Part shown: in pieces, positions 1 through 32,000 of the stretch
Position numbering within the stretch: position 1 is the stretch's first letter
How the letters are laid out: each line of letters starts with the position of its first letter
Assembly: GCF_047555085.1 (NCBI RefSeq)
Contig: NZ_CP180230.1
Coordinates: 810,001 to 842,000 of the forward strand
Source: Candidatus Saccharimonadota bacterium
Lineage (GTDB): Archaea; Nanohalarchaeota; Nanosalinia; Nanosalinales; Nanosalinaceae
DNA length: 32,000 bases
Reading direction: 5' to 3'
The notes under the pieces: generated by a model
Database searches by the model: none
Seen by the model: only the letters and a program-made list of their open reading frames with translations
Told to the model about the DNA's origin: nothing
Translations under genes and position numbers: made by a program

Positions 1-146
1 CAAGAATGATCGCAGTCTCAATGAAAAATCAGGACAGCAACAAGATCAACCTGACGATGAGACAGCCAGGCCTCGGAAAAGAGGAATGGATCGAACTTTA
101 CGAAGAAGAACAGGCAGAAGAAGACGACGAAGAAGGTGACAACTAG
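1..146 (+). CDS. rpoE: 3' end of RNA polymerase subunit Rpo7 (RpoE'); the 5' part lies outside the window
   Basis: The frame ending at TAG 144-146 reads ...RMIAVSMKNQDSNKINLTMRQPGLGKEEWIELYEEEQAEEDDEEGDN*. LTMRQPGLGK-EW matches the conserved C-terminal S1-domain end of archaeal Rpo7. It lies directly upstream of spt4, as in the conserved archaeal rpoE-spt4 arrangement. Confidence 0.65.
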   Translation, partial: RMIAVSMKNQDSNKINLTMRQPGLGKEEWIELYEEEQAEEDDEEGDN

Positions 147-148
147 AT

Positions 149-337
149 ATGGCAGAAAAAGCTTGTTCCGAATGCCACAGACTTGTAGAAGAGTCAACAG
201 AATGCCCTATCGACAAGAACAACGATTTAAGAAGTAACTGGAGCGGCTTAGCCGTTATATACGATCCAGAAGACTCAGAAATCGCAGACAAACTAGGCGT
301 AAGCGTCGCAGGACGATACGCGATCAGTGTAAGGTGA
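149..337 (+). CDS. spt4: Transcription elongation factor Spt4 (RpoE'')
   Basis: 62 aa. CSEC...ECPID zinc-ribbon-like N-terminus followed by NWSGLAVIYDPEDSEIADKLGVSVAGRYAISV, the typical Spt4 NGN-binding signature. Position after rpo7 fits. Confidence 0.8.
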   Translation: MAEKACSECHRLVEESTECPIDKNNDLRSNWSGLAVIYDPEDSEIADKLGVSVAGRYAISVR

Positions 338-348
338 AAAAATAATTT

Positions 349-789
349 ATGGAAGTTCAAATTGAATCAGTACGAGAAAATCCTCTTCTGGAACGCAGAC
401 AGGTAACACTGGCTGTAGACCATGAAGACGATTCAACCCCAAGTAGAGAAGATATCAAAAGCAGATTCGCTGCTGAAAACGCAGTCGACGAAGAAAAAAT
501 CGAAGTAGGCACAATCCACACAGGATTCGGCCGAAACTCTTCGAAAACAGAGCTTAAAGTCTACGAAGAATTCGATTACAGCGAAGATCTTGAAGAAGAG
601 GCCTCTACAACTTCAGAGACAGTTGAAGTAACTGAAGAATACGAGGAAATCGTCGCAGGAACAATCACAGATGCAAAAGACGCAATCAACGATCTTGAGG
701 ATCCTGACTACAAGGCCTTGATCGAGGCAGAAGTAGAGAACAAAAACCGCACAACACTAGTTGACTGGCTTGAAGGCCAGATGGAGTGA
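349..789 (+). CDS. rps24e: Ribosomal protein S24e (eS24) with an acidic C-terminal extension of about 70 aa
   Basis: The N-terminus MEVQIESVRENPLLERRQVTLAVDHEDDSTPSREDIKSRFAAE...IHTGFGRNSSKTELKVYEE matches the S24e family. It lies upstream of S27ae, as in the conserved S24e-S27ae pair. The tail (about 580-786) is extra. Confidence 0.85.
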   Translation: MEVQIESVRENPLLERRQVTLAVDHEDDSTPSREDIKSRFAAENAVDEEKIEVGTIHTGFGRNSSKTELKVYEEFDYSEDLEEEASTTSETVEVTEEYEEIVAGTITDAKDAINDLEDPDYKALIEAEVENKNRTTLVDWLEGQME

Positions 790-795
790 TTCAAG

Positions 796-942
796 ATGGG
801 AAAGAACGCTAACGTAGCAATCTACGAGAAGTACAACGAAGACGGGACATTCAACGGAGAAAAATGCCCTGTCTGCGGAAGCTTCCTGGCAGAACACGAC
901 GACAGGAAAAGCTGCGGCAAGTGCGGCTACACACAGCACTAG
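796..942 (+). CDS. rps27ae: Ribosomal protein S27ae (eS31), 48 aa; too short for the supplied ORF track
   Basis: Hand translation: [48 protein letters not shown]. It has the CPxCG...H.DR.SCGKCGY zinc ribbon typical of S27ae. ATG 796, TAG 940-942. Confidence 0.85.
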
Positions 943-1016
943 GGCCTCTAAATTTACAGGCCTCTCAATCTTTTCATCATATCTCTTAACGTTTTTCTCA
1001 CAAACATTTTCTCATA

Positions 1017-1997
1017 ATGAAAGTTCTTGGTATTGAGTCCACTGCTCATACGCTTGGAGTAGGGATAGTAGATGAGGATGATGTCCTTGCCAACAAGAAG
1101 TCGATGTACAAGCCTGAGGAAGGAGGTATTCATCCACGGAAGGCCTCAGAGCATCATTATCAGCATGCCTTGGAGGTATTGAATAATGCTCTTGATAAAG
1201 CGGGCCTTGAAGAGGAGGATCTGGATGCCGTGGCTTTTGCTCAGGGGCCTGGTATACCGCAGTGTCTGGAGATAGGGGCTGTTATGGCGCGGAGTATTGC
1301 GGAGCGTTACGATCTGAAGTTGATCGGTGTCAATCACTGTTTATCTCATATCTCGATCGGCACCAGAACGACTGAAGCTGAAAATCCGACTACGCTGTAC
1401 GTTTCTGGCGGGAACAGCCAGATAATCGAGTACAGGAATGGACGTTACAGGATAATTGGAGAGACTCTGGATATCGCTCTGGGAAATGCCTTGGACAAGT
1501 TCGCTAGAAAACTTGGATATCCGCATCCCGGCGGACCTGAGATCGAAAAGTTAGCGGAGAAGACTGACGATATAATTGAATTAAGTTATCCCATCAAGGG
1601 CATGGATTTCTCTTTTTCAGGCCTGACAACAGAGGCCGAGAGAAAGATCGGAGAAGTATCGGATGAGGTGCTTGCCAACAGTTTCCAGGAACACGCATAC
1701 TCTGCCGTGGTGGAGGCACTGGAAAGAGCGATGGCGCAGGAAGGCAGCAACGAGGCCCTTCTCACAGGAGGAGTAGCGATGAACTCCCGGCTTAGAGAGA
1801 TGGTGGAAACTATGTGCGAGCAGCGAGATGCAGAAGCTTACTTCCCTCCTGCCGAGTTCTGTATGGACAACGGAGCCATGATCGCACACCAGGGACTTGT
1901 TGAACTGAAAGACGGAAGAGGAACAAAGATAGATGATTCAGGTAAGAGGCCTGACTGGAGGCCTGACGAGGTGGAAGCAACATGGATAGAGAAATAG
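1017..1997 (+). CDS. kae1: Kae1, tRNA N6-adenosine threonylcarbamoyltransferase (KEOPS catalytic subunit), not fused to Bud32
   Basis: 326 aa. Has LGIESTAHTLGVGIV, VNHCLSHI (metal-binding His pair), LYVSGGNSQ and CMDNGAMIA motifs of the Kae1/TsaD/OSGEP family. Confidence 0.9.
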   Translation: MKVLGIESTAHTLGVGIVDEDDVLANKKSMYKPEEGGIHPRKASEHHYQHALEVLNNALDKAGLEEEDLDAVAFAQGPGIPQCLEIGAVMARSIAERYDLKLIGVNHCLSHISIGTRTTEAENPTTLYVSGGNSQIIEYRNGRYRIIGETLDIALGNALDKFARKLGYPHPGGPEIEKLAEKTDDIIELSYPIKGMDFSFSGLTTEAERKIGEVSDEVLANSFQEHAYSAVVEALERAMAQEGSNEALLTGGVAMNSRLREMVETMCEQRDAEAYFPPAEFCMDNGAMIAHQGLVELKDGRGTKIDDSGKRPDWRPDEVEATWIEK

Positions 1998-2569
1998 AGA
2001 AACAGATTGAAGAAGCCAAAAAAGTGATTGAAGATGGTGGAATAGTAGTTTTCCCGACTGAGACAGCGTACGGCATAGCCGCAGATGTGACTGATGAAGA
2101 AGCCGTGGAGAAAGTTTACGAGGCGAAGCAGAGGCCTCGAAGCAAGGGATTGACGGCCATAGTTGATTCTCTGGAGACCGCGGAACAGTATGCAGATCTT
2201 TCAGAGAGTGAAAAGAAGATTATCAGAGAGTTCATGCCAGGACCATTGACTCTTGTAGCCGGGAAAAAGGATAGTGTTCCAGATAATCTTAACGAAGATT
2301 TCGCATTCAGGATTTCCTCTGGAGAGGTCGCGGATGAGCTTTCAGAGGTTGGACCTATCACCGCTACTTCTGCGAATATCTCCGGTAACGAGACTTCTTA
2401 CTCTGTAGAGGATATTTCAGATGAACTGCTTGAGGAAGTTGATTACGTGATTGATGCCGGAACTCTGAGTAAAGGCCCTACTTCAACGATAGCTGAAGTT
2501 GTAGAGGGAGAAGTAGTGGTGCATCGAGAGGGACCTATTAAGAAGAAGGAATTAGAAAAAGTAATCTAG
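1982..2569 (+). CDS. sua5: Sua5/YrdC-type threonylcarbamoyl-AMP synthase (YrdC domain only)
   Basis: 195 aa. Has VVFPTETAYGIAADVTDEEAVEKVYEAKQRPRSKGLTAIV and TATSANISG motifs. It overlaps the kae1 3' end by 16 nt. Confidence 0.85.
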   Translation: MDREIEKQIEEAKKVIEDGGIVVFPTETAYGIAADVTDEEAVEKVYEAKQRPRSKGLTAIVDSLETAEQYADLSESEKKIIREFMPGPLTLVAGKKDSVPDNLNEDFAFRISSGEVADELSEVGPITATSANISGNETSYSVEDISDELLEEVDYVIDAGTLSKGPTSTIAEVVEGEVVVHREGPIKKKELEKVI

Positions 2570-2571
2570 GG

Positions 2572-4233
2572 ATGGCTACAGGCTTTGAATCAATCGCACT
2601 GCTGATAGGTACAGCAACCCTGCTGGGAATCTTAGCACAGAAAACACACCAGCCGAAAGTCATAGCTTATATTCTGGCCGGCCTAGTCATGGGACCAGTA
2701 GGCCTGAGCATTGTTAGCGGAGGAGAGATGGTCAGCCTGTTTTCAGAGCTCGGACTTGTCTTTTTACTCTTTCTAATAGGCCTGGAAATCGATCTCGATG
2801 AAATCAGAGAAGTACTGGGATCAACTATCGGAATTGCAGTTATTCAGATGTTCCTAACTTTTCTTGCAGGCCTTGGAATAGCTACAGGCCTTGGATTTGA
2901 CACAGTCACAGCTGTATTTATCGGGGCGGCCGTGATGTTCAGTTCGACAGCGCTTGTAGTAAAAATACTTACGAAACGAGATGAGGCCTCTACACTTCCT
3001 GGACGGCTTGACGTAGGTGTTTTACTGGTACAGGATGTTGCTGTTGTTATAATACTTGCTTTACTTACTGTAAACTTCTCTGATCCTGTACAGGCAGGTA
3101 TAAAGCTTCTTGAAATATTCCTGATGATCTCAGTTGTCGGAGTTCTTTCTCTGGCCTCTTCAAGATATGTTTTTTCACGCGTACTGAAGAAAATATCAGG
3201 CAACTCTCTGGCATTCTTTACACACGGAGTTGCATGGGCCTTCCTGTTCATCACGATTGCAGATCACTTGAATCTTTCACTGGAGATCGGAGCTTTCCTG
3301 GCAGGAATCGGGATTGCACAGGTGCCTTACAGCCGGGAACTACAGGAAAGCGTAAGGCCTCTGACAGATCTTTTCATGGCTATATTCTTCATGAACTTCG
3401 GCATCAGTATCGCCGGAGGTTCAATCCAGCAGTATCTAGGAGAAGCAGTTATAGCGTCAGTACTGCTGATAGCTGCCAAGTTCATCATACTTTTCCTTAC
3501 CATCGACAGGTTCAAGTTCACTCCTGAAACCAGTTTCAAGGCCTCTGTGAATATGGGACAGATCAGCGAGTTCGGGCTTATACTGACAAGTCTGGCAGTG
3601 ACAGAAGGATACATAGACTCCGGTATCTCGGGCTTCATCAGCATGGTCGCTATCCTCACGATGGGAACTTCGGCATACCTGATCCGGTATAGAGACAGTC
3701 TTGAAGAGTTCTTCCATCCTGTACTCCGCTTCTTCCAGTCGGAGGCGAAACAGGACCTTGAAATCGAGAAACTGAATAATCACGCAGTGATAATAGGATA
3801 CGACGAAGTGTCAAGAAGAGTCTGCAGAGAGCTTTCAGAGGACTACAGGATACTTGTGATCGACAACAATCCGGATAACGTTGAGGAGCTTTCTGAATCA
3901 GAGTACAAATATATTTACGGCGATTTCAAACACGGCGAAATACGTAAAGGAGCCAATCTAGAGCAGGCAGACTTCATAATCAATTTCACAAGAGAAAAAG
4001 AGATCAACACCGTCCTACTGGAAGAGAGAAACGAGGATACAGTTGTAATAACAGAGACAAGAAGCTTTGAAGAGGCCTCTGAAATGTACGACCTGGGCGC
4101 AGACTACGTAATAATGGAGAACGTCCTGGCAGGCAACCGGATAAGCGAGTATCTTGAACTGTACCTTGAGGACAGAGATCTTTTCCTGGAGGAGATAAAG
4201 GACGATCTTGGCGATTCAAGCGATGAAAGTTAA
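2572..4233 (+). CDS. Kef-type CPA2 cation/proton antiporter with C-terminal RCK/TrkA-N-like domain (paralog 1)
   Basis: 553 aa. About 12 hydrophobic segments with Na_H_exchanger-type motifs (AYILAGLVMGP, ELGLVFLLFLIGLEID, GAFLAGIGIA). The cytoplasmic tail HAVIIGYDEVSRRVCRELSEDYRILVIDNNPDNVEEL is Rossmann-like. Confidence 0.85.
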   Translation: MATGFESIALLIGTATLLGILAQKTHQPKVIAYILAGLVMGPVGLSIVSGGEMVSLFSELGLVFLLFLIGLEIDLDEIREVLGSTIGIAVIQMFLTFLAGLGIATGLGFDTVTAVFIGAAVMFSSTALVVKILTKRDEASTLPGRLDVGVLLVQDVAVVIILALLTVNFSDPVQAGIKLLEIFLMISVVGVLSLASSRYVFSRVLKKISGNSLAFFTHGVAWAFLFITIADHLNLSLEIGAFLAGIGIAQVPYSRELQESVRPLTDLFMAIFFMNFGISIAGGSIQQYLGEAVIASVLLIAAKFIILFLTIDRFKFTPETSFKASVNMGQISEFGLILTSLAVTEGYIDSGISGFISMVAILTMGTSAYLIRYRDSLEEFFHPVLRFFQSEAKQDLEIEKLNNHAVIIGYDEVSRRVCRELSEDYRILVIDNNPDNVEELSESEYKYIYGDFKHGEIRKGANLEQADFIINFTREKEINTVLLEERNEDTVVITETRSFEEASEMYDLGADYVIMENVLAGNRISEYLELYLEDRDLFLEEIKDDLGDSSDES

Positions 4234-4288
4234 TAAAAAACGGAGAAAAGTACCGAAAGAATAGATCTGATTTAAGAGGCCTCAAAGT

Positions 4289-5974
4289 ATGATAGCTAAT
4301 ACAACGCTACCGGTGGAACTGACGCTTGTTATAGTGACAGCTACAGTTCTCGCCGTCGTTGCCAGAAAGCTGAAACAGCCTGTGCTTCTGGCTTATCTGC
4401 TTACAGGCCTTGTTCTTGGCCCTGCTCTCCTGAACATTGTCGGCGGCACTAGAACTCTTACTTTGATGTCGGAACTGGGCCTTGGTTTTCTTCTATTTCT
4501 TGTTGGTATCGAGATGAATCTTGATGAGATCAGGGATCTGCTTAAGCCCATATCTGTGATAGCTGTGGGACAGACGATACTTCAGACAGGTCTTGCCTTT
4601 GTAGTTCCTCTGGCTCTTGGATTCGGGTTTTTTGAAACAGTTATAATCGCTTTATGTACTGTTTTCGGTGCAACACCGGTAATTGTGAAGATTCTGACAG
4701 AAAAGGATGAGCTGAAGAGTCTGCCCGGGAAACTTGATGTTGGAGTGCTTGTTCTGCAGGACATATATCTTATCCTGATAGTGGCCTTGATCAACTCGGG
4801 CACCCTTACACAGCCAGATCAGATACTTGGTACACTGGCAAAGATAGTGGCCTTGATCGGTGTTATAGGAGTTATCTCTCTGGCTTCTTCACGCTACATA
4901 CTTGACGATATCTTCAAGCAGATAGCTGACAACCGGCATGCATTCTTCATACACGGAGTTGCATGGGCCTTCCTGTTCATCACACTGGCAGAGTTCATGG
5001 GACTGTCTGTCGAGGTAGGTGCATTCCTGGCAGGCCTTGGTCTTGGACAGATACCTTACAGAGAGGAGATAAAGGAGCGTATAAGGCCTCTGACGGATTT
5101 CTTCATGGTTATATTCTTCTCTACACTGGGCCTGACACTGTCAGTCGAGAATCTTCAGGCTTACTGGGTTGAGGCAATTTTGGCTTCCGGTGTCATGATG
5201 ATAGGGAACTTCGTGATAATGTTTTACCTGATTGACAGGATGAAGTTCACGCCGAGGACATCGTTCATAGGCAGCATCAATATGACACAGGTCAGCGAGT
5301 TCTCACTTGTTGTAGGAGCGCTGGCTGTCCAGCAGGGCTATATCGGGAACGACGTACTTGGATACATCAGTTTGATGGCGGTTTTCACGATTGGTCTTTC
5401 GACTTACCTGATTAACTATAACAAGGAGATTTACCAAAAAATTGAACACCTGCTTGAATGGCTGGAATCGGAGGAGAAGAAAGACGTGGAGATTAACCAG
5501 CTGGAAGATCATGCAGTGATTGTTGGATACGATGAGATTTCAGAGAAAATCTGCAGAACGCTTGAAAGAGAACATGATATACTCGTGATAGACCAGAACC
5601 CCGACAACACAGAAGTATTGAGCCGTTCACCGTACGAGTACATCTACGGAGACTTCAAACACGGCGAAATACGGGAAGGAGCAAATCTCGAGGGAGCAGA
5701 GTTCATAATCAGTTTCTCGGATGAAAAAGACGTCAACCTGAAAGTACTGGAAGAGCAGACAGATAACGCCATAAAGATAGTAACAGCTAAACGACTCGAA
5801 GAGGCCTCTGAAATGTACGACCTGGGCGCAGACTACGTAATAATGGAGAACATCCTGGCAGGCAACAGGATCGGAGAGTACCTGGAACTATACCTCGAGG
5901 ACAGAGAGCTCTTCAGAGAGGAAGTGAAATCTGAAATCAAACATATCAAAGGTGAAGAACGATCTCAGAACTGA
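4289..5974 (+). CDS. Kef-type CPA2 cation/proton antiporter with RCK-like domain (paralog 2)
   Basis: 561 aa, collinear with paralog 1 over its full length by eye. Same motifs (AYLLTGLVLGP, ELGLGFLLFLVGIEMN, GAFLAGLGLG, HAVIVGYDEISEKICRTLEREHDILVIDQNPDN). Confidence 0.85.
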   Translation: MIANTTLPVELTLVIVTATVLAVVARKLKQPVLLAYLLTGLVLGPALLNIVGGTRTLTLMSELGLGFLLFLVGIEMNLDEIRDLLKPISVIAVGQTILQTGLAFVVPLALGFGFFETVIIALCTVFGATPVIVKILTEKDELKSLPGKLDVGVLVLQDIYLILIVALINSGTLTQPDQILGTLAKIVALIGVIGVISLASSRYILDDIFKQIADNRHAFFIHGVAWAFLFITLAEFMGLSVEVGAFLAGLGLGQIPYREEIKERIRPLTDFFMVIFFSTLGLTLSVENLQAYWVEAILASGVMMIGNFVIMFYLIDRMKFTPRTSFIGSINMTQVSEFSLVVGALAVQQGYIGNDVLGYISLMAVFTIGLSTYLINYNKEIYQKIEHLLEWLESEEKKDVEINQLEDHAVIVGYDEISEKICRTLEREHDILVIDQNPDNTEVLSRSPYEYIYGDFKHGEIREGANLEGAEFIISFSDEKDVNLKVLEEQTDNAIKIVTAKRLEEASEMYDLGADYVIMENILAGNRIGEYLELYLEDRELFREEVKSEIKHIKGEERSQN

Positions 5975-5988
5975 TTAACGTACTGACT

Positions 5989-7608
5989 ATGGTATTTGTA
6001 GCATCATCAATAGTACTTTTCCTGTTCGACAGATTCTCGCATCCTGCTCTGCCAGCGTATATAATCGCAGGAGTTATCGTAGGAAACTTCTTCCCGGCAG
6101 ATGAAATGATAAACTTCACTCAGATAGGCCTCTCATTCCTTGTATTCATATTCGGAGTAAAGATGGATCCGGAAAGACTGAAATCAGTAGCCGGAGACGG
6201 CCTCAAGACCGCTGCAGTCCAGATAACAGCAGTATCAGTTCTTGCAGTAGGCCTCTCCATGATAATGAATCTTTCAGGATTCGAGACGCTTGTTTTCGTC
6301 CTGGCAACTGCATTGAGCTCTACTCTTGTAGGACTTGACTTGCTGGAGAAAGAGATCGATCTGAAGCTGGCGCACGGACGTCTTGCGGAGTCGATCCACT
6401 TGAGTCAGGATCTTATCGCTGTAATGTTCCTGATGATACTGGGAGCATCAGCTTTCACATTTGAAGCAGTCTCACAGAGCTTTATCCATGGATTTGGCGT
6501 GCTAGCTCTTGCACTTCTATTCAGAAAGTATGCTCTCGATCATCTTGCTGATCTTACAGAGAACTCCCGTGAGCTACTGATGCTTGTATCCATAACTATA
6601 CTGATCGGCTTCCTGGGCCTGACCGAATACTTCCAGATTTCGCTCGCTATCGGAAGCTTTGCAGCAGGCCTCGCCGTCTCAAAGTATCCGCACAACATGG
6701 AAATCCTTGATACAACAGGATCGCTTAAAGATTTCTTCTCGGCAATCTTCTTCGTCTCCCTAGGTGCTCTGCTAACAGTTCCAACACCACAGGTACTGAT
6801 AATGTCCGCAGTAATGCTTGTACTGACAGTTATAGGCAAGCCGTTCGCAGTCATCACCTCTCTTGTCGCCCTGGGGCAGAACAAACGTACAGCATACCTT
6901 ACAGGATTCAGCATCGATCAGGTCTCTGAATTTGCACTTATAATAACAATACAGGCCTATATTTCAGGCCTGATAGGCGGAACAGTTTTCCAGGCCGTTA
7001 TAATAACAGCTACAGTCTCAATGATGATATCATCCTATACAGCAAAGCATGGGGACAGGATATACAATCTGCTGTCCGAACATGATCATATAGAGGCCTT
7101 TGGAGATAAAGAGGAGAGATCGAAGCACAATCTGGAGGATCACGTTATCGTTGTAGGCCACGATACTCAGGGAAAGAGAATCATCGAGACTTTGCGTGAT
7201 GAAGAAAAAGAATACATCGTGATAGACAACGATCCTGAGAAAGTTACAGATCTGAAGGAGAAAGGTGAGAACTTCGTCTTCGGGGACGTTATGGAGATAG
7301 ATACATGGGAACGTGCAGATTACCGTGAGGCCTGTCTGATAATATCCACAGTCCCTCTAGAGAAGACTTCAAGAAAGATTCTATCCCTTCCAACAGATGC
7401 GGACAAGATACTGAGAAGTGAAGATATAGAGGAGGCTGAAAAGCTGCTGGAAGATGGTGCGATCTACGTTAACGTGCCTGAAGTACTGAGCGCCGAACTT
7501 CTTCCGGATCATATCGAAGGCCTGATGGAGAACAGGCGTTACAGAGAGGATCTCAGGAGACGGAACATGCTGGAGGTAAGGAAGTACCTGCAGAATCTTG
7601 AAGGATGA
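5989..7608 (+). CDS. Kef-type CPA2 cation/proton antiporter with RCK-like domain (paralog 3, more diverged)
   Basis: 539 aa, multi-TM, with AYIIAGVIVG, GSFAAGLAVS and a C-terminal HVIVVGHDTQGKRIIETLRDEEKEYIVIDNDPEKV Rossmann-like segment. Confidence 0.8.
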   Translation: MVFVASSIVLFLFDRFSHPALPAYIIAGVIVGNFFPADEMINFTQIGLSFLVFIFGVKMDPERLKSVAGDGLKTAAVQITAVSVLAVGLSMIMNLSGFETLVFVLATALSSTLVGLDLLEKEIDLKLAHGRLAESIHLSQDLIAVMFLMILGASAFTFEAVSQSFIHGFGVLALALLFRKYALDHLADLTENSRELLMLVSITILIGFLGLTEYFQISLAIGSFAAGLAVSKYPHNMEILDTTGSLKDFFSAIFFVSLGALLTVPTPQVLIMSAVMLVLTVIGKPFAVITSLVALGQNKRTAYLTGFSIDQVSEFALIITIQAYISGLIGGTVFQAVIITATVSMMISSYTAKHGDRIYNLLSEHDHIEAFGDKEERSKHNLEDHVIVVGHDTQGKRIIETLRDEEKEYIVIDNDPEKVTDLKEKGENFVFGDVMEIDTWERADYREACLIISTVPLEKTSRKILSLPTDADKILRSEDIEEAEKLLEDGAIYVNVPEVLSAELLPDHIEGLMENRRYREDLRRRNMLEVRKYLQNLEG

Positions 7609-7646
7609 ATGCAAATTTTTCACGTTAATGTTCCAAGAAGTAATTC

Positions 7647-8216
7647 ATGGAGATACAGGGCGCAGAGGCCTCGGTAGAAATCACGGATGAAAAAGCAGTG
7701 AAGAGAAGGGAGGAGAAGAAGTATCGGCATCCGGATCTGGATGAAAGAATCCGGGACGAAAGAACACGTGAAGAAGTGAAGAACACCAGAAGAGCGATCA
7801 AATACGGCGTTAACGCACCTTCAGCGGAGAAAAAAGACAAGGACACGATAGAATTTGAACGCATCAATGGAGAGACATGGAAGAAATCCGGGGATCTTGA
7901 AGCCATGAAATCCGCCGGGGAAAACGTGGCAAAGATGCATCACGGCAATATAATCCACGGCGACCTCACCACAAGCAACATCATTGTAAACGACAAGGAG
8001 GCCTATCTTATCGATTTTGGGCTCTCAGAAGTCTCAGAACGTGTAGAGGATAAAGCAGTAGATATACACCTCCTGAAGCAGATAATCGAGGCCTCTCATC
8101 CTGAAATCGCTGAAGAGGCCTGGAAAAAATTCATGAAAGGATACAACGATTACAAAGAAAGTGAAGAAGTTCTTGAAAGACTTGAAGAAGTTGAACTACG
8201 GGGAAGGTACAAATAA
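7647..8216 (+). CDS. bud32: Bud32 (KEOPS atypical small kinase/ATPase)
   Basis: 189 aa. Has GAEASVE...KRR.EKKYRHPDLDERIRDERTREEVKNTRRA, HGDLTTSNIIV, YLIDFGLS, EDKAVDIHLL and a C-terminal ELRGRYK, all typical of archaeal Bud32/RIO-like kinases. Confidence 0.85.
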   Translation: MEIQGAEASVEITDEKAVKRREEKKYRHPDLDERIRDERTREEVKNTRRAIKYGVNAPSAEKKDKDTIEFERINGETWKKSGDLEAMKSAGENVAKMHHGNIIHGDLTTSNIIVNDKEAYLIDFGLSEVSERVEDKAVDIHLLKQIIEASHPEIAEEAWKKFMKGYNDYKESEEVLERLEEVELRGRYK

Positions 8217-8730
8217 AATTTTTACAGGCCTTTCAGTAATTTTATTGATTATCTCAGTTGCACTGCTAGGCTCTGGAGGCCTTGATCAGGAGAAAAGCTT
8301 CAATACAACAAATTTACATGTTGTAGATGGCGATACAGTTAAGGCCTCAGTGAATAATTCGAACATCACTGTGCGTCTGCTTGGTGTTGACACACCAGAG
8401 ACTTATGCGGAGAACTCTCCAAACGAGTTCGGGCTAGAGGACACAGCTGAGAACCGCAGATGCCTGAGGAACTGGGGAGTAAAAGCCACAGATTATCTGG
8501 AAAATTTTACCTTGCGTGAAGTAAATATACACACCGATAGAATCTCTGAAAATCGCGGTGATTATGGAAGACTTCTTGCATACCTCGAAATAGATGGAAG
8601 ATCCGTCAATGAAGCTCTGCTGAGGAAAGGATATGCACGAGTATATGAATCAAGATTTTCACGGCTTGAATCTTACAGAGATCTTGCTTCCGAAGCTCGA
8701 GACAGAAACATAGGAGTATGGAGCTGCTGA
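8161..8730 (+). CDS. Membrane-anchored or secreted thermonuclease (staphylococcal nuclease/SNase fold)
   Basis: Hydrophobic N-terminal anchor (IFTGLSVILLIISVALLG) followed by VVDGDTVKA...ITVRLLGVDTPE...GDYGRLLAYLEIDGRSVNEALLRKGYARVY, the SNase signature. The track start is GTG 8161, which overlaps the bud32 end by 56 nt, so the true start may be further downstream. Confidence 0.78.
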   Translation: MKKFLKDLKKLNYGEGTNKIFTGLSVILLIISVALLGSGGLDQEKSFNTTNLHVVDGDTVKASVNNSNITVRLLGVDTPETYAENSPNEFGLEDTAENRRCLRNWGVKATDYLENFTLREVNIHTDRISENRGDYGRLLAYLEIDGRSVNEALLRKGYARVYESRFSRLESYRDLASEARDRNIGVWSC

Positions 8731-9237
8731 TTACTCTATTTCTATGTCATGCTCTTCAAAGGCCTCTTTTATCGATTCTACATCATCTTCAACAGTCTTC
8801 ACGAAATGCATAGGCATCGTAACATATCTCCTCTTTTTCTCTCCATTATCTGAGTATGCTATGATGAATCTTGGACATGTAAGCAGCTTTATCCCTTCAA
8901 TAAATTTCACGGACTCTATGTCGCTGTAGTCTATGAATTTTTCTCTTTCCACGTTGTTCACGTACTCGTAAAGTATCACGGCAAGCACTGCAGCAAGTAT
9001 CAGAGAAACAGCACCCATCTTGAGATATAAGGGAGCTGTTATGAAGGCTGAGGCGACAAAAGAAGCTGAAAAAGACAGAACCGCTATAGAGAAAGTGAAG
9101 ATCAGCTTCTCTTTAACTCCACCCTCCTCCCATAGGCCTCTGTACATGTTCGTGAAGTAACTTCCGATAGATTCCTCCATCATTACTTTTCCATTGCTGA
9201 ACGTGATTCTTCCTCTTTTCGTGCGGAACTCTTCCAT
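8731..9237 (-). CDS. Hypothetical membrane protein (two central TM helices, acidic C-terminal domain)
   Basis: The ORF track gives 8731..9291 from a TTG start. I prefer the first ATG, at 9235-9237 (MEEFRTKRGRITF...). No family recognised. Its stop codon abuts the SNase stop with zero spacer. Confidence 0.5.
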   Translation of the reverse strand: MEEFRTKRGRITFSNGKVMMEESIGSYFTNMYRGLWEEGGVKEKLIFTFSIAVLSFSASFVASAFITAPLYLKMGAVSLILAAVLAVILYEYVNNVEREKFIDYSDIESVKFIEGIKLLTCPRFIIAYSDNGEKKRRYVTMPMHFVKTVEDDVESIKEAFEEHDIEIE

Positions 9238-9360
9238 GTTTCCGAGGCCTCCAGGATTAAACGTGGAGCGGATTGGTTTAAAAGATTTCAAGGCGTCAAA
9301 CTTGATAGACCAGGATGAAGTCCTTTCAAAGGGCTGAACTGGATCAGTACGTGATATACA

Positions 9361-9792
9361 ATGTCAAGAATGCATTCAGATGGACGAGGAGAATCAGGTT
9401 CCAGCAAACCTATAACAGATAAAAGCCCTGACTGGGTAGAGTACGACGAGGAAGAAGTTATTGATCTTGTCGTCAAGCTCAGAAGGGATGGATACGATCC
9501 TTCACAGATCGGGATCAAGCTGAGAGATCAGTACGGTATTCCTTCTGTAAAGGCCTTGACTGACAAGAAAGTTACAGAGATTCTTGAAGAGGAAGGCCTG
9601 GAGTTGAGTATTCCGGAGGATCTTCAGAATCTTCTGGACAAGGCAGAATCCATCAAGGAGCATCTTGATGAGAACGGGAAGGATGAGCAGGCCCAGAGAA
9701 GACTTGAGCTTACAGAGGCCAAGATCCGAAGGATCGCAAGCTACCACCGTGAAAACGGGAACCTGGATGAAGACTGGAAGTACGAGCGATAA
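9361..9792 (+). CDS. rps15: Ribosomal protein S15 (uS15, S13e-type)
   Basis: 143 aa. MSRMHSDGRGESGSSKP..., DGYDPSQIGIKLRDQYGIPSVKALT, and a C-terminal helical S15 domain with RRLELTEAKIRRIASYH. Confidence 0.9.
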   Translation: MSRMHSDGRGESGSSKPITDKSPDWVEYDEEEVIDLVVKLRRDGYDPSQIGIKLRDQYGIPSVKALTDKKVTEILEEEGLELSIPEDLQNLLDKAESIKEHLDENGKDEQAQRRLELTEAKIRRIASYHRENGNLDEDWKYER

Positions 9793-9833
9793 ACTTTCCA
9801 GAAACTCCCAGCATATCAACTTTTTCTTTTATC

Positions 9834-10295
9834 ATGAACTTTCTACCTGAAGACTCGGATATAGATTATACTGCTTCGGCACTGATAATCCAGGATGGAG
9901 AAATTCTTTTCATCGACCACGAAAAACTCGGGAAATGGCTCCAGCCCGGCGGACATATAGACGAAAACGAGACACCGGATCAGGCCGCCAGAAGAGAAGT
10001 ACGCGAGGAGACAGGCCTTGAAATAGATTTTATCGAGGGCTCGCAGCCGGAAAGTTTCTCCATCGAGGAAGATCTTCCAAGGCCTTTCCACGTAAATATT
10101 CACAGGATCAGGGACGGACATCTGCACTGCGATTTCATGTATCTGGCTACTGTAGTGGCAGAAGGCGAAGCAACTCACGGACACGAACATTCAGGCCTCA
10201 AATGGTTCTCCAGAAGCGAACTGAAAGATGAGGAACTCAGGATGCCGGATAATGTTCGGAGAACAGCTCTGAAAGCCCTGGATGAAAACCGTTAA
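9834..10295 (+). CDS. NUDIX hydrolase
   Basis: 153 aa with the Nudix box GGHIDENETPDQAARREVREETGL (GX5EX7REUXEEXGU). Confidence 0.8.
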   Translation: MNFLPEDSDIDYTASALIIQDGEILFIDHEKLGKWLQPGGHIDENETPDQAARREVREETGLEIDFIEGSQPESFSIEEDLPRPFHVNIHRIRDGHLHCDFMYLATVVAEGEATHGHEHSGLKWFSRSELKDEELRMPDNVRRTALKALDENR

Positions 10296-10325
10296 AAGAA
10301 GTTCAGCACCAAGTAATTTCTAGAG

Positions 10326-11720
10326 ATGGTTGAAGATATTCTAGAGGCCGCAGCACCTGCAGCCGAGAAACTGGAAAATTTCGATGGAAAAATCCGTTTG
10401 ATCGGACAGTACGACGCCGACGGCATAAACGCCACAGCTATAGCACACGAAATGCTTGACAGACTTGGAAAAGAGTTCGAATACGAGATACTGAAACAGC
10501 TGTACGAGGAAGACGTTGAAAGAATCGCAGAAGAAGATGAAGGCCTCTTACTTTTCGTCGACATCGGATCAGGGCAGTCAGATCTGATAAAGAAACATAT
10601 AATCGAAGAAACAGACAAAGAAGTCATCATAAGCGATCACCACGAGCCAGCGCTCGATAAAGAGGCCTCTGAAGAAGTAAATAAGGAAAATACATTTATC
10701 CATATGAATCCTCACTTCCTGGGACATGACGGAGGAGAAGCTATCTCCGCAGCAGGAATGACATATCTTCTTGCGAAAGCTGTCGATGAAGACAACTACG
10801 ATCTCGTGCAGTACGCACTGATCGGTGCAACAGGCGACGTCCAGAAACAGGAAGGAGAGTTCATGGGCCTCAACAAGGATATAGCACAGGAGGCCATAGA
10901 TAAAGAAGTTGTAGAGAAGCGTAAAGGCCTCGATCTCTATGGAAGGACGACAAAGCCGCTACAGAAATCTCTAATGTATACTACAGATCCTCATCTTGAA
11001 GGAGTGTCGAACAACGAGTCCGGAGCCATCCAGCTTGTGAAATCTGCAGGCCTTGATATCAGGGAGAACGGCAGCTTCCGTACACTGGCCGACTTGACAG
11101 AGGCTGAAGAGAAGAAACTTATCAACGCGATGATCAAGCGTGGCTATCCTGTTCAGAGGCTTTTGAACGATATCTACACTCTTGAAAACGGATACGAGAT
11201 TGACGAGTTCTCTACTATAATTAATGCCTGTGGACGTCTTGGTATGCCGAGAGATGGAGTGAAGATTTTGCTTGAGAACGATCTGGAGCTTGCTGAAAAA
11301 ATCTCCAGCAAGTACGGCAGGAAGATCTCCTCATCACTCCGTTACGTGGAAGAAAACAAAGATAACGAGGATGTCGTGTACGAGAAAGATATCGGAGTTA
11401 TAGATGGAAACTCCACGATCGATGCGGACTTCATCGGAACTGTAACAACCATCACGATGAGCAACGGCTTTTTCTCCTCACCTGTAGTCATGGGAGTAGC
11501 TGAAGCCGAGAAAGAGAAAGTCAAGATCTCCTCCAGGGCCTCAAAGGAAGTTGTCGAGGCCGGATTAAATCTCGGAGATGTTATAGGCGAGATATGTGAG
11601 GAGCTTGACGGCGAAGGAGGAGGACACAACATCGCTGCCGGTGCCAAGATCCCTCAGGACCGGAAGAAGGATTTCATCGATGCACTGAACTCCAAGATAT
11701 CAGAAGAAGTCACCGGATAG
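10326..11720 (+). CDS. RecJ-like DHH/DHHA1 phosphoesterase (archaeal RecJ/Cdc45/GAN-type)
   Basis: 464 aa. Has GQYDADGINA (motif I), FVDIGSG (motif II), ISDHH (motif III) and a C-terminal GGGHNIAAGAKI (DHHA1 motif). It lies downstream of rps15, an arrangement I recall in other archaea. Confidence 0.75.
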   Translation: MVEDILEAAAPAAEKLENFDGKIRLIGQYDADGINATAIAHEMLDRLGKEFEYEILKQLYEEDVERIAEEDEGLLLFVDIGSGQSDLIKKHIIEETDKEVIISDHHEPALDKEASEEVNKENTFIHMNPHFLGHDGGEAISAAGMTYLLAKAVDEDNYDLVQYALIGATGDVQKQEGEFMGLNKDIAQEAIDKEVVEKRKGLDLYGRTTKPLQKSLMYTTDPHLEGVSNNESGAIQLVKSAGLDIRENGSFRTLADLTEAEEKKLINAMIKRGYPVQRLLNDIYTLENGYEIDEFSTIINACGRLGMPRDGVKILLENDLELAEKISSKYGRKISSSLRYVEENKDNEDVVYEKDIGVIDGNSTIDADFIGTVTTITMSNGFFSSPVVMGVAEAEKEKVKISSRASKEVVEAGLNLGDVIGEICEELDGEGGGHNIAAGAKIPQDRKKDFIDALNSKISEEVTG

Positions 11721-11858
11721 GCCTGTCAACAGGACTCAAGGGAGTTCTCCCCTTGGAGAACAAAGTGCCAGTCGTATGTACAGTCACTTGAATTCAAGTC
11801 TCCTTACTGAATAAATCCATCAAATTTTAACTTGATCGAACGATTTTATTACATACCG

Positions 11859-11867
11859 TTTATAAAA
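11859..11867 (+). promoter_or_regulatory. TATA box (TTTATAAAA) for rps3ae; implies a leaderless or near-leaderless mRNA
   Basis: TTTATAAAATTT is centred about 26 nt upstream of ATG 11889. The same 12-mer occurs upstream of rps13. Confidence 0.55.
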
Positions 11868-11888
11868 TTTGACTCGAGTTGAGTTTAC

Positions 11889-12443
11889 ATGGCAAAGGCT
11901 GTACTGCAGAAAAACTGGTACGAAGTTCAGGCACCAAGTATTTTCGATGAAGACGTTGTAACTGAGACTCCTGCTGAAAGAGAGTCCCAGGTAGTCGGAA
12001 GAACGGTTAAAGAAGGCCTCAACGAACTAATGGATTCAACAGACAAATACTACGCAGACGTTTCACTGAAAGTAACAGACGTCGAAGGAAACAAAGCATT
12101 CACAGAGATCAGCGAAATGAGCGTATCCTCAGAATACGTCTCACGAATGATCAGAGAAGGAAGCGACAGATTCGACCACGTAGTCGACGTCCAGACAAGC
12201 GACGACAGAGCAGTAAGAATCAAAGTCGTAGGAGCAACACTCCGAAGAACAAGCTCCAAGAAACTAACAGCCGCAAGAAACAAGATCAAGGAAATCCTGG
12301 AAGACAACGCAAACGAACAGACATACGAAGAACTAATGGAAAACATCTTCACAGACAACATCCAGGAAGAACTAAGAGACGAGGCCGACCAGATCTACCC
12401 ATTCAGACAGCTCGAAATCAGAAAAACCGAGCTACTTGAATAA
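11889..12443 (+). CDS. rps3ae: Ribosomal protein S3Ae (eS1)
   Basis: 184 aa. AKAVLQKNWYEVQAPSIFDE...VGRTV... is a typical S3Ae N-terminus. Confidence 0.9.
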   Translation: MAKAVLQKNWYEVQAPSIFDEDVVTETPAERESQVVGRTVKEGLNELMDSTDKYYADVSLKVTDVEGNKAFTEISEMSVSSEYVSRMIREGSDRFDHVVDVQTSDDRAVRIKVVGATLRRTSSKKLTAARNKIKEILEDNANEQTYEELMENIFTDNIQEELRDEADQIYPFRQLEIRKTELLE

Positions 12444-12526
12444 AACAAAAGGCCTCCACCACATATCACACAAAACTTTTCTTCCTCCACGCCCAGACAG
12501 GCCTCAGAAAAGGCCTGAAAAACTCT

Positions 12527-12600
12527 GGGCCGGTAGCTCAGTCTGGCAGAGCGCTTGGCTCTTAACCAAGAGGTCGCGGGTTCAAATCCCGTCTGGCCCA
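12527..12600 (+). tRNA. tRNA-Lys (anticodon CUU)
   Basis: Folded by hand. Acceptor GGGCCGG/CTGGCCC, anticodon stem CTTGG/CCAAG with loop CTCTTAA (anticodon CTT), T arm GCGGG-TTCAAAT-CCCGT, discriminator A. No encoded CCA. Confidence 0.85.
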
Positions 12601-12654
12601 AACTTCTGAAAGTTTGATCATCACAAGGCCCGACACAGCAGGCCTTTCAGAAAT

Positions 12655-13233
12655 TTAATCAGCCTCTCCAAATCTATGCCCTTCCTCTATCATGGACTCA
12701 TCTAGAGCAATCTTTCTACCTATCTTTTCCGTAATTTTCTCTATATCTCTCTCAAGAATCAGATTTGACTCTTCTATCGCTCCAAAAAGGAAGTAAAAAC
12801 TTGAGAAAAGTAGAATAGAACCCAGGATCCTATTTACAAAAATAAAATCTGGAATTACAGAATTTAAACTCAGTAGAGATCCAATTAAACCACTAAACTG
12901 CCTAGATTTCAAAGCAAATAGTATTATATGGTGAGTAAGTATGACACCAGCAACAATCAATGAAACAGAAGCAATCTGGAATTTTTTCTTACTCTCAGAG
13001 CTATGACCACCAGAATAAGCTAAATTTAGTGAGAAAGCACCCATACTGAGAAATCCTAGAGCTATTGTGCCGACATATGAAGATACAAAACTTGGAATAC
13101 CAAGAGCAAAATAAAGCGCCGCAGAAGTAATCAAGAGATAAGTCAAACTAGAACTCCAGAGATACATCCCTCCTGCAAAATAAATATGAAATCCAATATG
13201 ATTCCTAAACCAGCTATAGATTTCCCTTAACAT
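12655..13233 (-). CDS. Hypothetical polytopic membrane protein in an AT-rich block
   Basis: 192 aa with about 5 hydrophobic segments and a short acidic tail. No recognisable family. Composition differs from its neighbours. Confidence 0.5.
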   Translation of the reverse strand: MLREIYSWFRNHIGFHIYFAGGMYLWSSSLTYLLITSAALYFALGIPSFVSSYVGTIALGFLSMGAFSLNLAYSGGHSSESKKKFQIASVSLIVAGVILTHHIILFALKSRQFSGLIGSLLSLNSVIPDFIFVNRILGSILLFSSFYFLFGAIEESNLILERDIEKITEKIGRKIALDESMIEEGHRFGEAD

Positions 13234-13493
13234 TACAGAAATACTATAAACTCCAAAAATTTTTCAGCATAACTCACCCCAAAGGGGGGAAATCTTTCGA
13301 ACTCGAATATAGTCCTTAATTTATATTGTAGACAACTTTAGGGCTCTCTCAAAGCCCCTTACATAAATCATCCAAAATTAAGAGGACTTAGAATTTTTTC
13401 TTCAAAACTCCATAAATTTTCTGTATTATTTCTTCGAGCTTGCGGGCCTGATAGCCTCTTTTCAGGAAAATTTTCTCCAGCTCTTTTCTTGCT

Positions 13494-14000
13494 TCAGTTG
13501 AATTCACGGGCCTTGTCCACCTTCGGCTGGGCGTGCATCGTGCAGTATGCATCATCTGGATTTTTCTCGAAGTAGTCCTGATGCTTCTCTTCTGCCCTGT
13601 AAAATTTTTCCAGAGGCCTGAGTTCTGTAACAATTTCGTCCTGATAATCTTTCCTGATTTTTTCGATGAAGGCCTCTATCTCTTTTTTCTGCTGTTCAGA
13701 GTTGTACAGGATTATTGATCTGTACTGGCTTCCTACGTCGGGACCTTCACGATCTTTTGTCGTGGGATCGTGGATTTTGAAGAAGAATTCTAGTATTTTT
13801 TCAAGAGAAATTTTTTCTTCGTCGTATTCTATTTTGATGACTTCTGCGTGGCCTGTGTCTCCATTGCATACTTCTCGGTATGTGGGGTTTTCTGTGTGGC
13901 CTCCTGCGTATCCCGACACTACTTTTTCTACTCCGTTGAGTTGTTTGTATGCGGCTTCTGTGCACCAGAAGCATCCGCCGCCGAGGATTATTTGTGCCAT
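13494..14000 (-). CDS. msrA: Peptide-methionine (S)-S-oxide reductase MsrA
   Basis: MAQIILGGGCFWCTEAAY... carries the GCFWC active-site motif, followed by GYAGG, HAEV and DPT motifs. The track ORF extends to 14027. The ATG at 13998-14000 gives the canonical N-terminus. Confidence 0.88.
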   Translation of the reverse strand: MAQIILGGGCFWCTEAAYKQLNGVEKVVSGYAGGHTENPTYREVCNGDTGHAEVIKIEYDEEKISLEKILEFFFKIHDPTTKDREGPDVGSQYRSIILYNSEQQKKEIEAFIEKIRKDYQDEIVTELRPLEKFYRAEEKHQDYFEKNPDDAYCTMHAQPKVDKAREFN

Positions 14001-14590
14001 GTGTTTGTTGTGAATACGTAGTTCCAAGTAGGTTCGGGTGGGAATGTTACTCCTTCCTGGATTTCTGTGGTGGGGTCAGTTTCTTCGTCCAGCTGGTTCT
14101 GGAATACTGAGTGGCATCTTCCTGCGATTTCTCCGTGGACCTTTATCTCTCCCGTGGCTGAAAGTTTTTCCACTGTTTCACGTATCTCCTGGAAGTTTAC
14201 ATCCTGTACTTCTCCGGAGTCAAGCAGGCTTTCCGTGTAGCCGGCTGCTTCTCCATTGAACTGTTCTACTATTGTCTCGGCATGACTTCTGCCGTCTTCA
14301 CTGTATATCACGTGTACCGGTTCTTCATCACTGGTCTGCTCGAGTACATCCCTCAGTTCTGCCATGTACTGTCTGTAGAAATCCTGCATGAACAGGTCTT
14401 TCCTGTCGTCGTCCTCCCAGTCCTTATCATAGTTTTTCGCGGCCCATCCCGGATGAACAAGAAAATGAACTGTCTCGTAACAGGCCTCTCCTGCGACTTT
14501 CCCGGCGTTGACAGCAGCCTCGAACTCATAGCTAGACCCTCCTTCCGGGAAAACTTGATCCATGCGTTCATCCAGATCTCCGTACTCCAT
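13988..14590 (-). CDS. Hypothetical acidic protein embedded in the msr operon
   Basis: 200 aa, with the acidic composition typical of this genome. No motif recognised with confidence. Its 3' end overlaps the msrA start. Confidence 0.55.
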   Translation of the reverse strand: MEYGDLDERMDQVFPEGGSSYEFEAAVNAGKVAGEACYETVHFLVHPGWAAKNYDKDWEDDDRKDLFMQDFYRQYMAELRDVLEQTSDEEPVHVIYSEDGRSHAETIVEQFNGEAAGYTESLLDSGEVQDVNFQEIRETVEKLSATGEIKVHGEIAGRCHSVFQNQLDEETDPTTEIQEGVTFPPEPTWNYVFTTNTWHK

Positions 14591-14647
14591 GCATTACTAC
14601 TCGAAAGTAAGTAATTTAAACAGAAATGTGGCTGGATCGCTTATTTT

Positions 14648-15241
14648 CTATTTCTTTGTTGCTATAAAGTTCATGAATCCTGGCTGATCTCCTTCTCTTT
14701 CCGTCACTTCCACCCTGTGTATTTCAAAGTCCTGAAGCATTTGACGTGCTTTTTCTTCAGTCATTGGATACTGTGCGACAGATGAACCGTATTTTTCTCT
14801 GATGAACTTTCCTTTTCCTTTCTTCAGGCCCAGGAACAGTGTGCCTCCGGATTTCAGGACTCTGGAAAGCTCGCTGAAGGCCTTTCTTCTTTCTTCGCCT
14901 TTGAAGAATACAAGCAGTTGATTTACCAGAACAGCGTCGAACGATGCATCATCGAAATCCAGATCACGGACATCCATGACGTGGAAGTCTCCTGATTTCT
15001 TTTCCGCAATTTCTATCATTTCTTCGGAGAGATCAACACCTGTAACATCGAATCCTTTATCTGAGAGAAGTTGTGAGTCTCTTCCAGGCCCGCATCCTGC
15101 ATCAAGAACTTTACCATTCTGTGCTTTCTCGATAAAGGCCTCTAGAAGTTCTATATACTCTTCGGAAATATTTTGGATAGAGTAGTTTTCGGCGAATTTT
15201 TCTGCTCCTTTCGAGTAAAAATTTGAGGCCTCTTCAGTCAT
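14648..15241 (-). CDS. Class I SAM-dependent methyltransferase
   Basis: 197 aa. Motif I VLDAGCGPGRDS, an acidic post-I residue (VTGVDLSEEM) and FDAVLVNQLL. Its start ATG overlaps the msrB stop (ATGA). Confidence 0.8.
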   Translation of the reverse strand: MTEEASNFYSKGAEKFAENYSIQNISEEYIELLEAFIEKAQNGKVLDAGCGPGRDSQLLSDKGFDVTGVDLSEEMIEIAEKKSGDFHVMDVRDLDFDDASFDAVLVNQLLVFFKGEERRKAFSELSRVLKSGGTLFLGLKKGKGKFIREKYGSSVAQYPMTEEKARQMLQDFEIHRVEVTEREGDQPGFMNFIATKK

Positions 15242-15603
15242 TCGTTATCTGCCTCGAATTCGAGTGCTATGCCGTTGATGCAGTAGCGTTTTCCTGTTGG
15301 ATCAGGCCCGTCGTCGAATACGTGGCCGAGGTGGCCTCCGCACTCTTTACATACAACTTCAGTTCTTTCCATTCCATGAGAATTGTCTTTCTTTTTCTCC
15401 ACAGCATCGTTTTCAGCGTCCCAGAAGCTTGGCCATCCGCTGCCGGATTCGTACTTCGTCCCGGAAGAGAAAAGCTCGTTCCCGCATTTTTTACATGTGA
15501 AAACGCCCTCTCTGTCCTCTTTCAGAAGATCGGATGAAAATCTTGGCTCTGTGCCACACTGCTCTATTACTTTTCGCTCATCCTCTGAAAGTTTCTTCTC
15601 CAT
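15238..15603 (-). CDS. msrB: Peptide-methionine (R)-S-oxide reductase MsrB (SelR domain)
   Basis: 121 aa. Two CxxC pairs (CKKCGNELF, CKECGGHLGHVF), GWPSF and RYCINGIAL motifs. Confidence 0.9.
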   Translation of the reverse strand: MEKKLSEDERKVIEQCGTEPRFSSDLLKEDREGVFTCKKCGNELFSSGTKYESGSGWPSFWDAENDAVEKKKDNSHGMERTEVVCKECGGHLGHVFDDGPDPTGKRYCINGIALEFEADNE

Positions 15604-15645
15604 AATTCATTCCAAGAGACCGGAATCATAAGTGAGTATGGATTT

Positions 15646-15960
15646 CTAGAAGTACTTCGATCGGAAGTCTTCAGTAAGGTATTCCGGGAGCTGTTCGATC
15701 CTCTGCTCCGTCTCCCTGAGTATATCTTGCTCCGAGGCCTCTGGCGTGTAGTCAGTGTTTTCCAGTACGTTAGTGGCCATCCTGTAGAGGCCTTCTGCCC
15801 TGTTGACGTATTTCTGTGCGTTCTCTTCGCCAAGGCTTCTTCCAGTGCTGTACCACTGTTCTAACACTTCGAGTTGTTCGTTTACTTCATCGAGGCCTTC
15901 AGTAAATTCTCCGAAAAGTTCGAGGGCCTGCTGTACTTCGTTTTCCGATGGTTCTTCCAT
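15646..15960 (-). CDS. Hypothetical small acidic helical protein
   Basis: 104 aa with plausible acidic composition. Divergent from tuf. No family recognised. Confidence 0.45.
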   Translation of the reverse strand: MEEPSENEVQQALELFGEFTEGLDEVNEQLEVLEQWYSTGRSLGEENAQKYVNRAEGLYRMATNVLENTDYTPEASEQDILRETEQRIEQLPEYLTEDFRSKYF

Positions 15961-16167
15961 GGGAGAACGGTTTTCTACTTGAAAATTTTTATACGGTGTC
16001 CAGCAGAGGCCTCTCAGCGTTTCCGGTCGAAAGGTTTCTGCAGGTTTTTACGCAAGGTTTTAAGGCCTTGTACAGGGTTGTGGGGTATAGGGTGTGGGAG
16101 GCCACACACCCTTTTAAAGTTTGACGGTCTATTCGGGAATTATACGCATTAACAGGTGATACAAAAA

Positions 16168-17454
16168 ATGGCTGATAAACCACACATTAATCTAGTATTC
16201 ATTGGACACGTTGACCACGGTAAGTCTACCACTATTGGACGACTTCTGTGGGATACAGAAAACCTACCGGAAGAAGAGATGCGCAAGCTTGAGGATGCTG
16301 CTGAGGAAGCAGGTAAGGATACCTTCGGTTTCGCGTTTGCTATGGACTCGCTTGAGGAAGAGCGTGAGAGAGGAGTTACTATTGACCTTGCTCACAAGGA
16401 ATTCGACTCTGAAAACTACTTCTTCACGATTATCGATGCTCCAGGGCACCGTGACTTCATTAAGAACATGATCACAGGAGCTTCTCAGGCTGACGCCGCA
16501 GTTCTTGTCGTCGCTGCAGACGACGGAATTCAACCTCAGACCAAGGAGCATGCTTACCTTGCCAAGACTCTTGGAATCGACCAGATGGTCGTCGCCGTCA
16601 ACAAGATGGATCTCGCTGACTACGAAGAAGATGGTTACGAGGACATCAAGGGCGAAGTTTCCGAGATGCTTGGAGGCGTAGGTTACAATACAGACGATAT
16701 CGACTTTGTACCTATCTCTTCCTTCCACGGAGAAGGCGTCGCAGAGCTTTCAGACGAGATGGGATGGTACGAAGGACCAAGCCTACTCGATGCACTTGAC
16801 GATCTTGAAGAACCTGAAAAACCTATCGATCTTCCGCTCAGAGTTCCTATTCAGGACGTCTACAAGATCTCCGGAATCGGAGCAGTTACAGTCGGAAGAG
16901 TCGAGACAGGAGACATCGCACAGGGCGACAACATCAAGTTCGAACCTGCATCCACACGACTTAACAAGAACATCGGTGGAGAAGTCAAGACGATCGAGAT
17001 GCACCACGAAGAAGTTGAAGAAGCAACACCTGGAGACAACATCGGATGGAATACAAGAGGAGTCGGACAGGACGACGTCAAGAAAGGAGACGTCGCAGGA
17101 CCTTCCGACAACCCACCTACAGTTGTCGAAAGCTTCGAGGCACAGATCATCGTCCTCAACCACCCTAACGTCATCTCCGAGGGATACACACCAGTATTCC
17201 ACGTCAACACAGCACAGGTTTCATGCACCTTCAGCGACCTGAAGAAGACCATGAATCCAAAGACAGGAGAGACAATCGAAGAAGACCCAGACTACATCAA
17301 ACAGGGTCAGGCAGCAATCGTGGAAATCATTCCACAGCAGCCACTAGTCATCGAATCCAACGATGACAACCCACAGATGTCCCGTTTCGCAGTCAGAGAC
17401 ATGGGACAGACAGTTGGAGCCGGACAGGCCCTATCTGTCACAGAGAAAGAATAG
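16168..17454 (+). CDS. tuf: Translation elongation factor aEF-1alpha
   Basis: [21 protein letters not shown] (G1), DAPGHRDF (G3), NKMD (G4). The track start GTG 16156 lies inside a Shine-Dalgarno-like AGGTGAT (16154-16160). The ATG at 16168 is 8 nt downstream of it, so I prefer it. Confidence 0.95.
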
Positions 17455-17475
17455 AATAACTCTTTCTCTACCTTC

Positions 17476-17509
17476 GAGAGGCCTTCAAAGGCCTCTCACA
17501 CATATTTTT
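17476..17509 (+). terminator. Hairpin plus T-run downstream of tuf
   Basis: GAGAGGCC-ttcaaa-GGCCTCTC forms a perfect 8-bp stem (17476-17497), followed by a TTTTT run at 17505-17509. The stem is built from two AGGCCT copies. Confidence 0.45.
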
Positions 17510-17600
17510 ATCTCAAATTTCTCCAGAAAAGTTTTTGCAGATTACAGAAACCTTTCCACTGAAGTTTTTCCGGATATCTGTGAATAGACCCCTGAATACC

Positions 17601-17609
17601 ATTTAAAAG
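17601..17609 (+). promoter_or_regulatory. TATA box (ATTTAAAAG) for rps10
   Basis: Centred about 28 nt upstream of ATG 17633, consistent with a leaderless transcript. Confidence 0.45.
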
Positions 17610-17632
17610 AATTAACTGTAGAATAGTTTTCT

Positions 17633-17941
17633 ATGCAAGAAGCAAGAGTAAAGCTCCGAAGTACGGAACAGGAAAAAGTCGATGATCTGGCGGATGAGAT
17701 TCTGGAGATCGGAGACGAGTACGATGCTGAAGTTTCAGGCCCTGTACCTCTTCCTACTGACAGGATGCACATCCCTACAAGGAAGGCTCCTGACGGTGAA
17801 GGAAGCTCAACTATTGAGAGGTACGACATGCATGTACACAAGAGGCTTGTAACTATCAAGGAAAGCGAGAGAGCTCTCCGACAGGTCATGCGTGTGCACG
17901 TTCCGGAAGGCGTAGAGATAGAAATCGAGCTCAAGGAATAA
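17633..17941 (+). CDS. rps10: Ribosomal protein S10 (uS10)
   Basis: 102 aa. ARVKLRSTEQEKVD..., GPVPLPT, and HKRLVTI with a C-terminal VEIEIE. Conserved tuf-rps10 order. Confidence 0.9.
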   Translation: MQEARVKLRSTEQEKVDDLADEILEIGDEYDAEVSGPVPLPTDRMHIPTRKAPDGEGSSTIERYDMHVHKRLVTIKESERALRQVMRVHVPEGVEIEIELKE

Positions 17942-17968
17942 ATTTCTTCACTCCTTAATTTCTGGAAC

Positions 17969-18325
17969 ATGCAGGACGAAGTGATCAGCGGCTACGATAA
18001 AGCCGAACACTACAGTTCTTCTATCCAACTTGACAGAGGCCTTGAAGCCGATATAACAGTTTTTACTGTTTACAGGGATGCTGAAGGCGATCTTGATGAA
18101 GAGTTCCAGATGATTGAATATATTTTCAGCCGGGATGTCTCCAGAGGCCTTGAAAAGTTCCGTGAGCGAGCGGAAGAGTTTTCTGATTACCGTTTCTTCC
18201 CGATAATAGGGGATCACAGAGCACCTTCAGAGGCCACTGTGATGATTAACGACGATGATAGAGTGGAGGTTGCGGAGTTTGCCGAGGAACTGATCGAAGA
18301 GGTTCACTCGGAGATAGGTCTTTAG
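17969..18325 (+). CDS. Hypothetical acidic protein
   Basis: 118 aa with acidic composition matching this genome. No family recognised. Confidence 0.45.
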   Translation: MQDEVISGYDKAEHYSSSIQLDRGLEADITVFTVYRDAEGDLDEEFQMIEYIFSRDVSRGLEKFRERAEEFSDYRFFPIIGDHRAPSEATVMINDDDRVEVAEFAEELIEEVHSEIGL

Positions 18326-18418
18326 AACCTCTCCTAATTTAAAACTTCCAAGAAACTATTCAATTATAGAGGCCTCTCAACTTTGAGGCCTTGACTTAAG
18401 CAAATACATAGAGTATTT

Positions 18419-18505
18419 GCCGGGATGACAGAGTGGCTAATTGTGCCGGTCTTGAGAACCGGTGACCCATATGCGGTCTCCTGGGTTCAAATCCCAGTCC
18501 CGGCG
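18419..18505 (+). tRNA. tRNA-Ser (anticodon UGA), class II with long variable arm
   Basis: Acceptor GCCGGGA/TCCCGGC, anticodon stem CCGGT/ACCGG with loop CTTGAGA (anticodon TGA), a long variable arm, T arm CTGGG-TTCAAAT-CCCAG, discriminator G. Confidence 0.85.
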
Positions 18506-18580
18506 TTTCACGCCTTTTCTGGGATTTTTCAAATCGACGAAAATCTTAGATTTTCTGGAGACACAGAAGCTTGTCAGAGC

Positions 18581-18614
18581 TTCGAGTCCCAGTCCCGGCG
18601 TTTCACACCTTTTC
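18581..18614 (+). repeat. Partial second copy of the tRNA-Ser 3' end plus its 3' flank
   Basis: 18581-18614 aligns with 18486-18519 with 3 mismatches in 34 nt. The core TCCCAGTCCCGGCGTTTCAC is identical (18492-18511 and 18587-18606). The copy lacks the 5' T-stem strand, so it is not a functional tRNA. Confidence 0.7.
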
Positions 18615-18660
18615 AGACTGGAAAATGTTCTTAAACAAGTATTACGTATTGTAACCCATA

Positions 18661-19080
18661 ATGTCGAAGACCGCTCGAGATCTCATGGATGAACCTGATT
18701 TTATAGAGCATGATGCATCCGTCAAGGATGTGGAAAAAGAGTTCGACAGCTCGGAGAACACCCTAATAGTAAAGCATAACGGAGAAGCTGTCGGAGAAAT
18801 ACATGAGAACTCACTTCTGAAGGCCCTGATTCCAGAGGAAAAAATCGATGAGGAATCACTGATAGGTATTCTAGGCCTCTCATTCGATCAGAGTTATGCT
18901 CCAGAAACAGCAGAGGATCTGATGAATGAGCACGAAGTAACTGTTCCGCCAGAGGAAACTCTCGGTGAACTGGCTTTTCTTATGGATCGTGAAGACGTAA
19001 GATCTCTGCCAGTAAAAGAGGACGGCGAGATAATCGGAGTCGTACATGAAGACGCTGTAGTAAGAGAGGGCGAGGTGTAA
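18661..19080 (+). CDS. CBS-domain pair protein
   Basis: 139 aa. Two CBS-like halves (ARDLMDEPDFIEHDASVKD...IVKHNGEAVGEI and AEDLMNEHEVTVPPEETLGELAFLM....SLPVKEDGEIIGVV). Confidence 0.75.
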   Translation: MSKTARDLMDEPDFIEHDASVKDVEKEFDSSENTLIVKHNGEAVGEIHENSLLKALIPEEKIDEESLIGILGLSFDQSYAPETAEDLMNEHEVTVPPEETLGELAFLMDREDVRSLPVKEDGEIIGVVHEDAVVREGEV

Positions 19081-19087
19081 AAACTCT

Positions 19088-20245
19088 ATGGCAGCAGGCC
19101 TGGCAGCTCAGACAATGTACGAACTGGGTATCCTTCTATTCCTTTCGTTTATAGTCGGAGAGATATTTGAAAGAGTTGGAATAGAATCCATAATCGGATA
19201 CATTGTTACAGGCCTGATAATGGGGCCTTCAGTACTTGGCATGATAGAGGCTGAGGCTGTTAAAGGATTTGCAACAATCGGTGCTTCTCTAGTACTTTTC
19301 CAGGCAGGCTTGAGGGAGGAGAACGCTGTTAAAATTTTCAGGCACAGGCAGGGCCTGCAGCTAGGTATCGGAGTTCTTCTTGGAGCTTTTGCCTTCATCT
19401 TCGGAATGTTGATGCTTTTTGGAGAGACTTTCCTTCCTTACAGCGACTTGACGGCTTTCGTATATCTTGCACTGGGATATGCAATCGTTGACATCGGTGT
19501 ACCGTCTAAGATCATGCTTTCGAAGGGTATGATGCGTGAGCCGACAGGCAAGTATGCGATCAAGTCCTCAGTGATCAATGTAACAGTAGGATTGCTTGCT
19601 GTTACAGGCCTTGTAATTCTTAACTCATCAGCTGAAACGATGCTTCTGAAGATTGCAGGAATCTTCGGATTCGCAGCAGGATTCTACGTGCTTCACGAGT
19701 TCATCCACAGACTTGATGACTATATAATGATGTTTGAAGAGGCCGAGGCACAGTTCGCGATAACTTTCTCCCTGCTGCTAGGCCTCAGTTATGCTACAGA
19801 GATAATAGGCCTCTCTACAGTTCTTGGAGCGTTCTTCGCAGGTATAATCGTTTCAAGAAGTGATTTCTCTGATTCACGTGCCTTCCAGGAGAAGATTCAG
19901 GCCATCGGATTAGGCCTTTTCATCCCTATTTTCTTTGCATGGTTCGGACTGGGCCTTCATCTTGACAGCATCATCGCTAACTTCGGTGCAGCAGCCTTCC
20001 TTTTCGGGCTTTCAACGGTTTCAAAGATATCGATCGGATACGTTATGTCTCGGCTTCACGGCATGGATAAGCCTATGACTGTGGCGGCCTCTCTACTGAG
20101 TCTTGATATCGAGACGCTTGTAGTACTGTTGATCGGTATCGATATGGGTATCTTTGGGAATGAAATCCTTCAGATATTCGCTCCTTCGGTCCTGCTTTCC
20201 ACAGCAACTATCGTTATTCTCTATGCTGTGCTTGAAAGGATGTAG
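19088..20245 (+). CDS. CPA2-family cation/proton antiporter, membrane domain only (no RCK)
   Basis: 385 aa, polytopic, with GYIVTGLIMGPSVLG and GAFFAGIIVS motifs of the Na_H_exchanger family. It begins 7 nt after the CBS gene. Confidence 0.78.
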   Translation: MAAGLAAQTMYELGILLFLSFIVGEIFERVGIESIIGYIVTGLIMGPSVLGMIEAEAVKGFATIGASLVLFQAGLREENAVKIFRHRQGLQLGIGVLLGAFAFIFGMLMLFGETFLPYSDLTAFVYLALGYAIVDIGVPSKIMLSKGMMREPTGKYAIKSSVINVTVGLLAVTGLVILNSSAETMLLKIAGIFGFAAGFYVLHEFIHRLDDYIMMFEEAEAQFAITFSLLLGLSYATEIIGLSTVLGAFFAGIIVSRSDFSDSRAFQEKIQAIGLGLFIPIFFAWFGLGLHLDSIIANFGAAAFLFGLSTVSKISIGYVMSRLHGMDKPMTVAASLLSLDIETLVVLLIGIDMGIFGNEILQIFAPSVLLSTATIVILYAVLERM

Positions 20246-20295
20246 AGGCCTCTAGACGGGAAAGTTAAATAAAAAAGGAGTGATTAATAGAGTGT

Positions 20296-21228
20296 ATGAG
20301 CCTATTCAAGGACCTGAACAGACTTATCAGCAATACTAAGGAGCTTCTGGAGACTATCAAACAGGACGAGGGGAAAGAAGGGAAGGAGATAACTCATTCT
20401 GAGAAGCTGGAGCAAATGATCGATGACGGCCAGCTTACACGTGAAAATGTTCAGGAGCTTGTAAACGAGCAGAAACAGGAAGTTCAGGGAATGGGCAAGA
20501 TCGTCAGCGAGCTTACAGAAGCCACGGAGATGACAGAGGAGCAGATCCAGATGCTGGCCCAGATAATCCAGCAGATCGGAAGTCAGGAGAACAACACGGA
20601 CAACAAAATGAATAATATAGACGAGATTTTGCAGGAGATGTCTCAGAACGGCGTCAGCTCTGATCTAGTGAATATGCTGCTGGGCGAGCTTGATGAAGTA
20701 GCTGATCAGATCAAACAGGAGGCAGATGAAGAGGAAGAAGCCGGAAAAGACGCTGAAGAGATCGGACGTGAAGAGGAGATAGAGGCCAAAGAGGAAAATC
20801 AGGCTGCAGGAGAGATGTCCGAGCTTGAATCTGAGACCGAGCATGCTGATGAAGAGGCTCAGGCAGCCGGGAACAAACAGTGGGATGAAAACGAAAAAGA
20901 GATGGAGAGTACTGAAAGTCAGGAAGCAGATCAGCTCAAGGAAGATATCTCCCGATCCAAAAAAGAAGAAGACCAGCTTGAAGAACTGGCAGAAGAAGGA
21001 GAAGCAGAGGCAGAACACACATCTGAAGAAGCACAGCATCTTGAAGAAGAGGCAGAAGAAGCACGATCAATGATAGAAGGAAGCCCTGCCGACTCTCAGG
21101 AAGTGGAAAATGAGCTGGATAGCGTGGAGAACGAGGCCGAACAGGCAGCGGCAGAGGCCTCTGATGCAGCTCAGGAGTTCAGCGCGGCAGAAAACGAAGC
21201 CGAACAGGCGGAGAAGGCGGAACCATAG
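20296..21228 (+). CDS. Hyper-acidic Glu-rich low-complexity/coiled-coil protein
   Basis: 310 aa. The C-terminal two thirds are dominated by E, A, Q and D, with ENEAEQA appearing twice. The alternative-frame ORFs here are frame shadows of GAA/GAG repeats. Confidence 0.6.
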   Translation: MSLFKDLNRLISNTKELLETIKQDEGKEGKEITHSEKLEQMIDDGQLTRENVQELVNEQKQEVQGMGKIVSELTEATEMTEEQIQMLAQIIQQIGSQENNTDNKMNNIDEILQEMSQNGVSSDLVNMLLGELDEVADQIKQEADEEEEAGKDAEEIGREEEIEAKEENQAAGEMSELESETEHADEEAQAAGNKQWDENEKEMESTESQEADQLKEDISRSKKEEDQLEELAEEGEAEAEHTSEEAQHLEEEAEEARSMIEGSPADSQEVENELDSVENEAEQAAAEASDAAQEFSAAENEAEQAEKAEP

Positions 21229-21231
21229 GCC

Positions 21232-21579
21232 ATGAGTTCCAAAGAGGATTATCTCAGGGAAATTTTTGTATTGACAGAGGGCGGCGACTCAAAGACCTCT
21301 ACATCCGAGCTGGCGCGTGAAATGGATGTAACTAATGCCAGCGTTTCGGAGGCTGTTCAGAAACTTGAACAGGAGAAGCTTGTCTGTAGAGCAGCCTACA
21401 AAGGATTCACTTTAAGTCCTATGGGCAAAGAAGAGGCCTCAAAGCTTTCAGAGAAGCATAGAAGACTGGAAAAAATTTTCTCACAGCTTGAAGTTGAAGA
21501 TCCGGAACAGGAGGCGGACAGTGTCGAGCACTCGATCTCGCTTGAAGCAGTGGAGAAACTTGAAGACGAAGTCCTGTAA
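21232..21579 (+). CDS. Short DtxR/MntR-family metal-dependent transcriptional regulator
   Basis: 115 aa. EDYLREIFVL...TSELAREMDVTNASVSEAVQKLEQEKLV is a winged HTH, followed by HRRLEKIF and VEHSIS, as in the DtxR-family dimerisation and metal region. Confidence 0.72.
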   Translation: MSSKEDYLREIFVLTEGGDSKTSTSELAREMDVTNASVSEAVQKLEQEKLVCRAAYKGFTLSPMGKEEASKLSEKHRRLEKIFSQLEVEDPEQEADSVEHSISLEAVEKLEDEVL

Positions 21580-21623
21580 ACTTTTGATTACTTAAAACTG
21601 ACCTTACATGTTTTCTCCATAGG

Positions 21624-21640
21624 GATAGCCCCCTGGTGTA
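21624..21640 (+). repeat. Duplicated 5' end of tRNA-Gln(CUG)
   Basis: GATAGCCCCCTGGTGTA at 21624-21640 is identical to 21711-21727, which is 3 nt of 5' flank plus the first 14 nt of the tRNA. Weaker similarity continues for about 20 nt. Confidence 0.65.
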
Positions 21641-21713
21641 CAGTCATCTCATAGAGGAGAAGACTGAAATTGAAAATCCTGAGGATTTTCAGCTTACACG
21701 CAGGGAAACAGAT

Positions 21714-21786
21714 AGCCCCCTGGTGTAGTGGCCAATCATGAGAGGCCCTGGCCCTCTCGACGCAGGTTCGAATCCTGCGGGGGCTA
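21714..21786 (+). tRNA. tRNA-Gln (anticodon CUG), with an atypical anticodon loop
   Basis: Acceptor AGCCCCC/GGGGGCT with A73, and the A1-U72 pair typical of archaeal tRNA-Gln. Anticodon stem AGAGG/CCTCT with loop CCCTGGC. T arm GCAGG-TTCGAAT-CCTGC. It aligns column by column with the Gln-UUG gene at 23874. Confidence 0.7.
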
Positions 21787-21850
21787 AATACTTTTTCTGT
21801 ACAGTTTGTCGCGGATAGTTTCAAAAGACAGGCCTTCCAATCTAGGTTCT

Positions 21851-22246
21851 ATGAAGAAAAGTTATTTTCTGATGATAGTTCTCGGTGCAGTACTGGTGAC
21901 ATCCGGATGTGCCTCGACAACTGACTCTCCTGTAGAAAATCCTGCTAACAGTTCTGAGGCCTCCTCTGAAGTTAACAGGACTATACAGGTCAACGGAGGC
22001 AACTTCTACTTTGAGTCTGATGATATCGAGGTAGAGGCTGGACAAACTGTAAGATTCGTTTTCGTGAACGATGGAGGTACACATGATATGCGGATTCCTT
22101 CAATGAACGCAGGAACAGAGATTATCTCCGGTGGAGAAAGCGAAAGCTTTACAGTAACCTTCGATGAGGAAGGAGAAATAGAGTTCATCTGTTCTGTAGG
22201 AAACCACGCCGAACAGGGCATGACCGGGACAATCACAGTAACCTGA
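21851..22246 (+). CDS. Cupredoxin (plastocyanin/halocyanin-like blue copper protein), probable lipoprotein
   Basis: MKKSYFLMIVLGAVLVTSGCAS is a lipobox-type signal. The type-1 Cu ligand pattern is H(DMRIP)...CSVGNHAEQGM. The track start 21806 is a non-ATG codon that begins only 20 nt past the tRNA end, so I prefer ATG 21851. Confidence 0.8.
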   Translation: MKKSYFLMIVLGAVLVTSGCASTTDSPVENPANSSEASSEVNRTIQVNGGNFYFESDDIEVEAGQTVRFVFVNDGGTHDMRIPSMNAGTEIISGGESESFTVTFDEEGEIEFICSVGNHAEQGMTGTITVT

Positions 22247-22336
22247 AAAATTTCAGGACATTCTCTTTTTTCCTTTTTTGAATTTTTTACTTAGCACCTG
22301 ATAATTTCTAAAGGCCTGTAAAACAAAAAAACAAAT

Positions 22337-23242
22337 GTGATTCAGCAACTTCTTCTGCTTGCGATCGGCTTCATAGGCCTCTGGTACTCTGCAGAAAGAA
22401 CTGTGGAGAACTCTGAGGGCCTGGTGCAGAAGCTGGGGATGTCCGGATTTACTTTTGGAGCTATTTTTGTCTCAGTTTCTACAGGACTTCCAGAGATTTT
22501 TACTGCACTCGTCTCGACCATGCAGAAAGTTCCTGAGCTTTCAGCGGGCGATATAATCGGCTCCACACTTGTAAACATGACGTTGATACTTGGAGCAACT
22601 GCCTTGACAGCACGGGAAATGGAGTTAACTGAAGACGATATACATCTGATTAAGGCCTCATGCGCCACAATTTTCATCGCTGCGGGAATACTTTACGCAG
22701 CCGGCGCACTCACTGCATACACCAGTCTGGCTCTTACAGGCCTCTACATCGCTTTCCTTTCACTCTTCGGAGACTCATACTTCAAGATGGACAGCCATGA
22801 AGACGGAGAACTGAGGTACAGTGTTTTGAGGACAGGCCTCGGTCTTGTGGGATTACTGGTGTTCGCCCGTGTAACAGTATTCTCAGCCGTGAACATCGGG
22901 GAAATACTTGGCATACCAGTGGAGATTCTTGGAACAACTGTTGTAGCTGTCGGAACAGGCCTGCCGGAACTGGCCTTCGAGATAACATCAGTGAAAAACG
23001 GAGACTACGATCTGGCACTGGGAGATATCTTTGGATCCACAGTTGTCAATATCACTCTTGTGACAGGCCTCCTCGGAGCGATGAACACTCTTGTGTTAAC
23101 TCATGCAATCCCTGTACTGGCCATGATACTCGCTGTATCCGCAGGTATATTTCTTCTGAGCAGGAAGAAAAACTTCTCATGGATAGACGGAGCTGTGCTT
23201 TTAGGCCTGTTTATACTTTACATGCTGTTCCAGTTACTGTAG
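22337..23242 (+). CDS. CaCA-family sodium/calcium exchanger membrane protein (YrbG-like)
   Basis: 301 aa with two alpha-repeat signatures, GDIIGSTLVNMTLILG and GDIFGSTVVNITLVTG. GTG start. Confidence 0.8.
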   Translation: MIQQLLLLAIGFIGLWYSAERTVENSEGLVQKLGMSGFTFGAIFVSVSTGLPEIFTALVSTMQKVPELSAGDIIGSTLVNMTLILGATALTAREMELTEDDIHLIKASCATIFIAAGILYAAGALTAYTSLALTGLYIAFLSLFGDSYFKMDSHEDGELRYSVLRTGLGLVGLLVFARVTVFSAVNIGEILGIPVEILGTTVVAVGTGLPELAFEITSVKNGDYDLALGDIFGSTVVNITLVTGLLGAMNTLVLTHAIPVLAMILAVSAGIFLLSRKKNFSWIDGAVLLGLFILYMLFQLL

Positions 23243-23285
23243 AGTTCGAAATAAAAACGTGGAGTAAGGACTTTTCCACAGGCCT

Positions 23286-23825
23286 ATGAAGGATCTGGAA
23301 GAATTTTTCAACGATATCAACGAATTAAAGCATACCGAAAGAGAGGGATGGAAAGATGTAGTTGACAGGCCTCGCGACACGATCGCATCCCACAGCTTCG
23401 GCGCCGCATTACTAGGCTGGGCGTTGTCGGAGAAAGAAGGCCTTGAATCGGATAAAATCGTCAAGATGCTTCTGATGCATGACTTGATAATGGCATACGT
23501 TGAAGATTTTACTCCGGAAGATGAAGAGTTTGATTCGAAGAAAGAGATGGAAAGAGAGGCCTCGGAGAGACTTTTCAACGATATTCCTGATGAGATCGAG
23601 GACGAGTTCAGAGATCTTTTCCACGAGTTGCAGGAACAGGAAACTGAGGAAGCAAGATTTGCGAAGGAGTGCGACAAACTGGATACGCTTTTCCAGGCCT
23701 CAAAGTACTCTGAAGAAACAGGCGAGGATCATCTCAGAGAGTTTCTGGATTTCTACAGGGAGAATTTTGAAAGCGATACAGGAAAGAAAGTTTTCAGCAG
23801 TCTCGAACAGAAAAGTTTCGAATAG
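23286..23825 (+). CDS. HD-domain phosphohydrolase (YfbR-like 5'-nucleotidase type)
   Basis: 179 aa. REGW...RPRDTIASHSF...LLMHDL...D pattern (H...HD...D). Confidence 0.72.
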   Translation: MKDLEEFFNDINELKHTEREGWKDVVDRPRDTIASHSFGAALLGWALSEKEGLESDKIVKMLLMHDLIMAYVEDFTPEDEEFDSKKEMEREASERLFNDIPDEIEDEFRDLFHELQEQETEEARFAKECDKLDTLFQASKYSEETGEDHLREFLDFYRENFESDTGKKVFSSLEQKSFE

Positions 23826-23873
23826 GCCTGAGTATTTCTTAAGAGTTGAAGCGATAAAGACTGTATAACGGAT

Positions 23874-23946
23874 AGCCCCGTAGCATAGTGGTCAAGTGCA
23901 CCAGCCTTTGGAGCTGGCGACCCCGGTTCGAATCCGGGCGGGGCTA
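23874..23946 (+). tRNA. tRNA-Gln (anticodon UUG)
   Basis: Acceptor AGCCCCG/CGGGGCT with A73, anticodon stem CCAGC/GCTGG with loop CTTTGGA, T arm CCCGG-TTCGAAT-CCGGG. Confidence 0.85.
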
Positions 23947-23989
23947 ACCTGAAAAAGTGGTTTAAGATTGAGGCCTCTACTTCTTTTCT

Positions 23990-24268
23990 ATGGGAGACGA
24001 AATACGTGCATCACACATTCTAGTCGATAACGAAGAACACGCTAAACAGATCAAGCTTGACTTGGACAGGACTGACAAAAGCTTTGCTGAACTGGCCAAG
24101 GAGAAAAGTGAAGGCCCTTCCGGAGACAACGGTGGAGATCTCGGTACTTTCGGCAGAGGGAAGATGGTGCCTGAGTTCGAGAAAGTTGCCTTTGATCTCG
24201 ACGTTGATGAAGTCAGCGATCCTGTTGAGACAGAGTTCGGATGGCATATAATCAAGCGGACAGAATAG
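23990..24268 (+). CDS. Parvulin-type peptidyl-prolyl cis-trans isomerase (PpiC/PinA-like)
   Basis: 92 aa. IRASHILV...[39 protein letters not shown]...[16 protein letters not shown]. Confidence 0.85.
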
Positions 24269-24308
24269 AGAAATTTTTCGGGTGAATGGCCGAGAGGCCT
24301 TTCACACC

Positions 24309-24317
24309 TTTATAAAA
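24309..24317 (+). promoter_or_regulatory. TATA box (TTTATAAAA) for the rps13 operon
   Basis: Same TTTATAAAATTT 12-mer as upstream of rps3ae. It lies about 36 nt upstream of ATG 24349 and about 21 nt upstream of the track's GTG 24334. Confidence 0.5.
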
Positions 24318-24348
24318 TTTAACGAGGATTTAGGTGTTACGAGTTATC

Positions 24349-24831
24349 ATGTCAGAGACACGTGAAGTTGTAAGGATTGCAAGAACCGGTATCGATGGAA
24401 ATAAACCTGTCGAGAAGGCCTTGACTGGTCTTAAAGGTATTGGTGAGATGTATGCCAATGCTGTGGCTGAGTCAATGGATTTAAAGAATACTATAATCGG
24501 AGGCCTCTCTGATGAGGAGATCGACGAGATTGAAGAGGCCATCAAGAATCCTGATGATCTTGAGCTTCCTAGCTGGATCAGAAACAGGAGAAAGGACAGG
24601 GATACCGGAGAGAATCTTCACTTGATTGAATCTGATCTTGAGCTGAAGAAGGAGTTCGATATCAGACGTCTCAAAGATATCGATTCATACAAGGGTTGGA
24701 GACACGATATCGGTCTACCGGTTCGTGGACAGAAGACACAGTCTTCATTCAGAAGTGGAAGCAAGATCGGTGTTTCACGTGCAAGACTTCAGGAAGAAGC
24801 CTCTTCAGGCGGAGACGGCGAAGAGGAATAG
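24349..24831 (+). CDS. rps13: Ribosomal protein S13 (uS13)
   Basis: VRIARTGIDGNKPVEKALTGLKGIG...YKGWRHDIGLPVRGQKT. The track starts at GTG 24334. I prefer ATG 24349 because of the TATA position. Confidence 0.9.
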   Translation: MSETREVVRIARTGIDGNKPVEKALTGLKGIGEMYANAVAESMDLKNTIIGGLSDEEIDEIEEAIKNPDDLELPSWIRNRRKDRDTGENLHLIESDLELKKEFDIRRLKDIDSYKGWRHDIGLPVRGQKTQSSFRSGSKIGVSRARLQEEASSGGDGEEE

Positions 24832-24846
24832 AGGTGACACAATAAA

Positions 24847-25392
24847 ATGGTAAAGAAGCTTAAGAAACAGTACGAAACTCCCTCAGAAGCATGGGATGAA
24901 GAAAGGATTGAAAAAGAGAAGGAATTAATCGAAGAATTCGGACTTTCGAACAAGAGGGAAGTTTACAAGGCAGAAAGTGAATTGAGAGGCCTCAGAAGAC
25001 AGGCCAGGAAGGCTGTTGCTTCCGACAAGGAAGATCAGAAGAAGCCTCTACTTGATAAGGCTCACAGGCTTGGATTGATCAAGTCTGACGGCGAGATTGT
25101 TGACATCCTTTCACTTGAGACACGGGATATTCTGAACAGGAGACTTCAGTCTGCTGTTGAGAGAAAAGGATTTGCAGATACTCCAAAGCAGGCCCGTCAG
25201 CGTGTTGTACACGGGCATATCTACTTGAACGGTGAAAGAGTTACTGTTCCTGGCTACCTGTTGACTCAGGAAGAGGAGAAGAATCTTGAGCTTCAGATGC
25301 CGGAGCAGGAAGATGAAGAAGAGGCCTCTGAGGAAGCAGAGGAAACTGAAAATTCAGAAGAAGTTGAAGAAGAATCAGAGGAGGAAGAATAA
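24847..25392 (+). CDS. rps4: Ribosomal protein S4 (uS4) with poly-acidic C-terminal tail
   Basis: KKQYETPSEAWDEERIEKEKELIEEFGL.NKREVYKAES, and an S4 RNA-binding domain (LQSAVERKGFADTPKQARQRVVHGHIYLNGERVTVPGYL). GAGGTGA Shine-Dalgarno-like motif upstream. Confidence 0.9.
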   Translation: MVKKLKKQYETPSEAWDEERIEKEKELIEEFGLSNKREVYKAESELRGLRRQARKAVASDKEDQKKPLLDKAHRLGLIKSDGEIVDILSLETRDILNRRLQSAVERKGFADTPKQARQRVVHGHIYLNGERVTVPGYLLTQEEEKNLELQMPEQEDEEEASEEAEETENSEEVEEESEEEE

Positions 25393-25395
25393 TTT

Positions 25396-25779
25396 ATGAC
25401 TAAGAAAGGTATTGTTCACATCTACTCAAGTTTCAACAACACGATCGTACACATCACTGATGCTACCGGTGCAGAGACTTTCTCCCGGATTACATCAGGT
25501 ATGACAACTGACAAGGGCCGTCTTCAGGGAAGTGCTTTCCCTGCCATGAAGGCTGCTAAACAGGCAGTTGAAGAGGCCAAGGAGAAAGGTATCGAGAAGC
25601 TTGATATTCAGGTAAGAGGGCCTGGTGGTCAGAAGCAGAAGATGCCTGGTCGAGGAGCTCAGCCAGCTATCCGTGCTATCTCCAGAAGCGATCTGGAAGT
25701 TGGAAACATTGAGGATGTTACTCCTGTCCCTCACGATGGATGCCGTCCAAAAGGCGGTAAAAGAGGAAGGAGAGTATAA
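25396..25779 (+). CDS. rps11: Ribosomal protein S11 (uS11)
   Basis: [24 protein letters not shown] and a C-terminal [21 protein letters not shown]. Confidence 0.9.
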
Positions 25780-25791
25780 GAGGGTTTCAGC

Positions 25792-26364
25792 ATGAACGTT
25801 GAAACAGTAGAGGAAAACGACGATGTTCTGAAGTTGAGAGTTGAAGGCGTAGATGAAGCAGTAGCTAATGCTCTACGCAGATCGATGATTACAAAGGTTC
25901 CAACTCTTGCAGTCAAACACCTTGAAGTTTCAAGGAATGATTCAGGCCTCTTCGACGAAGTAATCGCCAATAGGGTAGGACAGATTCCTTTCACAATACC
26001 AGAAAATGTTGAAGAAGACGACGAAGTTCACGTAGCTATTTCTCAGGAAGGTCCTGGGAAAGCTGTCGCAGGAGACATTCAGGCCGACAACGATGAAGCC
26101 GAGCCTGTTAATCCTGGCGCTGAGATAGTTAGCCTGAAGGAAGATCAGGCACTGGAGTTTGAAGGAGTAGCTGTACTTGGCCGGGGAGATGAACACGCCA
26201 AGCATCAAGGAGGAACAGTTGGATACGAGAAAGTTGAAGATGGTGAATACATCTTCCGAATCGAGTCCACTTCCGGCTACAGCAACACCGAACTCTTCAA
26301 CGAGGCAATCAATCAAGTTCAGAACGAGCTTGAAGAGTTTGAAGACTTCGTCTCAGATCTTTAA
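25792..26364 (+). CDS. rpoD: RNA polymerase subunit D (Rpo3), short 190-aa form
   Basis: LKLRVEGVDEAVANALRRSMITKVPTLAV, NDSGLFDEVIANRVGQIPF, GRGDEHAKHQ, FRIESTSGY. Conserved position after rps11. Confidence 0.85.
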   Translation: MNVETVEENDDVLKLRVEGVDEAVANALRRSMITKVPTLAVKHLEVSRNDSGLFDEVIANRVGQIPFTIPENVEEDDEVHVAISQEGPGKAVAGDIQADNDEAEPVNPGAEIVSLKEDQALEFEGVAVLGRGDEHAKHQGGTVGYEKVEDGEYIFRIESTSGYSNTELFNEAINQVQNELEEFEDFVSDL

Positions 26365-26612
26365 TTCTTATTTAACTCTTCCTTAATTCTCCTATAATTC
26401 TTATCTGCTTATAGGCCTTTTTCTACTACAGTACAGCATTTTGCACAGGCCTTGGTCGAAAAGACACATCCAGAAAGGGTATCGGATAGGTTTTATATAC
26501 AGGCCTTTCGAACAATTGTATAACAGGCTGGAAGCGTCAAATCTTACGGTGATTTTATCACTTGCATTTAGTGATTTTTGGCTTCCAGGATATCAATCGG
26601 TAATGGGTAAAC

Positions 26613-29600
26613 ATGTCGAGTAAGATAAGAAACAAGTCAAGAGAATTAGTTTTTCTGGCAGTTATTCTTCTAGTCGTACCTCTCTCGTTTGCAACTGTCA
26701 CACTTACCTCAGACACTATAATTGAACAGACAGGTAACGATGCTGAGATTGTTGTTCAGGAGGATTTCAATGTTTCACAGCTTTCAGTTTACGATAACGC
26801 CACCGAGTTCGGTCAGACAAATTTTTCTCTACCTCACACTGGTTCGAACTTGATCCAGGCCAATATGACAAAGTTCAACGGCAGCGTCAATGAAGGGGAG
26901 ATTTTGACAGATTTCAAGGCTAATGCTTCAAGTGGAGAAACACTTACTATAGATCTAGCTAACTTGACCAGAAGAATGTACTACAGAGTATACGTTGACG
27001 GGCTCGGATATGCTAACAGGTCCTCAGGCGATCAAGGAGATTATTCATACAGTTTGGATTATAACAGCAACGAGTTCAAGGATATATACATTAAGGCCGA
27101 AGCTCAGGACACTATCAGTCATTCTGCATCATTTACTGATGGATTGACATATTCTCCTAATACTTCAATGAACGTACTTGGTTCTGGACAGTACAAGATC
27201 TCGAATGACGCTGTTTCAGGAGCAAACGTTTCTATTTACAGAGATGGATCATTCATTGAGTCAGTTACAACAGATCAGAACGGAGAGTACAGTCCTAACC
27301 TTGTCAGTCCTAAGATTGCAGGTACACACAGCTACGATCTTAACATGTCTCAGCACCATCTTTTCGATAATGTGGATAGAGAGGTAACAGTTGACTCGCT
27401 ATTTATCGAAAATCCTAACGTAACTTCTCTCAACAGAGACAGCAGATACATTGATATCGATGAAGAAGCAGCTCTTAACATCTCTGCTAAAGTATATAGG
27501 AACAAGGAAAATCCTATAGATTCTGTAACATACACTATCCACGACGATCCTAGCAGCCCTCCAATAACTTCGACTTTTGAGAGCTGGGCTAGCTTGAAGA
27601 ACACAAGTGCAAAGACAGAGACGCAGACATGGTACAATACTACTCCTGCTCTATCCGACAAAGAAGGATTCGGAGATCTAGGAAACTACACTATCCGTTT
27701 CCGTGCAAGCTCAACTTTGAACGGAGAGACAATCAATATCGAAGATAATCCGGAGTTCAATATTACAATTCAAGACGTGGACATGAACTTGGAGCTTGAT
27801 GAGTCAAGCTACAGTACAAACAACGATGATTATGTCAACATATCAGGTAGAGTAATCAGACAGCCTGATGGCGAAGTTCTGAACAACACAGATGTCGATC
27901 TGCGTATATATGATAACGAAACAGGAGATAACTTCCAGGTAGCAACCGTAACAACAAATGAGACAGGACATTACTCATATGACTATAACTTTGTGGATGA
28001 AAACGGCGTAAGAAAAGTTGAAGCTACAGCAGAAGATTCTAAAGGAATTGGAGGTAACGAAAGCAAGATATTTACCGTAACTGAACTTTCTATAGACAGT
28101 ATAGAGTACTCTGACTCCTACGAACGCCACGAATACAATATAAGTGCTTTAGTAAGCGATTCACGCGGAATATCTAACCACGAATGTAGCCTTACAGTTT
28201 CTGATAGCTCAGGGAACTCAGTAGACTACAATATGAGCCTGGATAATAATACAGGAAACAGCAACACTGCATACTGTAGGCAGCCTTACATTAACTACGA
28301 GAACAGTTCCAACTGGAGTGCAACAGAGGATCTCACAGCCGAGATTAGAGTTGAAAACGGATCTACTTATGCAACATCAACCTCATCCAGAGCACTTCCA
28401 AATACAGATCCTCAGACAGGAAGCTTTACCGTAGATGAAATCGAGAAGAAATATGCAGCTGATGTGCAGGCAGTAGCAGAAGATCCTAACGAGGGATCAG
28501 ATGAGATAGAGGCCTGTACAGTATATTATTACAATGAGGCTGGAGAAGAGTACTCTGTAGAAGGCAATCTTGATACGTCCTACGGTGCTACTGATGAGGC
28601 CTCATGTAGTTACACTGTTGACTCTAGTCTTGAAGGCCTGAGTTCTGGTGAGAACGTGGATATCGCTGTATCCTTCATGGATAAGCATGGGGGAACAGGC
28701 ATGACTTCGAACAAGACTGCTACATTACAGGCCACACTCACATTCGAGGGAGATGTAAGAACTCTAAACGGATCTGCTCCTAGCACCACAATAGAGTTCT
28801 ACGATCCTGGTACAAGTAATGTTGTAACATCCCTCCAGGATGATAATGGCGACGTCACAGGTACTGTTGCCAAAGGAACGTACGATATGAATGTTATCAC
28901 AAAGTATGGAGAGGTAGAGTTCAATAGAGCTGAAATAACAAATGATACTAGCTTCCTGCTCGAGGTTGAGCCAAAGATTACAGAGCAGTACGATGATGGT
29001 ATTCCAGAGCAGTGGGCAAGAGAAGAGTCTCACATCGCTGTAAGTGATATTGATGTAGCATATGATAATGCCACAGTCCGTATGGATTACAGTGGCCTAG
29101 ACGAGGGATACATCGCACCTTGGACATGTAAGGAATGGAACGAGGATCCTAATTACAGGGCCTGTCAGGAAGAAACATTCCCATACGATCAGCTTGAGTA
29201 CAGTCCTGCAGATAACTATGATCTGGACACAGGGAACAACATGGTTGAGATAGGTACAAGCAACTCTGAAGGAGCATACGTACTTGCCTCAAACAGAGGA
29301 TGGAGAACAGACTGGTTCTGGAGAAAGGAAATAACCATCGAGGGAGGACAGAAGGATCTTGAGAATTACCAGGTCAAGATCAGTGTAAACACCAAGGAAT
29401 ACATACTGAACGAGAATCTTGACAGCTCCTGCAACAACCTGAGGTTCTACAACACAGATCAGACAAAGCAGGTGGATTACTGGATGGAACCTGGCACATG
29501 CAACACACAGAATACAGTATTCTGGGTTGAGATGCCTTACATCCCAGCCAATTCAGACAGAACAATCTTCATGTATTACGAGCGAGATAAAGATCTTGCA

Positions 29601-32000
29601 TCAGCAAGCTCCGGAGAAGAGACATTCCTGGCCTTCGATGAGTTCGATACAAACAGCAGTTCAAACTATGAGACAGCAGGACTTACACGTATAGAAGATG
29701 ATAGACTAAGAGTAAGATCTCAGGACGGAGAAGAGGCCTCTGTAAGATACACAGACAAGAACTTTGAATCACCTTACAGAACTCATTCAAGAGTTAGAGC
29801 TGATGGAAGCAGCGATAGAGCAACTGTCTCAACATACCTAGACTCTGCAGATGCTGTATCATACAACATAAATGAAGGCCTGTTCAAGGAATCCTTCACT
29901 GATGCTTCCAGCTCCCACACTATAGATACAAGCGACTGGATTGATGTAACTCAGACAGTTACATCCGGAGAACAGACAGTGAATGTTGAACCTGCTGGAG
30001 AAAGCCTAAGCATCTCAGGCAATCTTTCATCAGGAAGCTACAGTCCATTCGGCGCAAGCATCAATGATAGTTCAGATACATTGAGCACTCTTGATGTTGA
30101 AAGATGGTTCACTACAAAGTATGCTAGCTCAGAGCCTACGGTAAGAAGTATCAATACTGAGAAACTATGGGAACTATCCCTGAACGGATCAAGCAGGGAT
30201 GTAAACGTTCCTCTTGACTCTGTTGTAAATATTGAGCTAAACTCAAGCGATTACAAGTCACCAGTAATCATCTACAAGAATGATTCAGTCATCGCTGAGT
30301 CTGATGGTGGTGTAGAGGGAATATTCTACAGAGAAAGTAATCTAAACGAGAGAGCATCCTATCCTATCAGAGCTGAGATCGATGAGTTCAACGAAACAAT
30401 TATCTACGATATTACAGTTGGACAGGACGACCTATCACCTAATGTATCCCTTCAGAACCAGGAACGAATAGGCACCAACAAGATGAACTTCAGCTATGAG
30501 GTTAAAGATAACTATCAGGGTTCCGTAGAGTGTTCACTGGCCATTGATGGAGATGTTAAGGCCCAGTCCCGTGTAGATCTGGATCTAGATAAGACATGGT
30601 ACAGTAGTTCATTCTATACTGAAGATGCTCCTCATGGTGCAAACAGTTACAATATCAGCTGTACAGATAACTCAAACAATACAGCAAGCTACATCGGGCA
30701 GTACGATCAGGATTTCAAGGCCCCTGAAATAGAGTTCACCAATCTTGAAGATGGACAGGATATATGGCAGTACAAGCCTCAGGTCAAGCTGAATATTGTG
30801 GATACTCACAGCGAGGAAATTGACTACAATGTATACTACGCATATGACGAAGACATGAACACAGCTAACACAACTAGTAACAACACTGTGGAGACAGTAA
30901 GGTTGCCAACTACCACTCGCTGGGGACTGGTAGACTTTGTAGTAGAGGCTGAAGACGACAAGAATCAGTCCAGAACAAAGTCAATTACTGTAGATCTCAA
31001 CGAGCCTTACGTTGATCTAATCAGTCCTGCAGAAGGGAACGATGAAAAGCGAGTACAGCACAATCCTAGCGAGCCAGGTAACAGAGAAGTACTACCAGAA
31101 ACCAGAGTTCAGAGACAGGATCCAAATGTTGTATTTGAGTTCAATTACACGGATCAGATACAGGACTCCACACAGTGTAGACTAATGGTTGACGGAACAG
31201 AGAAGGCAAATGGAACATACGCAACAAATACACCAGGAACATTCGATGTAACACTTGATCAGGGAATAAATCAGGAAGCTCACGTTGAATGTGAGAACGA
31301 AGTAGGCAACTACATCTCAAGCACCACAAGACATCTAGATATTGATTCAAATGATCCTTCAGTTGAAGCCGTAATATTTGAACAGGGCAACAACACCGCA
31401 TACACAGAGACAAAGGAGCATGAAGTCGATATAAGAATCTCCGATAATCTCATGGCTCCTGCGACATCACAGTCATTCTCAGGGAGAAGCAGATATGGTT
31501 CCTGTAATAAGGGCACAAGTACAGAACAGTATCCATTCCTTGAGATAAACGGCACTGACAACGCAATTAGTATGAGCCATAACTTTGACGGAGCAACAAA
31601 GAACGAGACTGTCCAGTTAGAAAGAGAAAGTTATGTATACGGTATAGCATCACTCCCTACACTTTTCAGCGGATGTAGCTACAACACCGCTACAGAACCT
31701 CTTGACTATGTTACAGAGAACTTCGGAAATCTCGGTGCTGGAGAGTACAACTTTGAGATGTGGGTACAGGATGAAACGGGTAACAGCATCAGCACAAAAC
31801 AGTATACTTACACAGTAGCTAAAGGAGATCCTGGAATATCTCTGTCCTCAGATAATGATAGAGCAAGCAACAATGAGATTATCAGAGACTCAAGCCCTGA
31901 GATCAGATGTTCAGCCTCTACAGATCAAGTAAGCACCACACTACTGAGAAACGGTCTTGAAGTAGACTCAGCGACAAACGGCGAGGATGTCCTTCAAGAC
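26613..32000 (+). CDS. 5' part (1796 codons, open at the window end) of a giant secreted or anchored surface protein with beta-sandwich modules and a DUF2341 plus jelly-roll core
   Basis: An in-frame TAA at 26601-26603 is followed by ATG 26613, the first possible start. I translated the frame by hand through 32000 and found no stop. The N-terminus MSSKIRNKSRELVFLAVILLVVPLSFA looks like a signal peptide or anchor. It is not in the supplied track because no stop occurs in the window. The other five frames here carry only short ORFs. Confidence 0.88.
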   Translation, partial: MSSKIRNKSRELVFLAVILLVVPLSFATVTLTSDTIIEQTGNDAEIVVQEDFNVSQLSVYDNATEFGQTNFSLPHTGSNLIQANMTKFNGSVNEGEILTDFKANASSGETLTIDLANLTRRMYYRVYVDGLGYANRSSGDQGDYSYSLDYNSNEFKDIYIKAEAQDTISHSASFTDGLTYSPNTSMNVLGSGQYKISNDAVSGANVSIYRDGSFIESVTTDQNGEYSPNLVSPKIAGTHSYDLNMSQHHLFDNVDREVTVDSLFIENPNVTSLNRDSRYIDIDEEAALNISAKVYRNKENPIDSVTYTIHDDPSSPPITSTFESWASLKNTSAKTETQTWYNTTPALSDKEGFGDLGNYTIRFRASSTLNGETINIEDNPEFNITIQDVDMNLELDESSYSTNNDDYVNISGRVIRQPDGEVLNNTDVDLRIYDNETGDNFQVATVTTNETGHYSYDYNFVDENGVRKVEATAEDSKGIGGNESKIFTVTELSIDSIEYSDSYERHEYNISALVSDSRGISNHECSLTVSDSSGNSVDYNMSLDNNTGNSNTAYCRQPYINYENSSNWSATEDLTAEIRVENGSTYATSTSSRALPNTDPQTGSFTVDEIEKKYAADVQAVAEDPNEGSDEIEACTVYYYNEAGEEYSVEGNLDTSYGATDEASCSYTVDSSLEGLSSGENVDIAVSFMDKHGGTGMTSNKTATLQATLTFEGDVRTLNGSAPSTTIEFYDPGTSNVVTSLQDDNGDVTGTVAKGTYDMNVITKYGEVEFNRAEITNDTSFLLEVEPKITEQYDDGIPEQWAREESHIAVSDIDVAYDNATVRMDYSGLDEGYIAPWTCKEWNEDPNYRACQEETFPYDQLEYSPADNYDLDTGNNMVEIGTSNSEGAYVLASNRGWRTDWFWRKEITIEGGQKDLENYQVKISVNTKEYILNENLDSSCNNLRFYNTDQTKQVDYWMEPGTCNTQNTVFWVEMPYIPANSDRTIFMYYERDKDLASASSGEETFLAFDEFDTNSSSNYETAGLTRIEDDRLRVRSQDGEEASVRYTDKNFESPYRTHSRVRADGSSDRATVSTYLDSADAVSYNINEGLFKESFTDASSSHTIDTSDWIDVTQTVTSGEQTVNVEPAGESLSISGNLSSGSYSPFGASINDSSDTLSTLDVERWFTTKYASSEPTVRSINTEKLWELSLNGSSRDVNVPLDSVVNIELNSSDYKSPVIIYKNDSVIAESDGGVEGIFYRESNLNERASYPIRAEIDEFNETIIYDITVGQDDLSPNVSLQNQERIGTNKMNFSYEVKDNYQGSVECSLAIDGDVKAQSRVDLDLDKTWYSSSFYTEDAPHGANSYNISCTDNSNNTASYIGQYDQDFKAPEIEFTNLEDGQDIWQYKPQVKLNIVDTHSEEIDYNVYYAYDEDMNTANTTSNNTVETVRLPTTTRWGLVDFVVEAEDDKNQSRTKSITVDLNEPYVDLISPAEGNDEKRVQHNPSEPGNREVLPETRVQRQDPNVVFEFNYTDQIQDSTQCRLMVDGTEKANGTYATNTPGTFDVTLDQGINQEAHVECENEVGNYISSTTRHLDIDSNDPSVEAVIFEQGNNTAYTETKEHEVDIRISDNLMAPATSQSFSGRSRYGSCNKGTSTEQYPFLEINGTDNAISMSHNFDGATKNETVQLERESYVYGIASLPTLFSGCSYNTATEPLDYVTENFGNLGAGEYNFEMWVQDETGNSISTKQYTYTVAKGDPGISLSSDNDRASNNEIIRDSSPEIRCSASTDQVSTTLLRNGLEVDSATNGEDVLQD

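Follow-up and report, generated by a model that had tools for sequence, protein, structure and literature searches.

The window, meaning the whole 32,000-nt stretch that was analysed, is nanohaloarchaeal (DPANN) DNA. It encodes, among others, ribosomal protein S24e, kae1, a Kef-type antiporter, tuf, a giant ORF and four tRNAs, and the palindrome AGGCCT occurs in its genes and in its spacers. The sites and features considered below are as follows.

68–29881, strandless (palindrome): all 113 AGGCCT sites, 90 in coding sequences (CDS) and 23 outside, starting at 68, 599, 713, 958, 1141, 1619, 1947, 1959, 2132, 2700, 2778, 2868, 2886, 2984, 3355, 3539, 4073, 4277, 4405, 5032, 5084, 5802, 6126, 6249, 6666, 6953, 6966, 7094, 7328, 7518, 7666, 7999, 8089, 8116, 8226, 8277, 8342, 8760, 9134, 9245, 9551, 9594, 10013, 10080, 10193, 10541, 10663, 10925, 11048, 11719, 12014, 12450, 12499, 12511, 12640, 13614, 13670, 14482, 14878, 15136, 15226, 15735, 15788, 15893, 16007, 16063, 17479, 17489, 18037, 18145, 18370, 18386, 18873, 19096, 19210, 19606, 19780, 19807, 19912, 20246, 21155, 21434, 21830, 21957, 22312, 22375, 22653, 22738, 22834, 22957, 23065, 23203, 23280, 23367, 23438, 23557, 23695, 23824, 23971, 24295, 24416, 24501, 24987, 25322, 25944, 26413, 26447, 26501, 28510, 28597, 28634, 29734, 29876
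599–604, + strand: GAG-GCC-TCT (E-A-S, phase 1) in the ribosomal protein S24e gene (349–789)
1947–1964, + strand: two in-frame AGG-CCT (Arg-Pro, phase 0) in kae1 (KRPDWRPDE)
2886–2891, + strand: ACA-GGC-CTT (T-G-L, phase 2) in the first Kef-type antiporter gene (2572–4233)
12498–12517, + strand: two sites with 6 nt between them, C-AGGCCT-cagaaa-AGGCCT-G, which could form a 7-bp hairpin, immediately upstream of tRNA-Lys (12526–12601)
12640: site just downstream of the same tRNA-Lys gene
12655–13233, − strand: ORF of 192 aa, GC 35%, no AGGCCT, one compatible peptide context
16156–17454, + strand: tuf (EF-1alpha), no AGGCCT, one compatible peptide context
17476–17497, + strand: GAGAGGCCT-tcaa-AGGCCTCTC, two sites that could pair into a 9-bp stem (loop of 4 nt), in the spacer separating convergent tuf and ORF 17542–17970
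18370–18391, + strand: two sites with a gap of 10 nt, lying upstream of tRNA-Ser (18418–18506)
23824–23976, + strand: sites at 23824 and 23971 flanking tRNA-Gln (23873–23949) on both sides
26613–32000, + strand: giant ORF, at least 1796 aa, running off the window, AGGCCT in 5 of 7 compatible contexts

Abundance of AGGCCT in the window

AGGCCT was the most frequent hexamer in the window, with 113 occurrences by exact count (runner-up GAAGAA, n = 73). A preliminary description of this DNA had arrived at about 113 by hand, and every coordinate it listed was right within 1 base. Dinucleotide-preserving shuffles of the window gave an expectation of 6.7 (SD 2.6, maximum 14), which bears out the approximately 14-fold excess claimed there. 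Markov expectations for the window were 6.5 (order 1), 21 (order 2), 53 (order 3) and 107 (order 4). The order-4, i.e. maximal-order, value (N(AGGCC)*N(GGCCT)/N(GGCC) = 152*144/205) formally lies within 2-fold of the observed 113, but this agreement is uninformative and no refutation of the excess, because AGGCC, GGCCT and GGCC consist almost wholly of AGGCCT sites (113 of the 205 GGCC in the window). A maximal-order Markov model is blind to a word that itself accounts for its sub-words. With the word masked before the background was built, the observed-to-expected ratio (O/E) was 13.3 for the enriched genomes taken together, compared with 1.1 for neutral relatives. Overall, AGGCCT exceeded expectation approximately 13–17-fold, in genes and spacers of the window and of several, not all, relatives.

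The density was 7.4/kb outside CDS (23 sites in 3.1 kb) versus 3.1/kb in coding DNA, and the 23 noncoding sites compare with 16 for all 18 one-mismatch variants combined. None of the window's four tRNA genes contained the word. Spacing in the window was random-like (CV 0.95), and the nine pairs within 36 nt were no more than site density predicts; the hairpins formed by paired sites therefore look like by-products.

Coding phases and peptide contexts

As described previously, AGGCCT occupied all three coding phases in the window (9 AGG-CCT, 35 xAG-GCC-Txx and 46 xxA-GGC-CTx), and the examples given (KRPDWRPDE, EEEAS and ACA-GGC-CTT) were verified. Neither codon nor amino acid usage explained the enrichment: synonymous-codon shuffling within genes yielded 14.7 coding sites (SD 3.5, maximum 27), whereas 90 were observed. 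The word was present in 85 of the 127 peptide contexts able to encode it in the window (67%), comprising 9 of 10 Arg-Pro dipeptides, 32 of 45 [EKQ]-A-[SLFYCW] contexts and 44 of 72 x-G-L contexts. Codon choice depended on these contexts, with GGC making up 75% of Gly codons in compatible contexts versus 20% elsewhere; usage of GCC was 85% versus 22%, and that of AGG 90% versus 18%. The compatible peptides were themselves in excess (127 in the window versus 77.5 ± 8.5 in residue shuffles), and in orthologous segments their O/E was 1.6–2.0 for the enriched lineages, compared with about 1.0 for neutral lineages. Since they are 1.6–2-fold over in orthologous proteins of enriched lineages, a DNA-level force reshapes proteins. 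The bias acts on the DNA word, not on the protein, and is strong enough to change protein sequence. The DNA-level force proposed earlier is thus supported, and strengthened by the context-dependent codon choice, the occupancy and the compatible-peptide excess.

The uneven distribution reported earlier held in its particulars: AGGCCT was absent from tuf and from 12646–13613, first appeared in the acidic-protein gene at 21155, and occurred five times in the giant ORF. It did not amount to an exemption of particular genes, as the patchy placement along the window reflects missing compatible contexts. Tuf lacks the word because it offers a single peptide context compatible with it, and the giant ORF used most of its few opportunities although, unlike other genes, it had no compatible-peptide excess (7 versus 9.9 expected). 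The 192-aa ORF at 12655–13233 had no homologue in any of the related loci.

Variation among nanohaloarchaeal relatives

Syntenic loci of relatives were compared, and the trait recurred across independent assemblies sampled from NCBI, JGI and ENA. Enriched lineages include NHA29 JALDAN01, U2g29 LKMQ01, M3_22 CP046106 and bins with Ga0102942_1000004 or ERZ1034573 NODE-37; neutral sisters include JBEQAY01, JBEQBC01, J07AB43 and LKMN01. AGGCCT reached 3.2–4.6 sites/kb in the window, L001, L018, L025/26 and L012/28, 1–2/kb in L003/19/20 and L013, and about 0.3/kb in L002, L007, L014, L011 and others. No replacement palindrome took its place in the non-enriched relatives. The carriers (1–4.6 sites/kb) comprised three well-supported clades and one unplaced lineage, with interleaved lineages at expectation, and none of 200 bootstrap trees grouped them as a monophyletic set (a single-gene tree with unresolved deep nodes). 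Several gains, or one ancient gain with many losses, are equally possible.

Sites are maintained between the window and L001: identity at 4-fold sites was 57%, yet 19 of 21 occupied window sites at common contexts were shared (Fisher p = 5e-4). Lineage-private contexts were also mostly occupied (19 of 23 for the window versus L002; 10 of 13 and 11 of 16 for the window versus L018). With a masked background, enrichment of one-mismatch variants was confined to the first and last base (O/E 4.15 and 1.4), and inner variants lay at 0.73–1.09. A palindromic extension, A-G-AGGCCT-C-T, was lineage-specific, strongest in noncoding DNA and absent from other enriched clades. Flank conservation stopped at ±2, and the word is therefore no repeat element.

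The GGCC core behaved differently in some sister lineages. L030 had 1 GGCC in 21 kb (17.5–25.7 expected), whereas its sister L011 had 35. The core is specifically purged in L030, and probably in L016/17 too, which links the word to restriction-modification biology.

Origin of the pattern and comparison with known systems

Some nanohaloarchaeal lineages show a sequence-specific fixation bias at the DNA level, towards changes creating AGGCCT and against those destroying the GGCC core. The word is near saturation wherever coding constraints allow, including by amino acid replacements at tolerant positions, and is densest in spacers. We tentatively place AGGCCT among the highly iterated palindromes (HIP type), with a fixation bias that is probably methyltransferase-linked. 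The agent would be a lineage-specific, horizontally mobile DNA-modification function, most likely a methyltransferase recognising AGGCCT or its GGCC core, and coupled to repair that would resolve mismatches toward the methylatable strand. Such a coupling would be a ratchet; Elhai suggested one of this sort for the HIPs of cyanobacteria, and even for HIP1 it is a proposal. Lineages without the modification function would remain at expectation or return to it by drift, and those under GGCC restriction without such protection would lose GGCC. Genes for DNA methyltransferases, Vsr or mismatch glycosylases were not found in the window or in about 500 kb of related loci; since no methyltransferase was located, this mechanism is inferred. 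M3_22 (L003), the only enriched lineage with a complete genome, has a single orphan type II methyltransferase in its listing, predicted to make m4C, and Vsr is not listed for it (PMC10609329). Selection acting site by site would give sequence statistics identical to those of a fixation bias.

Alternatively, each AGGCCT could be individually useful as a tag that a lineage-specific DNA-binding protein recognises and that selection or an uptake-plus-recombination drive multiplies. It might mark DNA for uptake or transfer, act in self-marking or recombination (USS/DUS- or Chi-like), or be bound by a chromatin or segregation protein. Saturated synonymous opportunities, reshaped peptides and window–L001 conservation are expected here just as under fixation bias; inverted pairs after genes (e.g. 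17476–17497) would fit, the 10-bp palindromic flank preference, strongest in noncoding DNA, would suit a dimeric protein, and recent work ties HIP1 to transformation efficiency and type IV secretion. We nevertheless consider a tag unlikely. Known uptake signals are 9–12 nt long and non-palindromic, a 6-mer is little specific against GC-rich host DNA, and the flank extension is missing in other enriched clades. With spacing random-like and close pairs not in excess, there is no indication that regular coverage or hairpins are selected for. The GGCC purge in sister lineages is left unexplained, and no candidate reader protein was identified.

A methyltransferase protecting AGGCCT only, with unprotected GGCC removed or converted under restriction, could draw on the restriction pressure evident in L030. 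In enriched clades AGGCCT also holds most GGCC, and GGCC lacking both a flanking A and a flanking T is somewhat less common (0.46–0.62/kb versus 0.79/kb in neutral genomes). That this alone made the pattern is improbable. Conversion cannot yield the excess: total GGCC was 5.7–7.8/kb in enriched loci versus 2.1/kb in neutral ones, so most cores are new. The half-sites AGGCCN and NGGCCT were enriched rather than purged, whole new sites arose by lineage-private amino acid changes, and the L002 comparison suggests that most AGGCCT arose where no GGCC stood.

Classical very-short-patch-type repair, in which an m5C methyltransferase on (A)GGCC(T) and a Vsr-like or Mig-like T:G endonuclease or glycosylase would turn AGGTCT or AGGCTT into AGGCCT, much as CTWGG is changed to CCWGG in E. 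coli, is very improbable. In its favour, variants did not accumulate at inner C/G positions, AGGTCT/AGACCT stood at 0.36 of its neutral-relative frequency (a crude cross-genome ratio), and GGCC methylation is reportedly paired with a T:G glycosylase in an archaeon (M.MthTI with Mig.MthI). However, against an internal masked background AGGTCT/AGACCT and AGGCTT/AAGCCT were at expectation (O/E 0.97 and 0.87, versus 1.12 and 1.13 in neutral genomes). Since the T-variants are not clearly depleted, a simple T:G-to-C:G repair drive was not the main route. Neutral L002 hexamers aligned to AGGCCT sites were diverse (AGGACT, AGGAAT, AGGTCT, AGGCTT and others), T-variants not being dominant; enrichment in E. 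coli is far below 13-fold; and M3_22 offers an m4C prediction and no listed Vsr. A trivial origin is scarcely credible despite the nearby maximal-order value and the commonness of Gly-Leu in the window's many membrane proteins: by-products of codon, codon-pair or amino acid usage were rejected by the synonymous shuffles, by neutral orthologues with the same proteins at about 0.3/kb and by the noncoding density maximum, a dispersed repeat or MITE by the unconserved flanks, and an assembly or adapter artefact by the independent assemblies.

Several known systems can be set beside the AGGCCT enrichment. In E. coli, Dcm with Vsr very-short-patch repair shapes CCWGG/CTWGG frequencies. As proposed for AGGCCT, a methylation-site-specific repair bias raises the methyltransferase's own palindrome at the DNA level in all frames, but the effect is modest and the T-variant depleted, whereas AGGCCT is enriched about 13-fold with T-variants at expectation. 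We know of no Vsr gene in the nanohaloarchaeal genomes of this set. The USS of Pasteurellaceae and DUS of Neisseriaceae depend on a competence receptor and occur at about 1 per kb in all frames, at tolerant protein positions and as inverted pairs behind genes, lineage-specifically and by molecular drive. AGGCCT resembles them in its frames, reshaped peptides, inverted pairs and lineage specificity, but is a 6-nt palindrome with no uptake machinery tied to it. Within the phylum, Ca. Nanohalococcus occultus SVXNc avoids GDGCHC (only 140 genome sites, 138 methylated; PMC11001535, PMC10266531). Its short palindromic target is treated as GGCC is in L030 and, probably, L016/17; the window is opposite in sign, with massive enrichment.

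The closest system is HIP1 (GCGATCGC), together with the alternate cyanobacterial HIPs (Elhai 2015, PMC4390886; NAR 2018, PMC5861425). These GC-rich palindromes occur in genes and spacers at about 0.5–2.5 per kb and upward, exceeding expectation 15- to 300-fold, and methyltransferase-linked repair bias or selection has been proposed as their mechanism (PMC4390886, PMC5861425). One-mismatch HIP1 variants deviate mainly at the first or last base (PMC4390886), as in AGGCCT, outside an inner methyltransferase-type core. Both systems are patchy among related genomes and carry lineage-specific palindromic extensions, and the resemblance suggested in the preliminary description is supported. AGGCCT differs in its archaeal host (DPANN, Nanohaloarchaeota), in being a hexamer with a GGCC core rather than an octamer with a CGATCG core, and in its higher density (3.2–4.6 per kb). 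Its spacing looks random where that of HIP1 is quasi-periodic, its non-enriched relatives have no replacement palindrome, sister lineages of its carriers purge the core, and its cognate methyltransferase is putative. Our literature search found no report joining AGGCCT with nanohaloarchaea, and its novelty for this kind of archaeon, claimed earlier, holds to that extent. With HIP1 still unexplained in cyanobacteria, AGGCCT in nanohaloarchaea may be viewed as its archaeal counterpart.

Abundance and placement of AGGCCT in the window

The window contained 113 exact AGGCCT sites in 32 kb (3.5/kb), which agreed in number and coordinates with the approximately 113 sites counted by hand in the preliminary description. 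AGGCCT was the top-ranked of all hexamers, followed by GAAGAA (73), and no other palindromic hexamer in the window approached its enrichment. Dinucleotide-preserving shuffles yielded 6.7 sites (sd 2.6, maximum 14), corresponding to an observed/expected ratio (O/E) of approximately 17. The Markov expectation rose with model order, from 6.5 (order 1) to 21 (order 2), 53 (order 3) and 107 (order 4). The preliminary description had regarded a count within 2-fold of the maximal-order expectation as evidence against enrichment. Such a value was formally reached (107 vs. 113), but it is no real refutation because the calculation is circular: the order-4 expectation is N(AGGCC)·N(GGCCT)/N(GGCC) = 152·144/205, and these shorter words are abundant only through AGGCCT itself, which accounts for 113 of the 205 GGCC. 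With AGGCCT masked first and an order-2 background, the O/E was 13.3 in the pooled enriched genomes (those with a high AGGCCT density) and 1.1 in neutral relatives (those at expectation). The runner-up among over-represented palindromic hexamers in the window was AAATTT (27 vs. 8.1 expected), with 14 coding and 13 noncoding copies, the latter at positions 950, 7613, 11822, 11865, 12651, 13257, 13414, 13468, 15983, 17515, 22248, 24271 and 24315. Five of the noncoding copies were located 19–34 nt upstream of start codons within T/A-rich runs and so look like promoter elements (TATA-box region).

The gene model of the window comprised 35 coding sequences (CDS). As previously described, AGGCCT occurred in all three codon phases (phase 0, AGG-CCT, 9 sites; phase 1, xAG-GCC-Txx, 35; phase 2, xxA-GGC-CTx, 46) and in spacers, where 23 sites were found within 3.1 kb. 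The density was thus 7.4/kb outside CDS vs. 3.1/kb for the 90 sites within CDS. Codon and amino-acid usage, raised earlier as a possible full explanation, failed to account for the enrichment: permutation of synonymous codons within genes produced 14.7 ± 3.5 coding sites (maximum 27 in 500 trials), compared to the 90 observed. With the giant ORF excluded, 85 of the 127 compatible contexts in the window (67%), i.e. peptide contexts able to encode the word by synonymous codons, carried AGGCCT (9/10, 32/45 and 44/72 in phases 0, 1 and 2, respectively). Codon choice depended on this context: GGC made up 75% of glycine codons in compatible contexts vs. 20% elsewhere, GCC 85% vs. 22% of alanine codons and AGG 90% vs. 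18% of arginine codons. In noncoding DNA, AGGCCT (23) outnumbered the sum of all 18 one-mismatch variants (16), while a ratio of about 1:18 would be obtained in random sequence.

Features of the window (strand where assigned)
349–789: ribosomal protein S24e gene, holding the "EEEAS" example of the preliminary description
12526–12601: tRNA-Lys-CTT, without internal AGGCCT
12655–13233 (−): hyp192, ORF of 192 aa, 35% GC vs. 45% window average, no AGGCCT
14648–15241 (−): class I SAM methyltransferase, 197 aa, between msrB and a hypothetical gene
16156–17454 (+): tuf, EF-1alpha
18418–18506: tRNA-Ser-TGA, without internal AGGCCT
21713–21787: tRNA-Gln-CTG, without internal AGGCCT
23873–23949: tRNA-Gln-TTG, without internal AGGCCT
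23990–24268: PPIC-type peptidyl-prolyl isomerase, 92-aa ORF, upstream of S13
26613–32000 (+): giant ORF, at least 1796 aa, exceeding the window; DUF2341 domain, weak CarboxypepD_reg match

The uneven distribution noted earlier was confirmed for site-poor regions, but not as an exemption of gene classes; what these regions lack is opportunity. A single compatible context was present in each of tuf, S11, hyp192 and the acidic protein gene, and none in msrB, hyp142 and the rotamase gene, whereas the giant ORF used 5 of its 7. An exemption of highly expressed genes was ruled out, as the site-poor genes have few compatible contexts, and no gene class was exempt. Three of the four tRNA genes were bracketed by AGGCCT at a distance of 10–50 nt. 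The giant ORF probably encodes one of the very large surface proteins known from nanohaloarchaea. The 192-aa ORF lacked both a Pfam match and homologues in the related loci; it may have been acquired recently. Three Kef-type K+/H+ antiporter paralogues (Na_H_Exchanger and TrkA_N domains) were found in tandem at 2572–7608, between kae1-sua5 and bud32, with an identity of 39–45% to those of the enriched relative L001, compared to 64–88% for the adjacent genes. A fourth Na+/H+ exchanger followed a CBS-domain gene at 19088–20245.

Distribution among nanohaloarchaeal relatives

The window encoded archaeal proteins (Kae1, Sua5, Bud32, S15, S3Ae, EF-1alpha, S13/S4/S11, RpoD and Kef-type antiporters) and its proteome was acidic. 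The nearest loci among GTDB genomes and metagenomes all belonged to Nanohaloarchaea, with a protein identity of ≤88%. In these syntenic loci (L-numbers), the AGGCCT density fell into discrete states.

AGGCCT density states of syntenic loci
High (3.2–4.6/kb): window, L001, L018, L025/26, L012/28, L034
Intermediate (1.1–2.0/kb): L003 (complete genome M3_22, CP046106), L019/20, L013/29
Neutral (about 0.3/kb): L002, L007, L014 (Nanosalina J07AB43), L011, L006, L021 and others

No other palindromic hexamer was enriched in place of AGGCCT in the neutral genomes. In L003, L019 and L020, GGCC reached approximately 7/kb but AGGCCT only approximately 1.9/kb, and half-sites were very numerous (AGGCCN 70, NGGCCT 63, vs. 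72 full sites). This clade could represent a decaying, young or relaxed-specificity form of the trait.

In a bootstrapped neighbour-joining tree of the DHH protein (200 replicates), which does not resolve the deep nodes or place L018, support was 100% for the window with L001, L003 with L019, and L002 with L016 and L017, and 99.5% for L013 with L025 and L028. The enriched lineages were monophyletic in none of the 200 replicates; the trait was therefore gained or lost several times, the two being indistinguishable here. Site conservation between relatives, recommended earlier as a check, was evident for the window and L001: despite an identity of only 57% at 4-fold degenerate sites, 19 of the 21 shared contexts occupied in the window were occupied in L001 too (Fisher p = 5e-4). 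Site occupancy in the window was statistically independent of that in the other enriched clades. Related loci were either ≥99.4% or only about 75% identical, so that no pair had a divergence usable for polarising recent substitutions.

The word also affected protein sequences. Ordinary genes of the window contained 127 compatible peptides vs. 77.5 ± 8.5 in within-protein residue shuffles (0 of 300 reached 127), unlike the giant ORF, which showed no excess (7 observed, 9.9 expected). Orthologous segments of enriched relatives had observed/expected values of 47/23.5, 29/16.2, 20/12.2 and 26/15.4 (1.6–2.0-fold), those of neutral relatives 47/43.9, 28/29.4, 30/28.5, 27/27.9, 15/14.4 and 25/22.0. 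Compared with neutral L002, the window had 23 private compatible contexts (19 occupied) and L002 had 8; between enriched clades, private contexts were mostly occupied in both partners of the comparison. A force at the level of a DNA word can thus shift protein sequences, here with x-Gly-Leu, [EKQ]-Ala-[SLFYCW] and Arg-Pro contexts in 1.6–2-fold excess, which bears on work on codon usage, dN/dS and phylogeny in these organisms.

Other relatives had nearly lost the GGCC core. In L030 (SL_4KL_010_BRINEDRAFT_10000092, 1–21356), GGCC occurred once in 21.4 kb (17.5–25.7 expected) and was by far the most depleted 4-bp palindrome, whereas its sister L011 had 35 GGCC, at expectation. L016 and L017 together had 2 GGCC in 7.3 kb (8.4–9.3 expected), while their sister L002 had 38, at expectation. 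L030 thus displays ordinary restriction-site avoidance of GGCC, and L016/17 probably do as well. The depletion of a target palindrome that marks such avoidance was confined to these relatives; the window deviated in the opposite direction. A comparable scarcity is known from a cultured nanohaloarchaeon with an active GDGCHC-methylating system, whose genome has only 140 such sites (PMC11001535, PMC10266531). Coincidence between the purged tetranucleotide and the core of the amplified word is unlikely. GGCC being purged in some lineages and amplified within AGGCCT in others points to restriction-modification-type enzymes specific for a GGCC core that circulate in nanohaloarchaea. Separately, CTAG was strongly depleted in the nanohaloarchaeal contig L024 (1–7066), with 5 copies vs. 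24.5 (order 1) or 11.1 (order 2) expected. CTAG is the target of a widespread haloarchaeal orphan m4C methyltransferase.

Sequence anatomy and candidate mechanisms

A lineage-specific, directional force at the DNA level creates and maintains AGGCCT near saturation and overrides protein constraints where these are weak. In enriched genomes, relative to a masked order-2 background, the one-mismatch variants at the outer bases were enriched (GGGCCT/AGGCCC O/E 4.15; transversion variants 1.45 and 1.41), while inner-position variants, deamination-type T-variants included, had an O/E of 0.73–1.09. There is therefore no accumulation of variants in the GGCC core, whereas the outer A/T is less strictly constrained. 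The same outer-vs.-core pattern relative to the CGATCG core was reported for HIP1 variants by Elhai (PMC4390886). In the window clade, the word had a palindromic extension (A-G-AGGCCT-C-T), with A at −2 in 50% of the window's sites (67% of noncoding sites) and G at −1 in 44%. L001 showed this extension more weakly, and L018, L025 and L028 not at all. A dispersed repeat or MITE was ruled out, as base frequencies returned to background past ±2–3 nt, and selection for regular spacing was ruled out by random-like spacing (CV 0.95, 113 sites). Nine pairs of sites were within 36 nt, compared to approximately 11 in a rough Poisson estimate from density. The hairpins at 12498–12517 and 17476–17497 therefore look incidental, and a hairpin or terminator function was dismissed.

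We hypothesize that the force may well be a fixation bias tied to a sequence-specific modification enzyme, a ratchet of the HIP type, although we hold this reading only tentatively. Mismatches in or beside a hemimethylated site would be resolved toward the methylatable sequence; fixation of AGGCCT gains would proceed at as much as twice the mutation rate, and core losses would be reverted. Such a ratchet fits the undepleted one-off neighbours, the protected core and the spacers being densest in sites, and the half-site-rich intermediate clade would correspond to an activity that is weaker, younger or lost. Selection acting on individual sites as a recognition tag, similar to Chi or DNA uptake signals (USS/DUS), is rather unlikely. 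Uptake signals are oriented, non-palindromic 9–12-mers with a conserved core, whereas AGGCCT is a 6-bp palindrome with weak, lineage-specific flanks, and the excess of inverted pairs expected from terminator hairpins was not seen in either close pairs or spacing. That unprotected GGCC was converted under pressure from restriction is improbable, as this cannot yield the 3-fold excess of cores in enriched loci. Pure very-short-patch repair (VSP; an m5C methyltransferase combined with T:G mismatch repair) appears slightly less probable still. It would deplete T-variants, but these were close to expectation in enriched (AGGTCT/AGACCT O/E 0.97, AGGCTT/AAGCCT 0.87) and neutral genomes (1.12 and 1.13, masked background), and the L002 hexamers aligned to AGGCCT were diverse rather than T-variants, leaving a plain T:G to C:G mechanism unsupported. 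A cross-genome depletion of AGGTCT/AGACCT (0.36) was largely compositional and vanished against the internal background model. Trivial causes can practically be set aside.

A modification-linked fixation bias calls for a cognate enzyme, and the preliminary description had suggested searching for a StuI/HaeIII-like or orphan methyltransferase. None was found in the window or in the loci of its relatives (35, of approximately 20 kb): motif scans of all ORFs detected no C5 or N4/N6 DNA-methyltransferase signature and no Vsr- or Mig-type gene, and Pfam and PADLOC scans revealed no DNA methyltransferase among the hypothetical proteins of the window. The 197-aa SAM methyltransferase gave a match to PADLOC "mad2" (E = 6e-24) in the SAM-binding part of the latter, but was rejected as a generic class I enzyme that does not track the trait, since L001 (enriched) and L002 (neutral) both encode it, in each case with 72% identity. 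M.HaeIII as a homology query (sequence checked against PDB 3UBT/1DCT) returned close homologues from bacteria only among the 120 matches listed, which made this search uninformative. In a REBASE-based survey (PMC10609329), the intermediate-state genome M3_22 is listed with just one type II methyltransferase, an orphan of the predicted m4C type, and without Vsr; this methyltransferase is a lead as a candidate cognate enzyme.

A triple-site scan of viral contigs (IMG/VR) returned mostly chance matches and tandem repeats. Dispersed sites were observed in L122 (1–10794; 22 AGGCCT in 10.8 kb, 52% GC), L037 (1–3639; 13 in 3.6 kb, 36% GC) and L115 (1–4978; 8 in 5 kb, 36% GC). These contigs were attributed to non-halophiles: the ORFs checked, in L122 and L124, encoded non-acidic, non-halophile proteins; L037 had no ORF of ≥150 aa. 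AGGCCT hyper-abundance may occur in further hosts besides nanohaloarchaea.

It is conceivable, though doubtful, that a horizontally mobile DPANN modification-and-repair (or reader) module acts as a genome-writing drive, which would have produced thousands of hexamer copies and measurably rewritten the proteome, with sisters lacking the module or under GGCC restriction in the neutral or opposite state.

Comparison with highly iterated palindromes

Enriched lineages alternate with neutral and core-purging ones, an arrangement that constitutes a natural experiment for the responsible gene or genes. The machinery behind HIP1 has been sought for three decades. With on, off and reversed states on neighbouring branches and genomes of approximately 1 Mb, a contrast of gene contents could therefore reveal HIP-making machinery. 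AGGCCT density is also a strong signal for binning and host assignment in hypersaline metagenomes, and digestion or methylation at StuI and HaeIII sites is predicted to differ sharply among lineages.

The preliminary description considered the phenomenon undescribed for this kind of archaeon, and among the publications searched we likewise found none linking AGGCCT to nanohaloarchaea. Our literature search identified no hyper-abundant palindrome reported in archaea among papers on over-represented palindromes, and neither an archaeal restriction-modification survey nor nanohaloarchaeal methylome papers mentioned AGGCCT abundance. To our knowledge, hyper-abundant palindromes are essentially known from cyanobacteria only, with their origin still unresolved. 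The proposed likeness to HIP1 held in the following features. AGGCCT is a short GC-rich palindrome whose over-representation far exceeds that of any other hexamer, with a density above the 0.5/kb required of a HIP; it occurs in every reading frame and in noncoding DNA beyond codon and amino-acid usage; its one-mismatch variants are skewed to the first and last positions; it has palindromic extensions in some genomes; and, as judged from the aligned window and L001, its sites appear to be kept between related genomes beyond neutral expectation. It differs from the cyanobacterial HIP in the domain of life, the word itself and its higher density. AGGCCT is thus an independent archaeal instance of the HIP-type phenomenon, in tiny symbiont genomes.

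Follow-up and report, generated by a model that had tools for sequence, protein, structure and literature searches.

The 3′ end of the 32-kb window (the whole stretch of 32,000 nucleotides that was analysed) is occupied by one long reading frame on the forward strand. In the translation of window positions 26550-32000 the frame extends from the ATG at 26613 to the last base, 32000, and comprises 1,796 codons with zero stops. The ATG is preceded by an in-frame stop and the codons for W-V-N, and the product begins MSSKIRNKSRELVFLAVILLVVPLSFA. The other five frames of the same 5.4 kb have 82-177 stops, and with a per-codon stop probability of 0.062, derived from base composition, 1,796 open codons would be expected by chance with a probability of about 10^-50. 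The list of open reading frames contains only four short antisense ORFs (83-103 aa) in this region; the giant frame is absent because the list omits ORFs running off the end of the source. The earlier note had described the frame, its start three codons past a stop and the reason for its absence from the list, and was right on each.

Over its full length, the fragment encoded in the window shows 100% identity to the N-terminal 58% of an NCBI/GenBank protein of 3,075 aa (P0001), annotated as 'DUF2341 domain-containing protein [Candidatus Nanosalina sp. VS9-1]' and encoded on a contig of 1,046,238 bp. The source is thus a nanohaloarchaeon, in agreement with the earlier attribution of this DNA to a small, possibly symbiotic halophilic archaeon. 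The C-terminus had been expected to lie outside the window, and P0001 adds 3.8 kb: the gene should end near window coordinate 35840, with the stop about 3.8 kb past the window. Since P0001 has 3,075 aa, the true gene measures 9,228 nt, i.e. about 0.9% of the contig. The gene is thus a giant one as had been supposed, but the 'big share of coding capacity' ascribed to it shrinks to this figure. Positions 26613-32000 (forward strand) hold the first 1,796 of the 3,075 codons of a gene for a giant secreted DUF2341 surface protein, an assignment based on the open frame, the identity with P0001 and colinear orthologues.

Seven intact and colinear orthologues of 3,078-3,167 aa were found, with identities of 33-58%. 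Together with P0001 they make eight sequences from different assemblies (3,075-3,167 aa), each encoded in one uninterrupted frame, which upholds a single gene over several smaller ones; an artefactual or fused ORF is ruled out by these intact orthologues in independent assemblies. The gene lies directly 3′ of S13-S4-S11-RpoD both in the window and in each of the four orthologue contigs examined (L001, L003, L015 and L016). In these five contigs its upstream neighbours are PPIase, S13, S4, S11 and RpoD and its downstream neighbours, taken from the orthologue contigs, dCTP deaminase, AspRS and SMC; none of the five has pilus genes near the giant gene. A search of viral contigs for relatives of the C-terminal module B (see below) found none. 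A mobile or viral origin is ruled out by the fixed core-genome synteny and the absence of viral relatives; the gene is intact and has been inherited vertically in Candidatus Nanosalina, a tiny symbiotic archaeon of salt lakes.

The spacer between rpoD and the ATG has 248 nt. About 115 nt upstream of the ATG it contains a conserved promoter-like block, GTTTTATATACAGGCCTTTC (positions 26490-26509, forward strand), within which an archaeal TATA-box-like sequence, TTTATATA, is found at 26492-26499. The block is the only long stretch identical to the orthologous spacer of L001, the rest of the spacer having diverged, and it probably acts as the promoter of the gene.

The whole protein has a predicted mass of 340 kDa and a pI of 4.1. 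The richness in N, S, T, Y and D noticed previously is borne out by its composition (8.6, 11.0, 9.2, 5.4 and 8.7%, respectively). It contains 86 N-x-S/T sequons for N-glycosylation and 16 closely spaced cysteine pairs, 6-57 residues apart, and 28 of its 32 cysteines are invariant. Self-BLAST revealed no internal repeats, which rules out a recent tandem-repeat protein. The sole hydrophobic segment in 3,075 aa is N-terminal (aa 8-37). The basic-then-hydrophobic start of the product, recognized in the earlier note as a signal or anchor, reads as a Sec-type signal peptide of aa 1-27 (positions 26613-26693, forward strand) with a basic n-region, a 15-residue hydrophobic core, Pro at -5 and the site SFA|TV. 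Small residues at -3/-1 are kept in the orthologues listed (SFA, SLA, ALG, SIA, SVA, GLG, GFS), and their combination with Pro at -5 is kept in all orthologues. Cleavage by signal peptidase is predicted, by eye, after aa 27, and the N-terminus looks like a cleaved signal peptide more than an anchor. Some orthologues show R-A or K-G before the hydrophobic stretch; the conserved feature is the signal peptidase I-type -3/-1 motif. The opposite end of the protein, ...GDRILGYSMYMDIK, has no hydrophobic segment, no transmembrane (TM) helix and no PGF-CTERM-like end.

The chain is composed of roughly 25-30 diverged beta-sandwich modules. The mature protein starts with a conserved domain without family assignment (aa 28-195; positions 26694-27197, forward strand), which is surpassed in conservation by the C-terminal 500 aa but otherwise among the best conserved stretches; the mean pairwise column identity over aa 1-150 is 0.48-0.59. 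Its profile gave a marginal match in PDB (E = 0.027) to the 191-aa chain 2V73, 'putative exo-alpha-sialidase', which we take to be a CBM40 sialic-acid-binding module. As a lead from this match, the domain may be a lectin-like beta-sandwich. It is followed by a CarboxypepD_reg-like/bacterial Ig-like beta-sandwich (aa 197-238; 27201-27326, forward strand), which in a scan of a 300-aa segment matched PF13620 with 39.8 bits (cut-off 32.3; E = 6e-10) and more weakly in the whole-protein scan; the family was matched in four of six orthologues (best E = 2e-9). A second, weak CarboxypepD_reg/MG2-like beta-sandwich is placed at about aa 410-456 (27840-27980, forward strand) by sub-threshold Pfam matches (E = 0.005-0.01). 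The first of the cysteine-paired modules is Fn3/Ig-like, with the invariant pair Cys525/Cys555 (aa 497-556; 28101-28280, forward strand; PF24946 below threshold).

The DUF2341 domain itself (aa 940-1015; 29430-29657, forward strand) carries the invariant pair Cys940/Cys963, matches PF10102 with 56.9 bits (cut-off 23.4; E = 3e-15), is matched in six of six orthologues (best E = 2e-20) and forms a local peak of conservation. The last module assigned in the window is a DUF4625/Big_13-like Ig module (aa 1652-1728; 31566-31796, forward strand), sub-threshold in this protein and matched in five of six orthologues by Big_13 (best E = 1e-6) and DUF4625 (best E = 3e-5); like several other modules, it opens with a D-x-x-x-P-x-[IV] motif. 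Of the families suggested previously as search targets, DUF2341 and CarboxypepD_reg were thus matched, whereas CARDB and PKD had no Pfam match, PGF-CTERM was absent and no Laminin_G family, Laminin_G_3 included, was among the Pfam matches of the six orthologues at E <= 0.1, either after DUF2341 or elsewhere. PDB profile searches with the whole protein, with the C-terminal cassette and with the DUF2341 region plus the following part gave no match, and nor did NCBIfam and PADLOC. In the orthologue alignment conservation is highest in the C-terminal 500 aa, followed by the N-terminal stretch, and the middle is most variable; conservation at both ends gives no pointer to the host-facing end. An extracellular or surface location is well supported because the only hydrophobic segment is N-terminal and accompanied by the -3/-1 motif, and because of the low pI, the sequons, the paired cysteines and the matches to DUF2341, CarboxypepD_reg and Big_13. 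Of the cell-surface, S-layer and host-attachment functions proposed in the earlier note, the location therefore stands, host attachment we infer, and an S-layer role is unlikely.

Beyond the window, the tail of the protein consists of module A (aa 2709-2875) and module B (aa 2879-3075), neither of which is covered by a family in Pfam, NCBIfam or PDB. The A-B cassette is common to many other DPANN secreted proteins, and a profile of the last 376 aa retrieved 1,196 proteins. Module B finishes the chain with the motif Y-x-[LMIV]-[WYF]-[VLM]-[ED]-[LIV]-x, as it does in the giant protein; in 93 of 99 B-terminal proteins 0-2 residues separate its end from the C-terminus. A C-terminal TM segment is absent from all 99, and 21 of 54 proteins with module A only have a C-terminal TM anchor. 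The cargo N-terminal to B in other proteins is unrelated (PLD+PKD, PKD+GLUG, beta-helix, FBA lectin, DUF2341). The AlphaFold model of the cassette reached a pLDDT of 86.9 with a 102-sequence alignment (41 with six sequences) and found no match among solved or viral structures; therefore no functional analogy can be drawn from the fold. Some 45 residues leading into module B, with a conserved GGN[IV]T motif, were modelled with low confidence and are a candidate for a strand that might complete the fold of a neighbouring subunit. The cassette is an undescribed two-part module of DPANN secreted proteins.

Module B also occurs alone. In the giant protein it aligns end to end with mature free-standing secreted B proteins of about 225 aa, which are found across DPANN phyla. 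In 10 of 12 DPANN loci the genes for free-standing B adjoin the gene for N1, a protein of about 570 aa with a signal peptide and a C-terminal TM segment. The nanohaloarchaeal MAG NHA29 has an orthologue of the giant gene, a free-standing B gene and N1 together; there are no free-standing B or N1 genes within the 32-kb window.

The best reading of these data, to which we give a probability of roughly 0.6, is a secreted, glycosylated adhesion fibre with a C-terminal cassette that docks to the cell envelope. Both the adhesion role and the docking mechanism are putative, and the docking role of module B is suggested by architecture and gene neighbourhood. The protein would be exported by the Sec system and residues 1-27 removed by signal peptidase, leaving a mature chain without a membrane anchor. 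N-glycosylated and disulfide-bonded, this chain could form a semi-rigid fibre of the order of 100 nm, kept on the cell by the C-terminal cassette, in which module B would dock onto, or co-assemble with, an envelope structure of free-standing B proteins and the membrane-anchored N1. The N-terminal domain and the DUF2341 region would then point outward and might bind glycans or surface proteins of a haloarchaeal host, or another surface.

The reverse topology, with an uncleaved N-terminal signal-anchor and the A-B cassette as a distal ligand- or host-binding head, appears unlikely. It would fit the fairly long N-terminal hydrophobic stretch (about 15-17 residues), the basic residue plus Ala, Gly or Ser that precedes this stretch in several orthologues, and the conservation of the cassette, which exceeds that of all other parts of the protein, as would be expected of a functional head; the same ambiguity between signal peptide and TM segment was met in a study of a Micrarchaeon S-layer (bioRxiv 10.1101/2021.04.28.441871). 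Against it, the small -3/-1 residues and Pro at -5 of all orthologues are typical of signal peptidase I sites. Moreover, module B stands alone as a secreted protein and elsewhere is fused behind enzymes or lectins that are themselves likely heads, and proteins with module A otherwise end in a TM anchor, so that their C-terminus lies at the cell.

The lack of a membrane anchor and the extremely acidic, hydrophilic and sequon-rich chain are also what would be expected of a released matrix or capsule glycoprotein, shed to form a coat that is hydrated and protective or biofilm-like, in the way suggested for halomucin, which has been cited as a giant sugar-binding haloarchaeal protein (PMC6642349). 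This we consider quite improbable: the chain is neither repetitive nor mucin-like, self-comparison giving no internal repeats, the order of its distinct cysteine-paired modules, each conserved individually, is fixed, and both the shared cassette and the linkage of its genes to that of a membrane-anchored partner argue for a protein kept on the cell.

The large proteins of the type IV pilus loci of Methanococci (MJ1470/arCOG03508), proposed to be pilus-tip adhesins, have DUF2341 as their signature (PMC4858521), and an adhesion or host-contact role has been put forward for these and for the giant DUF2341/FhaB proteins of Patescibacteria (PMC4858521, PMC11809585). The Nanosalina giant resembles both: in each case DUF2341 is part of a very large multi-domain protein secreted by a cell that is small or depends on a host. 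It differs in lying outside a type IV pilus locus, in the lack of a class III signal peptide and of a detectable Laminin_G beside DUF2341, and in carrying the A-B cassette. That it is a tip adhesin of the MJ1470 kind, built into a pilus via a pilin-like N-terminus, is accordingly very improbable: in the five contigs its neighbours are ribosomal proteins, RpoD, dCTP deaminase and AspRS instead of pilus genes, and by inspection the window protein reads K-S-R-E-L-V-F-L, with Arg-Glu where a class III signal needs [KRDE][GA].

Lectin-like giant proteins have been proposed as host-contact factors in nanohaloarchaea, and the SPEARE giants among them have, toward the C-terminus, a TM segment followed by a cytoplasmic helicase/VirB4-like ATPase region that is their most conserved part (PMC6642349, PMC10266531). 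SPEARE and related giants (NAR1_1133, SVXNc_0300, BNXNv_0298) share with the Nanosalina giant the phylum, the giant size and the Sec signal, and SPEARE likewise have a long ectodomain of Ig-like and lectin-like modules with a proposed host-contact role. At least one laminin-G domain is typical of the SPEARE ectodomain; in the Nanosalina giant the observations on this point are the absence of a Laminin_G match in Pfam at E <= 0.1 and the marginal lectin-like match of the N-terminal domain to 2V73. Their TM segment, ATPase region and N-terminal beta-propellers are all absent from the Nanosalina giant, which ends in a secreted-protein module; as it has no C-terminal TM segment and no ATPase (no ATPase or helicase Pfam match in any of six orthologues), it is not a SPEARE. 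Size, nanohaloarchaeal host and adhesion-type modules (PMC6642349) would speak for a SPEARE-class giant, and the acidic, glycosylated and Sec-exported nature of S-layer proteins for a main S-layer protein, but the least probable of the explanations considered is this one, given the missing second hydrophobic segment and ATPase domain, a size of 340 kDa against about 1,000 aa for the proposed DPANN S-layer proteins, and the lack of a hydrophobic PGF-CTERM-like end or C-terminal TM segment. The contig L015 has a separate giant gene with a PQQ beta-propeller a few genes upstream, so both kinds can share one genome.

The LamG/lectin surface proteins of cultivated nanohaloarchaea (SVXNc_0801-0831 and LC1Nh_0399-0401, for instance) are also secreted, vary between strains and are thought to recognise the host, but they are shorter, encoded in operons and strain-specific, whereas the gene of the Nanosalina giant is conserved, occurs in single copy and keeps its place in the core genome, with no LamG detected in its product. 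Literature searches on DUF2341 in nanohaloarchaea, on strain VS9-1 and on donor-strand or helical filaments in DPANN returned nothing relevant. FimH-type two-domain tip adhesins, in which a cargo domain is joined to a homologue of the free-standing structural subunit, and the SlaA/SlaB envelope pairs of a secreted and an anchored protein serve as analogies only. As in these, the last domain of the giant has a full-length homologue in a free-standing secreted protein that is gene-linked to a membrane-anchored partner; the giant has no sequence or fold likeness to pilins, SlaA, SlaB or any other entry searched in PDB, and assembly of B is a hypothesis.

By this analogy, the adhesion fibre might be one client of a DPANN-wide display or assembly system, a tentative idea that we rate as possible. 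Free-standing B proteins, often encoded in several copies per locus, and N1 would build an envelope structure or filament on which cargo-A-B fusions are mounted via B, often acting with the conserved trio of large secreted proteins N4-N2-N3. The cargoes would include the 340-kDa fibre, a PLD-like enzyme, beta-helix proteins and an FBA lectin. A tip adhesin with a pilin-like domain offers a parallel, and the fibre would serve the Nanosalina cell as its reach-out adhesin.

Physical contact with a host cell is essential to nanohaloarchaea and other DPANN archaea, and the molecules responsible for this contact are largely unknown, attention having so far centred on the SPEARE giants. The Nanosalina gene represents a second class of giant surface protein, one with a different structure, and, as a conserved core-genome gene of the Nanosalina lineage, a concrete candidate for host-contact experiments. 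Its analysis defined two protein modules that had no family, structure or annotation. The cassette which they form is common to hundreds of DPANN secreted proteins, and its last domain is found on its own as well, as a multi-copy secreted protein with linkage to a membrane-anchored partner. It thus provides a testable hypothesis of how surface proteins without an anchor may be displayed on DPANN cells.

Translation of 26550-32000 bore out in every detail the open frame described in the earlier note, from the ATG at 26613 to the end of the window without a stop: an in-frame stop is followed by W-V-N, the Met at 26613 and then 1,796 sense codons to the window's last base. The remaining five frames contain 82-177 stops across the same 5.4 kb, and with a per-codon stop probability of 0.062 (local base composition) the chance of an open run this long is about 10^-50. 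In the ORF listing this region has no more than four ORFs, all antisense and 83-103 aa long; the giant frame is missing because the ORF lister leaves out, by design, frames that continue past the source's last base. Along its full length the 1,796-aa fragment matches, with 100% identity, an NCBI "DUF2341 domain-containing protein" of 3,075 aa (P0001) from Candidatus Nanosalina sp. VS9-1, placed under Candidatus Nanohaloarchaea. The full gene has 9,228 nt, about 0.9% of the 1,046,238-bp contig, and its first 58% is covered by the window. Five more proteins of 3,078-3,103 aa are colinear orthologues at 33-58% identity, two extra ones (3,145 and 3,167 aa) were retrieved by an exhaustive HMMER search, and one of the 3,103-aa orthologues is encoded by the nanohaloarchaeal MAG NHA29 as well. 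The orthologues are all intact across independent assemblies (NCBI, ENA/TARA, Logan, JGI), and a frameshift artefact or a string of smaller genes is therefore ruled out; the gene is real and conserved.

Upstream of the giant gene the window encodes a PPIase, the ribosomal proteins S13, S4 and S11 and RNA polymerase subunit D, and this order is the same in all four orthologue contigs examined. The conserved downstream order in orthologue contigs comprises an opposite-strand ORF of 114-115 aa, dCTP deaminase, a 184-aa ORF, AspRS, a hydrolase, SMC, ScpA, ScpB and NFACT. The giant gene is thus a core gene of the lineage, passed on vertically and kept at a fixed position, and does not belong to an island. 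Viral contigs contained no relatives of the protein's tail. The G+C content of the giant gene is 0.41-0.45 (window 26001-32000) versus 0.45-0.49 in the 10 kb upstream, with third-position G+C also low (0.41); the N/S/T/Y/D/I-rich composition of the product probably contributes to this, and the fixed synteny argues against recent transfer.

The spacer between rpoD and the giant gene (26365-26612, 248 nt) shares with the orthologous spacer of contig L001 only one long identical stretch, the 20-nt block GTTTTATATACAGGCCTTTC at 26490-26509, within which lies the archaeal TATA-box-like TTTATATA. We infer that the giant gene has its own promoter. Any transcript from the TTTATATA promoter is predicted to carry a 5' leader of about 85-90 nt, and a T5 run at approximately 26419-26423 could end the ribosomal-protein/rpoD transcript. 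Elsewhere in the window, a 310-aa ORF without a Pfam match (20296-21228, between a Na/H exchanger and an iron-dependent repressor) is kept in position and length in L001 (3279-4211). ARAGORN and Rfam agree on four plus-strand tRNA genes, tRNA-Lys-CTT (12526-12601), tRNA-Ser-TGA (18418-18506), tRNA-Gln-CTG (21713-21787) and tRNA-Gln-TTG (23873-23949), the latter two being scattered among transporter and ribosomal-protein genes.

The product has a predicted mass of 340 kDa and a pI of 4.1, and a composition count agreed with its description as rich in N, S, T, Y and D. Its only hydrophobic segment is N-terminal, where a basic n-region precedes a core of about 15 residues, Pro occupies -5, and -3 and -1 are taken by small residues. 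The motif is SFA|T in the giant protein and SLA, ALG, SIA, SVA, GLG or GFS in the orthologues, a pattern that fits a Sec signal peptide with predicted cleavage by signal peptidase I. A class III pilin signal, which requires [KR]-[GA], was rejected because the window protein has R-E at that place. The full protein contains 86 N-x-S/T sequons (52 in the window part) and 32 cysteines forming 16 pairs spaced 6-57 residues apart, 28 of the 32 being invariant among six orthologues; this pairing fits disulfide-stabilised extracellular modules.

Pfam recognized DUF2341 at aa 940-1015 (56.9 bits, cut-off 23.4), which on profile score makes this a bona fide DUF2341-domain protein. CarboxypepD_reg (aa 197-238) exceeded the threshold in segment scans, and weaker matches to Big_6, Big_13, DUF4625, Fn3-like and MG2-like domains are scattered over the chain. 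Self-comparison revealed no internal repeats, and the approximately 25-30 units of beta-sandwich size are ancient, each conserved in its own right, and do not form a recent repeat array. Conservation is highest in the N-terminal 150 aa, in DUF2341 and, most strongly, in the last 500 aa, the middle being most variable. A profile of the N-terminal domain matched PDB chain 2V73, "putative exo-alpha-sialidase", marginally (E = 0.027); 2V73 is a CBM40 module that binds sialic acid, from a clostridial sialidase, and the match is a lead toward a lectin-like head, not evidence for one.

The last 376 aa were used as a profile against a library of 1.84 billion proteins (E <= 1e-3), and 1,196 proteins were matched. 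The profile divides into two modules, A (aa 2709-2875), which occurs within many multi-domain secreted proteins, and B (aa 2879-3075), which mostly stands alone in proteins of about 215-245 aa made up of the domain behind a Sec signal peptide. The giant protein's module B aligns with these small proteins over their entire mature length. Of 99 B-terminal proteins, 93 have the end of the module within 2 residues of the C-terminus, with a closing motif like TYNLWVEL. A C-terminal TM is present in none of the 99, as against a terminal TM anchor in 21 of 54 A-only proteins. The N-terminal parts of the B-terminal proteins are unrelated: PLD-like plus PKD, four PKD plus GLUG, beta-helices, an FBA lectin (Micrarchaeota) and another DUF2341 protein. 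A constant tail following varying cargo typifies modules that serve sorting, docking or assembly, and by its architecture module B would be one. Its first ~45 residues (P0001 aa 2879-2925) include the sequon motif GGN[IV]T-x-[AG]-N-L, which is strongly conserved. The model of these residues has low confidence (pLDDT ~50, against >90 for the remainder of the domain), the pattern expected of a conserved segment ordered only on partner contact.

A genome scan located free-standing or terminal B genes in MAGs of Nanohaloarchaeota, Aenigmatarchaeota, Undinarchaeota, Woesearchaeota, Micrarchaeota and Nanoarchaeota. Two further MAGs with such genes bear the labels "uncultured euryarchaeote" and "uncultured Methanosarcinales" (contigs L006, L007), which are either mis-binned DPANN contigs or a sign that the family reaches beyond DPANN. 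B genes are often multi-copy (three each in L007 and L009). All-against-all comparison of 12 module-B loci revealed a conserved neighbourhood around free-standing B genes (B ~230 aa, up to 3 copies per locus) at L004:9908-18464, L010:965-13717 and in L005, L007-L009 and L011-L014. The neighbour N1 (~570 aa, with a signal peptide, C-terminal TM, basic tail and no Pfam match) is present in 10 of the 12 loci, usually adjoining B. Five to six loci contain a trio of large secreted proteins, N4 (~540 aa, B-like N-terminus), N2 (~590 aa, CARDB) and N3 (~780 aa, NosD-like beta-helix), and MoxR AAA+, DUF58 and VWA genes occur in 3-4. We found no published description of this gene cluster. NHA29 encodes the giant orthologue on L003 and free-standing B with N4, N2, N3 and N1 on the separate contig L004; none of these partner genes lies within the 32-kb window. 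In NHA29 a DsbB-family gene (L004:7545-8120) precedes the free-standing B gene by about 1.8 kb, which would fit extracellular disulfide formation in these cysteine-paired surface proteins.

The features of the product are thus those typical of an exported multi-module protein with glycosylation and disulfide bonds, and its terminal cassette is shared across DPANN. We put the probability that it is secreted or at the surface at roughly 0.9; the balance tips slightly towards a role in adhesion or host contact, and the earlier note's hedged view of a cell-surface or host-attachment candidate holds up. In the arrangement we tentatively propose, Sec export and cleavage would yield a chain without an anchor, whose ~2,700 aa of beta-sandwich modules would form a fibre of the order of 100 nm. 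The A-B cassette would dock it to the envelope via the same contacts that free-standing B proteins would make with each other or with membrane-anchored N1, and the conserved N-terminal domain and DUF2341 region would be binding modules facing the host surface. Such B-mediated docking is somewhat doubtful, and its main rival is the reverse topology, in which the N-terminal segment, for which cleavage is predicted, would stay as an uncleaved anchor with A-B as the distal head. Less likely is a shed matrix glycoprotein, sequon-rich and anchorless but bearing the putative docking tail, or a pilus-tip adhesin, as proposed for DUF2341 proteins of Methanococci (PMC4858521); giant Patescibacteria proteins also contain DUF2341 (PMC11809585). 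The SPEARE / SVXNc_0300 giants of nanohaloarchaea are similar in size, phylum and presumed role, but their defining C-terminal TM followed by a cytoplasmic helicase/VirB4-like ATPase is absent, and SPEARE membership was rejected; the search of the giant protein for a C-terminal TM, a PGF-CTERM-like end, or an ATPase or protease domain found none. An S-layer protein is also less likely, the proposed DPANN S-layer proteins being of ~1,000 aa and unrelated.

Contig L015, which encodes an orthologue of the giant protein, carries directly upstream of the PPIase-S13 cluster a second giant gene (L015:1-7059, at least 3,983 aa, with PQQ/beta-propeller, Big_13 and DUF4625 matches), so both giant classes can share one genome; the matching position in the window is occupied by tRNA-Gln, an HD hydrolase and a Na/Ca exchanger. 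Giant surface proteins are already known as a nanohaloarchaeal feature, and this gene is already deposited, annotated as a DUF2341 protein only. That the cassette represents a DPANN surface-display system we consider unlikely. What is new is that the giant protein stands for a separate class, anchor-less and encoded in the core genome, and that its terminal cassette, uncharacterised and found DPANN-wide, closes with a domain that also exists as a free-standing secreted protein, whose gene neighbourhood is conserved.
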